From an uncultured Sphingomonas sp. (GTDB lineage: Bacteria; Pseudomonadota; Alphaproteobacteria; Sphingomonadales; Sphingomonadaceae): a stretch of 64,000 nt of DNA. Positions 1 through 64,000 of the stretch are shown one piece after another (the first letter of the stretch is position 1; the number at the start of each line of letters is the position of its first letter). Position numbers and translations under genes: made by a program. The notes under the pieces are model-generated. The model made no database searches. It was given only the letters and a program-made list of their open reading frames with translations, and was not told the DNA's origin. The stretch is from NCBI RefSeq assembly GCF_913774285.1, contig NZ_CAJYHX010000017.1, positions 2,873 to 66,872 of the forward strand. Direction: 5' to 3'.

Positions 1-672
1 CTCGCCGAGGAAGACGACGCCGGGGGCATGGTCCCAGAGCAGCGTGCGCCGGAACACCGCGACGTCGTTCTGCCCCAGCGCCAGCCGGGGATAATTCTCG
101 GCCGCGCAGCGCGGCATCGCCCAGAGTTCGAAATCCTGCTCGAATCGCCGCATCCGCTCGGCATGCTCGGCCTCGGACTGGGCGACCTTCGATACCGAGG
201 CATGCGGGCGCGGGCCATCGCTCTGTCGGGCATGGACCCGGGCGCCGTTGACGAACGCACCGCCGCCCAGCGCCGCATGGCACATCCGCTCGGCGACCGG
301 ATCGTAGATCCAGCCCGCCTGGATGACGCCCGCCTCGATCAGCGCGATCATGATGCCGAAAGGCGGTTCGCCGGCCGCGAAATTGCCGGTGCCGTCGATC
401 GGATCGATGACCCAGGCGCGGGCCGCCATCGCCTGATCCACCAGCGCCGGGTCTGCCGCACAGGCTTCCTCGCCGATGATCACTGCATCGGAGGCGATCG
501 CGGCAAGGCCCTCGGTCAGCCGTTCCTCGGCCTCGCGATCGGCGATGGTGACCAGCTCGCCCGGCGTCTTCTCCAGCACCTCGTGCGCCGCAAGGTTGCG
601 GAAGCGCGGCAGGACGACGGTCTCGGCGACGCGGCGGATCAGCGCGGAGACCGCGTCATGATGCGGGTGCAA
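1..672 (-). CDS. Inositol monophosphatase family protein (partial, runs off the left edge)
   Basis: Manual minus-strand translation from TTG at 672: LHPHHDAVSALIRRVAETVVLPRFRNL...ELVTIADREAEERL...IIGEE...WVIDPIDGTGNFAAG, containing the IMPase DPIDGT motif. Not in the ORF track because it is truncated. Confidence 0.88.
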   Translation of the reverse strand, partial: MHPHHDAVSALIRRVAETVVLPRFRNLAAHEVLEKTPGELVTIADREAEERLTEGLAAIASDAVIIGEEACAADPALVDQAMAARAWVIDPIDGTGNFAAGEPPFGIMIALIEAGVIQAGWIYDPVAERMCHAALGGGAFVNGARVHARQSDGPRPHASVSKVAQSEAEHAERMRRFEQDFELWAMPRCAAENYPRLALGQNDVAVFRRTLLWDHAPGVVFLGE

Positions 673-677
673 GCGGG

Positions 678-1904
678 TCAGCTCCGGTAATCGGCGTTGA
701 TCGAGATATAGCCATGGGTGAGGTCGCAGGTCCAAACCGTCGCGCGGCCCTCACCGAGGCCGAGATCGACGCCGATCTCGATTTCCTGGCCCTTGAGGTG
801 CGCGGCGACCGGCGCCTCGTCATAGCCTTCCACCGCCAGGCCGCCCTGCGCCACCTGGGTGGTGCCGAAGCGGATGGCGAGCCTGTCGCGCTCGGCAGGC
901 TCGCCGGCCTTGCCGACGGCCATCACCACGCGACCCCAGTTCGCGTCCTCACCCGCGATCGCGGTCTTGACCAGCGGCGAATTGGCGATCGACATCGCGA
1001 TGCGGTGCGCGCTGCGATCGCTCTCGGCGCCCTCGACGGTGATTTCGATCAGCTTCTGCGCGCCTTCGCCGTCGCGCACCACGAGCAGCGCGAGCTGGCG
1101 GCAGAGATCGGCGAGCGCCGCACGGAAGGCGTCGGCGCCGGCATCCTCGTCGCTGGTCAGCGGTGCATTGCCCGCCTTGCCGGTGGCGAAGGCGAGAACG
1201 GTGTCGCTGGTCGAGGTGTCGCCGTCGACCGTGATGCAGGAGAAGCTGTGTCCGTTCGCATCGCTCAGCGCGCGCTGCAGGAACACCGGGTCCACCGCCG
1301 CATCGGTGAAGACGAAGCCAAGCATCGTCGCCATGTCCGGCGCGATCATGCCCGATCCCTTGATGATGCCGGCCAGTGTCACCGTGCGGCCGTCGACCAC
1401 GGCGGTGGTCACCGCGCCCTTGGCGAAGGTGTCGGTGGTCATGATCGTCGCGGCGGCGTCTTCCCAAGCGCAGACTTCGGCGGTGTAGGCGGCATCGAGC
1501 CCGGCCTCGGCCTTGTCGATCGGCAGCGGCACGCCGATCACCCCGGTGGAGGCGACGAACACGTCCGAGGGATCGCAGCCGAGATGCTGCGCGGTGCGGG
1601 CGGCGATCGCCTCCACCGCCGCGCGGCCGCGATTGCCGGTGAAGGCGTTGGAATTGCCGGCGTTCACCACCAGTGCACGCGCCTTGCCGAGCACCAGCGC
1701 CTTGCGGCACCATTCAACCTCGGGCGAGGGGCATTTGCTGCTGGTCAGCACACCGGCGACGCTGGTGCCCTCGTCGAGCGTGACGAAGGTGAGGTCGCAG
1801 CGATCCCAATTCTTGTACCGCGCACGGGCGACGCGGGGCGTTACGCCCGGAATCGCGGGCATAGCGGGGAAGGGCAGCGCGAGCGGGGAGGTGCTTGTGG
1901 ACAT
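678..1904 (-). CDS. argJ: Bifunctional glutamate N-acetyltransferase / amino-acid acetyltransferase
   Basis: Motifs NAGNSNAFTG, STGVIG, IMTTDT, KGSGMIAPDMATML (autoproteolytic Thr), DTSTSDT, VRDGEGA, NWGRVVMAVG, TCDLTHGYISINADYRS. Confidence 0.97.
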   Translation of the reverse strand: MSTSTSPLALPFPAMPAIPGVTPRVARARYKNWDRCDLTFVTLDEGTSVAGVLTSSKCPSPEVEWCRKALVLGKARALVVNAGNSNAFTGNRGRAAVEAIAARTAQHLGCDPSDVFVASTGVIGVPLPIDKAEAGLDAAYTAEVCAWEDAAATIMTTDTFAKGAVTTAVVDGRTVTLAGIIKGSGMIAPDMATMLGFVFTDAAVDPVFLQRALSDANGHSFSCITVDGDTSTSDTVLAFATGKAGNAPLTSDEDAGADAFRAALADLCRQLALLVVRDGEGAQKLIEITVEGAESDRSAHRIAMSIANSPLVKTAIAGEDANWGRVVMAVGKAGEPAERDRLAIRFGTTQVAQGGLAVEGYDEAPVAAHLKGQEIEIGVDLGLGEGRATVWTCDLTHGYISINADYRS

Positions 1905-1961
1905 CCCCTGCTTCATACGCCGCCCTTCCCGAAGGACAAGCGGGTCTGGTGCGAACGCGGT

Positions 1962-3140
1962 TCAGCGCTTGGCCGCGACAGCGCCGGCAAGCGTCACCAT
2001 TTGGGCAACGCCGGTGGAATCGGGCCCGGCAGGATCGGGCAGCTGCAGCGAGACGCTACCGCCAAGCTCTTCTGCTGCCGGACCTGCAAGGAAGCCCGCA
2101 AAGCTGCCCGTGCCTGCGGTACCGTTCAGTTGTGCGAGGCTTGCGCCGCCGGTCTGGGTCAGCGGGATGGTCACGTCGTAGCTGGCGCCGGTATTCCTTT
2201 CGAGGGCGCTCTTCGCGGTAAACTTCAGCGTGAGCGTCCCGCGATAACTTTGGGCCGCGAAGTCGACGGTCACCTGCAAGGTGCCGCTTACCGCATAGAC
2301 GATTCCATCCAGCGGCTTCGTTCGCGTCGCCCTGCCGGAGACCACGCCGTTATAGGTGACGGTGCCGCTTCGGGGCACACTGGTCGTCGCCGTCTTCTCG
2401 CCGAACGCGAAGTAGCGACGATCGTTGGTTTCGCCGCTCGTGTCCGACACGGAGAACGTATACAGGCCGAAGCTGGCATAGCTCAGCGCGAGCAGATCGT
2501 TGCTGCTGCCCGATCGAAACAGTTCGAGCGTCTGGTAGTAGCTCGTCCGGCCGATGCCCGGGTAACAGCGACGCGAATATACGAGGTAGCGCGTGTCGGA
2601 TCTGGCGGAATCGATGTCACTCGGCCCGAAAGACGCACTTTCGTCGACCCCCGAGTAGAGCGGATTGGATGCGACGCGGATCGTATAGCGCTGTGTCGCG
2701 CTGGCATAGCTGAATGCCTCCGCCAGGGTCGGATCGGCGGTCTTGTACAACGTGATCGCGCCGTAATTGCTATATTGCAGCAGCGTGCTCGCCGTGTCGA
2801 ACGTGCGATCGAAGACCGTGTCTGGAGCAGGGCAGGTATAGGTAGCCGGGGCCGTGCCTAACGTCGATGTCGGCGTGGGCGTGGGCGTGGGCGTGGGTGT
2901 CGGCACCGGAGTGGGCGTCGGCGTCGGGGTCGGCGTGGGCGTCGGTGTTGGCGTCGGAATCGGCGGCGTTGGCAGCGGCGAGGGCGCGGGCGCAGGCGCC
3001 GGTGTCGGACTCGGCGCGGGGGTAGGCGTCGGCGTGGGGGTCGGCACGATTACCGTACCGGCTCCCCCGGTCGTGCCTCCACCGCAGCCGCCTAGCAGAA
3101 GAAGTGCAGCAGACGTTCCGCGGCCAATACCGAATCGCAT
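1962..3140 (-). CDS. Lipoprotein with Pro-Thr-rich stalk and C-terminal TbpB/HpuA-like beta-barrel (paralog 1)
   Basis: Lipobox LLGG-C, ~60-aa (PT)n tract, C-terminal [62 protein letters not shown]. Confidence 0.75.
2869..3045. repeat. Degenerate hexamer tandem repeat (GGCGTG/GGCGTC) encoding the Pro-Thr stalk
   Basis: Four perfect GGCGTG copies at 2872-2895, then degenerate copies. Confidence 0.9.
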
Positions 3141-3324
3141 GATTATTCCTGATCCCCCAATTCGATGCGTTCGCCCGACCTTCGAACGATAGGAGGCGGC
3201 CTAGCTCTTTCTTTCAATGTGGCAAGTTAATCGCACGTTGGGACGCCAATTATTTTTCCCACTCGGCCGGTTAGCAACCTCATCTACTGGCAGCCGAACG
3301 AAAGCGGGTGACCGAGGGTATGGT

Positions 3325-4479
3325 TCAGCGCTTAGCGGCGGCGGCTCCCACCAAGGTTACTGGATTGATGATACCGGCATAATCCGGTCCGGCTGGATCG
3401 GGGATCTGCAAAGAGAAGCTGCCACCAAGCTCTTGTGCTGCAGGACCGGCAAGGAAACCAGCGAAGCGGCCTTGGCCCGCGGCGCCACTCAGTTGCGTAA
3501 GCGATGCGCCACCTGTTTGCGTCAAGGGGATGATTATGTCGTACGGCGCCGATTCGCCCGATGTCGCCTTGAGGGTGAGCGTGCCGGTGAACGTCTGCGC
3601 CACGAAGTCTACGGAAATCTGGATCCTTCCACTGATCGAATATTTTCGCGGATACACGGAGTCGTTTCGCGTCGCGAAGCCCGAGACGATACCAGTATAG
3701 GTCGATACGCCGGTGCGGGGCAGATCCGATACCGCTGTCCTCACCCCATATGCAAATAGACGACGATCATATAGGTCATAGGATCGCGGCTGTGAGAAGT
3801 TGACGGTGTACATGCCGAAGCTTGCATAGTCGAGTGCAAGCAGGTCATTGTCTGCGCCAGGTCTAAAGAGCTCAAGTTCCGCCTGAAAGGCACCCTCTTT
3901 GGGCTGTAGTCCGTCGGAACAACTGCGCTTGTACACGATGGTGTGGGCATTGGAGCGATTGGCCAGCACGTTCTCGGGACCGAACGAAATGCTCTCGTCG
4001 AGGTCGGAGAAAAGGGGATTGGACGCTACACGAAGGGTGTAGCGTTGGGTTGCAGCAGCGTAGCTGAAGGCCTGGGCCATCACCGGATCCGCGGACGTGA
4101 GATCATGCACGCCATCAACAGCATTGCGATACTGCATCATGGCGCTGGACGCGTAGAAGGTGCGGTCGAACATCGTGTCTGCTGGACACGTCCAGCGTAC
4201 CGGTGTCCTGGAGGGCGTTGGACTAGGTTCTGGCGTAGGCGTCGGTGTGGGCGTTGGGCTGGGTTGCGGTGTCGGCGTGGGCGTCGGGATTGGCGGCGTC
4301 GGCAGCGGCGAGGCTGTCGGGCTGGGTGCTGGCGTCGGGCTCGGCGGTGCGGGGGTCGGAGTCGGGGTCGGGGTCGGGCTGGGCAGGATCACCGTGCCGG
4401 CGCCGTTGCCGTTTGACTGGTTGCACCCCGCGAGGGCGAATAGAGACAGCGAAATCGCACTGACCGAACTATAACGCAT
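3325..4479 (-). CDS. Lipoprotein with Pro-Thr-rich stalk and C-terminal TbpB/HpuA-like beta-barrel (paralog 2)
   Basis: Start moved to [19 protein letters not shown] (lipobox LAGC). Shares [56 protein letters not shown] and the AAKR end with paralog 1. Confidence 0.75.
4210..4390. repeat. Degenerate hexamer tandem repeat encoding the Pro-Thr/Pro-Ser stalk of paralog 2
   Basis: GGCGTC/GGGGTC/GGGCTG units; translates as [18 protein letters not shown]... Confidence 0.85.
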
Positions 4480-4847
4480 AAGATAGAATTCCCCCTTTGC
4501 TTGGCTTTGTCGGCGGTCCCGATCGGATGCGCAAGAGCATCCAGTCTCGGCGATCCACTCTTCTCGGCTCAATTCACAGGCCGAACTGTGCCACTGAGAT
4601 TCGCGGCGCGTGTTGCGTGTCGGTCGGCCGCGCGACCTGATCGCGTAGCCGGTCGTCCCAAAGTAGAGCTCGCAAACCGCATCTGGGCGGGGGCGCGCGC
4701 GGTCACAAAATGCGCGTCTCATTCCGCGCCAATGGGTCGGCCGGCCGTCCCCCGCTTTTGATTAGACGAACCGTGCGGCGATCCCTATGTGTCGTGCGTT
4801 GCCGCCCGTCGGTTGCGACATTGCCACCGTGTACCACAGGGTTTCGC

Positions 4848-5108
4848 TTGGAACTGCTGCTGCTCCTCACTGCGCTTTTCGCGAGCCTGACCGGCGTGTC
4901 GGGCGAGCGTGGGCTGCGCGCCGTTCAGGGCGTGGCCGTGGTTCGCGTGGCGGAAGCGGCGCAGGCGGCGGTCGCCCCGTCGCGCCACATCGTCGCCGCT
5001 GCGGCGGCGCTCCCCGCGCTGGTGCGGCTCGTCACGATCCCGGTGTTCCACGTCGCCACCGCTCCGCGGCCGCCGCTTCGCCTCGCCTTCGAGCAGCGGC
5101 GCGAATAG
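4848..5108 (+). CDS. Small protein upstream of secA (hydrophobic N-terminus, C-terminal ...EQRRE); candidate secretion-monitor leader peptide
   Basis: From TTG 4848: MELLLLLTALFASLTGVSGERGLRAVQGVAVVRVAEAAQAAVAPSRHIVAAAAALPALVRLVTIPVFHVATAPRPPLRLAFEQRRE* (86 aa). GC-rich third codon positions; same strand as secA and 126 nt before it. Confidence 0.65.
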   Translation: MELLLLLTALFASLTGVSGERGLRAVQGVAVVRVAEAAQAAVAPSRHIVAAAAALPALVRLVTIPVFHVATAPRPPLRLAFEQRRE

Positions 5109-5234
5109 CCTTTCCGGCCCGCGCGTTCGGGCCCTTCTTCCTTTCGTCGCCGCGCGTGTGCGCGGTGCGCCCGTGATGGCTCCGCTTCGTCCGGCAGCCG
5201 TCGCGCATCCCATCCAAACAGGTCAGGAATTCGC

Positions 5235-7979
<2,745 letters not shown>

Positions 7980-7990
7980 GGGCTGCTGGT

Positions 7991-8090
7991 TCCCCTCCCG
8001 CTTTCGGGAGGGGCTAGGGGAGGGGACGGAGCGGCAACGCGCTTCTTCCACGTCGATCCCTCCCCCGACCCCTCCCGCAAGCGGGAGGGG
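7991..8090. repeat. ~100-bp palindromic REP/MITE-like element downstream of secA
   Basis: TCCCCTCCCGC-TTTC-GGGAGGGG-CTAGGGGAGGG ... CCCTCCCCCGA-CCCCTCCCGC-AA-GCGGGAGGGG: two terminal hairpins whose arms are also inverted repeats of each other. Lies between convergent genes. Confidence 0.8.
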
Positions 8091-8158
8091 AGCGAAACGG
8101 AGAAGGGCGGCGCCGGTGGTCCCGGCGCCGCCCTCTCTGCTTCTCCGCTTGTCCGCGA

Positions 8159-8758
8159 TCAGCGGGTCTGCGGCATCTGGATCTTCGGACCCAGCCGTTC
8201 CTTCACCTCGCGCGCATCGAAGGCGCGGATGTTGTCGGCGGGCTTGGGGCCCTTGCCCATCACGATCTCGGCCATCGCCTCGTAGCGGTCGACCGTGCGG
8301 ATATCGACGTTGCGGTCGAAGAAGGGATCGCCCCAGAAGGGATCCCAGCTGCGCCAGCCCCAGCGCGGGCTGTAATAGCGCCAGTACGGGTTCCAATAGC
8401 CCCAGGGGCCACCGAAGGCAGGGCCGCCGATGCCCGGTGTCGCATAGGTCTGGGTCTTCTTCTCCGTGTCGCGATCGGCGAGCAGGAAATAGTCATAGCC
8501 ACTCTGCAGCGTCAGCTCGGCCGACCGGTAGAGAAGGTAGCGCTCCACCGTCTCGCGCGAGGTCAGGCTGTTGCCCGAAAAGCTCACCCGGAAGCGATTG
8601 TCCTCGATCTGCTCGTCCGAATAGCCGTTGCGCACCGATCCGTTCGCCGAAGCGGGCTGATACGGCGTGGCGGTCATGCACGATGCGAGCGAGAGGCTGC
8701 CCGCGACCATCAGGCCGAGTGCTGCTAGCCGCCGGCCCTTCTGTGATGAAATTGGCAT
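8159..8758 (-). CDS. Lipoprotein, CC0125/CC1285-like family
   Basis: Lipobox SLAS-C, TPYQP, GYSDEQIEDNRFRVSFSGNSLTSRETVERYLLYRSAELTLQSGYDYF, and a Trp/Gly/Pro-rich insert. Confidence 0.75.
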   Translation of the reverse strand: MPISSQKGRRLAALGLMVAGSLSLASCMTATPYQPASANGSVRNGYSDEQIEDNRFRVSFSGNSLTSRETVERYLLYRSAELTLQSGYDYFLLADRDTEKKTQTYATPGIGGPAFGGPWGYWNPYWRYYSPRWGWRSWDPFWGDPFFDRNVDIRTVDRYEAMAEIVMGKGPKPADNIRAFDAREVKERLGPKIQMPQTR

Positions 8759-8890
8759 TGTTCCTCCGACACTTCCAAACAGTAAACGTCGCCGAATGCC
8801 CCTCGAACGCACGAGCCGGCGAAACTCTCCCGCGCGTTCACGCGGTGAGGCGTGGCATGGATACGATTGACGGTTGCTGAACAGCAGCTG

Positions 8891-9406
8891 TCAAGCCAGC
8901 CGATCGGGTACTTCGCGGGCGTCGGCGTCGAGGCTGGTCTGCGGCGCCATCGCCTCCCAAGGGAAGACGAACCAGTCCTTCTGCACGTCGCGGTCGATCG
9001 TCTCGGCGCCATAGTCGACCCGCTGCGACGACCGGACATTGTCGAGCAGCACGGCGAAGCGCACCCGGTCTGCCACCGCGCCCTCGGCGGCGAGCGCGGC
9101 GCGCAGTTCGCCGATGGTCTTGCCGCTGTCGTTGATGTCCTCGACGAACAGCAGCCGCTCGCCGTCGCGGGTGCGCTTCGCCAGCACCGCGACCAGCTCG
9201 TCGCCGAACTGGGCGATTCGGGTCGAATAGTCGATCGAGACCAGCGGCAGCCCGATCCGGTGCGAGAGATACACCGCAGGCGTCAGCCCGCCGCGCCCGA
9301 CGCCGACGAGCAGGGTAGGGGACCAGTCCGCTACAGCCCCTGCAATCGCATGCACGCCGGCGACGAGCTGGTCATGGGTGAAATGGGTGAAGACGATGTC
9401 GCCCAT
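8891..9406 (-). CDS. Type I phosphoribosyltransferase (xanthine/hypoxanthine PRT-like)
   Basis: Start moved to MGDIVFTHF. Motifs VGVGRGGLTPA and PRPP-binding LFVEDINDSGKT, ending WFVFPWE; start overlaps the add stop. Confidence 0.85.
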   Translation of the reverse strand: MGDIVFTHFTHDQLVAGVHAIAGAVADWSPTLLVGVGRGGLTPAVYLSHRIGLPLVSIDYSTRIAQFGDELVAVLAKRTRDGERLLFVEDINDSGKTIGELRAALAAEGAVADRVRFAVLLDNVRSSQRVDYGAETIDRDVQKDWFVFPWEAMAPQTSLDADAREVPDRLA

Positions 9407-10422
9407 CACGCCGCCTCCGCCACCCAGGCGTCGATCGCCGCGCAGTGCTTTGCCACCGCTTCGTCGGGCAGGAAGGAGCCCAGGAAGCTGTTGCGGGCCA
9501 GCGTGGCGAGCTGCTGCTTGCTGAGGCCGCGCCCATAGGCGACGGCGCGATAATTTTCGCCGACATAGCCGCCGAAATAGGCAGGGTCGTCCGAGTTCAC
9601 CGTCGCGCGCAGGCCGAGTTCGAGCATCCGGTCGATCGGGTGCGCGTCGATCGTCTCCACATTGCACAGCTTGACGTTGGACAACGGGCAGACGGTGAGC
9701 GTCATGCCCGAGCGCGCCAGCCTGGCGACCAGCGCGGGATCGTCGAGGCTGCGATTGCCATGGTCGAGCCGGTCGACCCGGAGCAGGTCCAGCGCCTCGT
9801 GGACATAGGCGGCCGGGCCTTCCTCGCCGGCATGGGCGACGCGCTTCAGGCCCTTTTCGGCGGCGGCGGCGAAGACGCGGGCGAACTTGGACGGCGGGTG
9901 GCCGAGTTCGGAGGAATCGAGGCCCACGCCGGCGATGCGATCGAGCCACGGCTCGGCCTCGGCCAGCGTCTTGAACGCATCTTCCTCGTCGAGATGGCGC
10001 AGGAAGCAGAGGATCAGCTGCGAGGTGATGCCGAAGCGCGCCTCGGCCTCGGCCATGCCGGCCAGCAGCCCCTCGACCACCGTGGCCATCGCGATGCCGC
10101 GATGGGTGTGGGTCTGCGGGTCGAAGAAGATCTCGGCATGGCGGACGCCGTCGGCGGCCGAGCGCTCGAAATAGGCCAGCGCGAGGTCGCGGAAATCGGC
10201 CTCGGTGCGCAGCACGTCGGCGCCGGCATAATAGATGTCCAGAAAGTCCTGCAGGTTCGAGAACTGATAGGCGGCGCGCACCGCCTCGACGCTGTCATAG
10301 GGGATCGCCACGCCGTTGCGGCGGGCGAATGCGAACATCTGCTCGGGCTCAAGGCTGCCTTCGATGTGGAGATGGAGTTCGGCCTTGGGCAGGCCGGCGA
10401 TGAAAGCGTCCAAATTTTCCAT
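9406..10422 (-). CDS. add: Adenosine/adenine deaminase
   Basis: LPKAELHLHIEGSLEP, YAEIFFDPQ-like, VAHAGEEGP, DRLDHG, TVCPLSN, NSDDPAYFGG. Confidence 0.93.
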   Translation of the reverse strand: MENLDAFIAGLPKAELHLHIEGSLEPEQMFAFARRNGVAIPYDSVEAVRAAYQFSNLQDFLDIYYAGADVLRTEADFRDLALAYFERSAADGVRHAEIFFDPQTHTHRGIAMATVVEGLLAGMAEAEARFGITSQLILCFLRHLDEEDAFKTLAEAEPWLDRIAGVGLDSSELGHPPSKFARVFAAAAEKGLKRVAHAGEEGPAAYVHEALDLLRVDRLDHGNRSLDDPALVARLARSGMTLTVCPLSNVKLCNVETIDAHPIDRMLELGLRATVNSDDPAYFGGYVGENYRAVAYGRGLSKQQLATLARNSFLGSFLPDEAVAKHCAAIDAWVAEAA

Positions 10423-10686
10423 CGCCTCAACATCGCAGCGGCACCGGCGAGTCGCAAGCGCAACGCCCACGAGAAGAGTTGCGTTTCATGCACATGTTCG
10501 GTCCGGGCGCTATCATGTCGATGGGACGAGGCGGGTTCGGGGGAGCACCGGACCGCCACGGTTCGCCTCATACCCACGCGGTGCTTGCCGATACGTCCAG
10601 CGGAGGTTCATATCGGCTGGCGCCTGGGAGCCGGCGGACACGCTCGCGTCGATCTGGCAGATCGTCGTCCGATCACGGAGGACCTT

Positions 10687-11664
10687 ATGCTTCTGCTCTT
10701 TGCCGCCGCCATCGCCGTCGCAACGCCCGCCGAGCTGCAGGCGGCGCTCAAGACGGCGCGGGGCGGCGACGTCATCCTGCTGAAGCCCGGCCGCTACGGG
10801 ACGGTCGTCCTGAACGATGCGCGGTACGACACCATGGTCACTATCCGGAGCGCGGATCCCCGGCGTCGGGCTTTTTTCACCCGCCTGGTTCTCAACAACC
10901 CGCAAAACCTGACGCTGTCCCGGATCGAGGTGTCCTACGCGCCCAAGCCGGGCGAAGGCAATTCGCAGGTGATGATTCGCGTCAACAATGGTTCAAACGT
11001 CACGCTGGACAATCTGTACGTTCACGGCGTGATCGACGGCAATGTCGCCGGGGATGCGAGCGGCGTTGCCGCCTATGGCGTGCAAGGCTTTCGCGTCATC
11101 AATTCGCGCTTCGTCGAGATCAATGCGGGCATCAAGACGGATCGCGGCGGAAACGTCCTGATCGACAACAACGATATCGGGTTCATCGGCTCGGATGCGA
11201 TCGAGATCCCCGGGTCGGACGGCATCACCATCTCGGGGAACAAGCTCCACGATTTCCGCACCAACCCCGGCATCCATCCCGACGGGATCCAGTGCTGGAC
11301 GACGCGCGAAGCTTCCGGTTGCAAGAACGTCCGGATCCTCCGCAACCAGATACTCGGCAGCCCGGGCCACGAGCCGCAGGGCGTGTTCTTCGGCGACGAA
11401 GACCGCGTCGGCGGCTATGAGAATATCGAGATCAGCGGCAATCGCTTTTTCATGACGATGTGGCACGCGATCAATATCTACAGCGGGCCGAAGAACGTCG
11501 TCATCCGCTCCAACGAGGTGATCGCGGGCCCCAATTTCACGCCGTGGATTCGCGTGGACGCGCCGGCCGCGGTCAAAGACAATGTGGCGCCGGCATATTA
11601 CATCAACAGCAAGAAGAGCATGCGGCCCGCCGGAAACCGCATCGGCGGCCAGTTCAGGAAGTAG
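10687..11664 (+). CDS. Secreted right-handed parallel beta-helix protein (pectin-lyase-like fold)
   Basis: The real gene is the 3' part of the 9445 ORF; SD ACGGAGG before ATG 10687. Short signal peptide, TPAELQAALKTARGGDVILLKPGRYG, repeated Asn/Ile beta-helix coils, HPDGIQ. Confidence 0.8.
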   Translation: MLLLFAAAIAVATPAELQAALKTARGGDVILLKPGRYGTVVLNDARYDTMVTIRSADPRRRAFFTRLVLNNPQNLTLSRIEVSYAPKPGEGNSQVMIRVNNGSNVTLDNLYVHGVIDGNVAGDASGVAAYGVQGFRVINSRFVEINAGIKTDRGGNVLIDNNDIGFIGSDAIEIPGSDGITISGNKLHDFRTNPGIHPDGIQCWTTREASGCKNVRILRNQILGSPGHEPQGVFFGDEDRVGGYENIEISGNRFFMTMWHAINIYSGPKNVVIRSNEVIAGPNFTPWIRVDAPAAVKDNVAPAYYINSKKSMRPAGNRIGGQFRK

Positions 11665-11704
11665 AACGCTGCGCCGGCGTGGCATCCATGGCCGGCGGCC
11701 GCGG

Positions 11705-11872
11705 TTATCGGCCTAAGGTCCTGGACGCGAAAGCCGTGCTCGGTTCGTCATGCGAGGTGATGCCGAGCGCGTCCGTCACCATGAAGCGCAGCATCAGGGC
11801 GAGCCCGAGCGCAACGACGAAGTACCAGACCATCAACGACTCGTCGCTCTTCGGTTTCCCGGAGCCCTTCAT
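11705..11872 (-). CDS. Small single-pass membrane protein (55 aa), hypothetical
   Basis: MKGSGKPKSDESLMVWYFVVALGLALMLRFMVTDALG...; SD-like AAAGAGG just before the ATG. Confidence 0.4.
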   Translation of the reverse strand: MKGSGKPKSDESLMVWYFVVALGLALMLRFMVTDALGITSHDEPSTAFASRTLGR

Positions 11873-12092
11873 GCCTCTTTCCCCCCCCCAGCGTCGGTTC
11901 CGCTCATAATGGGTGGCTGCGCGGAGCATAGTGCAAGTTGCGCGGGGTAAGATGGCGTATTGATCCATTTTGGAACTTGGGCACCATCTGCTCGCGCTCG
12001 GCGCGTTGATTTCAAGACAAATTCATGTTGAGGCCCGAACCGGGAATCTCATCGGGCGATTCCTATCGGCTGATTTGCAGCAGGGGGCGAGA

Positions 12093-13178
12093 ATGACAAG
12101 TTTGGGGGAACGGTTCGCCGCGCGCGCGACGACCGGTTTCGATTATGCGCGGCTCGTGCTCGCGCTGGCAGTGGTGCTTTGGCACACCTTTCCGGTCACG
12201 ATGTCGACAGAGGCGCTGCTGCCGCATGTCCATGAACCGATCATGGTGCTCGTGCGCGTCATCCTGCCGATGTTCTTCGCGCTCAGCGGCTTCCTGGTTT
12301 CTTCCAGCCTGGAGCGGGCGCCGAACCTCGGGGTGTTCCTCTGGCATCGCGTGCTGCGCATCTTTCCTGCGCTGACGGTGGAAGTGCTGTTGTCGGCGCT
12401 GATCCTGGGGCCGTTGCTGACCACGGTTTCGCTCGCCACCTATTTCACGCACCGCGAGTTCTTCCAGTATATGGTCAACATCATCGGCTGGATCCATTTC
12501 CGGCTGCCGGGCGTGTTCCTCGACAATCCCGTGTCGGGCATCGTCAACAGCTCGCTATGGACGGTGCCGTCGGAACTGGAATGCTACATCACGATCAGCG
12601 TGCTGTTCCTGATCGGATTCACCAAGCGACCGAAGCTGCTCGCCGCCACCTATATTCTCGCTGTCGCGCTTCTGACGTGGCGCCAGATGGCGACCGGTGC
12701 GCCGCTCTGGTTCAATGTCGACAAGTTCAACCTGACGCTCAGCTTCGTCGCCGGCATGGTCGTGTATCGGTATCGGCACGCGCTGCCGGGTGGCTTCGCG
12801 GTCGCCTTCGCCGCCTTTGCCGTCGCGTGCCTGCTGCTGTATTTCCCGAATGCGCAATATGTCGCCAGCTTCCCGGCGGCCTATGCGATTGCGGCTTTCG
12901 GCTGCAATCGCATGTGGCGTCCCAAGCTGCTCTTCGGCGGCGACTATTCCTACGGCCTGTACCTCTATGCCTATCCGATCCAGCAGACGGTGGTGCACCT
13001 GATCGGCCCGGGCAAGTTCTTCGAGACCCTCGGCCTGTCGCTGCTGGCGATGGTGTGCTTCGCGGTCTTCTCCTGGCACGTGATCGAGAAGCGTATCCTG
13101 GTGTTCAAGGACGCCTTCCCGGCCATCGCCCGCTGGGCGCGCCGCCCGAGCCTCACGCGACGCACCATCCCGGTGTGA
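12093..13178 (+). CDS. Acyltransferase family 3 (OafA/NolL-like membrane O-acyltransferase)
   Basis: GFDYARLVLALAVVLWH, MFFALSGFLV, WHRVLRIFPAL, NSSLWTVPSELECY, DYSYGLYLYAYPIQQ, SWHVIEK. Confidence 0.9.
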   Translation: MTSLGERFAARATTGFDYARLVLALAVVLWHTFPVTMSTEALLPHVHEPIMVLVRVILPMFFALSGFLVSSSLERAPNLGVFLWHRVLRIFPALTVEVLLSALILGPLLTTVSLATYFTHREFFQYMVNIIGWIHFRLPGVFLDNPVSGIVNSSLWTVPSELECYITISVLFLIGFTKRPKLLAATYILAVALLTWRQMATGAPLWFNVDKFNLTLSFVAGMVVYRYRHALPGGFAVAFAAFAVACLLLYFPNAQYVASFPAAYAIAAFGCNRMWRPKLLFGGDYSYGLYLYAYPIQQTVVHLIGPGKFFETLGLSLLAMVCFAVFSWHVIEKRILVFKDAFPAIARWARRPSLTRRTIPV

Positions 13179-13245
13179 CAACGACCGAACGACGCATCGG
13201 GAGGGGCAGATGCCCTCCCGATGCGCGATGTTCGGCGGTGTGGGA

Positions 13246-16200
13246 TCAGAACTTGAAGTTCGCGCCGGCGCTGAAGTTGCGACCGACGAGACCAGCATAG
13301 TGCCAGCTGCTCAGATAGTTCGGATTGCTGGTATAGGCACCGGCCGCAAGCGGCGCGCGTGCATTGGTGAAGTTCTGGATGTTGAGGAAGAAGCGGAACT
13401 TGTCGTTTACCTCCACCGCCGCGTTCAGATCGGCATAGATGAACGGACGGATGTAGCAGAACTTCGCGGCATCCTCCGGACGGGCGATTGGCGCGAGCGT
13501 GTGCGAGCACGACAGATCCACCACGGTGTTCGGCGCTGCTGAAATTTCGTCCGCCGCGACCTGCTTGATGCGGCCGACATAGTAGGTCGTCGCGGTCAGC
13601 GAGAACTTGCCGACTTCCAGCGCATTCTGCCAGTTGCCGCGCATCCGCGGGGTACCGCCACCCGACGACAGCTCGTAAGGCCCGAGCGTACCGGCATATT
13701 TCTGCACGACCCCGGTCGGGGTGACCAGATCGAGGCGCAGAACGCGGGTGAGGTCGACGCGGCTGATCAGGCGCACATTGTCGGAGAAGCGAATGTTCGC
13801 AGTCGCCTGCATGTCGAGGCCCGAGCTGACCTGATAGTTGGCGTTCACATAGGGCACGTTGAACACCAGCAGGCGCGGCAGGGCAGTCGGGTTGACCGGA
13901 TCCGGTGCGTCGACGACGTTGCACTGATAGCCAGGCCCGACCGCGGCCAGCGCGGCGCAGGCGGCGGCGGCGTTGGTCTGGCCGTAATAGGCCTTGATCG
14001 CATCGGCCCGCAGCGGACCGCTGACGATGAGGTTCGACTTCTTGATGTTGTAATAGTCGACCGTGACGTTGAACCAGCGCGTCGGCTTCAGCATCGTCCC
14101 GATGGTGACGCTCTGCGAATTTTCCGGCAGGATGTTCGGGTTGCCGGTGGCCCCGCTGCCGATGTTGTAGGTGCCCGAATAGGCCGGATTGCCCGGGTGG
14201 GCTGCGACGAACGGCGCGAGCGGCGTGTAGGACGAGAAGCCCGAATAGCTGCTTGCCGGATTGTACTCCGCGAAGGTCGGTGCGCGGAAGCCCTGCGAGT
14301 AGGTGGCGCGGAACGCGATCTGCTCGGTCGGGTTGAACTTCACGCCAACCTTGGGCGAGAAGTGGCTATAGCCCTGCGAATAATGGTCGTAGCGGCCCGA
14401 CACGTTCAGATCGACGGTCTTCAGGAACGGCGCATCGATTTCGAAGAAGCCGGCAGTGACGGTTTGACGACCCTGCGCCGACGAAGTGTTCAGCGCGTAG
14501 TAGCTGAGATCCGCATTCTGGTTGCGGTTCATCAGCGTCTCACGACGGATCTGGAAGCCGCCGCCGACATTAAGATCGCCGCCGGGCAGCGACATGACCG
14601 ACTTGATCAGCGAGCCGCCGATCGTCGCCACGGTCGAGTAAGACGGCGTGGTGCGCTCCGGCGAGATCTGGTTGCGCACCGCTGCAGTATTCTGCTCCGG
14701 ATTGACGAAATTATACGAACCCGTGTTAATCGCGTTCAACAGGCCCTGAATATTGATAAATCCGCGCTGCGTTACGCTGAAATTGTCGCGGGCATAAACG
14801 CCGTTGAGGCGGAAGGTGAAGCCGTTGCCGAACTTGCCCGAAATGCCGGCGGTGGTGCGGAACACATCGACATAGCGGAAGCTGCCGGCGGGGATGTCGC
14901 CGAACAGATAGTAGATGCGGGCTGCGTTCTGCGTCGGGTCGGCGCCGGCGACGGCATAGGGGTTGTTCGGATTGAGCCGGCGATCGGCGGCGGTGGCGCA
15001 GTTCACGCCCGAGGCGCAGACATACATCGGCAGCACGATGCCCGGGCTGCTGGATGCGATCGAGGCCGAGCCGCCGAACGGCTGGGTCTGGCGAATGCCC
15101 GACGGCGTGCCCGTGATGCTGACTTCCGAATGCGAGTAGCTGCCGCTCGCGAACGCTTCCAGATTGTCGCTCAGACGCGCGGTGAGGCGCGCCGTGGTCG
15201 AATAGCGCTGCTGCTTGGGCTGGATGATCGAATATTCATCGGGAAGATTGTGCTTGCAGCCGGTGCCCTGCGCGGCGCCTGACGTCACCGTGAACGTGCC
15301 GTTCGCGCACGCATTCGGATTGAGCAGCTGGTACTGGTTGGTCAGCGGCGCGCCGACCTGACCGGCCAGGGGGTTATTGAGATCCGTCTGCCGAACGCGG
15401 GTGACTACGGCCTGCGGGTTCGGCGTGGTCAAACTGTCGTCGTTGCGATTGCGATCGAGCAGGCCGCTCGGCGTCAGGTCGAGCGTGTTGAAGGGGTAGC
15501 CGCGCGAGTGATTGGTGATGTACCCGTCATAGGTATATTCGCCATTCACATAGAAGTTGAAGCCCTTCTCCTGGTAGTCACCCACGCCGGCGGTCAGGGT
15601 CGCACGATAGTGCGAACCGTCCCCACGTTCGGTCGTGCCGCCCTGGACCGAGCCTTCGATCCCCTGAACATTCTTCTTGCTGATCAGGTTGACGACGCCG
15701 CCGATTGCATCCGCACCGTACGTCGACGACGCGCCGTCCTTCAGCACTTCGATGCGGTCGACGATGCTGAACGGGATCGAGTTCAGGTCGACATAGGAAT
15801 TGTGACCATCGTCGTTAAGCGGGAAGTTCGCCGAGCGGAGCCCGTCGATCAGCACGACGGTCGACGACACGCCCAGGCCGCGCAGCGATACGGCGGCGCC
15901 ACCGGCTGAGAAGCCGTTGCGGAAACCGGTCGAGATCGACCCGGCGCTGTCCGCAGATACCGAGCGGATCGCGTCCTGCGCGGTGGTGATGTTGGCGCGC
16001 TGCAGCGTCTCCGAACTCAGCACGGTTACCGGCGAGATCGAGCTTGCGTTCGAATTGCGGAACAGCGTGCCGGTGACGACGATGGGGGCCTGATCGGCCG
16101 GAGCGGCTTGGTCCTGCGCGTCGGGCGCGGCCGGGTCCTGCGACGCTTCAACCGCGCTTGCGGGAGCGTCGGCCGCCTGTACGGGCGCCGCGTTCTGGGC

Positions 16201-16290
16201 ATAGGCCGGAGCTGCGATAGCGGTCAGCAGCGCGGCGGTCGAAATGCCATACCGCAGGTTCAGAAAACGCGCGGAATCCATCAAAATCAT
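13246..16290 (-). CDS. TonB-dependent receptor
   Basis: Signal peptide, TonB box PIVVTGT, plug motifs VSLRGLG..TVVLIDGLR, DRIEVLKDGASSTYGADAIGGVVNLI, C-terminal GRNFSAGANFKF. Start at 16290 chosen from SD AAAAGGG. Confidence 0.95.
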   Translation of the reverse strand: MILMDSARFLNLRYGISTAALLTAIAAPAYAQNAAPVQAADAPASAVEASQDPAAPDAQDQAAPADQAPIVVTGTLFRNSNASSISPVTVLSSETLQRANITTAQDAIRSVSADSAGSISTGFRNGFSAGGAAVSLRGLGVSSTVVLIDGLRSANFPLNDDGHNSYVDLNSIPFSIVDRIEVLKDGASSTYGADAIGGVVNLISKKNVQGIEGSVQGGTTERGDGSHYRATLTAGVGDYQEKGFNFYVNGEYTYDGYITNHSRGYPFNTLDLTPSGLLDRNRNDDSLTTPNPQAVVTRVRQTDLNNPLAGQVGAPLTNQYQLLNPNACANGTFTVTSGAAQGTGCKHNLPDEYSIIQPKQQRYSTTARLTARLSDNLEAFASGSYSHSEVSITGTPSGIRQTQPFGGSASIASSSPGIVLPMYVCASGVNCATAADRRLNPNNPYAVAGADPTQNAARIYYLFGDIPAGSFRYVDVFRTTAGISGKFGNGFTFRLNGVYARDNFSVTQRGFINIQGLLNAINTGSYNFVNPEQNTAAVRNQISPERTTPSYSTVATIGGSLIKSVMSLPGGDLNVGGGFQIRRETLMNRNQNADLSYYALNTSSAQGRQTVTAGFFEIDAPFLKTVDLNVSGRYDHYSQGYSHFSPKVGVKFNPTEQIAFRATYSQGFRAPTFAEYNPASSYSGFSSYTPLAPFVAAHPGNPAYSGTYNIGSGATGNPNILPENSQSVTIGTMLKPTRWFNVTVDYYNIKKSNLIVSGPLRADAIKAYYGQTNAAAACAALAAVGPGYQCNVVDAPDPVNPTALPRLLVFNVPYVNANYQVSSGLDMQATANIRFSDNVRLISRVDLTRVLRLDLVTPTGVVQKYAGTLGPYELSSGGGTPRMRGNWQNALEVGKFSLTATTYYVGRIKQVAADEISAAPNTVVDLSCSHTLAPIARPEDAAKFCYIRPFIYADLNAAVEVNDKFRFFLNIQNFTNARAPLAAGAYTSNPNYLSSWHYAGLVGRNFSAGANFKF

Positions 16291-16377
16291 GAAGCTGTTC
16301 CCTTTTAGCGCAGCAACGACTTTTGTCGTTTCGATCCAATCCAACGGAGCTGCGAGGGAGCAGCTATCATCGGCGAA

Positions 16378-16393
16378 GTTAAGGAGGGTTTAA
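16378..16393 (-). promoter_or_regulatory. CtrA-binding box (TTAA-N7-TTAAC)
   Basis: Minus strand TTAA-ACCCTCC-TTAAC, ~90 nt upstream of the TonB receptor start; exact match to the alphaproteobacterial CtrA consensus. Confidence 0.65.
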
Positions 16394-16871
16394 AAATATC
16401 GCTGGCGAATCGAAGGGTTACTGAAGGTTCCGGCTGCAGTCTTCAGTGGTCTTCCGCGATAATTTTCGCTTAATTCTCGATGGCGGCACACGTCACGTCA
16501 GCGCAACGATGGCACGAAGTTGCAGGATTTCCTCCTCGTTGATTTTTCGCGCCTGGCATTGCTTTCCAACGTTGCGCGGGGGGAGCGTTCTTGCGTCGGT
16601 CTGACGCGCCGTTACGCGCAGCTGTTGTCCCGGTGCGGAAGCGCCCGGACCAGCCGGCGCCTTCCTCGCGCTGGGCAAGTAATCGGCGGTGCCAGCGCAG
16701 CGGGGCAACGTCGTGCGCGCCGTTAGCACCTGGCTAACGATATCTGGATATAGTCGATTAGGTCGTGCGGTTTAGCCTGCGAGGACCATAAGTCGTTGGG
16801 AGGCTTGGCGACGTGTCAGGGGAGAGGCGCTCTCGGGGAGCGCCCGGAACGGATTGCGCAGGGCGTCTGCC

Positions 16872-18128
16872 ATGGCGGCCCTGAAGACCGTGCCGGCGGC
16901 AGAGGTCCGGCTCGGGATGTTCATCCACGGCTTCGAGGGGTCATGGTGGGAACACCCGTTCTGGCGGACCCGCTTCCTGCTCACAGAGCTTGAGGATCTC
17001 CAGAAACTGCGTGCGTTTCAAGGCGGCGTGATCATCGATGTCGCGCGGTCGCAGGAGCCCGCGCAGGATCTTGATGCGACCGCCGCCGCAGCCGCCGCGC
17101 GGGGCGGGGAGGGGGCGGAAACATCTGCTGTTTCACCGCCGGCGAACGCGAAAAGGCAATTTCCCGAATCCCCCTCAGCCCGTTTTTCCGCCGATCAGGC
17201 GCAGGCCGCGGCGCTGGTCGCGGGCGCACTCGATACCGTGCGCGGTACGTTCGACGATGTCCGCCTGGGGCGCGCGGTTGCACATGAGAAGGTCGCCGCG
17301 CTGGTCGACGACATTGCCGGGCAGCTCGATCGCAATGCCTCGGCGCTGCTCCGTGTGCTCCAGCTCAAGAGCAAGCACCAATATACCTATCTGCATTCGG
17401 TCGCGGTGTGCACGCTGATGGTCAACCTGGCGCGGCACCTGGCGATGGACGACGAGGCGGTGCGCACGCTGGGGCTGGCCGGGCTGCTCCACGATGTCGG
17501 CAAGGTGGCGATCCCCGATGCCGTGCTCGACAAGCCCGGCCGGCTCTCGCCCGAGGAATTTGCGGTGGTGCGCACCCATCCGGAAAAGGGCGCGGCGCTG
17601 CTGCGCGAGGATGGCGCGATGCCGGCGCTGGCGATGGAGGTCTGCCTTCACCATCACGAGCGCTGGGACGGCAACGGCTATCCGCACGGGCTGAAGGCCG
17701 ACGCGATCAGCCTGCCCGCGCGGATGGGCGCGATCTGCGACGTGTACGATGCGCTGACCTCACATCGGGCCTACAAGAATGCGTGGCTCCCGGCCCGCGC
17801 GCTGGGCGCGATGTGGAGCTGGGACGGACATTTCGACAGGGAGTTGCTGTTCCAGTTCATGCGCAGCATCAACCTCTACCCACCGGGCATGCTGGTGCGG
17901 CTCGCCTCGGACCGGCTGGCCCTGGTGCTCGACAATGGCGGGCGGGCGACGCGGACGCGGCTGCTGGTCTTCCACTCCTTTGCCGAGGACAGCGCGCTAA
18001 CTCCACGAACTCTGGCGCTCGACGTCGGAACGGAGGAGGACAAGGTCGTGGGATTCATCCGGCCGGAAGATTCGCCTACCGCGATTCCGTCGCTGGACTT
18101 GTACCCGCCGGTCCCTGTAACAAATTAG
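16872..18128 (+). CDS. HD-GYP cyclic-di-GMP phosphodiesterase with N-terminal DUF3391-like domain
   Basis: N-terminus VRLGMFIHGFEGSWWEHPFWR; YTYLHSVAV, LLHDVGK, HHHERWDGNGYPHGL, ICDVYDALTSHRAYK. Confidence 0.9.
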   Translation: MAALKTVPAAEVRLGMFIHGFEGSWWEHPFWRTRFLLTELEDLQKLRAFQGGVIIDVARSQEPAQDLDATAAAAAARGGEGAETSAVSPPANAKRQFPESPSARFSADQAQAAALVAGALDTVRGTFDDVRLGRAVAHEKVAALVDDIAGQLDRNASALLRVLQLKSKHQYTYLHSVAVCTLMVNLARHLAMDDEAVRTLGLAGLLHDVGKVAIPDAVLDKPGRLSPEEFAVVRTHPEKGAALLREDGAMPALAMEVCLHHHERWDGNGYPHGLKADAISLPARMGAICDVYDALTSHRAYKNAWLPARALGAMWSWDGHFDRELLFQFMRSINLYPPGMLVRLASDRLALVLDNGGRATRTRLLVFHSFAEDSALTPRTLALDVGTEEDKVVGFIRPEDSPTAIPSLDLYPPVPVTN

Positions 18129-18211
18129 GCATAATACCGGAACGGCACGCGATTCCGGATCGTCTATAAGCAAGAACAGGAAGAGGGTCGCTTGAACGGA
18201 GTCGCCGTATA

Positions 18212-18349
18212 ATGCGTGCATTACATGAATTGCCGCCGGAGCAGGTCGAAGGCCGGGGTGTGGATCCCGCTGCATCGCGCAGCCTGCTGATCATGGCGAT
18301 GGGCAGCGTGCTCTTCTGGGCGAGCGTGGCGGTGTGGATCCTTCGCTGA
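18212..18349 (+). CDS. Small membrane protein (45 aa), below the ORF-track cutoff
   Basis: MRALHELPPEQVEGRGVDPAASRSLLIMAMGSVLFWASVAVWILR*; CGGAG SD ~10 nt upstream; C-terminal TM helix. Confidence 0.5.
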   Translation: MRALHELPPEQVEGRGVDPAASRSLLIMAMGSVLFWASVAVWILR

Positions 18350-18488
18350 TCGGCGCGTAGTTCGTCTTGGTGGCGTAACAGCTTTTCCGTTCCGGCACGG
18401 CGTTGCAGATATGTCCCGCGACGCCATGTTGCTTCCGACGATGCCCTGTCTCTAGAAGCGGCATCGAAGATTCGTCGGAAAGCAGAGC

Positions 18489-19460
18489 ATGACCGCCACC
18501 CATTCTACCCGCATGTTGATTCTGGGCTCGGGCCCCGCCGGCCTCTCGGCCGCCATTTACGGCGCGCGCGCAGGCCTCGCCCCGATCGTCGTCCAGGGCA
18601 TCCAGCCCGGCGGCCAGCTGACCACCACCACCGATGTCGAGAATTATCCCGGCTTCCGCGAGGTGATCCAGGGCCCGTGGCTGATGCAGGAGATGCAGGC
18701 CCAGGCCGAGCATGTCGGCGCGCAGATGATGTGGGACACGATCGTCGAGATCGACGTCAGCCAGCGCCCGTTCCGCCTCGTCGGCGACGGCGGCACCGTC
18801 TACACCGGCGACACGCTGGTGATCGCCACCGGCGCGCAGGCGCGCTGGCTGGGGCTGGATTCGGAGGAACTGCTCAAGGGCAAGGGCGTCAGCGCTTGCG
18901 CGACCTGCGACGGCTTCTTCTTCCGCGGCAAGAAGGTGGCAGTGATCGGCGGCGGCAACACCGCGGTCGAGGAAGCGCTGTACCTCACCAACCACAGCCA
19001 TGACGTGACGCTGATCCACCGCCGCGATTCGCTGCGCGCCGAGAAGATCCTCCAGCAGCGCCTGTTCGCCAACGAGCGGATCACCATGGCGTGGAACAAG
19101 GAAGTCGTGCGTTTCATCGGGGGCGGCCAGCCCGAAGGCCTGGTCGGCATCGAACTGAAGGACACGGTGACCGGCGAGCTCTCGACGCTGGAGGTCGATG
19201 GCGGCTTCGTCGCGATCGGCCATCACCCGGCGACCGAGCTGTTCCGCGGCCATATCGCGCTCGACGACGACGGCTATATCCAGGTCGAGAAGGGCACGAC
19301 CAACACCAGCGTGCCCGGCGTGTTCGCCTGCGGCGACGTGATGGACAAGCATTACCGCCAGGCGATCACCGCCGCCGGCACCGGCTGCATGGCCGCGCTC
19401 GACGCCGAGCGCTTCCTCGCGGCGGCGGATTTCGAGACGGTCGCGCAGGCGGCCGAATAA
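18489..19460 (+). CDS. trxB: Thioredoxin-disulfide reductase
   Basis: ILGSGPAGLSAAIY, GGQLTTTTDVENYPG, SACATCDGFFF, VIGGGNTAVEEA, FACGDV, QAITAAGTGC. Confidence 0.98.
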   Translation: MTATHSTRMLILGSGPAGLSAAIYGARAGLAPIVVQGIQPGGQLTTTTDVENYPGFREVIQGPWLMQEMQAQAEHVGAQMMWDTIVEIDVSQRPFRLVGDGGTVYTGDTLVIATGAQARWLGLDSEELLKGKGVSACATCDGFFFRGKKVAVIGGGNTAVEEALYLTNHSHDVTLIHRRDSLRAEKILQQRLFANERITMAWNKEVVRFIGGGQPEGLVGIELKDTVTGELSTLEVDGGFVAIGHHPATELFRGHIALDDDGYIQVEKGTTNTSVPGVFACGDVMDKHYRQAITAAGTGCMAALDAERFLAAADFETVAQAAE

Positions 19461-19467
19461 CGAGAGG

Positions 19468-20214
19468 TCAGGGCGCTCGCTGCTCGGCGAGCGCCTCGAT
19501 CACCCGCTCGTATAGCCAGGCCTTGTCGGCAGTGCCGGCGAAAACATGGCTGGCGGTATCAAACTGCTTGCGGCGCACGCGGGTGCCGGCGGCGGCGTAG
19601 GCCGGCTTGTGCAGGAATTCGGCGAAGTCCGCGGCGATCTTGTCGCGGGTGGCGAGCAGTACCGTCATCGGCACCTCCGCCGCGGTGAACGCGGCGGCGA
19701 GTTCGCTGCCGAGGTTGCGATGGGTTTCCGGCCGCCGTGTCGCGACTCTGCCGATCACCTGCCGCATCCAGCCGCGCGCCGCTTCTCCCTCCTCGGCTTC
19801 TTCCGGCGGGGGGAGGGGGGCGACGATAACGGGATTTGCGAGCAGCAGCGCGTCAATCCGCGCCTGGGCATGGAACAGCGCAAGCGCCGTCGCGCCGTCG
19901 CCATTGCCGAACGCGACCACGCGCCGCAGTTTCGCCTCGCGCCGGAAGATGCTTGCAGCCGCAACGATGTCCGGCGCGCTTTCCAGAAAGCCCTGGTTGC
20001 TGCCCGCCGAATCGCCGACGCCGCGGCGATCGAAGCGGAACACCGGATAGCCCGCCGCCGCGATGCGATGCGCCAGCTGCGACATGCTGCGATGCGGCCC
20101 GCTGCGAATTTCGTTGCCGTTCGACACGATCAGCAGCCCGGTAGCGCCCGACGCGCTGTCCAGCGTGCCGACCAGCATGTCGCCCAGGCAGGGGAAGCCG
20201 ATCAGGCTTCGCAC
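19468..20214 (-). CDS. Alpha/beta hydrolase 1, exosortase A system-associated (appears degenerate)
   Basis: GTG start at 20214. GNEIRSGPHRSMSQLAHRIAAAGYPVFRFDRRGVGDSAG; the nucleophile elbow reads FGNGDGA. Confidence 0.8.
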   Translation of the reverse strand: MRSLIGFPCLGDMLVGTLDSASGATGLLIVSNGNEIRSGPHRSMSQLAHRIAAAGYPVFRFDRRGVGDSAGSNQGFLESAPDIVAAASIFRREAKLRRVVAFGNGDGATALALFHAQARIDALLLANPVIVAPLPPPEEAEEGEAARGWMRQVIGRVATRRPETHRNLGSELAAAFTAAEVPMTVLLATRDKIAADFAEFLHKPAYAAAGTRVRRKQFDTASHVFAGTADKAWLYERVIEALAEQRAP

Positions 20215-20843
20215 ATGCGCACCCAGGCGGCGAGGTCGTCGGCAAGCAGCGTCGCGAGATCGAGGTCGTTGTCGGGCGTCGGCTCGCGCCACAGCGCGCG
20301 GCCGGGGACGAGGCGATCGGCCGGACGGGTGTCGCCCTCCAGCCGGAGCGTGCGGGCGGGCTCGACATGGCAGTCGGGCAGTTCCTCTAGGAACGTGTCG
20401 GGCAGGCGATGGCCACCATAACCGGGCGCGTCGCCGATGCGGTGGATGCGGCGGAGCGCGCGGAGCAGCGCGTCCCCGGGTTGCGGCGCGAAGTGCCAGC
20501 GGCGGCGGATGACCACGCTGCCGTCAAGCAGGGCGCCGCTGCGGATGGCCATGGAGTAGGCGCGGCCGCCGGCGGTGCGCGCTGCCGCCGCGAAGCCCGC
20601 GCGCAGATCGGAGATGGCGATGCGCTCGCTGGGGATCAGGCTCTCGCCGGTGCCGGGAAGCTCGGGCAGCACGCCGGCGATGCCGTGGTTCTCGGCGAGC
20701 GACCGGAGGATCGTCGCGGCGAACCCGCGCATCCGGTTCGCCTCTTCAAACAGCGGCAACGCCGCGATGACGACGGGGCCGCTGCCGGGACCGAAGCGCA
20801 CCATCGCTTCGCGGCCGCCTGCCCAGTCATAGGGTTCGATCAC
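20202..20843 (-). CDS. Hydrolase 2-like protein, exosortase A system-associated
   Basis: ALPLFEEANRMR, GVLPELPGTGES, AIRSGALLD; sits between the ACP and hydrolase 1 genes. Confidence 0.75.
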   Translation of the reverse strand: MIEPYDWAGGREAMVRFGPGSGPVVIAALPLFEEANRMRGFAATILRSLAENHGIAGVLPELPGTGESLIPSERIAISDLRAGFAAAARTAGGRAYSMAIRSGALLDGSVVIRRRWHFAPQPGDALLRALRRIHRIGDAPGYGGHRLPDTFLEELPDCHVEPARTLRLEGDTRPADRLVPGRALWREPTPDNDLDLATLLADDLAAWVRMCEA

Positions 20844-21097
20844 CCCAATACCTTTTGCGCGGCGAAGCGGGTGAGCGTGCCGAAGCTCTCCAGCATCTCG
20901 CCGTCGACTTCGTCGTCTTCGATCAGGATGCCTAGCCGGTCCTCGATCTCGGTCAGCACGCCGGCGACGGCGAGCGAATCGAGTTCGGGCAGGGCGCCGA
21001 ACAGCGGCGTGGTCTCGTCGAACGCGGCAACGCGATCGTCGCTCAACCCGAGCACGTCGCGCAGCACGCCGCGGACGGTGGTTTCGATGTCGAGCAT
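20840..21097 (-). CDS. Acyl carrier protein (exosortase A cluster type)
   Basis: 3' part of ORF 20840..22585: MLDIETTVRGVLRDVLGL...LFGALPELDSLAVAGVLTEIEDRLGILIEDDEV, with DSL phosphopantetheine Ser; 85 aa, acidic. Confidence 0.9.
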   Translation of the reverse strand: MLDIETTVRGVLRDVLGLSDDRVAAFDETTPLFGALPELDSLAVAGVLTEIEDRLGILIEDDEVDGEMLESFGTLTRFAAQKVLG

Positions 21098-21184
21098 GGC
21101 TTCAGGCCGCAATGGGGTTCCCCTGCAAGAAATTTGCGCTTCCGTAAGGCTTGGCGGCGGCGCTGCCAAGACTATGGGTGGTGC

Positions 21185-22672
21185 ATGATCGCGCTCGATC
21201 CTGCCCCGCATCTTATAGACGCGCTGCCGCTGCGTGGCGCGCCGGACGCCGTTGCTTTGGAAGACAAGGCAGGCACGCTGACCTATGCCGAACTGGAGGC
21301 GGCGGTGGGCAGCATGGCGCATGCCCTCGCCGCGCATGGCCTGCCCGCGGGCGAGCGGGTGGCGAGCTGGCTGCCGAAGACCCGCACCGCGTGCCTGCTG
21401 CCGCTGGCCGGTCCCCGCGCGGGACTCGTCCATGTGCCGATCAACCCTGCGCTCAAGCGCGCGCAGGTCGCGCACATCCTGGCGGACAGCGGGGCGCGGC
21501 TGCTGGTGACGCAGCAGGCGCGGCTGGCGGCGCTCGAGCCCGGCGACGTGCCCGCCGATTGCCTGATCGTCACCGAAGAGGAACTGGTCGGCACCGACGC
21601 CCTGCCGCTCGCGAGCGGCGAACCCGATGCGCTGGCGGCGATCCTCTACACGTCGGGGTCGACCGGGCGGCCCAAGGGCGTGATGCTCAGCCACGCCAAT
21701 CTGTGGCTCGGGGCGATCAGCGTCGCGCATTACCTGAAGCTCGCACCGGAGGACCGGGTGCTGGGCGTGCTGCCGCTGAGCTTCGACTATGGCCAGAACC
21801 AGCTTTTCTCGACCTGGGCGGCGGGCGCGCGGGTGGTGCCGCTCGACTATCTCACCGCGCGCGACGTGGTGAAGGCGGTCGGGCGGTTCGGCATCAACAC
21901 GCTGGCGGGGGTGCCGCCGCTCTGGGTGCAACTGCTCGAGGCGGAATGGCCGGAAGAGAACACGGCCTCGCTCAAGCGGCTGACCAATTCCGGCGGCGCG
22001 CTGACCCGGCCCCTGGTGCAGGGACTGCGGACGCGTTTCCCCGGCGCCGACCTCTATCCGATGTACGGCCTGACCGAAGCGTTCCGCTCGACCTATCTCG
22101 ATCCAGGACTGGTTGACAAGCATCCGGAATCCATCGGCCGCGCCATTCCCTTCGCCGAGATCCTTGTCGTCGATGCCGAGGGCCGTCGCGCGCAGCAGGG
22201 CGAACTCGTCCATGCCGGGCCGCTGGTCGCCAAAGGCTATTGGCGCGATCCCGAACGGACCGCGCTGCGCTTCCGCCCGGCACCGGCCTTCGCCGAGCGC
22301 CAGGGCATGGCGGTATGGTCCGGCGATACGGTGACGGAGGATGCCGAGGGGTTGCTGCGCTTCGTCGGCCGTGACGACGAGATGATCAAATCCTCGGGCA
22401 ACCGGATCAGCCCCACCGAGATCGAGGAGGCCGTGGTCGCTGGGGGCGAGACCAGCGAGGCGGTGGCGTTCGGCGTCCCCGACCCGCGTCTTGGCCAGGC
22501 AATCCTGGTCGTCGTACGCGGCGACGGCAGCCGTGAGGACGAACTGCGCGCGCGGCTGCGGCGGGAACTGCCGAGCTTCCAGCAACCGGCGCGCTATGTC
22601 TGGCGGGAAAGCCTGCCGCGCAACGCCAATGGCAAGCTCGATCGGTCCGGGCTGAAGACGGAGATCCTATGA
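21185..22672 (+). CDS. Acyl-CoA ligase (AMP-forming), exosortase A system-associated
   Basis: ILYTSGSTGRPKGVMLSH, YPMYGLTEAFRS, WSGD, GRDDEMIKSSGNRISPTEIEE, LPRNANGKLDR. Confidence 0.9.
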   Translation: MIALDPAPHLIDALPLRGAPDAVALEDKAGTLTYAELEAAVGSMAHALAAHGLPAGERVASWLPKTRTACLLPLAGPRAGLVHVPINPALKRAQVAHILADSGARLLVTQQARLAALEPGDVPADCLIVTEEELVGTDALPLASGEPDALAAILYTSGSTGRPKGVMLSHANLWLGAISVAHYLKLAPEDRVLGVLPLSFDYGQNQLFSTWAAGARVVPLDYLTARDVVKAVGRFGINTLAGVPPLWVQLLEAEWPEENTASLKRLTNSGGALTRPLVQGLRTRFPGADLYPMYGLTEAFRSTYLDPGLVDKHPESIGRAIPFAEILVVDAEGRRAQQGELVHAGPLVAKGYWRDPERTALRFRPAPAFAERQGMAVWSGDTVTEDAEGLLRFVGRDDEMIKSSGNRISPTEIEEAVVAGGETSEAVAFGVPDPRLGQAILVVVRGDGSREDELRARLRRELPSFQQPARYVWRESLPRNANGKLDRSGLKTEIL

Positions 22673-23880
22673 ACGCGAAGCCCACCGGACCCATTCCCGC
22701 CGACTATGCCGTGCAATCGGTGCTGCAGATCTCCGGCCGCAGCGCCCGCGACTGGGCGGAAGCGGGTACGCCGCTCTATCTGTACGACGCGAACGCAGTG
22801 CAGGCGCGGATCGCGCGGTTCCGCGCGGCGATGCCGGACCGGATCGCGCTGCACTATGCGATCAAGGCCAATCCCTTTCCGCCGCTGATCGCCGCCATCG
22901 CTCCCGAGGTCGACGGCATCGACGTCGCCTCGGCGGGCGAGATGGACAAGGCGCTGGCGGTGATGGACGCCTCGGCGATCAGCTTCGCCGGGCCGGGCAA
23001 GCGCGATGCGGAGCTGGAAGCGGCGATCCGCGTAGGGGTGACGCTCAACCTTGAATCCGAGGGCGAAGCCGATCGCGCGCTGGCGATCGGCGATCGGCTG
23101 GGCATCACGCCGCGGCTGGCGGTCCGCGTGAACCCGGACTTCGAGCTGCGCGGCTCCGGCATGAAGATGGGCGGCCGCGCTTCGCCCTTCGGGATCGACG
23201 CCGCGCAGGTGCCCGCGCTCGTTCGGCGGCTGGTGGCAGCCGGCGCCGACTGGCGGGGCTTCCATATCTATGCCGGCTCGCAGGCGCTGTCGGCCGAGGC
23301 GGTAATCGAGACCCAAGCCGCCACCATCGGCCTCGCCGCGCGGCTGGCGGACGAGGCGGGCGCGCTGCCGCCGCTGGTCAACCTCGGCGGCGGCTTCGGC
23401 ATCCCCTATTTCCCCGGCGACCTGCCGCTTGATGTCGAGGCGGTCGGCGCGGCGCTTGCCGGCGAACTGGACCGCCTAGACACGCACTATGCGATCGAGC
23501 TCGGCCGCTGGCTGGTCGGCGAGGCGGGGATCTATCTGGCGCGGGTGATCGACCGCAAGGAGAGCCAGGGCGAGACCTTCCTCGTCGTCGATGGCGGGCT
23601 CCACCACCATCTCGCCGCGACCGGCAATTTCGGTACCGTTGTGCGTCGCAACTATCCCGTCGCCGTCGCGCATCGGATGCAGGACGCGCCGGAGGAGGTG
23701 GTCACCGTGGTCGGCCCGCTCTGCACGCCGCTCGACCGGCTGGCGGATCGCGTGGCGCTGCCCCGTGCCGAGGTAGGCGACCTGATCGCGATCTTCGCCT
23801 CCGGCGCGTACGGCGCCAGCGCCAGCCCGCAGGCGTTCCTCGGCCACCCGCCGGTTCGCGAGCTTCTGGCAGGAGCCTGA
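22669..23880 (+). CDS. PLP-dependent decarboxylase (Orn/DAP/Arg family), exosortase A system-associated
   Basis: HYAIKANP (PLP Lys), SFAGPGK, FHIYAGSQ, NLGGGFG, IELGRWLV, GPLCTPLD, GAYG; ATGA overlap with the ligase. Confidence 0.9.
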   Translation: MNAKPTGPIPADYAVQSVLQISGRSARDWAEAGTPLYLYDANAVQARIARFRAAMPDRIALHYAIKANPFPPLIAAIAPEVDGIDVASAGEMDKALAVMDASAISFAGPGKRDAELEAAIRVGVTLNLESEGEADRALAIGDRLGITPRLAVRVNPDFELRGSGMKMGGRASPFGIDAAQVPALVRRLVAAGADWRGFHIYAGSQALSAEAVIETQAATIGLAARLADEAGALPPLVNLGGGFGIPYFPGDLPLDVEAVGAALAGELDRLDTHYAIELGRWLVGEAGIYLARVIDRKESQGETFLVVDGGLHHHLAATGNFGTVVRRNYPVAVAHRMQDAPEEVVTVVGPLCTPLDRLADRVALPRAEVGDLIAIFASGAYGASASPQAFLGHPPVRELLAGA

Positions 23881-23973
23881 CGCCTAACGCTAAATTTACG
23901 CGTCCTGCGCCATAGCTCGCCGTCCGGCACGGGCGCGCGACACGCCGCCTCGCTGCCGCTTGGAGGCACGGCA

Positions 23974-24615
23974 ATGGCGGTTTCGTTCGGGATCAAGGCG
24001 GCGGCGACGCTGGCGCTGATGGCGCAGCTATCGGCGTGCGGCAGCGGCGGACCGCGTCCCGAGCTGCCCGCCGCGGGCTTCGTCGGCGCCAGGGAAGCGC
24101 CCAGCGACGAATATGTCATCGGCCCGCTCGACCATCTCAGCATCTTCGTGTGGCGGAACCCGGAGATCTCGACCAAGGTCCAGGTGCGCCCCGATGGCCG
24201 CATCACCACGCCCCTGATCAACGACATGCCGGCGGTGGGCAAGACCCCCGCGATGCTCGCCGACGACCTGAAGCTGGCGCTCAGCGAATATATCAAGGAC
24301 CCGATCGTCTCGGTGATCGTCGAGAATTTCTCGGGGACGTTCAGCCAGCAGATCCGCGTGGTCGGCGCGACCGAGAAGCCTGCCTCGCTGCCGTACCGCG
24401 CCAACATGTCGATCCTCGACGCGATGATCGCGGTAGGCGGCCTCAACGAATTCGCTGCAGGTAACCGCGCGCGGCTGGTGCGCTACGATCCGCAGACCGG
24501 CAAGCAGCGCGAGTTCAAGCTCCGCCTCTCCGATCTCCTGAAGAACGGCGACACCTCCGCAAACGTCCGGCTGGAGCCGGGCGACGTGATCATCATCCCG
24601 CAGAGCATGTTCTGA
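23974..24615 (+). CDS. Polysaccharide export lipoprotein (Wza-like, XrtA/PEP-CTERM type)
   Basis: Lipobox LSA-C, EYVIGPLDHLSIFVWRNPE, VRPDGRITTPLI, GGLNEFA, LEPGDVIIIP. Confidence 0.92.
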   Translation: MAVSFGIKAAATLALMAQLSACGSGGPRPELPAAGFVGAREAPSDEYVIGPLDHLSIFVWRNPEISTKVQVRPDGRITTPLINDMPAVGKTPAMLADDLKLALSEYIKDPIVSVIVENFSGTFSQQIRVVGATEKPASLPYRANMSILDAMIAVGGLNEFAAGNRARLVRYDPQTGKQREFKLRLSDLLKNGDTSANVRLEPGDVIIIPQSMF

Positions 24616-26135
24616 TGGGAAGCCTGTTCGACGAGGTCCGCAGCGCGATCCACGCGGTGTGGATGCGCCGCACGCTCGCGCTGGCGATCGCCTGGGTGGT
24701 ATGCGTGGTCGGCTGGGTGGCGGTGTCGCGCATCCCGGACAGCTATGAGTCCAAGGCGCGCGTGCTCGTCGAGCTGCGCCAGGTGCTGCCGAACGATGGC
24801 GGCGTGGCGGCCGCGGGCCAGCAGCAGGACATCGACCGCATCCGCCAGACGCTCACCAGTTCGGTGAACCTCGAAAAGGTCGTCCGCGGCACCGATCTGG
24901 CGAAGACGATCACCAAGCCGGCGGATCTGGCCGCGCGCATTGCCGGGCTGCAAAAGGCGATCAAGCTCACCGCCCAGCAGGACAATCTGTTCGAGATCGC
25001 GGTGACCGGCGCCGATCCGGCGATCTGCCGCCAGGTCGTCGAGAAGCTGATCGCGCTGTTCCGCGACAACAAGCTCGCCGACAGCCGCGACGAGAGCAGC
25101 CAGTCGCTCGCCTTTCTCGACCAGCAACTCGCCGAGCGCCAGCAGGCGCTGCAGGCGGCGGAGACCAAGCGCGCCGAATTCCAGTCGCGCTTCCTCGGCA
25201 GCCTGCCGGGCACCGGCTCGCTCGACGACCGGATCGGCGCGGCGCAGCAGCAGCTCCAGCAGATCGAAAGCGATCTCGCGGCGGCGCAGAGCGGCCTGAG
25301 CGCCGTCAACGCGCAGATGGCGGGGACGCCGGCCAGCGTGGCGGGGCAGGGTGGCGGTCCGGTAGGAACCGGCCCGGCGCGCGCCCGGCTCGCGGACCTG
25401 CAGGCGCAGCTTTCCGATGCCCGCGCGCGTGGCTTCACCGAGGCGCATCCGGACGTGGTCGCACTCAAGCGGCAGATTGCAGGGGCTCAGGCCGCCGCGG
25501 CGCGCGAGCCGAGCGGTGTTGGGGGCGGAGGCAGCTTCGCCAATCCGCTCTACCTCAGCCTGCGTTCGATGCAGGCCGACAAGGCCGCGCAGGTCGCAGC
25601 CCTCAGCCAACGCCGCGCGCAGATCCAGGGCGATCTCGCGGCGCTCAACGCCAAGCTGACCCAGGCGCCGCAGGCGGCCTCCGAGCAGGGGCAGATCGAC
25701 CGCGACTATCAGGTGCTCAAGGACCAGTATGCCAAGCTGCTCGCCGATCGCGAACAGCTGCGGATCAGCAGCCAGGCGCAGAGCCAGACCGATGCGGTGA
25801 AGTTCAGCGTCATCGACCCGCCGACCCAGCCGCGCAGCCCGAGTTCGCCCAACCGGCCGATGCTCCTCACCGCCGTGCTGGTCGCGGGGCTGGGCGCGGG
25901 CGTGGCGGCGGCATTCCTGCTCTCCAAACTGCGGACCACCTTCGACACTGCGACACGGCTCGAGCGCGCCAGCGGGATGCCGGTGATCGGCTCGATCGGC
26001 GAGGTGGTCACGCCCCGGCAGCGGGCGCGTCGCCGCAAGCAGCTCCAGCACTTCCTCGGCGGCGTAGCAGGCTTGGGCGTCGCCTATGCCGCGATCCTGC
26101 TGGTCGGCATGCTTCACCATGCTGCGGGGGCCTGA
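24615..26135 (+). CDS. Polysaccharide chain-length determinant (Wzc N-terminal/Wzz-like)
   Basis: N-terminal TM with PDSYESKARV, long coiled coils, FTEAHPDVV, C-terminal FSVIDPPTQP..PNRP plus TM. Confidence 0.9.
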   Translation: MGSLFDEVRSAIHAVWMRRTLALAIAWVVCVVGWVAVSRIPDSYESKARVLVELRQVLPNDGGVAAAGQQQDIDRIRQTLTSSVNLEKVVRGTDLAKTITKPADLAARIAGLQKAIKLTAQQDNLFEIAVTGADPAICRQVVEKLIALFRDNKLADSRDESSQSLAFLDQQLAERQQALQAAETKRAEFQSRFLGSLPGTGSLDDRIGAAQQQLQQIESDLAAAQSGLSAVNAQMAGTPASVAGQGGGPVGTGPARARLADLQAQLSDARARGFTEAHPDVVALKRQIAGAQAAAAREPSGVGGGGSFANPLYLSLRSMQADKAAQVAALSQRRAQIQGDLAALNAKLTQAPQAASEQGQIDRDYQVLKDQYAKLLADREQLRISSQAQSQTDAVKFSVIDPPTQPRSPSSPNRPMLLTAVLVAGLGAGVAAAFLLSKLRTTFDTATRLERASGMPVIGSIGEVVTPRQRARRRKQLQHFLGGVAGLGVAYAAILLVGMLHHAAGA

Positions 26136-26138
26136 GCG

Positions 26139-26993
26139 ATGAACGAACACAGCCCCAAGCGCTTCACCGGCTCGTTGATCCAGCGCGCGATCGCGATGAT
26201 GCCGGCACTGCCAGCGGAGGAGGCGCCCGCCAAGTCGCAGTCGGCACCACCCGTGCAGGATCGCCCGATGGTGCCGATCGACCGCAACCGTTTGGCCGCG
26301 GCCGGCATGCTGGTGCCCGGAGGCCCGATCACCCCGCTCGCCGAGGAGTTCCGCATGGTGAAGCGGCAGCTGCTGCTCACCGCGCGCGGCGTCGCCGGCG
26401 TCGATGCCGATCGCGCGCGGATGATCCTGGTCTGCTCGGCCCAGCCCGACGAAGGCAAAACCTTCTGCGCGATCAATCTCGCGCTCTCGATGGCGGCCGA
26501 GAAGGATGTCGAGATCCTTCTGGTCGACGCCGATTTCGCCAAGCCCGACGTCTCCAAGCGGCTCGGCATGGGCGAGGGGCCGGGGCTGCTCGATGCGCTC
26601 GATGGCCAGATCGATGTCGAGGCCTGCATCGTCGATACCGACGTGCCGCAGCTCGCGATCCTGCCCGCCGGCACCCGTAGCGTGAGCGATACCGAGTTGC
26701 TCGCGAGCGACGGTGCGCGGGCGATGCTCGATCGTCTGGCGGCGGCCAATCCGCGCCGCATCGTGATCTTCGATTCGCCGCCGGCGCTCGCGGCATCCCC
26801 GGCCTCGGTGCTGGCGCTGCATGTCGGCCAGACGATGATGGTGGTCCGCGCCGACCGCACCAGCGAGGAGGACCTGCGCGCCGCGGTCGCTGCGCTCGAT
26901 GGGTGCGAGCATATCCAGCTCGTCCTCAACGCGGTGTCATTCCAGCCTTCGGGCCGTCGTTTCGGCAGCTATTACGCGCAGGCGGGCCGGTGA
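26139..26993 (+). CDS. Tyrosine autokinase-like P-loop protein (split Wzc C-terminal domain)
   Basis: AEEFRMVKR, SAQPDEGKTF, LLVDADFAKP, VIFDSPP, C-terminal FGSYY. Confidence 0.88.
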   Translation: MNEHSPKRFTGSLIQRAIAMMPALPAEEAPAKSQSAPPVQDRPMVPIDRNRLAAAGMLVPGGPITPLAEEFRMVKRQLLLTARGVAGVDADRARMILVCSAQPDEGKTFCAINLALSMAAEKDVEILLVDADFAKPDVSKRLGMGEGPGLLDALDGQIDVEACIVDTDVPQLAILPAGTRSVSDTELLASDGARAMLDRLAAANPRRIVIFDSPPALAASPASVLALHVGQTMMVVRADRTSEEDLRAAVAALDGCEHIQLVLNAVSFQPSGRRFGSYYAQAGR

Positions 26994-28576
26994 TCCGTGG
27001 CGCGATCGTGCTGGCCGTCTGCGCCGCCGCGATCGTGCCCGCGGCCGCCCAGCGGCGCGCGACCGTCACCCCCTATATTGAGGTGAGCCAGGTCGCCACC
27101 GCCGAACTCAACGGCGGGGAGACGCTGACCTACTCGCAGCTCGGTGCCGGGCTCGACGGCAGCATCCGTACGCGTCGGGTGCAGTTGCAGGTGAGCTACC
27201 AGTATCAGCACCGCTTCACCGAGAAGGGCAGCCTGCAATCGGGCGACAGTCACAATGGCCTCGCCCAGGCGCGCATCACCGCCGCCCGCGGGCTGACGCT
27301 GGAGGCCGGTGCCGTCGCCACCCGTACCCGCACCGATGCGCGCGGCGATGCGCTGACCGGCAACGCCGCCAACGCGCGCAACCTGAGCCAGCTCTATTCG
27401 GGCACTATCGGTCCCAAGCTCGACACCCATGCCGGGCCGCTGTTCGTGCAGGGCGCCTATCGCTTCGGCTTTACCAAGGTCGACGACGGTACTGCGGCCG
27501 GCGTTTCCGCGACGCTGCCGCAGGTCGATCGCTTCGACCATTCCACCTCGCACGCAGTGAATGCCAGCATCGGCGCAAAGCCCGGCGCCGTCCTACCGAT
27601 CGGGCTCAGCGTCACCGGCGGGCTGGTGCGCGAAAATGCCAGCCAGCTCGACCAGCATTTTGCCAGCAGTTCGGGGCGCGGCGACGCGATCGCGCCGATC
27701 AGCCGCACCGTCGCGCTGGTCGGCGGCGCGGGGTACGAGCAGATCACCGTCCGTCAGCGCGATCCGCTGCTCGGCACCGACGGCAGGCCGGTGGTCGACG
27801 GGGCGGGGCGCTATGTCACCGATCCGGCATCGCCCGTGCGGATCGCCTATGATTTTGATGGCATGTTCTGGGACGGCGGTGTGCTCTGGCGTCCGAGCCG
27901 GCGGACCGCGCTCGAGGTACGGATCGGCCGCCGCTACGGGGCGATGCGCTATACCGGCAGCTTCACCTTCCAGCGGAACAACGGCAGCGGCATCCAGGTC
28001 GCGGTGTACGATACGGTCGAGACCTATGGCCAACAGGTCGGCGGCAGCCTCGCGGCGCTGCCGGTAGGCTTCGTCACCACCGCCGATCCGTTCGGTGTGC
28101 AGGCCGGCGCCTGCATCTACGGCACCAGCGGCGCGGCGGCGGGCGGCTGCATCGCCGGCGCTTTCTCCTCGGCGGCGACCGCAGCCTATCGCGGCCGCGG
28201 GATGACCGCCAATGCGGTGTGGAGCCGCGGCACGACGCGGCTCGGCGTGGGCGGCGGCTTTGCCCGACGTGACTTCCTCACCCCCATTGCCGCGAACGCA
28301 ACCGGCGGCAGCTGGGACGAGAGCTTCTATGCCCAGGCCTTTGCCGCGCTCGCCGCTGGCCGGGACGGAACGGTCGGGCTGAACCTGCTCGCCAGCTATT
28401 ATGACGGCGACATCCCCGGCAGCACCGCGGTGTTCGGCTGGGGCGCCAATACCGCCTATACCCGCCGCCTGGGGCATCTGAGCCTCACCGCAACGGCGGG
28501 CATCTACGGCTCGATGCGCGACGGCCCCGACCAGGCATCGGCACAGGCGCTGATCGGAGCGCGCTATGGTTTTTGA
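26990..28576 (+). CDS. Outer-membrane beta-barrel protein of the PEP-CTERM polysaccharide locus (TIGR03016-like)
   Basis: GTG start overlapping the upstream stop, signal peptide, VTPYIEVSQV, alternating beta-strand pattern, C-terminal ARYGF. Confidence 0.75.
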   Translation: MIRGAIVLAVCAAAIVPAAAQRRATVTPYIEVSQVATAELNGGETLTYSQLGAGLDGSIRTRRVQLQVSYQYQHRFTEKGSLQSGDSHNGLAQARITAARGLTLEAGAVATRTRTDARGDALTGNAANARNLSQLYSGTIGPKLDTHAGPLFVQGAYRFGFTKVDDGTAAGVSATLPQVDRFDHSTSHAVNASIGAKPGAVLPIGLSVTGGLVRENASQLDQHFASSSGRGDAIAPISRTVALVGGAGYEQITVRQRDPLLGTDGRPVVDGAGRYVTDPASPVRIAYDFDGMFWDGGVLWRPSRRTALEVRIGRRYGAMRYTGSFTFQRNNGSGIQVAVYDTVETYGQQVGGSLAALPVGFVTTADPFGVQAGACIYGTSGAAAGGCIAGAFSSAATAAYRGRGMTANAVWSRGTTRLGVGGGFARRDFLTPIAANATGGSWDESFYAQAFAALAAGRDGTVGLNLLASYYDGDIPGSTAVFGWGANTAYTRRLGHLSLTATAGIYGSMRDGPDQASAQALIGARYGF

Positions 28577-28588
28577 GAGACTGCACGC

Positions 28589-29653
28589 ATGATGGACGAT
28601 CATTACGGGCTGCGCGGCCGGCCGTTCCAGCTGACCCCTGATCCGCGCTTCTGGTTCGATACCGCCACGCACGGCAAGGCGATGGCCTATCTCGGCTATG
28701 GCCTCAGCCAAGGGGAGGGCTTCGTCGTCATCACCGGCGATCCGGGCGCGGGCAAGACCACGCTGCTCGGCCATCTGCTGGCAGAGCTGGACGGCGAACG
28801 GCTCAACGTGATCAAGATCGTTTCCACCCATTTGCGCGCCGACGACATGCTGCGGCTGGTAGCGCAGGGGCTCGGTCTGCCGGGGGATGATCTCTCTAAG
28901 GCCGCGCTGCTGCTGGCGATCGAGCGCGGGCTCCACGAGGTCGCCCGCGCCGGGCGCCGCACGCTGCTGGTGGTGGACGAGGCGCAGGCACTGCCGGGCG
29001 AGAGCCTGGACGAGCTGCGCATGCTCTCCAACTTCCAGGCCGGCGGCTATCCGCTGCTCCAGATCTTCCTGCTCGGCCAGCCCGAGTTTCGGCTGGTGCT
29101 CCAGCAGCCCGCCTTCGAGCAGCTGCGCCAGCGGGTGATCGCGATGCACCACCTCGCCCCGATGGAGGTGGAGGAGGTCGAGGCCTATCTGATGCACCGG
29201 CTGATGCTGGTCGGCTGGAGCGGCCGCCCGCGCTTCACCGCCGATGCGCTGGCGGCGATGCACCGCTGGTCGGGCGGCATCCCGCGCCGGCTCAACCAGC
29301 TGGCGAGCCGGGTGCTGATGTATGGCGCGGTCGAGCAGATCGAGAATTTCGGCGCGCCCGATGTCGCCGCGGTGATCGAGGATATCGAGCAGGAGGACGT
29401 GATCGAACCGGCCGCCGAGCCGACGGGCGAATCCGCCCCGCTGCGCCCGAGCCGCGTTGCCGCGCTGCGCGCGGTGCCGGAGGGCTCGGCAGAGACTCGG
29501 GCGCTCGAGCGCCGCGTCGCCGAGCTGGAGGCGCAGGTCGCCTCGCAGTCCGATGCGCTGCGCCGCGTGCTCTCGCTGCTGGTTGACTGGGTGGAGAAGG
29601 ATGAGGGCCGCAGCGGCATCGATCTCGACGCCCTGCGCGGTAGTGCTGCCTGA
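28589..29653 (+). CDS. ExeA-like AAA ATPase, XrtA/PEP-CTERM-associated
   Basis: YGLRGRPFQLTPDPRFWF, ITGDPGAGKTT, LVVDEAQ, LLGQPE, SGGIPRRLN. Confidence 0.92.
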   Translation: MMDDHYGLRGRPFQLTPDPRFWFDTATHGKAMAYLGYGLSQGEGFVVITGDPGAGKTTLLGHLLAELDGERLNVIKIVSTHLRADDMLRLVAQGLGLPGDDLSKAALLLAIERGLHEVARAGRRTLLVVDEAQALPGESLDELRMLSNFQAGGYPLLQIFLLGQPEFRLVLQQPAFEQLRQRVIAMHHLAPMEVEEVEAYLMHRLMLVGWSGRPRFTADALAAMHRWSGGIPRRLNQLASRVLMYGAVEQIENFGAPDVAAVIEDIEQEDVIEPAAEPTGESAPLRPSRVAALRAVPEGSAETRALERRVAELEAQVASQSDALRRVLSLLVDWVEKDEGRSGIDLDALRGSAA

Positions 29654-29656
29654 GCC

Positions 29657-30502
29657 ATGGGCGTGCGCAACGGCCTGTCGGTCGACGTCGAGGACTGGTT
29701 CCAGGTCGGCGCCTTCGAGACCACGATCGCGCGCGGTGACTGGGACGGGCTGGAGCGGCGCGTCGAGGCCAATACCGATCGCGTGCTGGCGCTGTTCGCG
29801 GAAGCGGGGGTGCTGGGCACCTTCTTCACGCTCGGCTGGGTGGCGGAGCGTCATCCGAAGCTGATTCGCCGCATCGCCGAGGCCGGGCACGAAGTCGCCA
29901 GCCATGGCTGGGACCATGCCCGCGTCTTCACGCTGACCCCCGACCAGTTCCGCGAGGATCTCGCCCGCGCCCGCGCCGCACTGGAGGATGCCGCGGGCGT
30001 CGCGGTGAACGGCTATCGCGCGCCGAGCTTCTCGATCGACCGGCGCACCCCCTGGGCGCATGCGGTGCTGGCCGAGGCGGACTATTGCTACTCGTCGAGC
30101 ATCGCGCCGATCGCGCATGACCATTATGGCTGGCCCGATGCGCCGCGCGCGCCGTTCCGGCCGCTGCCCGACGCGGGGCTGATCGAGCTGCCGATCACGA
30201 TCGCGCGGGTGCTGGGGCGCGAGGTCACCGCAGGCGGCGGCTTCTTCCGGCTGCTGCCGCAGGGCGTCACCGACCGCGCGATCCGCGCCGCCAACGGGAG
30301 AGGCGAGGCGGCGATGTTCTATTTCCATCCCTGGGAGATCGACCCCGGCCAGCCGCGGGTCCGCGGGGCGCCGCTCAAGTCGCGCCTGCGCCATTGTGCC
30401 CGACTGGGTGCGATGCAGGGCAAGCTGCGGACCCTGCTCGGGACGCACGACTGGGGCCGGGTGGATGCCATCGCCGCGCAGGCGGCGGAGCGGCTGGCGT
30501 GA
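29657..30502 (+). CDS. Polysaccharide deacetylase, XrtA system type
   Basis: LSVDVEDWFQV, TFFTLGWVAE, HEVASHG, GYRAPSFS, FYFHPWEIDP. Confidence 0.92.
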   Translation: MGVRNGLSVDVEDWFQVGAFETTIARGDWDGLERRVEANTDRVLALFAEAGVLGTFFTLGWVAERHPKLIRRIAEAGHEVASHGWDHARVFTLTPDQFREDLARARAALEDAAGVAVNGYRAPSFSIDRRTPWAHAVLAEADYCYSSSIAPIAHDHYGWPDAPRAPFRPLPDAGLIELPITIARVLGREVTAGGGFFRLLPQGVTDRAIRAANGRGEAAMFYFHPWEIDPGQPRVRGAPLKSRLRHCARLGAMQGKLRTLLGTHDWGRVDAIAAQAAERLA

Positions 30503-31551
30503 GCCTGTCCGTCCGCACGGCCGACCTGCACGATGCGGCCGAGTGGGGGCGGCTCTCCGCCTGGGTCGACGCGCAGGCCGATGCCACGCCGTTTCACCTG
30601 CCGGAATGGAGCATGGCGGTGGCGAAGGGATGCCGCCAGCGCAGCCACTATCTGGTGGCGGAGGGCGCGGGCGGGCGGATCGTCGGGGTGTTGCCGCTGA
30701 CGGCCGTCGTCTCGTCGCTGTTCGGCCGGGCACTGGTCTCGACCGGTTTCGGCGTCGGCGGCGGCATTCTCGCCGAGCAGGGGTTTGCGGTCGCCGCGCT
30801 CGGGCAGGCCGCCTGGAGCCTCGCCACGCGCCTGCGCTGCCCGAGCCTCGACCTGCGCGGCGGCCCCTGTCCGGGGGAGGACTGGGCGCGCGACGACACG
30901 ACCTATCTGGGCTTCGTCCGCCGGCTAGCGGCCGATGACGAAGCCGAACTGCTCGCCGTGCCGCGCAAGCAGCGCGCCGAACTGCGCAAGGCGCTCGCCG
31001 CCGATCTGGCGGTGGAGGTTGCAGCCGACCGGGCCGCCCGGCGCGCGCACTACACCGTCTATGCCGAAAGCGTCCGCAATCTCGGCACCCCGGTCTTTCC
31101 GTCGGCGCTGTTCGCGGCGGTGCTGGAGGCGTTCGGGGCGGAGGCGGACATCCTCACCGTCCGGCACCAGCGCCGCGCGGTGGCGAGCGTGCTCAGCCTC
31201 TACTGGCGCGGCACCGTCTATCCCTATTGGGGCGGCGGGACCGAGGCGGCGCGGGGGCTGCGCGCCAATGACCGGATGTATTTCGCGCTGATGGCCCATG
31301 CCCGCGCGCGCGGCTGTTCGCGGTTCGACTTCGGCCGCTCCAAGGCCGGCACCGGCGCGGCGGCGTTCAAGAAGAACTGGGGCTTCGCGCCCGAGTCCCT
31401 AGTCTATTTCTCGCGGCATGCCGAGGGTGCCGCACCGCGCAGCATCAACCCGCTCGATCCGAAGTTCCGGTTGCAGATCGCGGCATGGAAGCGGCTGCCG
31501 CTCTGGGCGGCCAACCGCATCGGGCCGCTGCTCTCGCGCGGGCTCGGCTGA
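30499..31551 (+). CDS. FemAB-family protein, XrtA/PEP-CTERM-associated
   Basis: GTG start at 30499. TPFHLPEW, LFGRALVS, YAESVRNLGTPVF, PYWGGG, ANDRMYFALM, FDFGRSK, FKKNWGF. Confidence 0.9.
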   Translation: MSLSVRTADLHDAAEWGRLSAWVDAQADATPFHLPEWSMAVAKGCRQRSHYLVAEGAGGRIVGVLPLTAVVSSLFGRALVSTGFGVGGGILAEQGFAVAALGQAAWSLATRLRCPSLDLRGGPCPGEDWARDDTTYLGFVRRLAADDEAELLAVPRKQRAELRKALAADLAVEVAADRAARRAHYTVYAESVRNLGTPVFPSALFAAVLEAFGAEADILTVRHQRRAVASVLSLYWRGTVYPYWGGGTEAARGLRANDRMYFALMAHARARGCSRFDFGRSKAGTGAAAFKKNWGFAPESLVYFSRHAEGAAPRSINPLDPKFRLQIAAWKRLPLWAANRIGPLLSRGLG

Positions 31552-32816
31552 TGGGCGACATCCTGTTCCTCGCCCACCGCATGCCCTTTCCGCCGGATCG
31601 TGGCGACAAGATCCGGGCCTATCACCTGCTGCGCCATCTCGCCCGCGACCACCGCATCCATCTCGTCGCCTTCGCCGACGATCCCGAGGACCTGCAGCAC
31701 CAGGACGGCCTTGCGGCTCATACTGCGACACGCACGATCGTCTGGCGGAAGGCGCCGACCGTCTGGACGGGCGCGCGCGCGTTGCTGCAGCGCCGGCCGG
31801 TATCGCTGGTCGCCTTTGCCGACCCGGCAGTACGACGTGCGGTGAATGCGCTCCTGGAAGCGCAGCCGATCGACACGATCTTCCTCTTCTCCAGCCAGAT
31901 GGCACAGTATCTGCCGCCCGCTCCCAAGCAGCGGGTGATCATGGACTTTGTCGACATGGATTCGGCCAAGTTCGCCGCCTATGCAAAGGGCGGGCGTGGG
32001 GCCATGGCCTGGGTGCACAAGCGCGAGGCGTCGCTGCTGCTCGCTCATGAGCGCCGCGTCGCTGGCCTATCCGATGCCAGCCTGTTCGTGAGCGACGCCG
32101 AGGCGACGCTGTTCCGGGAGCGCACCAACGCCCCCCGCGTACATGCGATCGAGAACGGCATCGACACGGTGTTCTACGATCCCGCCGGCCGCTTCGAGCC
32201 GCTCGGCGGGGAGGGGCCGTTGCTCGTCTTCACCGGGCAGATGGATTACCGGCCGAACATCGAGGCGATCCGCTGGTTCGCCGAAAAGGTGTTCCCCCGC
32301 GTCCGACGCGCCCATCCCGACGCGCGGCTCGCGGTCGTCGGCCGCGCGCCGACCCCGGCGGTCCAGGCGCTGGCGGAGCGACCCGGCGTTCTCGTCACCG
32401 GCAGCGTTCCCGATGTGCGCGACTGGCTCGCCGCCGCCGCGTTGGTGGTGGCGCCGCTGCAACTGGCGAGGGGCATTCAGAACAAGGTGCTCGAAGGCAT
32501 GGCGATGGCGCGGGCGGTGGTTGCCTCGCCGGCCGCGGCCGAGGGGGTCGACCATGCCGGCACGCTCTGTGTCGCCGAGGGCGCAGATGCGTTCGGCGGC
32601 GCCGTGCTGCGCCTGCTCGATGACCCCGATACCGCCGCGGCACTCGGCGCCGCTGCCCGCGCGCGCGTGATCGCCCGCTACAGCTGGGACGCGCGGCTGG
32701 CACCGCTCGACGCGCTCCTCGAGGCGCCTGCAGGCCACCTCCATCAGCGGGGTGGCGCAGATGCCGATCGCTTGGTACCGGGCCGCTACGATGCGGATCA
32801 TGAACGGCGACGATAG
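31551..32816 (+). CDS. GT4 glycosyltransferase (TIGR03087-like) with an aberrant C-terminal extension
   Basis: ILFLAHRMPFPPDRGDKIR, DFVDMDSAKF, FTGQMDYRPN, APLQLARGIQNKVLEGMAM, YSWDARLAPLDALL, then ~30 atypical residues. Confidence 0.9.
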   Translation: MGDILFLAHRMPFPPDRGDKIRAYHLLRHLARDHRIHLVAFADDPEDLQHQDGLAAHTATRTIVWRKAPTVWTGARALLQRRPVSLVAFADPAVRRAVNALLEAQPIDTIFLFSSQMAQYLPPAPKQRVIMDFVDMDSAKFAAYAKGGRGAMAWVHKREASLLLAHERRVAGLSDASLFVSDAEATLFRERTNAPRVHAIENGIDTVFYDPAGRFEPLGGEGPLLVFTGQMDYRPNIEAIRWFAEKVFPRVRRAHPDARLAVVGRAPTPAVQALAERPGVLVTGSVPDVRDWLAAAALVVAPLQLARGIQNKVLEGMAMARAVVASPAAAEGVDHAGTLCVAEGADAFGGAVLRLLDDPDTAAALGAAARARVIARYSWDARLAPLDALLEAPAGHLHQRGGADADRLVPGRYDADHERRR

Positions 32817-32850
32817 GGGACGGATAGGCGACCGCGAGGGCATGCGCTGA
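32761..32850 (+). pseudogene. Probable deletion scar / remnant at the usual xrtA (exosortase A) position
   Basis: 29-codon mini-ORF MPIAWYRAATMRIMNGDDRGRIGDREGMR* whose TGA overlaps the amidotransferase ATG (TGATG). Identity as an xrtA remnant is inferred from synteny only. Confidence 0.35.
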
Positions 32851-34742
32851 TGTGCGGCATTGCCGGCCTCTTCTATCCCGGGCTCCCCAAGCCGATCGAC
32901 CCCGCCCGCATCGTCGCGATGAGTGATGCCCAGGCGCACCGCGGACCCGACGGCTCGGGCGTGTGGTGCGTGGCGGGGGTCGGGCTCGGCCATCGCCGGC
33001 TGGCGATCATCGACCTCGAAGGCGGCGTCCAGCCGATGGCGCTGCCAGACCAGAGCCTCGCCGTCACCTTCAACGGCGAGATCTACAATTTCCGCGAGGT
33101 CCGCGCCGAGCTGGAGGCGCTGGGCGCCCGCTTCGTCACCGACAGCGACACCGAGGTGCTGCTTCACGGCTGGCGCGCCTGGGGGCCGGACCTGCTCGCC
33201 CGGCTGAACGGCATGTTCGCCTTTGCACTCTACGACGCGCCCGGCCAGAGCCTGTTCCTCGCCCGCGACCGCTTCGGGGTGAAGCCGCTCCATTATGCCG
33301 AACTGGCCGACGGCGCGGTCGCCTTCGCCTCGGAGCTGAAGGGCCTGCTTGCGCATCCGCTGCTCCGCCGCGCCGCCGATTTGCGCGCGGTCGAGGACTA
33401 TCTGGCGCTCGGCTATGTGCCCGACGACGCCAGCATCGTCGCGGGCGTGCACAAGCTGCCGGCGGGGCATTTCCTGCTGCTCCAGCGTGGCCGCCCGGCG
33501 CCGCAGCCGGTGCGCTGGTGGGATATCGACTTCACCCGCCGCGCCACCGGCCGCACGCGTGACCTCAAGGCCGAGTTGATCGAGCGGATGCGCACCGCCG
33601 TCCGCTCGCGGATGATCGCCGACGTGCCGCTGGGCGCGTTCTTGTCGGGCGGTGTCGACAGCTCGGCGGTCGTCGCGCTGATGGCCGAGCGCAGCAAGGC
33701 AGCGGTGAAGACGTGCACGATCGGCTTCGACGAAGCCGGGCTCGACGAGACCGCCCATGCGGCGAAGGTTGCGGCGCGCTTCGCCACCAGCCATCGCACC
33801 CGCACCGTGGGGGCGGAGGATTACGGGCTGATCGACACGCTGGTCGCCGCCTTCGATGAGCCCTTCGCCGATGCCTCGGCACTGCCGACCTATCGCGTCT
33901 GCCAACTCGCCCGCGAGAGCGTGACCGTCGCCCTTTCCGGCGACGGGGCTGATGAGGCGCTGGCCGGATATCGCCGCCACCGCTTCTTCGCCGTCGAGGA
34001 GCGGGTGCGCGGCCTCCTCCTGCCGGACGTGCGGGCGCGGCTCTTCGGGCGGCTGGGGACGCTCTATCCCAAGGCGGATTGGGCGCCGCGGCCGTTCCGC
34101 GCCAAGACGACCCTGCTCGCGCTCGCCGACGATGGGGCGGAGGCCTATGCCAAGGCGGTGGGCGTCACCACGCCGACGCTCCGCAACCAGCTCTACAGCG
34201 ACACCGCGCGTGCGGCGCTCGATGGCTATCGCGCCGAGACGCGCTATGTGGAGACGATGCGGCACGCGCCCGCGCGCGATGCGCTCGATCGCGCGCAATA
34301 TGCCGATATCCGCCACTGGTTGCCGGGCGACATTCTCACCAAGGTTGATCGCACCAGCATGGCCGTGGGCCTGGAGGCACGCGAGCCGCTGCTCGATCAC
34401 CGCCTCGTCGAGTTCGAGGCGAGCCTGCCGCCGTCGCTCCGCCTTCGCGGTGGGCAGGGCAAGTGGCTGATGAAGAAGGCGCTGGAGCCCTGGCTGCCGC
34501 GCGAGATCCTCTATCGACCCAAGATGGGCTTCGTCACCCCGATCAGCGCCTGGTTCCGCCACGCGCTGGCCGAGGAGGCGGCGGCGCTCGCCCGTTCGCC
34601 GCTGCTGCTCCAGAGCGGCTGGTTCGAGCCGCGGACGATCGCCCGGCTGGCCGAGGACCACCGCGCCGGCCGCGCCGAGCACGGCCGCACGCTGTGGCAG
34701 CTGGTGATGCTGGAACGCAGCCTCGCCAGGCTGTTCGGGTAG
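32850..34742 (+). CDS. Asparagine synthase-family amidotransferase, XrtA/PEP-CTERM-associated
   Basis: MCGIAG N-terminal Cys, HRGPDG, GHRRLAIID, FNGEIYNF, FLSGGVDSS, LSGDGADE, LEAREPLLDH, RPKMGF. Confidence 0.93.
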   Translation: MCGIAGLFYPGLPKPIDPARIVAMSDAQAHRGPDGSGVWCVAGVGLGHRRLAIIDLEGGVQPMALPDQSLAVTFNGEIYNFREVRAELEALGARFVTDSDTEVLLHGWRAWGPDLLARLNGMFAFALYDAPGQSLFLARDRFGVKPLHYAELADGAVAFASELKGLLAHPLLRRAADLRAVEDYLALGYVPDDASIVAGVHKLPAGHFLLLQRGRPAPQPVRWWDIDFTRRATGRTRDLKAELIERMRTAVRSRMIADVPLGAFLSGGVDSSAVVALMAERSKAAVKTCTIGFDEAGLDETAHAAKVAARFATSHRTRTVGAEDYGLIDTLVAAFDEPFADASALPTYRVCQLARESVTVALSGDGADEALAGYRRHRFFAVEERVRGLLLPDVRARLFGRLGTLYPKADWAPRPFRAKTTLLALADDGAEAYAKAVGVTTPTLRNQLYSDTARAALDGYRAETRYVETMRHAPARDALDRAQYADIRHWLPGDILTKVDRTSMAVGLEAREPLLDHRLVEFEASLPPSLRLRGGQGKWLMKKALEPWLPREILYRPKMGFVTPISAWFRHALAEEAAALARSPLLLQSGWFEPRTIARLAEDHRAGRAEHGRTLWQLVMLERSLARLFG

Positions 34743-34750
34743 CTGCTGAA

Positions 34751-34772
34751 TCCTTCCCCCGGCGGGGGAGGA
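34751..34772. terminator. GC-rich hairpin between convergent genes (possible bidirectional terminator or eroded repeat)
   Basis: TCC-T-TCCCCC-GGC-GGGGGA-GGA; no clear U-tract. Confidence 0.4.
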
Positions 34773-34778
34773 TCGACA

Positions 34779-35582
34779 TCACTCCACTTCCACGAGCGCC
34801 GCTTCCACCGCGCCGGCATAGCTGCTGCCGAACAGCCGGAGGTGCACGAGCAAAGGCCACAGCCGATAGATCGGCTGCCGTTCCTGCCACCCCGGCGTGA
34901 GCGCGAGCGCATCGAAGAAGCGGGCGGGCGGCGCATCGAACAGCGTGAGCATCGCGGCGTCGACCTCCCGGTCGCCATGATAGCAGGCGGGGTCGATCAG
35001 CGCGCTTACCCGGCCGCCGGACACCAGGACATTCCCGCCCCACAGGTCGCCGTGCAGCAACACCGGCGCCGGGTTGCTCGGAAGGAGGCCGGCCAGGCGA
35101 TCGGCGAGGCGTTCCAGCCGCCGCGCCAGTGCCGCGGGTACGTGCGACACGTGGCAGCGCAGCCGCCGCTCGGCCCAGAAGCTCGGCCAGTCGGGCGTGG
35201 CTGCGTTGGGAATGGCGACCCGGCCAAAGGCATAGTCGGCGCGCCAGCCATAGGCGCCGCCGGTCGAGGCGTGGAGCGTCTGCAGCACCTGTGCCAGATC
35301 GTCCCAGCCGGTTGCGAGAGGACCGTCGTTCGGCATCTCCTCGATCAGCAACAGGTCTTCGGTGACCGCCAGCACCTTGGGCGCCGGTGCCCCGCTCCCA
35401 GCGATGGCGCGTAGCATCTCGGCTTCCAGCGACACCAGCGGGCCCTGCTTGGCGATCGCGCTGCCGCCACCCACAAGGCGGAGCCGGTGGACCGCCGACA
35501 GGTCGCCGCCGGCGAGTGCCGCCGCACCCGAAACGGGGCTGCCGAGCAGGGCGGCGGCGCGATCGACGAGGCTGGTCTGCAT
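34779..35582 (-). CDS. Fructosamine kinase family protein
   Basis: ALAGGDLS, EAEMLRAI, GAYGWRADYAFG, PVLLHGDLWGGN, LIDPACYHGDREVD, YRLWPLLVHLRLFG. Confidence 0.9.
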   Translation of the reverse strand: MQTSLVDRAAALLGSPVSGAAALAGGDLSAVHRLRLVGGGSAIAKQGPLVSLEAEMLRAIAGSGAPAPKVLAVTEDLLLIEEMPNDGPLATGWDDLAQVLQTLHASTGGAYGWRADYAFGRVAIPNAATPDWPSFWAERRLRCHVSHVPAALARRLERLADRLAGLLPSNPAPVLLHGDLWGGNVLVSGGRVSALIDPACYHGDREVDAAMLTLFDAPPARFFDALALTPGWQERQPIYRLWPLLVHLRLFGSSYAGAVEAALVEVE

Positions 35583-35595
35583 GGGGCCGCTCCAC

Positions 35596-35874
35596 TCAGA
35601 GAAGATAGCTGCGCACGATCGCGACCAGTTCCTCGGCCGCCTGGACCTTGGGATCGTCCGACGCGGCATCGGGTTCCAGCATGTGCTCGCGGATATGGTC
35701 CTCGATCACCTCGGCGATGAAGCCGTCGAGCGCGCCCCGGCAGGCAGTGGCCTGCTGAAGCACGCGGGCGCATTCGGCATCGGCATCCACCGCGCGCTCG
35801 ATTGCCTCTATCTGGCCGCGCAGCCTTTTCAATCGGTTGCGCAGCTTCTGCTTCTCGCGCGCGACATGGCTCAT
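35596..35874 (-). CDS. Metal-sensing repressor, CsoR/RcnR family (RcnR/DmeR-type)
   Basis: RLKRLRGQIEAIER; His3, Cys35, His60 and His64 match the RcnR Ni/Co ligand pattern. No Pro2 (FrmR signature). Confidence 0.88.
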   Translation of the reverse strand: MSHVAREKQKLRNRLKRLRGQIEAIERAVDADAECARVLQQATACRGALDGFIAEVIEDHIREHMLEPDAASDDPKVQAAEELVAIVRSYLL

Positions 35875-35902
35875 CGCCGGCCCTTTCCGTTTCGCTTGCT
35901 CG

Positions 35903-35919
35903 ATACCCCCCTAGGGTAT
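35903..35919. promoter_or_regulatory. CsoR/RcnR-family operator
   Basis: ATACCC-CCCTA-GGGTAT: inverted repeat around a C6 tract in the 98-bp divergent spacer. Confidence 0.75.
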
Positions 35920-35972
35920 AGGGGCGCCGCCGTCGAGTCGGCGATGTCCGCCGTCATTCGAGGTGCACGCTC

Positions 35973-37298
35973 ATGGTCTACGCCTTCTCCAAGGCTGTCG
36001 CGGTTGCGGCAGCGCCGTTCCTCCTGCTGCCGGCGGCAGCGCGGGCGCAGGATAGCGGCGACCCGCAGCCTTTCGCGCTCCATGGACAGGCCACCATGGT
36101 GGTGCAGGGCGTCGGCGGCTTCAGCGATCCCTATCGTGGCGCCAACAGCCTCGCACCCGATCAGGTCCGAGAGACGATCGACGTTACGCTCTATGCCGGC
36201 GTGCGGCCCTGGGCGGGCGGCGAGCTGTGGTTGAACCCGGAGATCGACCAGGGCTTCGGCCTGTCCAACACGCTGGGCGTGGCGGGTTTTCCCAGCGCCG
36301 AGGCGTACAAGGTGGGCAAGGACGAGCCCTATCTCCGGCTCCAGCGTGCGTTTTTCCGCCAGACGATTGCGCTGGGAGGGGAGCGCAGCGCCGTCGCCCC
36401 GGCGATGAACGTGCTGGGCGGCACCCAGGCCGCGAACCGGCTGGTGCTGACGCTGGGTAAGTTCGGCGTCGGCGATGTGTTCGACACCAACCGCTATGCC
36501 CATGATCCGCGAGGCGATTTCCTCAACTGGTCTGCGGTCGATACCGGCAGCTTCGATTATGCTGCGGATGCCTGGGGCTATTCGACGGGCGCAGCGGCCG
36601 AATGGTATCAGGGCGCCTGGACGCTCCGCGCCGGGTTGTTCAATCTCTCCAAGGTGCCCAATGGCGAGACGCTGGAGCGTGATTTCCGCCAGTATCAGGT
36701 CGACGTCGAGGTCGAGCATCGGCACATGCTCGGCGGGCAGCCCGGCGCGATCCGCGTTACTGGCTTCCGCAATCGCGGGCAGTTCGGGCGATTCGACGAC
36801 GCGCTGGCGCTGGCCGCAGCGCAGGGACAAGTGGCAGACACTGCATTGGTCCGCCAGCGCACGACCCGGACCGGCATCGGGGTGAATGCGGAGCAGGCGG
36901 TAACCTCGACGCTGGGCCTGTTCGCCCGAGCCGGCTTCGCCGACGGATCAATCGAACCCTATGACTTCACCGACATCGATCGCACCGCGCAGTTCGGCGC
37001 GTCGCTGAACGGCGCGGGCTGGGGCCGCGCGAACGACCGAATCGGGCTGGTTGGCATCGTCAACGGCATCTCGCGCGCGCACCAGAGCTATCTCGATGCG
37101 GGCGGACTGGGCGTGCTGGTCGGCGACGGCAAGCTGCCGCACCCGGGCAGCGAGGCGATCGCGGAAGCCTATTACGACTGGCAGCCGCGCAAGGGCTTCG
37201 ACGTGACTCTCGACTATCAGTTCATCGCCAATCCGGGCTACAACCGCGATCGCGGCCCGGCCAATGTGTTCGCCGTTCGGTTCCACGGCGGGTTCTGA
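35973..37298 (+). CDS. Carbohydrate-selective/OprB-like porin resembling the MnoP metal porins
   Basis: Signal peptide, LHGQAT, NPEIDQGFGLSNTLGVAGFPSAEAYK, HDPRGDFLNWS, DYAADAWGY, EAYY, YQFIANPGYNRDRGP, C-terminal F. Confidence 0.8.
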   Translation: MVYAFSKAVAVAAAPFLLLPAAARAQDSGDPQPFALHGQATMVVQGVGGFSDPYRGANSLAPDQVRETIDVTLYAGVRPWAGGELWLNPEIDQGFGLSNTLGVAGFPSAEAYKVGKDEPYLRLQRAFFRQTIALGGERSAVAPAMNVLGGTQAANRLVLTLGKFGVGDVFDTNRYAHDPRGDFLNWSAVDTGSFDYAADAWGYSTGAAAEWYQGAWTLRAGLFNLSKVPNGETLERDFRQYQVDVEVEHRHMLGGQPGAIRVTGFRNRGQFGRFDDALALAAAQGQVADTALVRQRTTRTGIGVNAEQAVTSTLGLFARAGFADGSIEPYDFTDIDRTAQFGASLNGAGWGRANDRIGLVGIVNGISRAHQSYLDAGGLGVLVGDGKLPHPGSEAIAEAYYDWQPRKGFDVTLDYQFIANPGYNRDRGPANVFAVRFHGGF

Positions 37299-37305
37299 GG
37301 CGGCG

Positions 37306-38070
37306 TCAGAACACCGGCTGGTTGGCGTCGTCGTCGCTCGTCGGGGTGTGGATGCCGCACTCGGTCTTGTCCCAGCCGCGCCAGCGCCCGGCGCGGGGGT
37401 CTTCGCCTGGCTTCACCTTGCTGGTGCAAGGCGCGCAGCCGATCGAGGGATAGCCCTGCGCGACCAGCGGGTGCACCGGCAGGTCATGCGCGGCGAAATA
37501 GGTGTCGAGATCGGCTTTGGTCCAATCCGCCAGCGGATTGATTTTCAGCCGTTCGCCGTCCAGCTCGAAGCGGGGCAGAGCGGCGCGGGTGCTCGCCTGG
37601 AACGCCTTGCGCCCGGTGATCGTCGCGTCGAACCCGTCCAGGCCCGCCTCGAGCGGCAGCACCTTGCGGATCTCGCAGCAACCGTCGGGATCATAGGACC
37701 AGCGCAGCTCGGTGCCGTCACGCTTGGCCAGCAGCTCGGGATCGGGCTGCAGGTTGCGGAAGTCGGTGAGGCCCACGCTCTCGACCAGCAGGTCGCGATA
37801 GGCGAGCGTCTCGGGGAAATGCTTGCCGGTATCGAGAAACAACACCGGCACGGACCGATCGACGCTGGCGACGAGGTGCAGCAGGGCCGCCGATTCCGCA
37901 CCGAACGAGGAAACGATCGCCGTTTCCCCGGTCAGCTTCTCGGCCAGCACCGTGCGCAGCATCTCCAGCGTCGGCACGCCGAGGAACCGCGTGTTCAGCC
38001 GCACCGCATCCGCCTCGGTGAAGCGGGGCGTCACGTCGATCCGGTCGATCTGGCGCGCGGGTTCAGCCAT
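37306..38070 (-). CDS. cysH: Phosphoadenylyl-sulfate / APS reductase
   Basis: SSFGAES, LDTGKHFPET, DGCCEIRKV, KINPLADW, GYPSIGCAPCT, KTECGIH. Confidence 0.95.
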   Translation of the reverse strand: MAEPARQIDRIDVTPRFTEADAVRLNTRFLGVPTLEMLRTVLAEKLTGETAIVSSFGAESAALLHLVASVDRSVPVLFLDTGKHFPETLAYRDLLVESVGLTDFRNLQPDPELLAKRDGTELRWSYDPDGCCEIRKVLPLEAGLDGFDATITGRKAFQASTRAALPRFELDGERLKINPLADWTKADLDTYFAAHDLPVHPLVAQGYPSIGCAPCTSKVKPGEDPRAGRWRGWDKTECGIHTPTSDDDANQPVF

Positions 38071-38488
38071 GGCGCAGTTTCCAGACGGGCACGACAGTGT
38101 CGGCCGCCGCCTGGTAGCGGAAGCCGTATCGGCTCAGTGCGGCTTCCAGCGTCGCCGCGTCGATCGGTGCATTGGGTGCGAAACTGTCGAAGCCACAGCG
38201 GCGCATCAGCGGGATCTGGTCGACCAGCACGTCGCCCTGAGCGCGGAGTTCGCCCGTATATCCGGCCTCGCGGAGGATACGGGCCGAGGAATAGCCCCGG
38301 CCATCGCGAAAGCTCGGGAAACTCACCTCGATCAGCGCGATGCGATCCAGATGGGGGAGGAGCGCGCGGGCATCTTCGCCGGATTCGATCCGCACCGCGG
38401 TGGCGTTGGACTGGCCGAAGAAGCTGTCGAGCGTGACGGCGGGCTCGTCATGCGCTTCGTCGTCGCGGTAGCGCAGGAACTCAACCAT
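38063..38488 (-). CDS. DUF934 family protein (sulfite-reductase associated)
   Basis: Start MVEFLRYR; IEVSFPSFRDGRGYSSARILREAGYTGELRAQGDVLVDQ..RCGFDSF. Confidence 0.88.
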   Translation of the reverse strand: MVEFLRYRDDEAHDEPAVTLDSFFGQSNATAVRIESGEDARALLPHLDRIALIEVSFPSFRDGRGYSSARILREAGYTGELRAQGDVLVDQIPLMRRCGFDSFAPNAPIDAATLEAALSRYGFRYQAAADTVVPVWKLRHG

Positions 38489-40115
38489 AAATGGCCTCCT
38501 TGAACGGTGCCATGCCGATGCGGCGGTAGGTATCGACAAAGCGCTCGCCGGGGGTGCGCTCGCGGACATAGACGTCGGTCGCGCGCTCGATCGCGTCGAC
38601 GACGCCATCCTCGCTGAAGCCGGGGCCGGTGATGTCGGCCAGGCTGACATCCTCCGCGCCCGAGCCGCCGAGCAGCAGCTGGTAATTCTCGGTGCCTTTC
38701 CGGTCGACGCCGAGGATTCCGATATGGCCGGCATGATGGTGGCCGCAGGCATTGATGCAGCCCGAGATCTTGAGCTTGAGCTCGCCCAGGTCACGCTGGC
38801 GCGCCGGATCGGCGAAGCGTTCGCTGATCTTCTGCGCGAGCGGGATCGAGCGGGCATTGGCGAGGCTGCAATAATCGAGGCCCGGGCAGGCGATGATGTC
38901 GCTGATCAGGTCGAGATTGGCCTCGGCCAGCCCGGCCTCGCGCAGCGCCGTCCAGACTGCAAAGAGGTCCGCCTTGCGGACGTGCGGCAGCACGATATTC
39001 TGGGCATGCGTGACGCGAAGCTCGTCGAAGCTATAGCGCTCGGCGAGGTCGGCCATCACGTCGATCTGGTCGGCCGAGGCGTCGCCCGGGATGCCGCCGA
39101 TCGGCTTGAGGCTGATCGTGACCACGGCATAGCCCGGCGCCTGGTGCGCGTGGACGTTCTGGTCGAGCCACACGGCGAAATCAGGGTCGCTGCGATCCAG
39201 GGTGTCGGGAGCATCAGCCTCGAACGCCGGGGGCGCGAAATAGGCGGCGATGCGGTCGAACTCGGCCTGGGGCGGGTCGATGCCGAGCGCCTTCACCGCC
39301 TGGAACTCTTCCTCCACCTGGCGGGCATATTCCTCGGCGCCGAGCGCGTGGATGAGGATCTTGATCCGCGCCTTGTAGATATTGTCGCGCCGGCCGTGGC
39401 GATTGTAGACGCGCAGGCAGGCTTCCAGATAGCTCACGAAGTCGGCGAAGGGCACGAACTCCTTGATCAGCGCGGCGATCATCGGGGTGCGGCCCATGCC
39501 GCCGCCCGCATAGATGCGCGCGCCGAGTTCGCCCGCGTCGTTCCGCACGATCTGGATTCCAATGTCGTGCAGACGCATCGCCGCGCGATCGGTGTCGCTG
39601 GCGATCACCGCGATCTTGAACTTGCGCGGCAAATAGCTGAATTCGGGGTGGAAGGTGCTCCACTGGCGGAGCAGCTCGGCCCAGGGGCGCGGATCGGTGA
39701 TCTCGTCGGCGGCCGCGCCTGCGAACTGGTCCGAACTGATGTTGCGGATGCAGTTGCCGCTGGTCTGGATGGCATGCATCTCCACCGTCGCCAGCTCGGC
39801 GAGGATGTCGGGTGCGTCCTCCAGCTTGATCCAGTTGTACTGGAGGTTCTGGCGGGTCGTGAAATGGCCATAGCCGCGGTCGTACTTGCGGGCGATGTGG
39901 GCCAGCAGGTGCATCTGGCGGCTGTTGAGCGTGCCATAGGGCACTGCCACGCGCAGCATGTACGCGTGCAGCTGGAGGTACAGCCCGTTCATCAGCCGCA
40001 GCGGCTTGAACTGATCCTCGGTCATGTGGCCGGCGAGGCGGCGCTGGACCTGGTCGCGGAATTCCTCGACGCGCGCGGCGACGATGGAGGCATCATATTC
40101 GTCGTACTTGTACAT
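38481..40115 (-). CDS. cysI: Sulfite reductase hemoprotein (nitrite/sulfite reductase)
   Basis: RLMNGLYLQLHAYMLRV, HFTTRQN, TSGNCIRN, LPRKFKIA, ACPGLDYCSLA, KISGCINACGHH. Confidence 0.95.
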   Translation of the reverse strand: MYKYDEYDASIVAARVEEFRDQVQRRLAGHMTEDQFKPLRLMNGLYLQLHAYMLRVAVPYGTLNSRQMHLLAHIARKYDRGYGHFTTRQNLQYNWIKLEDAPDILAELATVEMHAIQTSGNCIRNISSDQFAGAAADEITDPRPWAELLRQWSTFHPEFSYLPRKFKIAVIASDTDRAAMRLHDIGIQIVRNDAGELGARIYAGGGMGRTPMIAALIKEFVPFADFVSYLEACLRVYNRHGRRDNIYKARIKILIHALGAEEYARQVEEEFQAVKALGIDPPQAEFDRIAAYFAPPAFEADAPDTLDRSDPDFAVWLDQNVHAHQAPGYAVVTISLKPIGGIPGDASADQIDVMADLAERYSFDELRVTHAQNIVLPHVRKADLFAVWTALREAGLAEANLDLISDIIACPGLDYCSLANARSIPLAQKISERFADPARQRDLGELKLKISGCINACGHHHAGHIGILGVDRKGTENYQLLLGGSGAEDVSLADITGPGFSEDGVVDAIERATDVYVRERTPGERFVDTYRRIGMAPFKEAIYG

Positions 40116-40118
40116 GGT

Positions 40119-40415
40119 TCAGATCACCCAGCTTCCGGCCTGCGGGTCGGCGGGCTTGAGGGTCAGGTCGGGGCGAACGGTGGGGCCGAGCGCGCGGATG
40201 CGGTCCTTGATGTGCGCGGGGCGGGGACCTTCGGGCGTCGCCTCGGCATCGATCACATAGGGTACGTTGACGCGGCGCGCGGCCTCTTCGGTCGCGGCGA
40301 GCACGTCGCCCTTGTCGCCCACGTCCACCGCCTCGGCGAGGTGGCGCGACCAACTCTCGCCGGTCCACCAGACCACATCGCCGGTGGCGAGATCATTGCC
40401 GGTCAGCAGCTTCAT
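40119..40415 (-). CDS. DUF2849 family protein
   Basis: MKLLTGNDLATGDVVWWTG...PAHIKDRIRALGPTVRPD; between cobA and cysI. Confidence 0.85.
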   Translation of the reverse strand: MKLLTGNDLATGDVVWWTGESWSRHLAEAVDVGDKGDVLAATEEAARRVNVPYVIDAEATPEGPRPAHIKDRIRALGPTVRPDLTLKPADPQAGSWVI

Positions 40416-41209
40416 GCCTGGTCTTCCCCAAGAGTCTCGGCGGTGCGCGCCCAGCGGGCGAGCTTGTCCTCGGCATCGGCGAGCAGCGTCACCTCGCCGA
40501 CGACGATGATCGCGGGGCTCTGCACATCCTCGCGCTCGACCATCGGGCCGAGATCGGCGAGCAGCGTGCGGATCGCGCGGTGGCCTTCCAGCGTGGCGCG
40601 CTCGAGCACCGCCACCGGCATGTCCGGCGCGACGCCGTCGGCCATCAGCTTGTCGGCAATGGCGGAGGCGGTGGCCACGCCCATGTAGATCACCAGCGTG
40701 CGGCCCTTGCCGGCGAGGCCCGACCAGTCCTGGTCGGTCAGCCCCTTGCACTGGCCGGCGACGAAGCTGACCGCGCTCGACCAGTCGCGATGGGTGAGCG
40801 GCAGCATCGCCTCGGCGGCGGCGCCGAGCGCGGCGGAGACGCCGGGGATCACTTCCACCGGCAGCCCGGCCTCGCGCACGGCCTCCACTTCCTCGCCGCC
40901 GCGGCCGAAGATGAACGGATCGCCGCCCTTGAGCCGGACGACGACCGCGCCGGTCTTCACATGCGCGACGATCAGCGCGTTGATCGATTCCTGCGGCAGC
41001 GTGTGCTTCGAGCGACGCTTGGCGACCGAGATGCGGTGCGCTTGGGGGGCCAGATCGAGCACGCGATCGTCGACCAGCCCGTCATGAACGAGCACGTCGC
41101 ACGCTTTCAGCGCCTCGACGGCTCGGACGGTGAGCAGGCCCGGGTCGCCGGGGCCCGCGCCCACGAGGATCACGCGGCCGCGGGAGTTGGGGTCGAGAAG
41201 CGTTGCCAT
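40412..41209 (-). CDS. cobA: Uroporphyrinogen-III C-methyltransferase (CobA/CysG-A)
   Basis: LVGAGPGDPGLLT, VRLKGGDPFIFGRGGEE, VIPGVSA, PLTHR, VIYMG. Confidence 0.95.
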   Translation of the reverse strand: MATLLDPNSRGRVILVGAGPGDPGLLTVRAVEALKACDVLVHDGLVDDRVLDLAPQAHRISVAKRRSKHTLPQESINALIVAHVKTGAVVVRLKGGDPFIFGRGGEEVEAVREAGLPVEVIPGVSAALGAAAEAMLPLTHRDWSSAVSFVAGQCKGLTDQDWSGLAGKGRTLVIYMGVATASAIADKLMADGVAPDMPVAVLERATLEGHRAIRTLLADLGPMVEREDVQSPAIIVVGEVTLLADAEDKLARWARTAETLGEDQA

Positions 41210-41292
41210 GATGCCGCACATGGCCCGGTGGCTGCGGCAGGGCAATGGAGGATCGGTTTGGGGCGGCTAAGGGATTCTTTGCCGTTCGCGCC

Positions 41293-41766
41293 TCAGCCTT
41301 CCGCGCGCCAGTCGCCGGACTTGCCGCCGGTCTTGGTCAGCAGGCGGATGTCGCTCAGCACCATGCCCTTATCCAGCGCCTTGGCCATGTCGTAGAGCGT
41401 CAGCAGCGTCACCGACACGGCGGTGAGCGCCTCCATCTCCACGCCCGTCTTGCCTTCGGTAGCGGCGGTGGCGGTGGCGGTGATGCCGGTTTCGTCGAGG
41501 TCGAGGTCGATCGCGACGCGGGTGAGGGGCAGGGGATGGCAGAGCGGGATCAGCTCCGAGGCCTTCTTCGCCGCCATGATCCCGGCGATGCGCGCGGTGG
41601 CGAGCACGTCGCCCTTCTTCACGCTGCCATCGCGGATCGCCGCGGCGGCCTCGGCCGACATGGTGATGCGGCCCCGCGCCAGCGCCTCGCGCGCGGTGAC
41701 CGCCTTGCCGCCGACATCCACCATGTGCGCCGCGCCGGTTTCGTCGAGATGGGTAAGCCCGCTCAC
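41293..41766 (-). CDS. moaC: Cyclic pyranopterin monophosphate synthase
   Basis: [61 protein letters not shown]. Confidence 0.97.
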
Positions 41767-42533
41767 CCGACCAGCGCCCGCGTCGCTGCCTCGACATCGG
41801 CCTGCCGCATCAGCGACTCGCCGATCAGGAAGCAGCGGATGTCATGCTCGGCCATCGCGTCGAGATCGGCGCGGTTGTTGAGCCCGGACTCGGCGACGAA
41901 GGTACAGTCCTTGGGCGCATGCCGCACGAGATCGTACGTCTTCTGCACGTCGACCTCGAAGGTCTTCAAATTGCGGTTGTTCACTCCGATCAGCCGCGAC
42001 TTGAGCTTGAGCGCGCGCTCCAGTTCGTCAGCATCATGGACCTCGACCAGCGCGTCCATGCCCTGCTCGCTCGCGGCCGCTTCGATCTCGGCCATCTGGC
42101 CGTCGTCGAGCGCGGATACGATGATCAGGATCGCGTCGGCGCCGATCGCGCGCGATTCCTCCACCTGCCAAGGGTCGATCAGGAAGTCCTTGCGGATCAC
42201 CGGCAGGTCGCACGCGGCACGCGCGGCGATCAGATAGTCTTCGTGCCCCTGGAAATACTCCTGGTCGGTCAGCACCGAAAGGCATGCCGCGCCGCCGGCA
42301 GCATAGGCGCGGGCATGGGCGGGCGGATCGAAATCGGCGCGGATAAGCCCCTTGGACGGGCTCGCCTTCTTGATCTCGGCGATCAGGCCATAGCCGCCGG
42401 CCGCGGCACGCGCATCGAGCGCTGCCTTGAAGCCGCGCGGCGCGGTGGGCGTCGGCCAGGCAGGCCGCGCCGCCTTGCGGGCGGCGACTTCGGTGCGCTT
42501 GGTGGCGATGATCGTGTCGAGAATGGTGCTCAT
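41763..42533 (-). CDS. trpC: Indole-3-glycerol phosphate synthase
   Basis: [49 protein letters not shown]. Confidence 0.97.
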
Positions 42534-43525
42534 GCGAAGGCGATCCAGCAGTCGAGAAGGGCGTTGGCAAGCCCGTTGTCGAGCATCTCGGCGGCTTCCT
42601 CCACCCCGTCCCGTAGGTCATCGGCGCGGCCCGCGACCATCAGTGCGGCGGCCGCGTTGAGCAGCACCGCGTCGCGATAGGCGCCGTGCTCGCCCTGGAG
42701 CAGGCGGCGCAGGGCGAGGGCGTTGTATTCGGGATCGCCGCCGCGAATCGCGGCCAGCGGATGGCGCGGCAGGCCGGCATCCTCGGGCGTGATGCGGGTC
42801 GGCAGCTTGGCGCGGCCGACATTGACAACGACGCTTGCTGCCTCGGTGGACAGTTCGTCGAGCGCATCCTCTCCCGAGACGACCGCCGCCGCCTCGACGC
42901 CCAATTGCTCCAGCGCCTCGGCATAGACTGGGGCATAGTCAGGCCGCGCGATGCCGATCAGCTGGTGGCGGACATGCGCGGGATTGGCGAGCGGGCCCAT
43001 CAGGTTGAAGATCGTCCGCCGCCCGATCCGCCGCCGGATCGGCGCGATGCGGCCGAGCGACGGGTGATGGTGCTGCGCGAACAGGAAGGCGATGCCGATT
43101 TCATGCAGGCTCTCCTCCGCGCGCGCCGCGGCCCGGTCGAGGTTCAGCCCCAGCGCCTCCAGCGTATCGGCGGCACCGGCCTTGGACGAGGCGGCGCGGT
43201 TGCCATGCTTCGCCACCGGCACGCCGGCAGCCGCCACGACGAGGCTTACTGCGGTCGATACGTTGAGCGTGTGATGCCCGTCGCCGCCGGTGCCGCACAC
43301 GTCGATCGCCCCCTCGGGGGCGGTGATCGGGATCAGCCGGTTGCGCAGCGCGCGGGCGGCCTCGGCGATTTCGATGCTGGTCTCGCCGCGCACGGAAAGC
43401 GCGATGAGGAACGCCTCGATCTCCGCCTCGGGCGCGGTGCCGTCGAGAATGTCGGCAAAGGCTTGCGCGGCAGTTTCGCGGGCAAGCGGGGAGGACGGGT
43501 CGGGAAGCAGGCTCAGGCTGGTCAC
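42530..43525 (-). CDS. trpD: Anthranilate phosphoribosyltransferase
   Basis: GTG start at 43525. [47 protein letters not shown]. Confidence 0.96.
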
Positions 43526-43581
43526 GCCGCCTCTATTCCGGGACGGGGCCAGCCTGTCGAGCAAATCCTGCTTGGGGTGGC

Positions 43582-43989
43582 TTAGTTGCTCTTCTTCGGC
43601 TTGGTATAGGGCACGAACTCGCCGAGCGAGACGAAGCCGCGGGGGAAGAACGAATTGCGGTCGATCAGCCGCACCGTGTCGATGCTGCACAGCTGCGATC
43701 CGAAGGTGTTGGTCACCAGGATCGAATTGTCGTCGAGCTGCTCGGCGCCGCCGCGCGGCTGGTTCACGTACAGCGTGTTGCCAACGGTATAGATGATCGC
43801 CTTGCCGTCGATGATCTGGCTGGATCCGGTTCGATCCAGGCTGATGCAATCGACCGGCTTGCCCGCGACTCGGCCGTCGAGCAGCTTGGCAAGCTTCTCC
43901 TCGGGCGTTGCGCGGTGGCGCTGGGCATTGGCGACGGGCGCCGCGAGCAGCGCGGCACCGGCGAGCAGGGTAGCGAGGATCGTCTTCAT
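43582..43989 (-). CDS. Secreted hypothetical protein with two Cys
   Basis: Signal peptide MKTILATLLAGAALLAAPVANA; GRVAGKPVDCI...LYVN...QLCSID..GEFVPY. Confidence 0.75.
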   Translation of the reverse strand: MKTILATLLAGAALLAAPVANAQRHRATPEEKLAKLLDGRVAGKPVDCISLDRTGSSQIIDGKAIIYTVGNTLYVNQPRGGAEQLDDNSILVTNTFGSQLCSIDTVRLIDRNSFFPRGFVSLGEFVPYTKPKKSN

Positions 43990-44034
43990 GCCGACTCTCC
44001 TAGCACATCCGCGATGAACCGAGCCTGACGAAAG

Positions 44035-44619
44035 TCAGGCCGTGGCGGTCGCCTCGATGCCGGCCAGCCGCAGGAAATTGGCGAGCATCGCATGGCCATG
44101 CTCTGTCGCGATACTTTCCGGATGGAACTGTACGCTGTGGATCGGCAGCGAAGCGTGGCGGAAGCCCATCACCGATCCGTCCTCGGCGGTGGCGTTCACC
44201 ACCAGGTTGTCGGGAATGTCGGTGACGATCAGCGAGTGATAGCGCGTCGCGGTGAAGGGCGAGGGCAGGTCGGTGAACAGTCCTGTTCCATCATGCGTGA
44301 CCGGGGAGGTCTTGCCGTGCATCAGCCCGCCGCGCACCACACTGCCGCCGAAATGCTGGCCGATCGCCTGGTGCCCCAGGCACACGCCGAGCAGCGGCTT
44401 GCGCTGATCGGCGCAGGCGGCGACCAGATCGAGGCTGATCCCGGCCTCGTTCGGGGTGCATGGGCCGGGGGAGATGAGGAAACCCTGCGCATTGCTGGCG
44501 ATCGCTTCGTTTGCGGTCAGCGCGTCGTTGCGCACCACCTGCACCTCCACGCCCAGTTCCATCAGATAGTGGACGAGGTTCCAGGTGAAGCTGTCGTAAT
44601 TGTCGAGAACGAGGATCAT
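44035..44619 (-). CDS. trpG: Anthranilate synthase component II (glutamine amidotransferase)
   Basis: [37 protein letters not shown]. Confidence 0.96.
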
Positions 44620-44731
44620 GGCGCAGACCTAGGCGCTCGGGCGCCGATGCACAATCCGGCCTTGCGGGTGCCACAGTGCCGCGGCACCGCTGATGGGGCA
44701 GGGACGTTGTGTCGCCTCCAGGAGTATTCCC

Positions 44732-45142
44732 ATGCTTGCCCGTTTGATGCTTGCCACCGCCCTGCTCGCCGCACCGGCGTTCGCCCAGACCCAGGATCAG
44801 ACGACCGCCGATGGCCCGCCCAAGCGGGTGCGCAGCATCCTGCTCTATGGGCAGGAGAGCTGCCCCAAGCCGGCCAATCCGGACGAGATCGTCGTTTGCT
44901 CGAACGCGGGTGATTCGCCCTACCGCATCCCCAAGCGCTTCCGCGACCAGCCCAAGGAAGACGCGCCCTCGACCAGCTGGTCGCGCCGGATGGAAGTGGT
45001 GGAGGAAGTTAACAGCCGCGGCCTGCCGAACACCTGCTCGGCGGTCGGCACCGGCGGCCAGACCGGCTGCACGCGGCAGATGCTGCAGCAATGGTATCAG
45101 GACAAGCTGGACAAGGAAGCGAAGGCGTCGCGCGTTCCCTGA
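44732..45142 (+). CDS. Secreted hypothetical protein with four Cys
   Basis: SD AGGAG, signal peptide MLARLMLATALLAAPAFA, LYGQESCPKP..EIVVC..PYRIPK, CSAVGTGGQTGC. Confidence 0.75.
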   Translation: MLARLMLATALLAAPAFAQTQDQTTADGPPKRVRSILLYGQESCPKPANPDEIVVCSNAGDSPYRIPKRFRDQPKEDAPSTSWSRRMEVVEEVNSRGLPNTCSAVGTGGQTGCTRQMLQQWYQDKLDKEAKASRVP

Positions 45143-45169
45143 TCGTGGCCTTTCCCACTTTTAACTAGC

Positions 45170-45266
45170 CGTCATCCCCGCGAAGGCGGGGATCCATTGG
45201 CGCTGATGCCGCGGTTCCTTCCCCCGGCGCACAGGGCAATGGATTCCCGCTTTCGCGGGAATGACG
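45170..45266. repeat. CGTC-tagged REP doublet (REPIN-like)
   Basis: CGTCATCCCCGCGAAGGCGGGGATCCA ... TGGATTCCCGCTTTCGCGGGAATGACG; same family as 62759-62853. Confidence 0.85.
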
Positions 45267-45318
45267 TCGGTTTTGGGTGATGCCGTTGTCGCGGCCGCAT
45301 TCGGCGGTTGCTGCTTCC

Positions 45319-46806
45319 TTACTGCCCGAAACCCGCCTCGCTGGCCCGCGCGATCGCCTCGCGCGCGGCGGCGAACAGCGCGCCGGACTTGGCCTCGCAC
45401 TCGCGCTGCTCATAGGCCGGGTCGGAGTCGGCGACGATGCCGGCACCGGCCTGCACGTGCATCACGCCATCCTTCACCAATGCGGTGCGCAGGACGATGC
45501 ACGAGTCCATCGAACCGTCAGGCGAGAAATAGCCCACGCCGCCCGCATAGGGGCCGCGCGTCTCCGCTTCCAGCTCGGCAATGATCTCGCAGGCGCGCAC
45601 CTTCGGCGCGCCGCTGACCGTGCCCGCCGGAAAGCCGGCGAACAGCGCGTCGATCGCGTCCGCATCCTTGCGCAGCTTGCCCACCACGTTCGACACGATG
45701 TGCATCACATGGCTGTAGAACTCGACCGTGTAGCTGTCCGTGACCTTGACGCTGCCGGGCGCAGCGGCGCGGCCGACATCGTTGCGACCGAGATCGAGCA
45801 GCATCAGATGCTCGGCGCGCTCCTTGGGATCGGCGAGCAGCGAGGTGCGGTTGGCCTCGTCCTCGGCAGCGGTGCGGCCGCGCGGCCGGGTGCCGGCGAT
45901 CGGGCGGATGGTGATCTCGCCGTCGCGGGCGCGGACCAGGATCTCCGGGCTCGATCCGGTGAGCGCGAAGCCCGGCAGGTCGAGATGGTAGAGGAAAGGC
46001 GAGGGGTTGATCCGCCGCAGCGCGCGGTAGAGCTCGAACGGCGGCAGCGGGAAGGGCGCGGTGAAGCGCTGGGCCAGCACCACCTGAAAGATGTCGCCTG
46101 CCGCGATATACTCCTTCGCCGCCGCGACCATCTCGCCATAGCGGCCTTCCGGCAGGACCGGCGTCGGCTGGATCGCCAGCGGATCGGCGCGGACGGGGGC
46201 GGGCAGGGCGGCGGTGGCGAGCTGCGCGGCAATCGCGTCGATGCGCTCGGCCGCGCATTCGGGATCGGCGCCCGGCCATACGGGGGCGACGAAGAACAGC
46301 GTGTCCGCCAGCCGGTCGAACACCAGCAGCACCGTCGGCCGCACGAAGATCATGTCGGGTACGCCGACCGGGCTCTGCGGCGGGCGGGGGAGCTTCTCGA
46401 CCAGCCCCACCGTCTCATAGCTGAAATAGCCGACCAGGCAGGCCAGCGCGCGCGGCAGCTCGGCCGGCACGTCCATGCGGCAATCGGCGACCAGCGTGCG
46501 CAGGGCGGTGAGCGGGTCGTCCGACAGCGGCTCAAAGGCAGCGCGATCGGTGAGCCACTGCCGGTTGATCTCGGCCTCAGTGCCGGTCGCACGGAACACC
46601 AGGTCGGGCGCGAGCCCGATCAGGCTGTGCCGCCCGCGGACCGATCCGCCCTCGACCGACTCCAGCAGAAAGTCGCCCCGGCCCGGCTCGATAAGCTTGA
46701 GCGCGGCGGCGACCGGCGTCTCGGTATCGGCGACCTGCTGGCGCCAGACCAAAGCGGGCCGGCCGGCAGCGAGCGCGGCGCGGGCGGCGTCGAGGCCCTG
46801 GATCAC
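45319..46806 (-). CDS. trpE: Anthranilate synthase component I
   Basis: FLLESVEGG, GDIFQVV, NPSPFL, SSPEILV, PIAGTRPRG, EHLMLLDLGRND, GFPAGTVSGAPK, QAGAGIV. Confidence 0.97.
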   Translation of the reverse strand: MIQGLDAARAALAAGRPALVWRQQVADTETPVAAALKLIEPGRGDFLLESVEGGSVRGRHSLIGLAPDLVFRATGTEAEINRQWLTDRAAFEPLSDDPLTALRTLVADCRMDVPAELPRALACLVGYFSYETVGLVEKLPRPPQSPVGVPDMIFVRPTVLLVFDRLADTLFFVAPVWPGADPECAAERIDAIAAQLATAALPAPVRADPLAIQPTPVLPEGRYGEMVAAAKEYIAAGDIFQVVLAQRFTAPFPLPPFELYRALRRINPSPFLYHLDLPGFALTGSSPEILVRARDGEITIRPIAGTRPRGRTAAEDEANRTSLLADPKERAEHLMLLDLGRNDVGRAAAPGSVKVTDSYTVEFYSHVMHIVSNVVGKLRKDADAIDALFAGFPAGTVSGAPKVRACEIIAELEAETRGPYAGGVGYFSPDGSMDSCIVLRTALVKDGVMHVQAGAGIVADSDPAYEQRECEAKSGALFAAAREAIARASEAGFGQ

Positions 46807-48749
46807 TGGCCGCTGGCGCCCGTGCGCTGCAGGTCGGCGCGGAGGCGGGCGATTGCCGCTTCGTTGCGACGGACCTTGAGCGCGCTTACCAGCGAGGCGG
46901 CGAACTGGCGCTCATATTCCTGCGCGCCCACCTGGCCCAGCGCCTGCGTGATCGACTGAAGCATCTGCGGGCCCTGCGGATCGCCGGCAAGGCTCCCCGG
47001 CTGGATCGTGTCGACATAGACGACATAATAGCCGCCGCGGTTCGGCGCCTCGACCAGGCGCGCGGTCTTGGCCGGCATGTCGAACGCCATCTGGATGAAG
47101 TTCTCCTTGCCGCGCAGCTCGCTGCGCTTGAAGTCGAACGACTTGGGCGGCGCACCCTTGGTTGCACCCGCTTCGGCCAGCGCCTGTGCCATCGGCACGC
47201 CCTTCTGCAGTTTGGGCAGCATTGCGGTTGCAGCGCTGCGCGCCTTGGCGAGCGCCTGGTCGAGCAGATAATCGGCCTTCACCTTCTCGGTGATCTGCGC
47301 AAGCGGACGCGGCGCGGCGGGCACGATCTTCTCGAGCGAAACCAGCGCGAAGCTGCCGTCCTGGCCGACCGGCACCACCTGCGGCTCGTCGCCGGCCTGT
47401 TCGAAGCCAAAGCCGGCCTTGATCACCGCCGCGGCGGTGGCGTCCGGCTGATAGGCGGCATTGTCCGGATCGGTGCCGTTGGCGATCAGCGCGGGGCTGC
47501 GCACCGCAGTCAGCTTGGCCTTGGCAACCGCTTCGTCGAAGGTCGCGCCGTCGCCGACGGCATCCTCGATCGCCTGGCGCGAATCGGCGAGCAGCGCGGC
47601 GAGCTTGCGCTTGGCGACTTCCTCGGTCAGCTCGCCGCGGACCTGGTCGAGGCTGCGGGCGGCGATCTTCTCAACCTTGGTCACGCGGTAGACGAACCAG
47701 GCGCCACCGAGCTGGACCGGGCCCTGCATCGCAGTCGCCGGGGCGGCGAAGGCGGCATCCGCGAAGGATGCCGAGACCTGCTTGGCGATGCCGGTCTTGT
47801 CGCTGGCGTCGATGGTGCGGGCCTCCAGACCGGCGGCCTTGGCGGCTGCGGCCAGGTCTCCGCCCTTGGCGGCGGCAGCGACCTTGGCGGCGACCGACTG
47901 GCTGATCGCCTGGACCAGCTCGACACCGCGCTTCTCGCTGGCGGTGTATTTGGCGGCATCCTTCTTGTAGGCGGCGGCGATCTCGGCCTCGGTCGGCGCG
48001 GCCTGTGCCTTCAGCGCGTCGGGCTGGGCGAGCGCGTAGCGGACAATGCGGCGCTCGGGCACCTGATAGCGGCTGCGGTTCTGCGCGTAATAGCCGGCCA
48101 GCGTATTGGCGTCGGGTGCGGGGCCCGGGTCCATCGCCAGCGACTGGACGAAGCCGACGATGCCGGTGCGGCGCTCGAGCAGCGTCGCGACATAGGGGGT
48201 CACCACGCCGGCGGGGGCAGGCGCGCGCAGGGCGACCGGACCAACCAGCCAGGCGGCGTAGCGCTGCGTCGTCATCCCCTCGCGGAACGCCGCCGGGGTG
48301 AGCTGATTCTGCGCGAGCAACTGCTCGAAGGTCTGCTGGCTGAACTTGCCGTCCATGCCGGCGAACTGCGGATTGTTGGCAATGTCGGTGTCGATCAGCT
48401 TCTTGCCGACTGCCATGCCGTTCTGGTTCGCGAATGCCTCGATCGCGGCGGTGTTGACGGCGTCGTTCAGCGCGGCCTCGAACCCGCCCTGCGCCAGCAC
48501 CTGCGCCATCGTGACCTTCTGGCCCTGCTGCTGTGCGTTGCGGACATAGCGTTCCAGCCGCTCGCGCACCTGCTGCTCGGTCACCTTCTCGCCGGCCACG
48601 GTCGCCAGCGCGCCGCTGCTGCCGGTGATCCCCTGGCGCATGCCGGTGACGTCACTCGCCGCAAAGGCAATCGCGAGCAGGCCCAGGAAGATGAAGACGA
48701 TGATCAGGCCGTAGCGCGACTTGGTGAAGTTCCGGAAGGCGTTGAGCAT
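46803..48749 (-). CDS. ppiD: PpiD/SurA-N domain periplasmic chaperone (peptidylprolyl isomerase family)
   Basis: Start MLNAFRNFTKS; N-terminal TM, ATVAGEKVT, FAGMDGKFS, YQVPERR; usual position between tpiA and trpE. Confidence 0.82.
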   Translation of the reverse strand: MLNAFRNFTKSRYGLIIVFIFLGLLAIAFAASDVTGMRQGITGSSGALATVAGEKVTEQQVRERLERYVRNAQQQGQKVTMAQVLAQGGFEAALNDAVNTAAIEAFANQNGMAVGKKLIDTDIANNPQFAGMDGKFSQQTFEQLLAQNQLTPAAFREGMTTQRYAAWLVGPVALRAPAPAGVVTPYVATLLERRTGIVGFVQSLAMDPGPAPDANTLAGYYAQNRSRYQVPERRIVRYALAQPDALKAQAAPTEAEIAAAYKKDAAKYTASEKRGVELVQAISQSVAAKVAAAAKGGDLAAAAKAAGLEARTIDASDKTGIAKQVSASFADAAFAAPATAMQGPVQLGGAWFVYRVTKVEKIAARSLDQVRGELTEEVAKRKLAALLADSRQAIEDAVGDGATFDEAVAKAKLTAVRSPALIANGTDPDNAAYQPDATAAAVIKAGFGFEQAGDEPQVVPVGQDGSFALVSLEKIVPAAPRPLAQITEKVKADYLLDQALAKARSAATAMLPKLQKGVPMAQALAEAGATKGAPPKSFDFKRSELRGKENFIQMAFDMPAKTARLVEAPNRGGYYVVYVDTIQPGSLAGDPQGPQMLQSITQALGQVGAQEYERQFAASLVSALKVRRNEAAIARLRADLQRTGASGQ

Positions 48750-48867
48750 GGAGAGCCGTTCGTTCGAGGAATTTGGGCCCGCTTTAGGGCCGGTGTCGCG
48801 CGCCTTCAAGCTTGTGCCGCGCGGCGCAATCGGTATCGACTGTGCCGAAACATTCGGGGAGTGATGG

Positions 48868-49623
48868 ATGCGCCGCAAGCTGGTCGCCGGAAACTGGAAG
48901 ATGCACGGCATGCGTTCGCACTTGCGGGAGATCGACGCGATCGCTGCTGCGGCGCGGGCACATCCCCAGGTCGATGCCCTGCTCTGCGTGCCCTATACCC
49001 TGATCGCCGCCGCCGCGGACATCGCTCCCGACTTCACGATCGGCGCGCAGGATGTGCACGAGAATGACCAGGGCGCCCATACCGGCGACGTCTCGGCACC
49101 GATGCTGGTCGAGGCGGGCGCGAGGGTGGTGATCGTCGGCCATTCCGAGCGCCGCGCCGACCATGCGGAGACCAGCCACCACACCTGGGCCAAGGCCGCG
49201 GCCGCGCGCCGACACGGGCTGAACGTGATCCTGTGCTGCGGCGAGACCGAGGCCGAGCACGATGCCGGTCGCGCCGAGCGCATCGTCCAGTCGCAAATCG
49301 AAAAGTCGCTGCCCGACGGTGCCTCGCCCGACTGGCTGACCATTGCCTATGAGCCGCGCTGGGCGATCGGCACCGGCAAGACGCCGACGCTCGACGAAAT
49401 TGCCACGATGCACGCGATCCTGCGCGCCAAGCTGCGCGGCATGATCGGCCTGTCGGCCAACGAGATGCGGATCCTCTACGGTGGATCGGTTAGCGGCGCC
49501 AACGCGGCGTCGATACTGGCAGTCGAGGATGTCGACGGTGCGCTGGTCGGCGGCGCGAGCCTCACCGCCGCTAAGTTCGTGCCGATCATCGAGGCGGCGG
49601 CGCAAATAGCGACGGCGGATTAA
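48868..49623 (+). CDS. tpiA: Triosephosphate isomerase
   Basis: LVAGNWKMHG, GAQDVH, GAHTGD, IVGHSERR, AYEPRWAIGTG, LYGGSV, LVGGASL. Confidence 0.98.
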   Translation: MRRKLVAGNWKMHGMRSHLREIDAIAAAARAHPQVDALLCVPYTLIAAAADIAPDFTIGAQDVHENDQGAHTGDVSAPMLVEAGARVVIVGHSERRADHAETSHHTWAKAAAARRHGLNVILCCGETEAEHDAGRAERIVQSQIEKSLPDGASPDWLTIAYEPRWAIGTGKTPTLDEIATMHAILRAKLRGMIGLSANEMRILYGGSVSGANAASILAVEDVDGALVGGASLTAAKFVPIIEAAAQIATAD

Positions 49624-49657
49624 CCTGTTGGCGGGGGTCTGGCGCTACAAGGCCTCC

Positions 49658-51625
49658 ATGCTGCCGCGGATTCACCTTGTACGTTCGGGAAGGACCAAGC
49701 TCGATCGAGCGATCCTGACCGAGCAGTATCGGGTGCTCGGGCAGCAGATTCCGCTGATGTACACGCTCGTCTTCCTCGACGCGGTGTTCCTCGGCTTCGC
49801 TTCCTATGGGTCGGTGTCGACGCGGCTGAGCGTGGTCGCGCCCATCCTGCTGGGTATCGCGGCGGCGGTGCGCAGCCTCTTGTGGGTTGCACGACGCGGC
49901 GATTCGATACCGAGCCTTCGCCGGATTCGCCGCTATCTGGTCGGCACGATCGTCGCGGCCGCCATCCTCAGCCTCGCATTCGGCGGATGGGCGCTGGTGC
50001 TGTTCGTCGAGGCGGATCTGGCGCGGCGCACCTGCATCGCGCTTTACATCTTCATCGGTGCGATCACGTGTTGCTATTGCTTGCAGACCTTCCCGATCGC
50101 CGCCTGGCTGGTGATGGCCTGCGGTGCCTCGCCAGTGATCGCCTGTCTGATCGTCTCGGGTGACCGGTTCCTGGTCGGGCTGGGCATCAACATCATTCTG
50201 GTCTCTGCCGTCGTGCTGCGGATGTTCGGGGCGACCCATGCAGGGTTCGTCGACGTGCTCGCCTCGCGCGCCGAGATGGCGGCCGGCCAGCGCCGCGCCC
50301 GGCTGGCCGAGCAGCGCGCGCACCAGCTAGCCTATCACGATCCCCTGACGGGCCTGCCCAATCGCCGCGCGCTCACCGAATATCTGCGCGACGCTGAGCC
50401 GCATCGCTTCGGGCTGATGCTGGTCGATCTCGACCGCTTCAAGTCGATCAACGACGTGCATGGCCATCCGATCGGCGACCAGCTGCTCCGCGCCGTCGCA
50501 GGTAGGCTGAGCTGGGTGGTGGGCGAGGGCGGTCGAAGCTACCGGCTGGGCGGCGACGAGTTCGCGATCACGCTGCCGTTCGACGGCGACGATCTCGATC
50601 GGGTGCGCAGCGTCGCCCACGCCATCGTGCGTGAGGTGGCGCGGCCGTTTCTGATCGACGAGCGCATGCACCATATCGGCGCCAGTGTCGGTATCGCGCT
50701 TTATCCTGAGGACGCGCGCGACGCGGACACGCTGATGCGCCGCGCCGACGTTGCGCTGTATCAGGCCAAGGAGGCCGGGCGCGGCTGCTATTGTGCCTTT
50801 GCCAGCCAGATGGATGCCGAGATCCGACGCCGCTCGACCATCGAGGCGGAGATGCGCGACGGGCTCACCCAGGGGCTGTTCTACCCGCGCTACCAGCCGA
50901 TCATCGACCTGCGCACCGGCCATGTCACCGGCTTCGAGCTGCTCGCCCGCTGGCGCCGCGAGGACGCCGAGATCGGGCCCGACCAGTTCATCCCGATCGC
51001 CGAGGAATGCGGGCTGCTCAACACGCTGATGCTCGACCTGCTCGACCGTGCCTGTTCGGAGACGCGGGACTGGCCGGTGCCGGCAAGCATTGCGATCAAC
51101 ATCTCGCCCGGCCAGCTGCGCGACGACTGGCTGAGCCACAAGATCCTCTCCGTGCTCGCTCGCACCGGCTTCCCGCCGCAGCGCCTGACCGTGGAGATCA
51201 CCGAGAACGCGCTGATCGTCGATGCCGAGAAGGCGCACCATGCGATCGAGTCGCTGAAGAACCAGGGCGTGCAGCTGGCACTCGACGATTTCGGCACCGG
51301 CTACGCCTCGATCCAGCATCTCCGCATGCTGCCGTTCGACAAGATCAAGATCGACCGTTCCTTCGTCGAGTCGCTGAGCGAGAGCACCGAGAAGCTGCGG
51401 ATCGTCCGCGCCATCCTGGGCTTGGCCAGCACGCTGGAGCTGCCCGTGGTGGCCGAGGGAATAGAGACGCTGGAAGCGGCCGAGATGCTGCGCGCGCTGG
51501 GCTGCGCGCAGGGGCAGGGCTATCTGTTCGGCCGACCGATGGACAAGGAAGAAGTCGAGCGCTGGCTCGCCGACGGCGTGATGCCGCCGGCGGCCGAAGC
51601 ACTTATCCGCCGTACCGGTCTTTGA
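49658..51625 (+). CDS. Membrane-bound GGDEF-EAL diguanylate cyclase/phosphodiesterase
   Basis: ~5 TM segments, HDPLTGLPNRR, DLDRFKSIND, RLGGDEF (no RxxD I-site), GFELLARW, LDDFGTGYAS, VAEGIE, QGYLF. Confidence 0.93.
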   Translation: MLPRIHLVRSGRTKLDRAILTEQYRVLGQQIPLMYTLVFLDAVFLGFASYGSVSTRLSVVAPILLGIAAAVRSLLWVARRGDSIPSLRRIRRYLVGTIVAAAILSLAFGGWALVLFVEADLARRTCIALYIFIGAITCCYCLQTFPIAAWLVMACGASPVIACLIVSGDRFLVGLGINIILVSAVVLRMFGATHAGFVDVLASRAEMAAGQRRARLAEQRAHQLAYHDPLTGLPNRRALTEYLRDAEPHRFGLMLVDLDRFKSINDVHGHPIGDQLLRAVAGRLSWVVGEGGRSYRLGGDEFAITLPFDGDDLDRVRSVAHAIVREVARPFLIDERMHHIGASVGIALYPEDARDADTLMRRADVALYQAKEAGRGCYCAFASQMDAEIRRRSTIEAEMRDGLTQGLFYPRYQPIIDLRTGHVTGFELLARWRREDAEIGPDQFIPIAEECGLLNTLMLDLLDRACSETRDWPVPASIAINISPGQLRDDWLSHKILSVLARTGFPPQRLTVEITENALIVDAEKAHHAIESLKNQGVQLALDDFGTGYASIQHLRMLPFDKIKIDRSFVESLSESTEKLRIVRAILGLASTLELPVVAEGIETLEAAEMLRALGCAQGQGYLFGRPMDKEEVERWLADGVMPPAAEALIRRTGL

Positions 51626-52997
51626 GCACCTTCCAGGTGGCGCGCAGACTCACCGCTTCCGCGCCCTTGGGGCGGCCCGGCTTGGCGCTGCCGTTCCAGC
51701 AGAAGATGTCGAAATGGGCCCACTGGGCCTTGGCCGGCACGAATTCCTTGAGGAACAGCGCGGCGGTGATGGCGCCGCCGAACGGACCCTCGGCCGCGTT
51801 GACCATGTCCGCCACATCCGACTTCAGCAGATCCTTGTAGGGATCGTAGAGCGGCATCCGCCAGATCGGGTCGGCCTCTTCCTCGCCGGCCGCAAGGATC
51901 TCGGCTGCCAGCGTGTCGTCATTGGCGAACAGCGCCTGCAGGTCCGCGCCGAGCGCCACGCGGGCGGCGCCGGTCAGCGTTGCGAAGTCGAACACCAGCT
52001 CCGGATTCTTCTCTTCCGCCTTGGTCAGGGCGTCGCCCAGGATCAGGCGGCCTTCGGCATCGGTGTTGCTGTTCTCGACGGTGATGCCCTTGCGCGAGAT
52101 CATCACGTCGCCCGGCCGCGTCGCTTCGCCCGAGATCGAATTCTCGACCGCGGGGACGAGCATGTGGAGCCTTACCGGCAGCTTGTTCTGCATGACCAGT
52201 TCGGCGAGCGCGAGGGCGTGGGCGGCACCGCCCATGTCCTTCTTCATCAGCCGCATGCCGGCCGCCGGCTTGATGTCGAGACCGCCGCTGTCGAAGCAGA
52301 CGCCCTTGCCGATGATCGCGATGCGCGGATGTTCGGGATTGCCCCATTCGAGCTCGATCAGCCGCGGCTCGCGCCCCTTGCCGGCGGCCTGGCCAACGGC
52401 GTGGAGCATGCCGTAGCCCTGCTTCAGCTCGTCGCCCTTCACCACCGAGAAGGTGGCGCCATAGGCCTTGGCGAGCTCGGCGCCGGCGTCTTCGAGGTCG
52501 GCCGGGCTCATGTCATTGGCGCCGGTGTTGATCCGGTCACGCAGCTTGAAGGTGACGGCGGCCATGCGCACCGCCTCTTCCATCTTCACCGGATCGGCGG
52601 TGAGCAGCACGCGCGGGCCCTGCGCCTTGGGATCGGCTTTCTTGTAGCGATCGAACTTGTACTGCGCGACCAGCCAGCCATAGATCGCCTTGCCCGGCTC
52701 GACACCTTCGACGCGGTAGCTGCCCTCGGGGAGCGTTTCGGCCAGCTTGGCGAGGCACCAGGGGCCAAGCTTCTCGGTATCGGCGACGACCGAGACGACC
52801 GACCAGTCCTCGGGTGCGTCGCCGGGCAGGACCGCGCTGGAGAAGGCCGAGCCGCTGAGCTTTTGCGCGGCAGCGGCAGCGCGGTGGCGCGGCGGCTGGG
52901 CGGCGAGCCAGGCGTCGTAGCCCTTGGCGTCGATCAGGTGGATGGTGCGAGCGGGCTGGCCGCGATCGGGCTGAACGAGCGTGTTGAGATCCGTCAT
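51603..52997 (-). CDS. M17 leucyl aminopeptidase family protein
   Basis: IGKGVCFDSGGLDIK, MKKDMGGAA, NTDAEGRLILGDAL, DFATLTGA, GAITAALFL; 3' end overlaps the GGDEF-EAL gene by 23 nt. Confidence 0.93.
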   Translation of the reverse strand: MTDLNTLVQPDRGQPARTIHLIDAKGYDAWLAAQPPRHRAAAAAQKLSGSAFSSAVLPGDAPEDWSVVSVVADTEKLGPWCLAKLAETLPEGSYRVEGVEPGKAIYGWLVAQYKFDRYKKADPKAQGPRVLLTADPVKMEEAVRMAAVTFKLRDRINTGANDMSPADLEDAGAELAKAYGATFSVVKGDELKQGYGMLHAVGQAAGKGREPRLIELEWGNPEHPRIAIIGKGVCFDSGGLDIKPAAGMRLMKKDMGGAAHALALAELVMQNKLPVRLHMLVPAVENSISGEATRPGDVMISRKGITVENSNTDAEGRLILGDALTKAEEKNPELVFDFATLTGAARVALGADLQALFANDDTLAAEILAAGEEEADPIWRMPLYDPYKDLLKSDVADMVNAAEGPFGGAITAALFLKEFVPAKAQWAHFDIFCWNGSAKPGRPKGAEAVSLRATWKVLKDRYGG

Positions 52998-53040
52998 GCG
53001 CCTGATCTAGGACGCCGCGCGCCCCGCGCCTAGCCCGGAC

Positions 53041-53064
53041 CCCCCTGGTTTTTTGGCCAGGGGG
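53041..53064. terminator. Hairpin downstream of the 53072 gene (possible terminator)
   Basis: CCCCCTGG-TTTTTTGG-CCAGGGGG, perfect 8-bp stem. Confidence 0.45.
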
Positions 53065-53071
53065 CGCCGGA

Positions 53072-53713
53072 TCACTTGGCCGCGGGCAGCGAGGTCTTCC
53101 AACGCGCGTCAAGCCTGGCCTGGGCATGGTCGCGCTTCACCTTCGCGACCAGCGAGATGCCGCGGAGCGTGACGCTGTGTCCGCCGAGAAACTTGCCCGA
53201 GATGGTATAGCCGACGTCGTACAGCGCCACGTCCTCGTGCGGGTCGCCGTCCGCCAGATACTGGGTGACGATTGCCACCGGCAGCCGCTCGTCGCCGCGG
53301 CTGTTGTCGGGCAGTCCGGCGGCCTCGCGCGCCTTGACCAGCGCATGCTCGAACCAGCCCCCCTCGATACGCGGCTCGCCGGTGGTCGTGGCGGGGGAGA
53401 CGCCGAGGGCGGTCGGAAACAGGATCGTTTGACTCTGCACCGATTGCTCGGCAGCGGCGGGCCTGAGCGCCAGCGTCTGCTTGCCGCCATCGGCTGCAAC
53501 CAGCACCAGCTTCGCCACCTTGGCGGAGGCGCGCTGCTCGGTGGCCGCCTTCTCGGCCTTGGTCTCGCGGCGATCGTTCCAGTTGTTCCAGAGGGTCAGG
53601 CCGGAAATCAGCACGGCGGCTACCCCCAGCACCTCGCCCAGCGTGATCCACCGCCGCCGCACCTTGGCGGCTTCGGCGCGATCCTTGGCGCGGCTTTCGG
53701 CCTCGTCGCTCAT
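53072..53713 (-). CDS. Hypothetical single-TM protein
   Basis: Start MSDEAESRAK, overlapping the serine hydrolase stop; RRRWITLGEVLGVAAVLISGLTLWNNW TM segment. Confidence 0.75.
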   Translation of the reverse strand: MSDEAESRAKDRAEAAKVRRRWITLGEVLGVAAVLISGLTLWNNWNDRRETKAEKAATEQRASAKVAKLVLVAADGGKQTLALRPAAAEQSVQSQTILFPTALGVSPATTTGEPRIEGGWFEHALVKAREAAGLPDNSRGDERLPVAIVTQYLADGDPHEDVALYDVGYTISGKFLGGHSVTLRGISLVAKVKRDHAQARLDARWKTSLPAAK

Positions 53714-55110
53714 CGCGGCATCACCAGGAACTGCTCGAACTTGCCGTCGGCACCGGGCTCGGCATAGGTCACGGCGATCAGCTGGCGATCCTTGTAGCGG
53801 ATCATGTAGTTGCGGTTGACGAAGCCGCCACGCAGCCGCGCCTTGCCGATCGGCGTGAAGGCCAGCGGCTCGCCCAGCGGTGCAAGGCTCTCGCGATAGT
53901 CGCCAAGGGCGGTGGCATCGAAGTAATAATTGGCATCCTCGGTCATCAGGCTGCGATCGGGCGTGCCGACCCGGAGCTGGTCGAAGAGCTTGCGCGCGAG
54001 CGCGTCGCGCTGCTGGTCGAGCGTCGGGGCGGCGGCAGGCTTGGCGACCGGCAGCAGCAGATCGGTAATACCTTGCGCGATGATGTCGTGCGCACCGCCG
54101 AAATCGGCGCTGACCAGCGAGACGACCGCGAACTTTTCCTCCGGGATGACCACGTTGCTCGACAGGAAGCCGACCGCCTCGCCGCCATGCGATACTTCCT
54201 TCTTGCCGCCATGCTCGCCCAGCGACACGCCAAGGCCGTAATGGGTCGGCGCGCCATCGGCGAGCTTCACCTCGGTTTCCTGGACCGCCCAGTCCTCGGG
54301 GGTGAGCACCTTGCGATCGATGCGCGCGATGTCCCACTTGGCGAGATCGGCGGCGCTCATCGCCAGCTCGCCGGCCGCCCAAAGCCAGCCATCGGCGGCA
54401 GGCTTCGCAGGACGCACGGGCCCCAACGCATTGCGGTGCGTGCCCTGCGGGAAGCCCTTGCCGACCGCCTTGTCCTGGTCGATCGCCTGCATGCCCAGCG
54501 GCTTGAAGATCTTCGCCTGGAGGTAGTCGAGCAGCTTCTTGCCCGACGCCTTCTCGATGATCATGCCGGCGACGACATAGCCGGTGTTAGAATATTGCCA
54601 GGCGGTGCCGGGGGTGAAGTCGAGGGGCTTCTTCGCCCAGCGATCGACGATCTGTTGCGGCGTCACCGCCGTCTCCATAGCTTTGAAGCTATAGTCCTGT
54701 GGCCAGTAATCCTGCAGGCCGGCGGTGTGGCTGAGCAGCTGGCGAATGGTGATCTTGTCGGCATCGGTGACGTCCGGTACCCATTTCGACACCTTGTCGT
54801 CGAGGCTCAGCTTGCCCTCGTCCTCCAGCAGCAGGATCGCCGCGGCGGTGAACTGCTTGGAGATTGACGCGATCTGGTACTTGGCATTGACGTCCGGGCC
54901 CTTGGCGATGCCCGGACCCTGGTCGCCATAGGCCTTGGTGAAGACGATCTTGCCGTCGCGCACGATCGCGATCGAGGCGGACGGCACACCGCTGCTCTTC
55001 AGCGCGTCGGCGACGATCGTGTCGACCTTCGCGGTCTGCTCCGCGGTAAGCTGCTGGGCGGCAGCGGGGGTGGCGATCAGCAGGGTGGCGGCAAGGGCGG
55101 AACGGAACAT
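53710..55110 (-). CDS. Serine hydrolase, beta-lactamase/AmpC-like family, secreted
   Basis: Signal peptide MFRSALAATLLIATPAAA, IASISKQF (SxxK), LLSHTAG, WQYSNTGY, HGG. Confidence 0.9.
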   Translation of the reverse strand: MFRSALAATLLIATPAAAQQLTAEQTAKVDTIVADALKSSGVPSASIAIVRDGKIVFTKAYGDQGPGIAKGPDVNAKYQIASISKQFTAAAILLLEDEGKLSLDDKVSKWVPDVTDADKITIRQLLSHTAGLQDYWPQDYSFKAMETAVTPQQIVDRWAKKPLDFTPGTAWQYSNTGYVVAGMIIEKASGKKLLDYLQAKIFKPLGMQAIDQDKAVGKGFPQGTHRNALGPVRPAKPAADGWLWAAGELAMSAADLAKWDIARIDRKVLTPEDWAVQETEVKLADGAPTHYGLGVSLGEHGGKKEVSHGGEAVGFLSSNVVIPEEKFAVVSLVSADFGGAHDIIAQGITDLLLPVAKPAAAPTLDQQRDALARKLFDQLRVGTPDRSLMTEDANYYFDATALGDYRESLAPLGEPLAFTPIGKARLRGGFVNRNYMIRYKDRQLIAVTYAEPGADGKFEQFLVMPR

Positions 55111-55170
55111 CGGGCCTCCGGGAGATGATCCCAAAGGCTTAGCGCCGCCCGCGCACCCTGCCAACGACGA

Positions 55171-56502
55171 TCAGCCCATCGGCACGCCGTACAGGTCGTG
55201 TTCGTCCGCGTCCTCGATGAGGACCTTCACGATGTCGCCCTGTTCCAGATGGCCGGAGTCGCGCAGGAACACTTCGCCGTCGATCTCCGGCGCATCGGCC
55301 TGGCTGCGGCCGGTGGCGCCGCCATCCTCGTCGACCGCGTCGATGATGACTTCGAGCTGGCGGCCGATCTTCGCCTGGAGCTTGGCGGCGCTGATCGCGG
55401 CGGTCTTCTCCATGATCCGGGCGTAGCGCTCTTCCTTGACCTCTTCCGGCACCGCGCCGGGCAGGTCGTTGGCCGAGGCGCCCTCGACAGGCTCGAAGCG
55501 GAACGCGCCGACGCGGTCGAGCTGGGCTTCGTCGAGCCAGTCGAGAAGATACTGGAAGTCTTCTTCGGTCTCGCCGGGGAAGCCGACGACGAAGGTCGAG
55601 CGGATCGCGATGTCCGGACAGATCTCGCGCCAGCCGCGCAACCGCTCGAGCACCTTGGCTTCGTTGGCCGGGCGCTTCATCGCGCGCAGCACATTGGGCG
55701 CCGCATGCTGGAACGGGATGTCGAGATAGGGGAGCACCAGCCCCTCCGCCATCAACGGGATCACCTGATCCACATGGGGGTAGGGGTAGACATAGTGCAA
55801 CCGCACCCAGGGCGCGATCTGGCCGAGCTCGCGGGCGAGGTCGGTCATGTGGGGCACGACCTCGCGGCCCTTCCACGCACGCGGCTCCTTGCGGATGTCG
55901 ATGCCATAGGCCGAGGTGTCCTGGCTGATGACCAGCAGTTCCTTTGTGCCGGCGGCGACCAGCTTCTCCGCCTCGCGCAGGATCGCATCGGGTCGGCGGC
56001 TGACGAGATCGCCGCGCAGCGACGGGATGATGCAGAAGCTGCAGCGATGGTTGCAGCCTTCCGAGATCTTCAGATAGCTGTAATGGCGCGGCGTGAGCTT
56101 CAGCCCGCTGTCCGGCACCAGGTTGACGAAAGGCGAGGGCGGCATCGGCGCCGCGTCATGCACCGCGCCGACGACTTCCTCATATTGATGCGCGCCGGTG
56201 ACCGCGAGCACATTGGGGAAGCGGGCGCGGATGACTTCGGCTTCCTTGCCCATGCAGCCGGTGACGATCACGCGGCCATTCTCGGCAATCGCCTCGCCGA
56301 TCGCCTCGAGCGACTCTTCCTTGGCGCTGTCCAGGAAGCCGCAGGTATTCACCAGCACGACGTCCGCGCCGGCATAGTCCGGCGACAGCGCATAGCCGTC
56401 CGAACGGAGCTTCGTGAGGATACGCTCGGAGTCGACCAGATTCTTGGGACAGCCGAGCGACACCATGCCCACCTTGGGGGCTTCGGGGAGTCGCGTTGCC
56501 AT
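55171..56502 (-). CDS. rimO: Ribosomal protein S12 methylthiotransferase
   Basis: [32 protein letters not shown] radical-SAM motif, C-terminal TRAM domain with DAPEIDG. Confidence 0.97.
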
Positions 56503-56616
56503 GATCGTTGGCGCACATAGGCCTTTTCGCGGAAATTGCCAGCCATGGGGCGTTTACGGATGGCCGATTCGGCCCGCCATGGTACGGGCAGGCCAGCAAC
56601 ACCGGGAGATTTCGTC

Positions 56617-57132
56617 ATGACCGCGACCACCGAAGAGCCTGTCCAGCTGCCGACCCGCTCCGGGCTCATCATCGACGTGCGCACCGTGCGTCCCGACGAC
56701 GAGGCGCTGCTCAAGGACTTTTTCGATCACGTCTCGAACGAGGATCGTCGCTTCCGCTTCTTCACCGCGGCCCCGCAGCTCCAGCCGCACCAGGCCAAGG
56801 CGCTGATCGAGGTCGATCACCACAAGACCGAGAGCTATCTGGCGTTCACCGCAGAGGGCGAGCTGGTCGGCTCGGGCATGCTCGCCTGCGACGATGCGCT
56901 GGAGACCGCCGAGGTCGCGATCTCGATCCGCGCGGATCGCAAGGGGCAGGGGGTGGGCTGGAGCCTGCTCAACTACATCAGCGCCGAGGCCAAGGCCCGC
57001 GGCGTGAAGCGGCTCCAGTCGATCGAGAGCCGCGAGAACCACCTCGCGATCGAGTTGGAGCGCGAAATGGGCTTCGTCGCGCGCGAAGTCGAGGGCGATC
57101 CCAGCGTGGTGCTGCTCGAAACGGTGTTCTGA
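56617..57132 (+). CDS. GNAT N-acetyltransferase resembling the Pat/PatZ GNAT domain
   Basis: VRTVRPDDE..EDRRFRFF, AEVAISIRADRKGQGVGWSLL, ENHLAIELEREMGF. Confidence 0.85.
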   Translation: MTATTEEPVQLPTRSGLIIDVRTVRPDDEALLKDFFDHVSNEDRRFRFFTAAPQLQPHQAKALIEVDHHKTESYLAFTAEGELVGSGMLACDDALETAEVAISIRADRKGQGVGWSLLNYISAEAKARGVKRLQSIESRENHLAIELEREMGFVAREVEGDPSVVLLETVF

Positions 57133-57134
57133 TC

Positions 57135-57167
57135 GAGGGTGCCCCGGCCGAAACCGGGGCACCTCTC
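57135..57167. terminator. Hairpin between the convergent GNAT and amn genes
   Basis: GGTGCCCCGG-CCGAAA-CCGGGGCACC, 10-bp stem. Confidence 0.6.
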
Positions 57168-57172
57168 TGGCG

Positions 57173-58609
57173 TCAACGGAACGGCGGTTCGTTGAACGCG
57201 CGCAGCTTGCGGCTGTGGAGCTTGGCGCCTTCGCGGCGCAGTTCCTCGCAGGCCTCGATGCCGATCTTGAGATGCTCGGCGATCGCGCGCTCGTAGAAGC
57301 GGTTGGCCTGGCCCGGCAGCTTGAGTTCGCCGTGGAGCGGCTTGTCGGAAACGCAGAGCAGCGTCCCATAGGGCACGCGGAAGCGATAGCCCTGCGCCGC
57401 CAGCGTCGCCGACTCCATGTCGACGCCCACCGCCCGGCTCAGCGAGAAGCGCAGCGCCGACTGCGAATAGCGCAGCTCCCAGTTGCGGTCGTCGGTGGTG
57501 ACGATCGTGCCGGTGCGAAGCCGCTGCTTGAGCTCGTCGCCCGACTGGCCCGAGACCGTCTCGGCCGCCCGCGCCAGCGCCTGCTGGACTTCGGCGATAG
57601 CGGGGATGGGGATCTCCGGCGGCAGCACGTCGTCCATGATGTGGTCGTCGCGCAGATAGGCATGGGCGAGGACATAGTCGCCGATCCGCTGGCTGGGGCG
57701 CAGGCCGCCGCAATGGCCGATCATCAGCCACGCCTCGGGGCGGATCACCGCGAGGTGATCGGTGATCGTCTTCGCGTTGGACGGGCCGACGCCGATATTG
57801 ACCAGCGTGATGCCCGTGCCGCCCTCGGCCATCAGGTGGTAGGCGGGCATCTGGTGCCGCCGCCACGCGCCGTCGCTGACCAGCCGGTCGGCGTCCGCCG
57901 CATCCTCGATCACGATTCCGCCCGCGCCCGACACGCCGGTGAAGCGGCTGTTGGGGCCCAGCTGGGCGCAGGCCCAGCGGACGAACTCGTCGACATAGCG
58001 GTGATAGTTGGTGAACAGGATATATTGCTGGAAATGCTCGACCGGCGTGCCGGTGTAATGCTTGAGCCGTGCCAGCGAGAAATCGGTGCGCAGCGCATCG
58101 AACAGCGCCAGCGGCCGGGTCTCGTCCTGGCTGATCCAGATGCCGTCGGCGATCTCGTCGCCGATATGCGACAGCTCGGTCGCTGGGAAGTGGCGGCCCA
58201 GCTCCGTCGCCGAGATGTCGTCGAGGCTCAGGATCGTGTTGGGATCAAGCACATAGGGGAAGGGGATTTCCTGTCGCCCGGTGACGGCGTGCACCTCGAC
58301 GTCATAATCCTCGATTAGGAAGGTGAGCTGCTCGGTCAGGTACTCGGCGAACATCGCCGGGCGCGTCACCGAGATGCGGTAGTCGCCCGCCTCGACCAGC
58401 CGGCCGAACGAGCGGCGCGGGATCGGCTTGTTGACCCCGCCGCGATAGGTGACGCGGAGCTCCGGATAGGCGAAGCTGCCGTCGGTCCGCGTCTCGGGAT
58501 CGGGCGTGGTGCCGTCGGTGATGTAGCGGTTGAGCGCCTGCTGCAGTCGTTCGACCGAGGCGCGATAGAGCCGATCCAGGTCGGCGACGATATCGGAGGC
58601 TTGAGTCAT
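57173..58609 (-). CDS. amn: AMP nucleosidase
   Basis: FAYPEL, PLALFDALRTDFSLARLKHYTGT, LFTNYHRYVDEF, NIGVGPSNAKT, GHCGGL, DMESAT, SDKPLHG. Confidence 0.97.
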   Translation of the reverse strand: MTQASDIVADLDRLYRASVERLQQALNRYITDGTTPDPETRTDGSFAYPELRVTYRGGVNKPIPRRSFGRLVEAGDYRISVTRPAMFAEYLTEQLTFLIEDYDVEVHAVTGRQEIPFPYVLDPNTILSLDDISATELGRHFPATELSHIGDEIADGIWISQDETRPLALFDALRTDFSLARLKHYTGTPVEHFQQYILFTNYHRYVDEFVRWACAQLGPNSRFTGVSGAGGIVIEDAADADRLVSDGAWRRHQMPAYHLMAEGGTGITLVNIGVGPSNAKTITDHLAVIRPEAWLMIGHCGGLRPSQRIGDYVLAHAYLRDDHIMDDVLPPEIPIPAIAEVQQALARAAETVSGQSGDELKQRLRTGTIVTTDDRNWELRYSQSALRFSLSRAVGVDMESATLAAQGYRFRVPYGTLLCVSDKPLHGELKLPGQANRFYERAIAEHLKIGIEACEELRREGAKLHSRKLRAFNEPPFR

Positions 58610-58665
58610 CTTCCATCGCTAAGCGCGGAAGATGACGCTGGCAAGTCGGCGGTGAAACGAGCGAC

Positions 58666-59115
58666 TCAGCTGATCCCCAGATCCCCCGGTCCGAAGGCCT
58701 GGGGCAGCAGCTCGGACAGCCGGTAGCTCGCCACCGCATCGCCCTCGGCCGCGCCGCAATGGACGGGCAGGTCGCGCTTGCCGAGCTGCGCGGCCTCGTT
58801 GATCACCTGGCGGCAGCGGCCGCAGGGGCTGACCGGCGCGGTTCCGGTGGGCACCCCGTCCGCGCCGATCGGGCCGCCGATCACCGCGATCTCCGCCACG
58901 TCGCGGAGGCGCCCCTGCGCCGAGACCGTCGCCAGCGCCACCGTCTCGGCGCAGAGCGACAGGCCGTAGCTGGCATTCTCGAAGTTCGCGCCGGTCACCA
59001 CCGTGCCGTCGGTCAGCAGCACCGCGGCACCCACGCCGAAGTTGGAATAGGGCGCGTGTGCGTTGCGCGCGGCAATGCGGGCGGCTGCGATCAGCGCGCT
59101 GGTGTCGGTCGTCAT
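58666..59115 (-). CDS. cdd: Cytidine deaminase
   Basis: AHAPYSNFGVGAA, GANFENASYGLSLCAE, SPCGRCRQ, LLPQAF. Confidence 0.95.
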   Translation of the reverse strand: MTTDTSALIAAARIAARNAHAPYSNFGVGAAVLLTDGTVVTGANFENASYGLSLCAETVALATVSAQGRLRDVAEIAVIGGPIGADGVPTGTAPVSPCGRCRQVINEAAQLGKRDLPVHCGAAEGDAVASYRLSELLPQAFGPGDLGIS

Positions 59116-59120
59116 GAAAT

Positions 59121-59603
59121 TCATCCCTTGATGTGGAGCACGCAGATCAGCGTGAACAGCCGCCGCGCAGTATCGAAATCGACGTCGATCTTGCCCTCCA
59201 GCGCGGTGCGGAGCAGCTCGGCGCTGTCGTTGTGGATGCCGCGCCGGGCCATGTCGACCGTCTCGATCTGCGCGGGCGTCGCGTTGCGGATCGCCTGGTA
59301 ATAGCTGTCGCAGATCGCGAAATAGTCGCGGATCGGCCGGCGGAAGCGGGCGAGGCCGAGCACGATCGTCTCCAGCGGCGTATCGTCCGCCCGCCGGATC
59401 GCGAGCGCCAGCCGACCTTCCTCGACGCTGAGGTGCAGCTTGTACGGCCCGGCATAGCCGTCGGCCTGTTCGCGCTGGGGGGCGAAGTGATTGTCCTCGA
59501 GCAGATCGTAGATCGCGATCCGGCGTTCCTGCTCGATATCCGCCGAGCGCCACAGGATGGTGCGCTCGTCGAGGGTCACGTCGATGATCCGCGGATCGGC
59601 CAT
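59121..59603 (-). CDS. UPF0262 family protein
   Basis: EQERRIAIYDLLEDNHF, IRDYFAICDSYYQAIR, IETVDMARRGIHN, DTARRLFTLICVLH. Confidence 0.9.
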   Translation of the reverse strand: MADPRIIDVTLDERTILWRSADIEQERRIAIYDLLEDNHFAPQREQADGYAGPYKLHLSVEEGRLALAIRRADDTPLETIVLGLARFRRPIRDYFAICDSYYQAIRNATPAQIETVDMARRGIHNDSAELLRTALEGKIDVDFDTARRLFTLICVLHIKG

Positions 59604-59683
59604 AGGCCGCAGCTTTGGAAGCATTCCCCGTTTTCCACAAGCCATGCGGTTGCCGTCGCCGCCGCATTGGAGGATGAGGCGGC

Positions 59684-61180
59684 ATGGCACAGCCGATCCC
59701 TTTCCCCACCCAGGAGCCCCAAGAGGGCCTCAGCCTCCCCCAGAATGTCGAGGCGGAAGCAGCGCTGCTCGGCGCGATGATGATCGACAACCGAGTCGCG
59801 GAAGACGTCCTCCAGAAGATTCGACCCGAGCATTTCTTCGAGCCGCTGCACGGCCGCATCTATGAGCAGATCGCGCATCTGGTCGGCGACAACCGCCTCG
59901 CCACCCCGGTGACGCTGCGCCCGCTGTTCGCCAACGATCCGGCGATGAAGGAGCTGGGCGGCCCGGCCTATCTCGCCCAGTTGACCGGCAACCCGGCCAG
60001 CCTGATCGGCGCGCGCTCGTTCGCCGACCAGATCTACGATCTCGCCCAGCTCCGCGCGCTGGTCGATGTGGGCCGCGGCATGGTGGAGGGCGCGCTCGAC
60101 ACCAGCCAGGACATCAACCCCTCCAAGCAGATCGAGCAGGCCGAACTCCGCCTCTACCAGGTCGCCGAGCAGGGCGATTCGGAAGCCGGCGTGAAGTCCT
60201 TCACCCGCGCCGCGACGCTCGCGGTCAAGCAGGCCGAGAAGGCGATGAACTCGGGCGGCGGCATCTCGGGCATCACCACCGGCCTCAGCGACCTCAACGC
60301 CTCGACCGGCGGTTTCAACCGATCGGACCTGCTGATCCTCGCCGGCCGCCCGGGCATGGGCAAGACCTCGCTCGCGACCAACATCGCGTTCAATGCCGCC
60401 AAGCGCTGGATGGACGATCTCGACGCGGGCATCGCCGAGGAGAAGTCGATCGGCGCGCCGGTGGCGTTCTTCAGCCTCGAAATGTCGGCCGACCAGCTGG
60501 CGATGCGTATCCTGTCCGAGCAGGCCGAGGTCGTCTCGGAAAAGCTGCGTACCGGCCAGCTGAGCAATGCCGAGTTCCAGAAGTTCGCGCGCGCCGCGGG
60601 CGATCTGGAGCGGCTGCCGCTCTATATCGACGACACGCCCGGCCTCACCATCGCGGCGCTGCGCACCCGCGCGCGGCGGCTCAAGCGCCAGCACAAGATC
60701 GGCATGGTGATCGTCGACTATCTCCAGCTGCTCACCGGATCGGCCAAGGCCTCGGGCGATGGGCGCGTGCAGGAAATCTCGGAGATTTCGCGCGGCCTCA
60801 AGACGCTGGCCAAGGAACTCCATGTCCCGGTGCTGGCGCTCTCCCAGCTGAGCCGCGCAGTGGAAAGCCGCGAGGACAAGCGCCCGCAGCTCTCCGACCT
60901 TCGCGAATCCGGCTCGATCGAGCAGGACGCCGACATCGTGCTGTTCGTGTATCGCGACGAATATTATCACGATTTCAAGGCGCCCACGAAGATCCCCGAC
61001 GGCACCGAAACCGCCGAGGAGCGCATGGCCTATGAGGAATGGCAGGCGCGCCAGCTGGAAGTGGCCAACAAGGCGACGGTGATCATCGCCAAGCAGCGCC
61101 ATGGTGCTACGGGCTCGGTGCATATGCGCTTCGACCGGCAGTTCACCAAGTTCAGCGATCTGGCGCCGGAGGGGTATTGA
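59684..61180 (+). CDS. dnaB: Replicative DNA helicase
   Basis: PQNVEAEAALLGAMM, LILAGRPGMGKT, FSLEMS, IVDYLQL, LSQLSRAVE.REDKRPQLSDLRESGSIEQDAD, AKQRHG. Confidence 0.98.
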   Translation: MAQPIPFPTQEPQEGLSLPQNVEAEAALLGAMMIDNRVAEDVLQKIRPEHFFEPLHGRIYEQIAHLVGDNRLATPVTLRPLFANDPAMKELGGPAYLAQLTGNPASLIGARSFADQIYDLAQLRALVDVGRGMVEGALDTSQDINPSKQIEQAELRLYQVAEQGDSEAGVKSFTRAATLAVKQAEKAMNSGGGISGITTGLSDLNASTGGFNRSDLLILAGRPGMGKTSLATNIAFNAAKRWMDDLDAGIAEEKSIGAPVAFFSLEMSADQLAMRILSEQAEVVSEKLRTGQLSNAEFQKFARAAGDLERLPLYIDDTPGLTIAALRTRARRLKRQHKIGMVIVDYLQLLTGSAKASGDGRVQEISEISRGLKTLAKELHVPVLALSQLSRAVESREDKRPQLSDLRESGSIEQDADIVLFVYRDEYYHDFKAPTKIPDGTETAEERMAYEEWQARQLEVANKATVIIAKQRHGATGSVHMRFDRQFTKFSDLAPEGY

Positions 61181-61271
61181 TAAGGGCGCTTAGTCGGGCG
61201 GAAGTATTACTCAAAGCCGTAGTGCAGATTGGGTTGACCTCGATTCTGCATGCCTAAAGAGGGGTTTTATC

Positions 61272-61931
61272 GTGGAGAGGCTGAGTGGCTGGGATGTGAT
61301 CCGAGACTTCATGGATCAGCTCGCCATATATGGAAAATCGGGTGCCATATACCGCGGGCAGGCGAGGAAGGAGTGGACCGTCATCCCGTCGGGATATCGT
61401 GATGCTTCCAAAGGTGTCACGAATACTGCGCGATTGGATGATTGGAAGTGGCGCGCCGCCCGATTTGCATCGCCTTTGCCTCAGGACGATGTCGAGTGGC
61501 TCGTCATGGCTCAGCACTATGGCTTAGCGACTCCGCTGCTAGACTGGACTACTAGTCCGCTTATTGCCCTATTTTTCGCTTGTGAGGGATATGAACATAT
61601 CGGTCATGATGGGTGCGTCTGGATTAGCGATCTTGATCAGTTTGATATTGCCTACAACACGTTGTTGATAAGTCCGTTTGGCGAACGGAAAAAGCCTTTT
61701 GCTATCAACGGCGTTGGCCGAAATGTTAGGTCGACGGCGCAAGATAGTATCCTTACGCTTCACGCTGCCTCTGACCCAATGAATTTTCGGCATGATCAAA
61801 TATTTTTAGTGCCGAGTGGCCTGAAAATTGATGTAATGAATGAACTATCTAAGTTAGGGATATCTGCCGATCGTCTTCTTTATGACATAAATCATCTGGT
61901 TTCGGCCATAAAGGCCGGGTATAAGTACTAG
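61272..61931 (+). CDS. FRG domain-containing protein (low-GC insertion)
   Basis: IYRGQA, MAQHYGLATPLLDWTTSPLIALFFA; sampled line 61801-61860 has 21/60 G+C versus 41/60 in dnaB line 60601-60660. Confidence 0.88.
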   Translation: MERLSGWDVIRDFMDQLAIYGKSGAIYRGQARKEWTVIPSGYRDASKGVTNTARLDDWKWRAARFASPLPQDDVEWLVMAQHYGLATPLLDWTTSPLIALFFACEGYEHIGHDGCVWISDLDQFDIAYNTLLISPFGERKKPFAINGVGRNVRSTAQDSILTLHAASDPMNFRHDQIFLVPSGLKIDVMNELSKLGISADRLLYDINHLVSAIKAGYKY

Positions 61932-61956
61932 TTAATCGTCTGATTGGCATTTTAAT

Positions 61957-62649
61957 TCAAACGCTCGTCCCCACAAGCCGCCCAATCCCGGCGGTCAGCG
62001 CCATCGCCAGCGCGCCCCAGAACACCACCCGCACCACCGGCTTGAGCGGCTTGGCCCCGCCGGTGATCGCGCCCAGCGCGCCGAGCAGGGCGAGGAACAG
62101 GATTGATCCCGCCGCTTCGCCCGCCGCCATCCAGCGCATCGGCAGCAGCGCGGCGAGCAGCAGCGGCAGCGCCGCGCCCGCCGTGAAGGTCGCCGCCGAG
62201 GTGAGCGCGGCGACCACCGGCCGCGCGGTGGTCATTTCGGTGATGTGCAGCTCGTCGCGGGCATGGGCCTCCAGCGCATCATGCGCCATCATCTGCTCGG
62301 CCGCCGCCTTGGCCGTCGCGGGATCGACGCCGCGGCCGACATAGATGGCGGCCAGCTCGGTCAGCTCGGCCTCGGGCGTGGTGGCGAGTTCCAGCCGCTC
62401 GCGGGCGAGGTCGGCGCGTTCGGTATCGGATTGCGAGCTGACCGAGACATACTCGCCCGCCGCCATCGACATCGCCCCCGCGACCAGCCCCGCCACGCCC
62501 GCGACGAGCAGCGCCGGCCGCTCGGCGCCCGAGGCGGCGACCCCCAGGATCAGGCTTGCGGTGGAGACGATGCCGTCATTCGCCCCCAGCACGGCGGCGC
62601 GCAGCCAGCCGATCCGGGCGACGAGATGCTGTTCGCGGTGTGGGCGCAT
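61957..62649 (-). CDS. VIT1/CCC1 family Fe/Mn transporter
   Basis: LRAAVLGANDGIVSTASL, AGAMSMAAGEYVSVSSQ, HARDELHI. Confidence 0.93.
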   Translation of the reverse strand: MRPHREQHLVARIGWLRAAVLGANDGIVSTASLILGVAASGAERPALLVAGVAGLVAGAMSMAAGEYVSVSSQSDTERADLARERLELATTPEAELTELAAIYVGRGVDPATAKAAAEQMMAHDALEAHARDELHITEMTTARPVVAALTSAATFTAGAALPLLLAALLPMRWMAAGEAAGSILFLALLGALGAITGGAKPLKPVVRVVFWGALAMALTAGIGRLVGTSV

Positions 62650-62758
62650 GGGGTTCCTCCGGCGATGGTCTCGCGGAGAGGATGGGGCGGGGCTCCGGCA
62701 CGGGCAATGGGGGACATCCCGTGGGTGTAGCGGGAGGGGCGGTTGATGGCCTTTCCAC

Positions 62759-62853
62759 CGTCATCCCGGCGGAAGCCGGGATCCATTCGCCACTCCGCCG
62801 CTGCAGAAGCCGGTACGGAGACCCAAATGGATCCCGGCTTTCGCCGGGATGAC
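62759..62853. repeat. CGTC-tagged REP doublet (REPIN-like), second copy
   Basis: CGTCATCCCGGCGGAAGCCGGGATCCA ... TGGATCCCGGCTTTCGCCGGGATGAC. Confidence 0.85.
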
Positions 62854-62873
62854 CGCTAGAGGGGAGCGGCGGC

Positions 62874-64000
62874 TCAATCCTTCAGCGTCAGGAACGCGGT
62901 CACGCCTGCCGCCACCGCCAGCGCCGCGCACACCAGCGCCGCGACATGGAACCCGCCGACCAGCGCCGCGCCGGTCTGCGACAGCACCGCGCCGGCCAGC
63001 GCGGTCGCGACCAGCCCGCCGGTCCGCGCGATCGCGCTGTTGAAGCCCGAGGCCGTCCCCGTGAAGCGATCGTCGACCGAGGCAAGCACCGCCGTGGTCA
63101 GCGGCGCCACCGCGCCGGCCATGCCCAGCGACAGCACCAGCATGCCCGGCAGGATGCTCGTCCAGTAGCTCGCCTGCGGGTCCGCGCCGGAGAGCAGCCA
63201 GAAGCCGAGGCCGGTCACGATCGGCCCGATCGAAAGCGGCCAGCGCCCGCCGATCCGCGCCGCCAGCCGCCCGGCGAAGCGCGAGGAGACGCCGATCACG
63301 ATCGAGAAGGGGAGCAGCGCCAGCCCTGCCTGTGCGGGCGGATAGCCGCCGCCGACGATCAGCAGATAGGGCAGCAGCAGGATCAGCCCGCCGAGCGCGC
63401 CATAGAGCAGCAGCGTCAGCACGGTGAGGCCGACAAAGGGCAGCGACCCGAACAGCGCCAGCGGCATCATCGCGCGCTCGCCCAGCCGATGCTGGTGGAG
63501 CACGAACCCGGCCAGCAGCGCCACGCCGCCGAGCAGGCCGATGGTCGATTGCGTGGAGACCGCATGGCTGCTCGACCAGAGGGTGAGCGCCCAGGTCAGA
63601 CTGCCCAGCCCGGCGGTGGCGAGCGCCGCGCCCAGCCAGTCGAGCCCGCCCTTGCCGCGCGGGCTCTCGGGGACGAAGCGCCAGGCGATAGCGATCGCCG
63701 CGGCGGCTACGGGCAGGTTGAGGTAGAAGATCGCGCGCCAGCCGACCGCGTCGACCAGCCAGCCGCCGAGCGGCGGGCCGACCGCAGAGGCGATCGCGCC
63801 GGCTGAGGCCCAGGTGCCGATCGCGCGCCCGCGTGCCTCGCCGTGGAAGCTGCTGCCGAGCAGGCCGAGGCTGTTGGGCATCAGGATCGCCGCGCCGATC
63901 CCCTGCAGCGCCCGCGAGGCGAGGAGCAGATCGGTGCCCTTCGAAAGCGCGCAGCCGAGCGAGGCCAGCGCGAAGATCGCCACGCCCAGGATCAGCATCC
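62874..64000 (-). CDS. MFS transporter, DHA2/EmrB-like (partial, start beyond the right edge)
   Basis: SRALQGIGAAILMP, ARGRAIGTWA, LGGWLV..GWRAIFYLNLPV, GTASGFNSA. Confidence 0.9.
   Translation of the reverse strand, partial: MLILGVAIFALASLGCALSKGTDLLLASRALQGIGAAILMPNSLGLLGSSFHGEARGRAIGTWASAGAIASAVGPPLGGWLVDAVGWRAIFYLNLPVAAAAIAIAWRFVPESPRGKGGLDWLGAALATAGLGSLTWALTLWSSSHAVSTQSTIGLLGGVALLAGFVLHQHRLGERAMMPLALFGSLPFVGLTVLTLLLYGALGGLILLLPYLLIVGGGYPPAQAGLALLPFSIVIGVSSRFAGRLAARIGGRWPLSIGPIVTGLGFWLLSGADPQASYWTSILPGMLVLSLGMAGAVAPLTTAVLASVDDRFTGTASGFNSAIARTGGLVATALAGAVLSQTGAALVGGFHVAALVCAALAVAAGVTAFLTLKD

What the first reader, a model, noticed from the sequence alone, without database searches (positions are those of the whole stretch)
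4848..5108. Unannotated secA leader ORF: candidate sphingomonad SecM-like translation-arrest monitor
Seen: an 86-aa ORF (TTG start) on the secA strand, ending 126 nt before secA. It has a signal-like hydrophobic N-terminus (ELLLLLTALFASLTG), an Ala/Val-rich linker, and a Pro/Arg-rich C-terminus (VATAPRPPLRLAFEQRRE*). Known: SecM, MifM, VemP, ApdA and ApdP are small proteins with an N-terminal targeting signal and a C-terminal ribosome-arrest motif, encoded just upstream of secA, yidC or secDF, whose translation they control. Inference: this ORF has the same layout but no exact RAPP/RAGP/RGPP motif (it has PRPP and a terminal RRE). It could be an unrecognised arrest-peptide class that couples secA expression to secretion capacity.
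Basis: partly seen in the sequence, partly recalled or inferred. Interest (0 to 1): 0.8.

Follow-up and report, generated by a model that had tools for sequence, protein, structure and literature searches.

The report
Conserved leader peptide gene before secA
A small gene just in front of the essential secretion motor gene secA is real and conserved across Sphingomonas and relatives, and it has the layout of a secretion-sensing ribosome-stalling leader peptide with a new end motif, but no stalling has been shown.

Summary
The 86-codon ORF (window 4848..5108, TTG start) exists as described and ends 126 nt before secA (5235..7979). An open frame alone means little in 67% G+C DNA. Conservation makes it real: at least 588 homologous protein clusters, all from Sphingomonadales and all named 'hypothetical protein'. 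They are 80-93 aa long from a shared start. All 8 homologues looked up lie directly upstream of secA.

The N-terminal hydrophobic segment (M-E/N-LLLLLTALFASLTG) is near-invariant in protein but varies at synonymous sites. The middle evolves neutrally. The last five residues, E-(R/Q)-R-(L/R)-E, always abut the stop codon.

A conserved promoter lies upstream of the ORF, and the ORF-secA gap has no -10-like hexamer in 15 of 18 loci, so the two probably form one operon. A G+C-rich hairpin with a pyrimidine-rich tail starts 1-8 nt after the stop in the 15 core loci.

Erythrobacteraceae carry an analogous secA leader with a classical signal peptide and an invariant ...DRALE-stop.

Best reading (about 0.45): a new class of Sec/YidC monitoring leader peptide, probably stalling at the stop codon. 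SecM-style unmasking of the secA ribosome-binding site is not supported in silico. No Pfam or NCBIfam match, and absent from the held parts of the 2024 arrest-peptide catalogue.

The parts
4762..4767 (+). Promoter-like -35 hexamer TTAGAC. Relatives have TTGGAC, ATGGAC or ATTGGC.
   Evidence: A motif (-35)-N17-CTATGT lies 28-58 nt upstream of the leader ORF start in 16 of 18 loci. Calling it a promoter is inference from the consensus. No transcription start site data were available.
4785..4790 (+). Promoter-like -10 hexamer CTATGT.
   Evidence: The hexamer is invariant in 15 loci and TTATGT in one. The ORF-secA gap has no CTATGT-like hexamer in any of 18 loci, and no TAnnnT hexamer in 15 of 18.
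4838..4841 (+). Shine-Dalgarno-like purine run (AGGG), 7-10 nt before the TTG start.
   Evidence: A purine-rich element (AGGA, GAGA or AGGG) sits at the same distance in all loci.
4848..5108 (+). Leader ORF of 86 codons plus the TAG stop, with a TTG start.
   Evidence: The start codon is TTG in 20 of 22 loci and GTG or ATG in the other two. In-frame stops lie 1, 5 and 6 codons upstream in L092, L006 and L081, which fixes the start. The family holds 109, 74 and at least 588 members by three searches. pN/pS is 0.34 for the N-terminus, 1.0 for the spacer and 0.58 for the C-terminus.
4851..4895 (+). Codons 2-16, ELLLLLTALFASLTG: the hydrophobic export or insertion signal.
   Evidence: Conservation is 3-4.3 bits per position across 229 members, with synonymous variation in the codons. 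Mean Kyte-Doolittle hydropathy is 2.3 over residues 3-17. AlphaFold models a helix over residues 2-19, the only confident part of the model.
5088..5105 (+). Codons 81-86, F-E-Q-R-R-E: the conserved C-terminal motif. The family consensus is F/D-E-R-R-L-E.
   Evidence: Counts across 229 members: E at -5 in 201, R at -3 in 223, L or R at -2 in 228, E at -1 in 227. The stop follows directly and varies between TAG, TGA and TAA.
5090..5103 (+). Small RNA hairpin or palindrome inside the last codons. Here it is CGAGC-AGCG-GCGCG with one mismatch. In the FERRLE group it is a perfect (UU)CGAGC-nnnn-GCUCG(AA).
   Evidence: It is the only helix in the RNAalifold consensus of 15 loci, and it shows no covariation. 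Synonymous sites in the stem are biased: Arg84 is CGG in 14/15, Leu85 is CTC in 11/12. The loop codon Arg83 varies.
5116..5133 (+). G+C-rich hairpin GGCCCG-CGCGTT-CGGGCC, starting 7 nt after the stop codon.
   Evidence: The scan flags it as terminator-like. The 15 core loci each have a hairpin starting 1-8 nt after the stop, with different sequences. Mean dG is about -14.9 kcal/mol against about -11.4 for shuffles.
5134..5146 (+). Pyrimidine-rich tail CTTCTTCCTTTCG.
   Evidence: T makes up 4-9 of the 12 nt after the hairpin in the 15 core loci, against a T fraction of 0.13-0.22 for the whole gap. Strict terminator criteria are met in 5 of 22 loci, where 0.15 would be expected. Relaxed criteria (at least 4 T in 8) are met in 13 of 22, counting those 5.
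5225..5229 (+). secA Shine-Dalgarno sequence AGGAA, within the conserved ...ACAGGAA... region.
   Evidence: It is conserved in alignment A3. The modelled unpaired probability is about 0.5, with or without a ribosome at the leader stop codon.
5235..7979 (+). secA, 914 aa.
   Evidence: The ORF is listed. Orthologues carry the SecA_DEAD, SecA_PP_bind, SecA_SW and SEC-C Pfam domains.

Best explanation
The ORF is the translated leader of a leader-secA operon. I propose that it acts as a secretion or membrane-insertion monitoring substrate, analogous to SecM or MifM but unrelated to them in sequence.

Proposed steps:
1. The ribosome translates about 86 codons. Meanwhile the very hydrophobic N-terminus (residues 2-16), about 70 residues ahead of the C-terminus, emerges and engages the targeting and translocation machinery.
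2. The invariant C-terminal E-R-R-(L/R)-E, read with its strongly biased codons, slows or blocks release at the adjacent stop codon.
3. A ribosome held at the stop would cover the 5' arm of the G+C-rich hairpin that starts 1-8 nt downstream.
4. The hairpin with its pyrimidine tract therefore cannot form. This element could be an intrinsic-terminator-like or Rho-entry-like attenuator.
5. More transcripts, or more translatable transcripts, then reach secA.
6. Efficient export pulls on the nascent chain, relieves the stall, and lowers secA expression.

Shown: the ORF is real; it is selected as protein at both ends with a neutral spacer of conserved length; it is always next to secA; it shares a promoter region with secA; it is followed by a hairpin and pyrimidine tract.

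Inferred: translation arrest, its location at the stop codon, force-dependent release, and attenuation as the output.
For: - Family size: 109 homologues, 74 representatives at 50% identity, at least 588 clusters at 90% identity. All named sources are Sphingomonas, Allosphingosinicella or Sphingomonadales.
- Synteny: 8 of 8 look-ups lie directly upstream of secA on the same strand, with a gap of 107-130 nt, while the upstream neighbour varies. All 7 Sphingomonadales loci found through secA alone carry such an ORF. Only 2 of 48 secA loci from other orders do.
- Protein-level selection: invariant residues show synonymous changes. pN/pS is 0.34 at the N-terminus and 1.0 in the spacer. Length is 80-93 aa, with the C-terminal motif always in frame and always at the stop.
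- Operon: a conserved -35/N17/CTATGT motif lies upstream of the ORF, and 15 of 18 gaps have no TAnnnT hexamer. Metatranscriptome contigs span 4754-5454, which is weak support.
- Hairpin and T-rich tail after the stop.
- Codon bias in the last codons.
- No globular fold: mean pLDDT 63, only the N-terminal helix confident.
- Erythrobacteraceae have a parallel secA leader with a classical signal peptide and an invariant ...GSDRALE-stop.
- Precedent: stop-codon arrest peptides upstream of secA, secDF and yidC, such as uA_NSP-stop, are documented (PMC10987492).
Against: - There is no experimental evidence of stalling, and the motif resembles no characterised arrest sequence.
- The family has no Pro at or near the C-terminus, unlike most known Sec-linked arrest motifs.
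- The N-terminus lacks a positively charged n-region. Residue 2 is Glu in 170 of 229 members. The flanking charge is near zero, so export competence and topology are uncertain.
- Placing a ribosome at the stop does not change the modelled accessibility of the secA ribosome-binding site or start codon (0.50 to 0.50 and 0.47 to 0.47).
- RNAalifold finds no conserved long-range helix and no covariation.
- The tail is a weak U-tract, interrupted by C.
- Hairpins are only about 3.5 kcal/mol better than shuffles of this G+C-rich sequence.
- Part of the C-terminal conservation is at the RNA or codon level, so the peptide motif is not cleanly separable from an RNA element.
- The RNA contigs extend upstream of the predicted promoter and may contain DNA.
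Confidence: 0.45

Rival explanations
1. The ORF encodes a stand-alone small membrane-anchored or secreted protein that is co-transcribed with secA and acts in trans. For example, it could be a tethered peptide whose C-terminal E-R-R-L-E-COOH binds SecA, SecYEG or another partner. The hairpin after its stop would be an ordinary structural or partial terminator element.
For: A conserved N-terminal hydrophobic helix, a neutral tether of fixed length and a short conserved C-terminal motif also fit a membrane-tethered short linear motif. The gene has its own Shine-Dalgarno-like element and start codon. The Erythrobacteraceae version has a cleavable-looking signal peptide and semi-conserved cysteines in the mature part. 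Modelled secA ribosome-binding-site accessibility is unaffected by a ribosome at the stop.
Against: Synonymous-site bias in the last codons and the hairpin placed 1-8 nt after the stop point to a cis role for the mRNA. The spacer evolves at pN/pS of about 1, and the model has no fold. Linkage to secA is strict while all other neighbours change. The gap shows no separate secA promoter.
Confidence: 0.25
2. The ORF is a leader whose translation matters but which does not sense secretion and has no programmed arrest. Ribosome passage through the last codons and the stop would simply open or close the downstream hairpin. This would be classical coupling or attenuation, setting secA transcription or mRNA stability according to translation initiation at the weak TTG start.
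For: The TTG start is conserved in 20 of 22 loci. A hairpin lies in the last codons and a terminator-like hairpin with a pyrimidine tail follows the stop. The promoter lies only upstream of the leader.
Against: This does not explain why the N-terminal 16 residues are the most conserved part of the peptide, with free synonymous change. It does not explain why Erythrobacteraceae keep a classical signal peptide in the same position. No alternative antiterminator pairing was found.
Confidence: 0.2
3. The ORF is a chance open frame in G+C-rich intergenic DNA. On this view the conservation reflects a non-coding RNA or DNA element of the secA leader.
For: Open frames are common here. Five overlapping ORFs of over 115 aa occur in other frames, and the +2 frame is open in 14 of 18 relatives. 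The 3' end carries an RNA-level signal.
Against: Third-position changes leave invariant amino acids intact at both ends. The codon-position G+C pattern is coding-like. pN/pS is 0.34 at the N-terminus. The N- and C-terminal motifs stay in one frame despite length differences of 80-93 codons. The start position is fixed by upstream in-frame stops, and a Shine-Dalgarno-like element sits at constant distance. Rfam gives no hit.
Confidence: 0.03

Closest known systems
SecM of Escherichia coli and other Enterobacterales, the secA leader and secretion monitor
   Same: It is a small ORF directly upstream of secA and co-transcribed with it. It has an N-terminal export signal, a long spacer and a conserved C-terminal segment. 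Its proposed role is to couple secA expression to export capacity (described in PMC10987492).
   Different: There is no sequence relationship: no Pfam or NCBIfam hit at E<=10. There is no FxxxxWIxxxxGIRAGP or RAGP motif. The conserved motif abuts the stop codon, whereas SecM arrests five codons before its stop. The peptide is about half SecM's length. A stem-loop that hides the secA ribosome-binding site and is opened by the stalled ribosome is not supported here. Instead, a terminator-like hairpin follows the stop.
[quoted passage not shown] 2024 (PMC10987492)
   Same: They are uORFs of secA or secDF with an N-terminal localisation signal. Their conserved motif is the very C-terminus, and stalling occurs with the stop codon in the A-site. 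Residues at -5, -3 and -1 are important in uA_NSP-stop. Here -5, -3 and -1 are the most conserved positions.
   Different: The motif differs (E-R-R-L/R-E, with no C-terminal Pro or Lys). The phylum differs (Alphaproteobacteria, against Bacteroidota and Firmicutes). There is no homology. Arrest is untested here.
MifM of Bacillus subtilis, the YidC monitor
   Same: It has an N-terminal hydrophobic anchor very near the N-terminus without a classical cleavable signal, a cytosolic spacer and a C-terminal regulatory segment. It monitors membrane insertion.
   Different: The downstream gene is secA, not yidC2. There is no sequence similarity. MifM arrests during elongation at several consecutive codons (my own knowledge).
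ApdP and the RAPP-like (RQH) family, including the alphaproteobacterial ApdP upstream of secDF2
   Same: They are alphaproteobacterial, with a leader ORF upstream of a Sec component gene.
   Different: The defining [RQH]-[AG]-P-P, RAGP or RAPG motif is absent from all 232 Sphingomonas-type and 25 Erythrobacteraceae-type sequences held. The window's own PRPP is not shared by any relative.
TnaC and SpeFL, leader peptides that stall at their stop codon and control transcription termination
   Same: The geometry matches: a conserved C-terminus next to the stop, and a termination-related element immediately downstream that a ribosome held at the stop would occlude. The TnaC and SpeFL mechanisms are from my own knowledge.
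   Different: Those peptides sense small molecules (tryptophan, ornithine), have no export signal, and act on Rho. Here the input would be export and the element looks like a hairpin plus pyrimidine tract. All of this is untested.

Membership tests
Sec/YidC monitoring substrates (in-silico criteria of Sakiyama 2021 and Fujiwara 2024, PMC7897499 and PMC10987492) | A small ORF of unknown function directly upstream of secA, secDF or yidC, in the same orientation. | tested here: met
   The ORF has 86 codons and ends 126 nt before secA. The same arrangement holds in 8 of 8 look-ups and in 7 of 7 Sphingomonadales loci anchored on secA. There is no Pfam or NCBIfam family.
Sec/YidC monitoring substrates | An N-terminal secretion signal or transmembrane segment. 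| tested here: inconclusive
   There is a strongly hydrophobic, near-invariant segment at residues 3-16 (Kyte-Doolittle 2.3; helix 2-19 in the AlphaFold model). It has no basic n-region and near-zero flanking charge. SignalP and DeepTMHMM were not available. The Erythrobacteraceae counterpart has a textbook signal peptide, MRRHLLALFALLSGIAALQAPAHA.
Sec/YidC monitoring substrates | [quoted passage not shown] | tested here: met
   E-(R/Q)-R-(L/R)-E carries 3.4-4.2 bits per position across 229 members. The middle of the peptide carries less than 2 bits.
Sec/YidC monitoring substrates | A spacer of more than 30 residues between the localisation signal and the conserved C-terminal end. | tested here: met
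   About 65-70 residues separate residue 16-19 from residue 86. Total length is 80-93 aa across the family.
Sec/YidC monitoring substrates | The nascent chain arrests its own translation (peptidyl-tRNA accumulation, toeprint). | not testable with these tools
   This needs in vitro translation or ribosome profiling. No suitable public run was found.
Sec/YidC monitoring substrates | The arrest is released by engagement with the Sec or YidC machinery. | not testable with these tools
   This needs genetics or biochemistry.
Sec/YidC monitoring substrates | The stalled ribosome remodels mRNA structure so that the downstream gene is induced. In SecM this means exposing the ribosome-binding site. | tested here: not met
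   The ribosome-binding-site exposure form of this feature is not met. The unpaired probability of the secA Shine-Dalgarno sequence and start codon is unchanged when stop-14 to stop+13 is masked (22 loci). There is no conserved long-range helix. An alternative output, occlusion of the hairpin 1-8 nt after the stop, is geometrically possible but unproven.
SecM family (Pfam SecM; motif FxxxxWIxxxxGIRAGP) | Sequence homology to SecM, or presence of its arrest motif. | tested here: not met
   There are no Pfam-A or NCBIfam hits at E<=10 for the window peptide or four relatives. No RAGP occurs in any member.
RAPP-like / RQH arrest peptides (ApdA, ApdP, ApcA, uA_RQH, uDF_RQH) | A conserved [R/Q/H]-[A/G]-P-P, RAGP or RAPG motif near the C-terminus. 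| tested here: not met
   The motif occurs in 0 of 232 Sphingomonas-type and 0 of 25 Erythrobacteraceae-type sequences. PRPP also occurs in 0 of 232 relatives.
Stop-codon arrest leader peptides (uA_NSP-stop, TnaC, SpeFL type) | A conserved motif that ends exactly at the stop codon. | tested here: met
   227 of 229 members end in ...E, directly followed by the stop. The stop codon itself varies between TAG, TGA and TAA.
Stop-codon arrest leader peptides | Impaired peptide release with the stop codon in the A-site. | not testable with these tools
   This needs toeprinting or a release assay.
Transcription-attenuation leader peptides | A leader ORF followed by an intrinsic terminator, with a mutually exclusive antiterminator pairing. 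| tested here: inconclusive
   A hairpin and T-rich tail are present: 5 of 22 loci under strict criteria against 0.15 expected, and 13 of 22 under relaxed criteria, counting those 5. The U-tract is weak, and no conserved antiterminator helix was found. No 3'-end mapping data were available.

The most novel reading that the evidence does not exclude
Sphingomonadales regulate secA with a previously unrecognised class of monitoring peptide. Its invariant E-R-R-(L/R)-E end (D-R-A-L-E in Erythrobacteraceae) would block peptide release at the stop codon. The parked ribosome would prevent formation of a terminator-like hairpin 1-8 nt downstream. Secretion capacity would then be read out by transcription attenuation rather than by unmasking of the ribosome-binding site. 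This would be a proline-free, termination-step arrest motif and a new output logic for a Sec monitor.
Probability: 0.2. Interest if true: 0.8.

Novelty: new variant of a known kind. Interest (0 to 1): 0.62.

Why it matters
Only a handful of secretion-monitoring leader peptides have been characterised. The 2024 domain-wide catalogue shows them to be patchy, non-homologous and mostly built on RAPP-like proline motifs.

This family is conserved across an order, has hundreds of members, and has a short proline-free, charge-rich motif fixed at the stop codon. If it stalls, it would enlarge the known ways of inhibiting the ribosome. It would also give a natural system for studying force-sensitive termination arrest.

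It would explain how an essential gene, secA, is tuned in Sphingomonadales, a group important in plant microbiomes, bioremediation and gellan/sphingan production.

Even if it does not stall, the result corrects annotation. A conserved, probably translated gene and its promoter lie in what looks like a 756-nt intergenic gap.

Tried and rejected
- Rfam scan of 4300-5400 at E<=10 gave only two sub-threshold hits (mir-m107-1, rne-II), which I judge to be chance.
- Pfam and NCBIfam gave no family.
- SecM-type sequestration of the ribosome-binding site was modelled with partition functions over 22 loci, with and without a ribosome footprint at the stop. There was no effect.
- Single-sequence minimum-free-energy folds suggested long-range pairing between the leader 3' end (UUCGAGC) and the secA start (AUGCUCGG). 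The RNAalifold consensus did not retain it, and there is no covariation. I dropped it.
- Homology between the Sphingomonas-type and Erythrobacteraceae-type leaders is not established. hhalign gives 24% probability over 14 columns, and HMM E-values were 0.06-1.3 for L003-L005. I treat them as positional and architectural analogues with a similar end motif.
- RNA evidence:
  - Only assembled contigs were available.
  - Two metatranscriptome contigs span the leader and secA, but they also extend upstream of the predicted promoter.
  - The S. melonis runs gave 4-5 kb contigs that look like DNA.
  - No depth profile, transcription start site or 3'-end data could be obtained.
- Frame openness as evidence was rejected, because other frames are open almost as often.
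- My first terminator scoring picked the most stable hairpins rather than the first one. I replaced it.
- The single genome-contig scan went on the SecA N-terminus and returned only 7 Sphingomonadales loci. A scan with the leader peptide would have given more DNA for covariation analysis.
Full report
**1. Observation**

The window holds an ORF at 4848..5108 on the + strand. It has a TTG start, 86 codons and a TAG stop, and it lies 126 nt upstream of secA (5235..7979).

The open frame alone carries little weight in DNA of 67% G+C. Five overlapping ORFs of 116-142 aa occur in other frames of the same stretch. In relatives the +2 and antisense frames are stop-free in 14 and 12 of 18 loci. Codon-position G+C is 0.84/0.52/0.87, which is coding-like.

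**2. It is a real, conserved gene**

- A word-indexed search found 109 homologues, nearly all 85-87 aa.
- An exhaustive profile search found 74 representatives at 50% identity, all 82-134 aa, nearly all matching end to end.
- A profile search of the 90% clusters found at least 588.
- Every named source is Sphingomonas, Allosphingosinicella, 'Sphingomonadales bacterium' or an unclassified alphaproteobacterial or Pseudomonadota MAG. Every name is 'hypothetical protein'.
- There is no Pfam-A or NCBIfam family.

Conservation pattern across 229 members anchored at the shared start:
- Length is 80-93 aa, with a mode of 86.
- Positions 3-16 carry 3-4.3 bits each (LLL[LF]L[TS]A[LM][FL]A[SG]LTG).
- The last five residues carry 3.4-4.2 bits: E in 201 of 229, R/Q/K, R in 223, L or R in 228, E in 227.
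- The middle carries less than 2 bits.
- The window's PRPP occurs in none of the 232 homologues held, and no RAPP-like motif occurs in any.

Selection acts on the protein:
- The invariant N-terminal residues are written with varying codons: CTG/CTC/CTT/CTA/TTG, ACT/ACC, GCG/GCC, GGC/GGT/GGA/GGG.
- C-terminal Arg and Glu codons vary, and the stop codon varies between TAG, TGA and TAA.
- Nei-Gojobori pN/pS is 0.34 for residues 2-16, 0.69 for 17-45, 1.0 for 46-80 and 0.58 for 81-86.

The start is fixed:
- It is TTG in 20 of 22 loci, GTG in S. melonis and ATG in L002.
- In-frame stops lie 1, 5 and 6 codons upstream in L092, L006 and L081.
- A purine-rich Shine-Dalgarno-like run sits at constant distance.

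AlphaFold on a 50-sequence alignment gives a helix at 2-19 (the only confident part), a weak helix at 27-52 and disorder after that. Mean pLDDT is 63 and pTM is 0.23. The product is not a folded domain.

**3. It belongs to secA**

- All eight homologues whose contigs could be looked up lie directly upstream of secA on the same strand. The gap is 107-130 nt. Identity to the window peptide runs from about 60% down to about 30%.
- The upstream neighbour changes between loci: TonB_C, DUF6454, hypothetical genes, or a divergent GFA gene. In the window it is a TbpB-like lipoprotein.
- In loci fetched through the SecA N-terminus alone, all seven Sphingomonadales loci (L001-L007) have a same-strand ORF ending 95-150 nt before secA, with a hydrophobic N-terminus. 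Six of them end in ...R-x-(R/L)-E-stop; L003 ends in ...DRARL-stop.
- As a control, only 2 of 48 secA loci from other orders have any same-strand ORF of 45-170 aa with a hydrophobic N-terminus in that position. One of them (L062) carries RGPP and looks like the published uA_RQH class.
- The window has a single copy of the family.

**4. A parallel family in Erythrobacteraceae**

The ORF upstream of secA in Porphyrobacter (L007) and Qipengyuania (L005) defines a family of 25 proteins of about 91 aa. It has:
- an invariant classical signal peptide, M(R)RHLLALFALLSGIAALQAPAHA;
- a variable middle;
- an invariant end, (I/L)G(S)DRALE-stop.

Profile-profile comparison with the Sphingomonas family is not significant (24% probability over 14 columns). 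I therefore call the two families analogous rather than homologous. They share position, size, architecture and a [D/E]-R-x-L-E-stop ending.

**5. Transcription and RNA features**

Promoter:
- A motif TTAGAC/TTGGAC/ATGGAC-N17-CTATGT lies 28-58 nt upstream of the leader start in 16 of 18 loci. In the window it is at 4762-4767 and 4785-4790.
- The leader-secA gap has no CTATGT-like hexamer in any locus, and no TAnnnT hexamer in 15 of 18.
- The simplest reading is one promoter and one leader-secA transcript.
- Two metatranscriptome contigs from relatives about 95% identical span 4754-5454 without a break. These contigs also run on upstream, and RNA libraries can contain DNA, so this is weak support.

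Last codons:
- In the FERRLE group, TTC GAG CGN CGG CTC GAA is a perfect palindrome, (UU)CGAGC-nnnn-GCUCG(AA).
- In the window clade (FEQRRE), the hairpin keeps 4 of 5 core pairs (5090-5103).
- It is the only helix in the RNAalifold consensus, and it shows no covariation.
- Synonymous sites within it are biased: Arg84 is CGG in 14 of 15 (19% in secA), Leu85 is CTC in 11 of 12, and Glu86 is GAA in 12 of 15 (21% in secA). The loop codon varies.
- The lineages are not independent, so the p-values are overstated. Still, some RNA- or codon-level constraint overlaps the peptide motif.

After the stop:
- The 15 core loci each have a G+C-rich hairpin, of unrelated sequence, starting 1-8 nt after the stop. 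Mean dG is about -14.9 kcal/mol against about -11.4 for shuffles.
- The next 12 nt are T-rich, with 4-9 T, against a T fraction of 0.13-0.22 for the gap.
- In the window this is GGCCCGCGCGTTCGGGCC (5116-5133) followed by CTTCTTCCTTTCG. The scan tool flags it as terminator-like.
- Strict terminator criteria are met in 5 of 22 loci, where 0.15 would be expected from the background density. Relaxed criteria are met in 13 of 22, counting those 5.
- Such sites are rare elsewhere in the window: 5 in 19.6 kb over both strands.
- A ribosome with the stop codon in its A-site protects about 13 nt downstream (general knowledge of toeprint geometry). It would therefore cover the 5' arm of this hairpin.

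secA ribosome-binding site:
- The secA Shine-Dalgarno sequence and start codon are about 50% unpaired in partition-function models.
- This does not change when stop-14 to stop+13 is masked (22 loci).
- A SecM-style unmasking is therefore not supported.

**6. Mechanism**

Best-supported reading (about 0.45): the ORF is a translated leader that monitors export or membrane insertion.
- The hydrophobic N-terminus, about 70 residues ahead of the C-terminus, would be outside the ribosome when the ribosome reaches the stop.
- The invariant E-R-R-(L/R)-E at the stop would delay release.
- The parked ribosome would prevent the downstream hairpin and pyrimidine element from forming, whether that element is an intrinsic terminator or a Rho-entry site. 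This would raise secA expression.
- Successful export would pull the chain and relieve the stall.

The anatomy, conservation, synteny and operon structure are shown. Arrest, its site, force release and attenuation are inferred.

Rivals:
- A trans-acting small membrane or secreted protein with a C-terminal binding motif (about 0.25).
- A leader that acts only through its translation, without arrest or secretion sensing (about 0.2). This does not explain the N-terminal conservation.
- A chance ORF or purely non-coding element (about 0.03). Synonymous-site evidence contradicts this.

**7. Comparison with what is known**

The family meets all four in-silico criteria used by the Chiba laboratory for monitoring substrates: a uORF of a sec gene, an N-terminal localisation signal, a conserved C-terminus and a spacer over 30 aa (PMC10987492). 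One caveat applies. The N-terminal signal of the Sphingomonas type lacks a basic n-region and was not run through SignalP or DeepTMHMM.

It is not a SecM homologue and not a RAPP-like (RQH) peptide.

[quoted passage not shown] In these the ribosome stalls with the stop codon in the A-site, and residues -5, -3 and -1 matter. The same positions are the most conserved here.

The published catalogue lists 13 classes. The word Sphingomonadales appears only in its genome list, not in the class scripts or the held parts of the candidate tables; some tables were cut when stored. No paper in the library combines Sphingomon* with 'arrest peptide', or with secA and 'leader peptide'. That screen relied on annotated uORFs and on signal or transmembrane predictors, which may explain the miss.

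**8. Verdict**

Arrest remains untested.

This is a new, order-wide secA leader-peptide family with a novel stop-adjacent motif. I class it as a new variant of a known kind, and it is readily testable.

Noticed in passing
window 1962..3140 (-) and 3325..4479 (-): Two tandem paralogous lipoproteins lie upstream. Each has a lipobox (LLGGC or LAGC), a long Pro-Thr-rich linker and a C-terminal barrel that matches TbpB_B_D and FHBP_C at or near the gathering score. They look like surface lipoproteins of the transferrin-binding or factor-H-binding fold, in a Sphingomonas.
   Followed up: partly
L062:2500-3000 (Aidingimonas halophila, Gammaproteobacteria): A 125-aa ORF ends 87 nt before secA. It has a hydrophobic segment and ...LACRGPPVPTD... 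near its C-terminus. It looks like a member of the published uA_RQH (RGPP) arrest-peptide class.
   Followed up: no
L005:2575-2850 and L007:2589-2864; protein alignment A4: The Erythrobacteraceae secA leader family has a classical signal peptide, an invariant ...GSDRALE-stop and a semi-conserved cysteine pattern (ESCACP...RCP) that a subclade has lost. A 10-bp hairpin in L005 holds the GAA-UAG stop region in its loop.
   Followed up: partly
window 4848 and the equivalent position in 21 loci: The leader start codon is TTG in 20 of 22 loci. This is unusually constant for a start codon and suggests selection for weak initiation.
   Followed up: partly
window 5106-5109 and the equivalent position in 20 loci: The base after the stop is never A or T. 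TAG is always followed by C, and TGA is followed by G, or once by C. This could be composition or a selected termination context.
   Followed up: no
window 4483..4753: The 5' part of the 756-nt intergenic region, upstream of the leader promoter, is not shared with close relatives. RNA contigs diverge upstream of 4754. It has only sub-threshold Rfam hits. Its content is unexplained.
   Followed up: no
window 5200..5234 and alignment A3 columns 140-165: The secA translation initiation region...CA(T)TCAGATACGACAGGAA..., is conserved at the nucleotide level across Sphingomonas and Allosphingosinicella, well beyond the Shine-Dalgarno sequence. The pyrimidine tail after the hairpin often contains UUCCU or UUUCC, which is complementary to that sequence. 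I saw this by eye and did not test it.
   Followed up: no

Follow-up and report, generated by a model that had tools for sequence, protein, structure and literature searches.

A Sphingomonas polysaccharide locus, probably of the XrtA/PEP-CTERM type with xrtA excised, and its separable carrier-protein trio

The window, i.e. the whole 64,000-nt stretch of Sphingomonas DNA that was analysed, holds a cluster of carrier-protein and polysaccharide genes, and its remaining genes are housekeeping ones. The open reading frames are backed by GC3 and family matches, and the cluster reads as follows:

19468-20292, minus strand: hydrolase 1 homologue, TIGR03100-like (156.7 bits, cut-off 168.45), just beyond the edge of the region first noted
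20202-20843, minus strand: divergent hydrolase 2 homologue, this copy without a family match; the region first noted begins here
20840-21097, minus strand: stand-alone acyl/aminoacyl carrier protein (ACP) with a DSL phosphopantetheine site
21134-22672, plus strand: adenylating ligase, ligase_PEP_1 (TIGR03098, 626.1 bits, cut-off 592.35)
22669-23880, plus strand: PLP decarboxylase, dCO2ase_PEP1 (TIGR03099, 547 bits, cut-off 478.45)
23974-24615, plus strand: Wza-like polysaccharide export protein (TIGR03027)
24615-26135, plus strand: chain-length determinant, the periplasmic half of a split Wzc (TIGR03007)
26139-26993, plus strand: tyrosine autokinase half of the split Wzc (TIGR03018, 204 bits, below the cut-off of 231)
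26903-28576, plus strand: outer-membrane protein (weak TIGR03016 match)
28589-29653, plus strand: XrtA/PEP-CTERM system-associated AAA ATPase (TIGR03015, 316 bits, below the cut-off of 324)
29657-30502, plus strand: polysaccharide deacetylase (TIGR03006)
30394-31551, plus strand: FemAB-like protein (TIGR03019)
31485-32816, plus strand: GT4 glycosyltransferase stp1 (TIGR03087), with a tail of about 27 residues running into the deletion scar
32722-32831, no strand: deletion scar of about 110 nt, without a match to the relatives' ~1.68 kb that contains the xrtA-epsI fusion
32850-34742, plus strand: AsnB-type amidotransferase (TIGR03108), beginning Met-Cys-Gly with the N-terminal Cys2

The true start of the ligase is probably near 21185. 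The AAA ATPase had been missing from the preliminary description. Orthologues of the outer-membrane protein occupy the equivalent position in every full locus examined.

In a profile search, eight genes scored above curated NCBIfam cut-offs for families of the XrtA system (TIGR03006-03019, 03027, 03087, 03098-03101, 03108 and 03109), and TIGR03027, 03007, 03006, 03019, 03087 and 03108 were all above cut-off in the window. The preliminary description had called the catalytic motifs intact, and the DSL site of the ACP, YAIK in the decarboxylase, the His-x3-His and Arg-Pro motifs of the deacetylase and Cys2 of the amidotransferase were found; the tyrosine autokinase has its Walker A, A' and B motifs. 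It was also right that no flippase, polymerase or priming glycosyltransferase is among the window genes, and no exosortase was found in the 64,000 nt either. The XrtA-type polysaccharide locus as such is already known and well catalogued. We regard it as probable, in a single judgement that covers our explanation as a whole, that the stretch is the core of the catalogued XrtA/PEP-CTERM (EpsH type 1) exopolysaccharide locus of Sphingomonadaceae with xrtA excised. Gene families and the empty xrtA slot agree with the earlier picture of a carrier-protein pathway within an intact polysaccharide locus without xrtA.

The gene order is that of XrtA-positive relatives except for the xrtA-epsI slot, where about 110 nt (32722-32831) stand between stp1 and the amidotransferase in place of the relatives' fusion of about 1.7 kb (in G109 it scores 327 bits against the XrtA model and 89 against EpsI). 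The deletion is common to the three closest genomes, in which 15.3 kb of the locus is collinear (86-91% nucleotide identity). The XrtA-less clade consists of the window genome, Sphingomonas sp. NFR04, S. trueperi and one MAG (100/98 support), and its sister, G124, carries XrtA as well as an XrtV-like exosortase. In the common ancestor of this four-member clade the fusion would have been excised, with the remainder held by selection. The tree places a second, independent loss of xrtA in G066, which has kept the trio of ACP, ligase and decarboxylase together with the polysaccharide block and in which XrtA and both hydrolases are absent. When the 99.96%-complete assembly was searched for XrtA (TIGR03109), the sole exosortase match reached 139 bits (cut-off 208), and this match is XrtV. 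The earlier wording "without exosortase" holds for the window and the locus but not for the genome, which encodes XrtV (348 bits, cut-off 313) and EpsI-V on contig C33 and has 19 PEP-CTERM domain matches above the TIGR02595 cut-off; these 19 proteins may be XrtV clients. PrsK, an EpsB_2 priming transferase, stp3 and a polymerase-like gene also lie elsewhere in the genome (TIGR03013, 02916, 04063 and 03097 above cut-off).

The locus is kept by selection, since three sister species have the same deletion and dN/dS stays within 0.03-0.25 for every one of the 14 genes (four XrtA-less species, dS 0.13-0.71), with 0.03-0.04 for the ACP. None of the 14 reading frames is broken in any of these four species, although one of them has a shorter stp1 tail.

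Hydrolases 1 and 2 track XrtA, and hydrolase 1 lacks its elbow cysteine in the XrtA-less clade; both observations are new. Hydrolase 1 occurs in 82 of 84 XrtA-positive and 2 of 37 XrtA-negative genomes. Its window copy matches the TIGR03100 model with the N-terminal half alone, misses the hydr1_PEP cut-off, lacks about 40 internal residues and has GNGDG for GNCDA, with the Asp and His of the triad kept. Thirteen orthologues all have the cysteine; the four XrtA-less species carry Gly in its place, and the XrtA-positive sister has kept it. An AlphaFold model of hydrolase 1 (pLDDT 81) puts Cys110 between strand 103-109 and helix 111-119, with Asp215 and His247 invariant. Identity to outgroups is 41% for the window copy versus 54% for the XrtA-positive congener, and dN/dS inside the XrtA-less clade is 0.15-0.20. 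The window copy of hydrolase 2 has no TIGR03101 (hydr2_PEP) match at E 0.01, and its link to that family comes from position and from a weak match of the G109 orthologue (45-50% identical; 44 bits, cut-off 202.75). It carries an internal deletion of about 20 residues and has dN/dS of 0.03-0.09. With purifying selection in the XrtA-less clade, the hydrolases are altered rather than dead, and "XrtA-coupled" may be too simple a label.

Across 121 Sphingomonadaceae genomes the ligase was found in 110, including 28 of the 37 XrtA-negative ones, and the count is 84 for XrtA, for FemAB and for hydrolase 1, although these are related genomes and the counts reflect only a handful of independent events. 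New is the persistence of the trio alone, without XrtA or polysaccharide genes, in about 26 sampled genomes. Of the loci from genomes without XrtA and FemAB, 16 were inspected, and each kept only ligase and decarboxylase, with the ACP detected in 13; an ACP beside the ligase is conserved in most relatives and gave no tblastn match in three trio-only loci. Comparison with relatives separates exosortase-dependent neighbours from the exosortase-independent trio, and service to the polysaccharide itself, as first suggested, is too narrow a role for a trio that is retained where both XrtA and the polysaccharide block are missing. The locus can be viewed as three separable modules, for the trio, polysaccharide and protein sorting. 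The second module (export protein, chain-length determinant, kinase, outer-membrane protein, ATPase, deacetylase, FemAB protein, stp1 and amidotransferase) would make, tailor and export a polysaccharide with the priming transferase, stp3 and polymerase-like gene encoded elsewhere in the genome. XrtA-EpsI and hydrolases 1 and 2 would form the third, the protein-sorting part, from which XrtA is gone here and in which hydrolase 1 has no elbow cysteine.

The first module most likely makes beta-alanyl-S-ACP from side-chain-loaded aspartate, a reading based on sequence, because the decarboxylase is nearest to BtrK, which uses a carrier-bound substrate, and the ligase keeps the equivalents of VinN Asp230, Ser299 and Arg331. 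BtrK, the L-glutamyl-[BtrI ACP] decarboxylase, is the best solved relative of the window decarboxylase (E 1.7e-68, 235 bits), ahead of free-substrate decarboxylases (137 bits for the best DAP decarboxylase), and the PLP lysine in YAIK aligns with the BtrK lysine. For the pocket region of the ligase the best solved relative is VinN (E 1.5e-11). Both stretches of contact residues are gapless, including the short beta13-beta14 loop with R318, and D218, Y219, S286 and R318 correspond to VinN D230, F231, S299 and R331; the roles of such residues (Asp230, bulky 231, Ser299, Arg331) have been described (PMC7756342, PMC11253843). All of 131 homologues, some of them from trio-only genomes and from other classes, have D218, R318 and K501. 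The weaker matches of the ligase include DltA. By this scheme the ligase would adenylate the side-chain carboxyl of L-aspartate and load aspartate on the ACP (glutamate and 3-methylaspartate being less likely substrates), and the BtrK-like PLP enzyme would then strip the free alpha-carboxyl on the carrier. The predicted product, beta-alanyl-S-ACP, would be an acyl donor with a terminal amine; substrate and product are deduced from four pocket residues and from homologues that are 30-40% identical. The beta-alanyl group would probably go to the polysaccharide, onto an amine or hydroxyl such as one exposed by the deacetylase. No dedicated transferase was found conserved beside the trio in trio-only genomes. 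Ligase, stand-alone ACP and on-carrier PLP decarboxylase have characterised precedents in VinN/L/O, FlvN/L/O, CtaD/E/F, BtrJ/I/K and BolO/C/N.

This retains the carrier-protein pathway of the preliminary description and replaces its two substrates, a separate acid for the ligase and a free amino acid for the decarboxylase, by one amino acid. The original scheme, in which an activated acid and a free amine are joined to or on the polysaccharide, is improbable. NCBIfam names the ligase an acyl-CoA ligase, and the decarboxylase has the Orn/DAP/Arg decarboxylase fold, whose members are mostly free-amino-acid enzymes; however, this decarboxylase is far nearer to BtrK, which needs a carrier-bound substrate (PMC7857480), the ligase combines the amino-group-binding Asp of amino-acid adenylating enzymes with the carboxylate-binding Ser/Arg pair of VinN, and the three genes remain one unit in every context examined. 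That the trio handles another substrate, i.e. glutamate giving GABA-S-ACP as in butirosin, 3-methylaspartate, or meso-diaminopimelate giving lysyl-S-ACP, is unlikely, though it deserves more weight than the original scheme. BtrK acts on gamma-glutamyl-ACP, the next-best NCBIfam family of the decarboxylase is LysA, and VinN itself favours 3-methylaspartate. On the other hand, the butirosin ligase BtrJ is absent from the solved relatives of the ligase, the pocket is closest to the Asp-type VinN with the R318 loop gapless against it, a glutamate mutase was not found in the locus, and plain aspartate is used by BolO, FlvN and CtaD.

For the locus as a whole, a silent relic decaying since the exosortase was lost is very improbable: hydrolase 1 is without the elbow cysteine and some 40 residues, the family model no longer recognises hydrolase 2 and the stp1 tail runs into the scar, yet frames and dN/dS argue against decay in all four species, and 12 of the 14 genes show no rate acceleration relative to the XrtA-positive congener. 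A takeover of XrtA's job by XrtV, with the polysaccharide still receiving PEP-CTERM proteins via XrtV and EpsI-V from the other contig, is possible but on the whole doubtful. XrtV, EpsI-V and the 19 PEP-CTERM domains are present, as are PrsK and the PEP-CTERM-associated priming transferase; an XrtV-like gene occurs in all four XrtA-less species, and the sister G124 with both types looks transitional. G066, the other XrtA-less genome with the polysaccharide block, has XrtV-like genes too, and every sampled genome with the FemAB block has some exosortase (none of the 84 in the family sample is without one). Against this, XrtV belongs to a separate polysaccharide locus that has export, chain-length and kinase genes of its own, many genomes without the XrtA block (e.g. 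G006) carry XrtV-like genes, and PEP-CTERM counts follow XrtV rather than XrtA (0-3 in XrtA-only, 11-19 in XrtV-only genomes). Moreover, the cysteine of hydrolase 1 was lost along with XrtA and both hydrolases were lost in G066; an XrtA-specific step seems to have been dropped, not rerouted.

The trio is conserved next to trxB even without XrtA and polysaccharide genes. As a hint only, trio and PanD (aspartate 1-decarboxylase) were never found together in sampled family genomes, a new observation: PanD occurs in 5 of 121, all among the 11 trio-less ones, and in none of the 110 with the trio, a pattern reflecting only 2-4 independent PanD events inside the family. The window genome has PanC, and PanD was not found in it. 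In two beta/gamma-proteobacterial families, four sampled trio-bearing genomes are without PanD, and two PanD-positive members of one family are without the trio. The trio might be, or double as, the cell's beta-alanine source for pantothenate/CoA in Sphingomonadaceae, displacing PanD non-orthologously; we rate this as quite unlikely, given that alphaproteobacteria commonly do without PanD and that three complete PanC-bearing genomes have neither PanD nor the trio. If true, the trio would be more than a polysaccharide tailoring device in this family.

Among known systems, the XrtA/PEP-CTERM (EpsH type 1) system (Haft et al. 2006, PMC1569441) shares families and order as found in XrtA-positive Sphingomonadaceae, with PrsK, EpsB_2, stp3, the polymerase-like gene and PEP-CTERM proteins elsewhere. 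Here, in contrast, neither XrtA nor its fused EpsI is in the slot or anywhere in the assembly, hydrolase 1 is without its cysteine, and the sole exosortase, XrtV, sits in another locus. VinN/VinL/VinO (vicenistatin), FlvN/L/O (fluvirucin), CtaD/E/F (closthioamide) and BolO/BolC/BolN (bolagladin, Burkholderia gladioli) likewise join an ANL-type adenylating enzyme, a stand-alone ACP and a PLP decarboxylase. Those trios supply polyketide or non-ribosomal peptide assembly lines, whereas PKS, NRPS, protecting-group ligase and VinK-type transferase are all missing here and the neighbours are polysaccharide or housekeeping genes. Teichoic acid D-alanylation by DltABCD also uses a carrier-protein ligase and a small carrier, and gives a surface polymer an amino-acyl group with a free amine, but Dlt has no decarboxylase and the present locus no MBOAT (DltB) or DltD. 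In butirosin biosynthesis (BtrI/BtrJ/BtrK), BtrK, the closest solved relative of the decarboxylase, decarboxylates an amino acid on a small carrier protein, and the product finally N-acylates an amino sugar. The ligase here differs as an ANL adenylating enzyme with a pocket nearest to VinN, BtrJ not being among its solved relatives, and the predicted substrate is Asp where BtrK uses Glu.

The locus is of a known kind in a new, informative state: its accessory genes sort in two, with the hydrolases following XrtA (exosortase A), whereas the trio of carrier protein (ACP), ligase and decarboxylase, together with the polysaccharide block, does not strictly do so. Many environmental and floc-forming bacteria carry the exosortase-A system. 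To our knowledge, its ligase, decarboxylase, ACP and two hydrolases carry catalogue names but no described chemistry. A literature search found no paper linking exosortase, decarboxylase and carrier protein, and these genes go unmentioned in Haft 2006 (PMC1569441).

Spurious frames fill the raw ORF lists because the DNA is high in GC (about 0.66-0.71 around the locus). After a third-position GC filter one clean gene series remains, which Pfam and NCBIfam identify as the catalogued XrtA/PEP-CTERM exopolysaccharide locus, with a plus-strand series starting from the ligase that diverges from the minus-strand genes:

Genes of the locus
19468-20292, minus strand, hydrolase 1 homologue
20202-20843, minus strand, divergent hydrolase 2 homologue
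20840-21097, minus strand, carrier protein, DSL-type
plus strand, ligase_PEP_1 (626 bits, cut-off 592)
plus strand, dCO2ase_PEP1, the decarboxylase (547 bits, cut-off 478)
plus strand, Wza-like export protein
plus strand, chain-length determinant
plus strand, tyrosine autokinase
plus strand, outer-membrane protein
plus strand, AAA ATPase
plus strand, deacetylase
plus strand, FemAB-family protein
plus strand, stp1 glycosyltransferase
plus strand, AsnB-type amidotransferase

The preliminary description had observed this locus correctly, and the catalytic motifs are borne out: the ACP has its DSL site and the decarboxylase its PLP lysine, the kinase has Walker A/A'/B, the deacetylase His-x3-His and Arg-Pro, and the amidotransferase starts Met-Cys-Gly. 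As it also stated, no flippase, polymerase or priming transferase lies in the window, where the remaining genes are housekeeping. c-di-GMP could feed into polysaccharide production through an HD-GYP-type protein (HD_5 and DUF3391; 16854-18128), two genes upstream of the locus, and through a GGDEF-EAL protein further downstream (49628-51625).

Gene order matches that of XrtA-positive relatives except for about 1.6-1.7 kb that these carry between stp1 and the amidotransferase gene. In the XrtA-positive congener G109 this stretch encodes an XrtA-EpsI fusion (327 bits for XrtA, 89 bits for EpsI); in the window the amidotransferase starts only 34 nt past the stp1 stop. For about 110 nt (32722-32831) G109 offers no equivalent; a stp1 tail of about 27 residues runs into this scar. 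The tail is kept in two sister species and is shorter in S. trueperi, giving a protein of 416 aa.

The module was originally described as being without exosortase, which holds for the locus and not for the genome, since XrtV with EpsI-V and other PEP-CTERM genes are found elsewhere. XrtV, a different exosortase type (348 bits), is the only exosortase of the 99.96% complete assembly and lies with EpsI-V in a second polysaccharide locus on contig C33 (G000 C33:143037-147613; L001-L003), together with EpsE/F/G-like export, chain-length and kinase genes. A WelK-like glucuronosyltransferase is encoded near this locus. The genome carries 19 PEP-CTERM domains. On contig C1 the PEP-CTERM-associated priming transferase EpsB_2 adjoins a small PEP-CTERM protein, ManC and PrsK, and contig C8 holds stp3, the polymerase-like PEP_O_lig_1 and a membrane acyltransferase. 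This acyltransferase (Acyl_transf_3; G000 C8:101857-103008, L170:7857-9008), which adjoins the polymerase-like gene and stp3, is the second of its type; the other lies in the window, 7 kb upstream of the locus (11970-13178).

The loss of xrtA is shared with other species. Identity to the window ligase is 95% in Sphingomonas sp. NFR04, 93% in S. trueperi and 91% in a Sphingomonas MAG, all of which lack XrtA and keep an XrtV-like gene as their sole exosortase. Collinearity of their loci with the window extends over 15.3 kb, with 86-91% of nucleotides identical and no insert. In the ligase tree the four XrtA-less species form one clade (support 100/98), whose sister G124 carries XrtA as well as an XrtV-like gene; the next branch is G109, which has XrtA only. 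Pairwise comparison of the window with its three relatives gives dN/dS of 0.03-0.25 for all 14 genes (dS 0.13-0.71). Inactivating mutations, which the preliminary description had named as evidence against its reading, are not accumulating, and the carrier-based pathway persists under selection without xrtA, as it proposed. The XrtA-less clade is in effect a natural xrtA knockout that outlived speciation.

Across the family sample (121 genomes, 112 genera), where counts are taken as a pattern and not a statistic because the genomes are related and independent events few, the ligase occurs in 110 genomes, and XrtA above cut-off, FemAB and hydrolase 1 in 84 each. Hydrolase 1 is found in 82 of the 84 XrtA-positive genomes and in two of the 37 XrtA-negative ones (the window genome and draft G039). 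The ligase is present in 28 of these 37, seven of which have no exosortase-like match whatever. FemAB without XrtA is restricted to the window genome and G066. All 16 loci inspected in genomes without XrtA and FemAB contain the ligase and decarboxylase only, hydrolases and polysaccharide genes being absent; trxB visibly adjoins the pair in ten, and tblastn found the ACP in 13 and did not detect it in three (L020-L022; G009, G120, G048). A conserved transferase was looked for beside the trio in such genomes and none was found: the downstream genes are unrelated convergent sets, and BamB and Der lie upstream in one of the three loci where the ACP was not detected. On the supported branches of the ligase tree, trio-only states require four or more changes. 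G066, placed apart from the window's clade in this tree, retains the trio along with the entire polysaccharide block, has neither hydrolase, and shows a gap of only 19 nt between stp1 and the amidotransferase gene.

Sequence identity to three outgroups is 41-42% for hydrolase 1 of the window genome versus 54% for that of G109, and 29-32% versus 34-40% for hydrolase 2, while the corresponding gap for the other twelve genes is only -5 to +4.6 points. In a 14-sequence alignment, the Cys of the hydrolase 1 motif G-N-C-D-A is present in all 13 other orthologues and replaced by Gly in the window copy, which is also short of about 40 internal residues. In the AlphaFold model of G109 hydrolase 1 (pLDDT 81) this Cys stands by itself where strand 103-109 gives way to helix 111-119, the predicted nucleophile elbow, and the invariant Asp215 and His247 come after the last two strands; a Foldseek search with the model returned generic alpha/beta hydrolases only. 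The elbow Gly is found in all four XrtA-less species, and the Cys is kept in G124, which retains XrtA. A reading of the hydrolases as decaying pseudogenes was rejected in that form, as the ORFs are intact in four species and dN/dS is well below 1 (0.15-0.20 for hydrolase 1, 0.03-0.09 for hydrolase 2). Judged by their sequences, both hydrolases are altered, not dead, in the XrtA-less clade. The XrtA-positive G107 has a hydrolase 1 that matches the family model as two separate pieces (C1:548069-548852) and looks frameshifted or split. Hydrolase 1, a putative Cys-Asp-His alpha/beta hydrolase, is a candidate partner, worth study, for the exosortase anchoring step.

The main rival to persistence without an exosortase is that XrtV has replaced XrtA. 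Some exosortase occurs in every sampled genome that has the polysaccharide block, and G124 looks transitional. However, XrtV has its own locus, is common in genomes without the XrtA polysaccharide block, and is the gene that PEP-CTERM counts track: among the window genome and ten family genomes (G109, G002, G034, G068, G019, G112, G006, G066, G065, G041), XrtV-only genomes have 19 and 11 domains, XrtA-only genomes 0, 0, 3 and 2, and those without any exosortase 0. We regard replacement as unlikely, although it deserves serious consideration. That the locus is a silent relic is poorly supported given the purifying dN/dS values of all 14 genes.

The best solved relative of the decarboxylase is BtrK (235 bits), annotated as L-glutamyl-[BtrI acyl-carrier protein] decarboxylase; DAP decarboxylases all score 137 bits or less. 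The ligase resembles amino-acid adenylating enzymes in solved-structure searches. LgrA ranks first in the full-length search because the scores of its two A domains add, and was rejected as closest relative since a pocket-only query ranks VinN top (E 1.5e-11). The alignment with VinN, whose chain numbering is offset by 16, is gap-free over both stretches with contact residues. According to PMC7756342 and PMC11253843, VinN Asp230 holds the substrate alpha-amino group, Ser299 and Arg331 hold the alpha-carboxyl, and Phe231 with a short beta13-beta14 loop gives space for a beta-amino acid. The window ligase has D218, Y219, S286 and R318 at the positions of Asp230, Phe231, Ser299 and Arg331. In 131 homologues, some of them from trio-only genomes and from XrtA systems of beta/gamma-proteobacteria, neither D218 nor R318 nor the catalytic K501 varies, and 129 have Ser or Thr at the S286 position.

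The best-supported reading of these sequences is that the ligase would convert Asp to isoaspartyl-S-ACP, from which the decarboxylase would form beta-alanyl-S-ACP. The obvious candidate acceptor of the beta-alanyl group is a hydroxyl of the polymer or an amine that the deacetylase sets free. The earlier scheme of separate substrates for ligase and decarboxylase is poorly supported in view of their VinN and BtrK relationships. Of the preliminary interpretation, the carrier-based character and the selection without xrtA stand, while its chemistry and its no-exosortase claim need correction.

A side lead concerns beta-alanine supply for CoA. PanD exceeds the cut-off in five of the 121 family genomes, all among the 11 without ligase; five genomes have PanD only, 110 the trio only, six neither and none both. 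Supported branches yield only two independent pairs for this contrast, which is insufficient for any significance. The window genome has PanC (G000 C28:183142-183966) and lacks PanD. In three PanD genomes panD adjoins panC- or panB-like genes, and a SecA tree made from tblastn alignments puts PanD lineages in at least two well-separated places. In a sample of 301 genomes of the phylum, six outside the class exceed the ligase cut-off, one of them with PanD, which is present in ligase-less members of two families represented among the six. Perfect complementarity is ruled out by three complete PanC genomes that have neither PanD nor the trio. Given these exceptions and the two independent pairs, the trio as a beta-alanine source for CoA is a hint, and probably not the explanation.

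The proposed route has a parallel in VinN, which charges VinL, a stand-alone ACP, with 3-methylaspartate, and weakly with aspartate, linked through its beta-carboxyl; VinO then decarboxylates the carrier-bound product (PMC11284099). The same logic is described for FlvN/L/O, CtaD/E/F and BtrJ/I/K (PMC11350588) and for BolO/BolC/BolN of Burkholderia gladioli (PMC7756342).

Follow-up and report, generated by a model that had tools for sequence, protein, structure and literature searches.

Haft and co-workers reportedly defined EPS systems of the PEP-CTERM/exosortase A type by computation (TIGRFAMs TIGR03006-TIGR03109). Intact loci of this type with a fused XrtA-EpsI gene occur in Sphingosinithalassobacter portus (L027:4401-5936), Sphingomonas immobilis (L005) and S. 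ginsenosidimutans (L006), and they share with the locus described here the order ATPase, deacetylase, FemAB, TIGR03087 glycosyltransferase (GT) and, in last position, TIGR03108 amidotransferase (AMT), the latter being 74-78% identical to the one studied here. In these relatives the fused gene lies between GT and AMT and comprises 504-537 codons; the ORF in this slot was assigned by profile search to XrtA (TIGR03109, 326-333 bits) plus EpsI (TIGR02914), whereas the present locus has only ~115 nt at this position. A small PEP-CTERM gene (TIGR02595) located just downstream in L027 is likewise absent here.

Polysaccharide synthesis was found to be separable from PEP-CTERM protein function in Aquincola tertiaricarbonis RN12, in which EPS is still made, and released in soluble form, when the PEP-CTERM protein PepA is not expressed (PMC9850573). 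In RN12, a betaproteobacterium, the exosortase is intact and the mutation is regulatory (rpoN1), whereas the present case is very probably a natural and fixed deletion of the exosortase itself. A second sphingomonad locus with GT followed by AMT and no XrtA in the 8.3 kb seen occurs on the metagenomic contig Ga0068862_100000031 (L088). Its spacer resembles the one described here in length (115 nt) and in ending with gctgATG, but it is non-coding, contains a hairpin-forming inverted repeat and has no recognisable xrtA start overlap; in the AMT tree (2 changes) the two losses are independent.

The sequence analysed (hereafter the window) is the whole 64,000-nt stretch from an uncultured Sphingomonas sp. 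According to NCBIfam profiles run on its ORFs, the polysaccharide locus at 19468-34742 is of the "exosortase A-associated" type and complete apart from the exosortase; three ORFs form a divergent minus-strand arm (19468-21100), and housekeeping genes follow AMT downstream. The genes of the locus are:

19468-20292, minus strand: hydrolase 1, TIGR03100-like (156.7 bits, just under the cut-off of 168)
20202-20843, minus strand: second alpha/beta-hydrolase-like ORF, without family match
20840-21100, minus strand: acyl-carrier-like ORF, with a weak AsbD match only
21134-22672, plus strand: exosortase A system-associated acyl-CoA ligase (TIGR03098, 626 bits, above cut-off)
22669-23880, plus strand: PLP-dependent decarboxylase (TIGR03099, 547 bits, above cut-off)
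within 23974-31551, plus strand: full-length ORFs for export (TIGR03027), chain-length determinant (TIGR03007) and Tyr autokinase (TIGR03018)
within 23974-31551, plus strand: full-length OMP-like ORF (weak TIGR03016), ATPase (TIGR03015), deacetylase (TIGR03006) and FemAB-family protein (TIGR03019)
31551-32729, plus strand: conserved part of GT, residues 1-393 (TIGR03087, 454 bits, profile positions 1-397 of 397)
32850-34742, plus strand: XrtA/PEP-CTERM system AMT, final operon gene (TIGR03108, 896 bits)

Ten XrtA-associated markers were scored (TIGR03027, TIGR03007, TIGR03018, TIGR03015, TIGR03006, TIGR03019, TIGR03087, TIGR03108, TIGR03098 and TIGR03099), of which eight exceed their curated cut-offs and two, TIGR03018 and TIGR03015, are full-length and just below. 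Compared with the systems of the Haft type, the marker set is thus nearly complete (TIGR03018, TIGR03015 and TIGR03100 falling just under the trusted cut-offs), and what is missing from the locus is XrtA, its EpsI partner and the PEP-CTERM cargo. An HMM built from nine sphingomonad XrtA-EpsI proteins, with the EpsI part of the fusion included, gave only matches of E > 3 on the six-frame translation of the 64 kb, so that neither a multi-TM exosortase nor EpsI (TIGR02914/PF11984) was detected in the window; the same search of the S. trueperi locus (13.9 kb, six frames, all E > 3) was equally negative. No ORF of the window ends in a PEP-CTERM-like tail according to a regular-expression scan that does recover the true PEP-CTERM protein of L027, and no prsK/R/T-like gene was found among the ~45 ORFs scanned with NCBIfam. 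The initial annotation had listed the exosortase and PEP-CTERM proteins as absent from the window and had proposed the search for prs genes. Linkage of prsK, prsR and prsT to the exosortase A locus is not constant.

The gene order GT-xrtA(EpsI)-AMT, as given in the initial annotation, was borne out by the relatives: XrtA occupies the slot after GT and directly upstream of AMT in 42 other sphingomonad loci from at least six families. The distance between GT and AMT is 1535-1601 nt in most sphingomonad loci with both genes in view, and ~1040-1090 nt in four loci that have XrtA without the EpsI part; the window and loci L001, L002 and L003 have only 37-119 nt. In S. trueperi and in all 14 relatives compared, the start of xrtA overlaps the stop of GT (gcATGA or gcGTGA); an overlap of the xrtA-epsI stop with the AMT start (ctgATG) was seen in roughly half of the loci examined for it. 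From the locus of the window ~1.4 kb of xrtA-epsI are missing, while the neighbour genes are all intact. The segment between GT and AMT contains the following features, of which the scar and its remnants are very probable readings:

32725-32745, plus strand: approximate place at which one nucleotide present in S. trueperi was lost (pairwise alignment, column 94)
32730-32816, plus strand: non-conserved GT read-through tail of 28 codons, EAPAGHLHQRGGADADRLVPGRYDADHERRR followed by a stop, downstream of where the TIGR03087 profile stops
32733-32849, plus strand: deletion scar of the fused xrtA-epsI, with ~115 nt left of ~1.53 kb
32752-32790, plus strand: xrtA 5' remnant, ..VAQMPIAWYRAAT (S. trueperi MSGRTAGVARRRSAWYRPAT)
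32761-32850, plus strand: mini-ORF of 29 codons (ATG at 32761, TGA at 32848-32850; alternative start GTG at 32752)
32824-32850, plus strand: xrtA-epsI 3' remnant, IGDREGMR and stop (relatives LADRSAGVR and stop)

The closest relative, S. trueperi, shares the short junction (~115 nt), which raises the question of its polarity. It was considered that GT next to AMT is the ancestral state and that xrtA-epsI was inserted in other sphingomonads, as a few distant loci with adjacent GT and AMT (e.g., Marinobacterium L051) would allow. In the AMT tree, however, the window and S. trueperi group together (100/100) as sister to the XrtA-positive Sphingosinithalassobacter (100/99), within a nine-member clade in which seven rows are XrtA-positive. 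Since both are nested among XrtA-positive sphingomonads, the short junction is derived; alignment with relatives, which the initial annotation had called for, showed it to be shared with S. trueperi. The tree thus requires the opposite polarity, the slot is filled in the 42 loci mentioned above, and the spacer keeps the xrtA start overlap, the N-terminal W-x-R and the C-terminal ..DR..G.R before the stop together with TGATG; insertion elsewhere is in consequence highly improbable. The metagenome collection provided no relatives with an AMT identity between 78% and 96%, and orthologous genes of xrtA-bearing relatives, the nearest included, are ~70-78% identical at the nucleotide level, for which reason the deletion breakpoints are only approximate.

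The spacer itself retains a modest similarity to both XrtA termini. In S. trueperi the remnant is a 39-codon ORF (MSGRTAGVARRRSAWYRPATMRRMDSNNRVGIGSREGLR and stop) that extends from the ancestral ATGA on the GT stop (ggcATGAgc) to the ancestral TGATG, ending in ctgATG. The 5' remnant resembles the XrtA N-terminus, which is cytoplasmic, as far as the W-x-R-H motif that precedes TM1 (in a relative, e.g., MTVAVPAAKFAQPSRSAWHRH), with p ~0.01-0.03 over the first 16-20 codons in an anchored test and fading beyond. An anchored nucleotide test on the last 24-30 nt of the window gave p = 0.003-0.006, and the 3' end of S. trueperi reached 0.006-0.02; this 3' remnant holds the AMT Shine-Dalgarno sequence GAGGG (32836-32840) and the TGATG stop/start overlap. 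The similarity of the mini-ORF to XrtA termini, on which the deletion had been proposed to depend, is thus present at both ends, to a modest degree. Anchored tests were used in place of an unanchored search, at protein level, for the terminal peptides across the window, in which the scar segments are not significant alone (p = 0.05-0.5) and many better chance matches occur in the GC-rich DNA. The XrtA-EpsI HMM, run on the six-frame window, misses the scar (E = 6, in the wrong profile region), as profile methods need longer stretches than these remnants provide. Within the window no Rfam match was obtained, and the junction folds unremarkably as RNA (z = -0.4) and contains no promoter-like or terminator-like site.

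Synteny, phylogeny and this residual sequence together argue strongly for reading 32733-32849 as the scar that an internal, in-frame deletion left of a fused xrtA-epsI. The earlier proposal of an internal xrtA deletion that preserves both ends and translational coupling is upheld as to the deletion, and the coupling is to be read only as the retained GAGGG and TGATG.

The 3' end of GT has also changed. Its ORF starts with MGDILF at 31551 and ends at 32816, and the TIGR03087 match stops 28 residues earlier, so that the ~30 atypical residues noticed previously are real. The S. trueperi GT ends in LDALLAGSA; in the window the 1-nt loss removed both the ancestral GT stop and the xrtA start (gcATGA), and the non-conserved 28-residue tail exists because this stop was destroyed. 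An organism-B contig (run X6) has the same length state as the window at this site, with no gaps.

The 29-codon mini-ORF was found as described before, its TGA overlapping the AMT ATG at 32850 (ctgATG), and the GGGGTGG stretch is indeed located at 32749-32755, five nt before the ATG. Conserved in S. trueperi within the remnant frame, this stretch resembles a leftover of the 5' coding part of xrtA more than a Shine-Dalgarno site. Nor is the ATG at 32761 an ancestral start, S. trueperi having CGG there. A functional small gene, encoding either a peptide of 29-39 residues or a translated leader that couples AMT translation, could account for a frame of 32 codons that stays open and free of indels between the two species, which differ there at ~30% of nucleotides, for a stop that overlaps the AMT start in both, and for the conservation of GTG 32752 and the preceding GGGG. 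However, the frame shows a dN/dS of 0.6-0.8, as against 0.05-0.16 for real genes, with 56% of residues identical, and the peptide appears free of clear purifying selection. The starts differ as well, the S. trueperi ATG on the GT stop being lost in the window; AMT has its own conserved Shine-Dalgarno sequence, the peptide has no family match, and the chance of an open 39-codon frame at 67% GC is ~0.4 (estimated from base composition). A functional small gene is accordingly quite unlikely, and the mini-ORF is probably a remnant reading frame of xrtA; neither it nor the 28-residue GT tail should be counted as a functional feature in annotation.

The divergence from S. trueperi differs between the scar and its surroundings. 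The Jukes-Cantor (JC) distance of the scar is 0.48, near the dS of flanking genes (0.35-0.46), and falls to 0.12 in its last 18 nt, which shows that the scar evolves neutrally except for these 18 nt with the AMT ribosome-binding site. The neighbour genes are under purifying selection, and their dN/dS of 0.05-0.16 matches what the housekeeping flanks show: GT is 87% identical to its S. trueperi counterpart (dN/dS 0.16), AMT is 96% identical (0.054), and the OMP-like ORF, ATPase, deacetylase and FemAB, the four further genes for which the S. trueperi locus provides a counterpart, have values of 0.06-0.13.

The possibility of an assembly collapse or mis-join, with xrtA really in place, had been left for checking by the initial annotation; nothing in its favour was found. 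Two Logan assemblies contain the identical junction on contigs whose AMT equals that of the window, gapless contigs span it in no fewer than four independent public runs (X1, X5, X6 and X20), and the homologous junction is present in the independently assembled S. trueperi genome. The contig of X1 (6.9 kb, depth 51) crosses the junction with no differences and that of X6 (2.7 kb) with 52 substitutions and no gaps. Words of the junction sequence were found in 20 public runs, and contigs of the organism aligned to a relative's GT-xrtA-AMT match GT and AMT and skip xrtA (joint 4151->6295). The probability of an artefact is practically nil.

A more serious alternative is that xrtA, alone or together with epsI, moved to another place in the genome, so that a functional exosortase encoded there serves a normal XrtA/PEP-CTERM system and the scar marks its old position. 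All the "XrtA-associated" genes are under purifying selection, as would be expected of a complete system, and some other proteobacteria encode XrtA elsewhere than immediately before AMT. On the other hand, no exosortase was detected in the window or in the 13.9 kb of S. trueperi, the window has neither a PEP-CTERM gene nor prsK/R/T, and the 120 top-ranking exosortase A homologues with organism names include no S. trueperi-group protein. In run X1, xrtA-like contigs occur only at depths of 3-6 each (22 together) compared with 51 for the organism, and runs X6, X9 and X16 have none, while similarly diverged GT and AMT were recovered there as positive controls. This test detects only copies with at least 80% local nucleotide identity to two reference genes; contigs from the runs match the xrtA of relatives only in local pieces, because orthologues are 70-78% identical. 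The host-associated runs have low depth (4-8x), and runs X20 and X11 are mixtures that also hold an xrtA-positive sphingomonad. The read evidence thus speaks, weakly, against a close xrtA copy elsewhere in the genome, and relocation is considered unlikely.

Under the preferred reading, deletion of xrtA-epsI, the common ancestor of the window organism and S. trueperi carried GT (TIGR03087), xrtA/epsI and AMT (TIGR03108), with the xrtA start on the GT stop (ATGA) and the xrtA-epsI stop on the AMT start (TGATG). The deletion removed ~470 of ~510 codons, including all transmembrane segments, the catalytic core and the EpsI domain, leaving the first 16-20 codons, the last 8-9 and a dozen others. 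S. trueperi retains this remnant as its 39-codon ORF between both ancestral overlaps, whereas the window lineage later lost one base, which destroyed the GT stop and the remnant ATG, so that the GT frame continues for 28 meaningless codons within the scar and terminates 33 nt upstream of AMT. Because the deletion was in frame and kept the translation signals of AMT, no polar effect on this last operon gene would be expected, and the case would illustrate how the middle gene of a tightly coupled operon can be lost in frame without polar damage downstream. Synthesis, tailoring and export of the polysaccharide would still work without the exosortase, as selection on the genes suggests, while PEP-CTERM protein sorting may have been lost as a whole and the polymer is likely released rather than protein-anchored.

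Family names of the "XrtA/PEP-CTERM system-associated" kind imply dependence on the exosortase; here the exosortase appears to have been deleted long ago (synonymous divergence ~0.3-0.45 since), and the other genes have been selected like their housekeeping neighbours. The broader proposition is that in the S. trueperi group, a host- and plant-associated clade seen in ~20 public runs, exosortase A, EpsI and the PEP-CTERM cargo were fully lost, that the remaining machinery became an autonomous, exosortase-independent EPS system whose polymer switched from anchored to released, and that L088 did likewise independently; the chances for and against this proposition appear evenly balanced. If no exosortase is encoded elsewhere, polysaccharide production and PEP-CTERM sorting would be separable modules, and the S. 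trueperi group would provide natural knock-outs to address the role of XrtA/EpsI, for example in cell-bound versus released polymer. A literature search found no paper on exosortase loss in Sphingomonas. As to the sources of the runs, organisms A, B and C are probably hosts and not isolates, because the RNA libraries are single-cell, poly-A and RIP-seq. Possible transcripts over the junction were seen in two presumed RNA runs.

The interval 19468-34742 is an exosortase-A-type polysaccharide locus that is complete apart from the exosortase. It shares the accessory genes of known XrtA-type exopolysaccharide (EPS) loci but lacks the defining exosortase A (XrtA), and is best described as an exosortase-less derivative of such a locus carrying a datable scar. 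Its genes, with the elements of the junction between the TIGR03087 glycosyltransferase (GT) and the TIGR03108 amidotransferase (AMT), are as follows:

Minus strand arm: TIGR03100-like hydrolase, second hydrolase-like ORF, ACP-like ORF
Plus strand: acyl-CoA ligase TIGR03098 and decarboxylase TIGR03099
Plus strand: export protein TIGR03027, chain-length determinant TIGR03007, tyrosine autokinase TIGR03018
Plus strand: outer-membrane-protein-like ORF, then ATPase TIGR03015, deacetylase TIGR03006 and FemAB-family TIGR03019
Plus strand, end of the locus: GT, then AMT
31551 to stop 32814-32816, plus strand: GT, with MGDILF as the likely start
32749-32755: GGGGTGG
ATG 32761 to TGA 32848-32850: mini-ORF of 29 codons, in a frame different from that of GT
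Start 32850: AMT, TIGR03108 "XrtA/PEP-CTERM system amidotransferase", 896 bits

The layout described in the initial annotation (GT tail, 29-codon mini-ORF, TGATG overlap and GGGGTGG) was found in full in the sequence. The GT product spans the TIGR03087 profile completely (1-397 of 397, 454 bits), and the match stops 28 residues short of the stop codon. From an alternative start, GTG 32752, the mini-ORF would have 32 codons; its TGA shares bases with the AMT ATG (ctgATG). Neither a terminator nor a promoter was detected at the GT-AMT junction, its RNA fold is unremarkable, and Rfam gave zero matches in the window. Housekeeping genes lie beyond the locus, including trxB, secA, cysH, sulfite reductase, cysG, moaC, trpC, trpE, tpiA and dnaB.

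Three further features were observed. The slot of the PEP-CTERM system outer-membrane protein is occupied by a 557-residue ORF (26903-28576) with a weak, partial match to TIGR03016 (30.6 bits, profile 34-166 of 477), kept in Sphingomonas trueperi with 93% identity and a dN/dS of 0.13. On the minus strand, a 213-residue ORF without NCBIfam match (20202-20843), flanked by the ACP-like ORF and the TIGR03100-like hydrolase, occupies the place where 'hydrolase 2' (TIGR03101) is expected and shares ~90 nt with the hydrolase 1 ORF. The argJ-secA interval (3001-4000) has a G+C content of 58% versus 65-69% around it, and none of its ORFs carries the high-GC3 signature.

The gene order GT-xrtA(EpsI)-AMT, described as normal for sphingomonads in the initial annotation, was examined in 160 loci retrieved with AMT from JGI metagenomes and a one-genome-per-species set, and it holds: an XrtA homologue ends at the AMT start in 42 loci. 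The distance from the conserved GT end to the AMT start is 1535-1601 nt in most sphingomonad loci, and ~1040-1090 nt in four whose XrtA is devoid of the EpsI part. The intervening gene encodes a fused XrtA-EpsI of 504-537 residues; two examples matched TIGR03109 with 326 and 333 bits (cut-off 208) and the EpsI domain TIGR02914 with 93-96 bits. Overlap of the GT stop with the xrtA start (gcATGA or gcGTGA) occurs in 14/14 relatives checked, and that of the xrtA-epsI stop with the AMT start (ctgATG) in 7/15, the stop lying 2-65 nt upstream in the remainder.

Sphingomonad exceptions to the long spacer are the window, two Logan contigs with an AMT identical to that of the window, S. trueperi strain 1075 (AMT 96% and GT 86-87% identical to the window) and the metagenomic contig Ga0068862_100000031 (L088). 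Whether this short junction might be the ancestral state was addressed with a maximum-likelihood AMT tree, which nests it among XrtA-positive rows. The window and S. trueperi form one group (100/100) whose sister is the XrtA-positive Sphingosinithalassobacter portus (100/99), the enclosing well-supported clade has XrtA in 7/9 rows, and L088 is placed in a separate clade. The label "no XrtA" needs two changes on the tree; the short junction is thus a derived state with at least two origins.

In L088, a sphingomonad phylogenetically separate from the window lineage, AMT directly follows GT after a 115-nt non-coding spacer (L088:3085-3201) with gctgATG retained at its end and an inverted repeat (ccggggtcc...ggaccccgg) inside; xrtA was lost or relocated independently there.

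The origin of the short junction is most readable in S. trueperi, where the stop after the GT C-terminus (...LDALLAGSA*) shares bases with an ATG in ggcATGAgc, just as relatives have it. A remnant ORF of 39 codons (MSGRTAGVARRRSAWYRPATMRRMDSNNRVGIGSREGLR*) begins at this ATG and extends to the ctgATG at the AMT start. Its N-terminal segment is similar to the cytoplasmic N-terminus of XrtA (for comparison, MTVAVPAAKFAQPSRSAWHRH in locus L084), up to the W-x-R-H before the first transmembrane segment, and its C-terminal part is like the conserved XrtA-EpsI end LADR(S/A)AG(V/I/M)R*. In anchored similarity tests, with in-frame coding segments from the same genome as null, the last 24-30 nt gave p = 0.003-0.006 for the window and 0.006-0.02 for S. 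trueperi, and for the S. trueperi remnant p was ~0.01-0.03 over its first 16-20 codons, the signal fading further in. A window-wide protein scan for XrtA similarity was not significant at the scar, which the XrtA HMM likewise left undetected. These similarities to the XrtA ends are modest; the internal deletion of xrtA with retention of both ends, as initially proposed, is supported by position, frame, the retention of both overlaps and these similarities taken together. The loss comprised about 470 codons (~1.4 kb), in frame.

A later event affected the window's lineage. Near 32732 (alignment A1, column 94) the window is one base shorter than S. trueperi, by which the ATGA was abolished, leaving GT without its stop and the remnant without its start; GT consequently extends 28 codons into the scar. 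The mini-ORF ATG 32761 is CGG in S. trueperi and thus not ancestral. A 95% identical strain in public run X6 differs from the window by 52 substitutions and no gaps over 32300-33400, and the 1-nt loss is therefore older than their split.

The suspicion of an assembly collapse was dispelled by public sequencing runs, twenty of which contain the junction words. A 6.9-kb contig of X1 crosses the junction at depth 51 with no differences, and contigs of X5, X6 and X20 also span it. Small contigs crossing GT-scar-AMT in two presumed RNA runs (32651-32880 and 32736-32905) are weak evidence of co-transcription.

Within the 64-kb window exosortase is absent, as first reported: searched with a profile HMM of nine sphingomonad XrtA-EpsI sequences, the six-frame translation gave only E > 3. 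No window ORF bears a PEP-CTERM tail, and no prsK/R/T was found among those scanned. Indirect evidence speaks against a close copy of xrtA elsewhere in the genome, where a diverged exosortase gene may still be present. When run contigs were aligned to the Sphingosinithalassobacter GT-xrtA-AMT region at 80% likeness, those of this organism matched parts of GT and AMT and jumped xrtA (joint 4151->6295). Contigs resembling xrtA were confined to two mixed samples, X1 (depth 3-6 each, 22 summed, versus 51 for this organism) and X11 (low depth); with two different reference genes, none appeared in X6, X9 and X16. The best 120 database homologues of exosortase A include named entries from many Sphingomonas species and none from the S. 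trueperi group. The host-associated sample X20 (on Sphingomonas immobilis, L005:5148-7128) contains two sphingomonads: the deletion junction of one lies on a 545-nt contig at depth 9.8, and a 2486-nt contig at depth 18 carries the intact xrtA-AMT of the other.

Selection was assessed by comparing the window with S. trueperi throughout. The scar, at a Jukes-Cantor distance of 0.48, has diverged about as much as synonymous sites in the flanking genes (0.35-0.46), and the distance for the last 18 nt before the AMT ATG, which include GAGGG 9 nt upstream of it, is 0.12. The remnant frame has a dN/dS of 0.6-0.8 and 56% residue identity and thus encodes no conserved peptide. Those locus genes that could be compared are free of stops, with dN/dS values of 0.05-0.16, in the range of cysH, sulfite reductase and other neighbours (0.02-0.15); the machinery has thus been maintained since the deletion. 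FemAB and GT (30502-32729) are less conserved (90% and 87% identity, dS ~0.46) than ATPase, deacetylase and AMT (95-97%, dS 0.22-0.35), which could reflect uneven local rates of change or earlier recombination near the deletion.

The in-frame deletion retained the ribosome-binding site and stop/start overlap of AMT, which would have spared this gene, the last in a tightly packed operon, from polar effects. Continued selection on the other locus genes makes it probable that the polysaccharide is produced even without the locus exosortase. Aquincola cells that do not express the PEP-CTERM protein still synthesise EPS and release the polymer in soluble form (PMC9850573); by analogy, a shift from anchored to released polymer would be the most likely consequence of exosortase loss. 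Loss of a gene is in itself ordinary; the exosortase-less lineage would offer natural knock-outs for studying a system that is still little understood, provided that no exosortase is encoded elsewhere in the genome.

Concerning possible cargo, S. portus encodes a 97-residue ORF ~700 nt downstream of AMT (L027:8589-8882, minus strand) with a bona fide PEP-CTERM domain (..VPEPGTLGLLGGGIVAVALARRARRRKS; TIGR02595, 25 bits, cut-off 16), the sole cargo-like gene adjoining any sphingomonad locus scanned.
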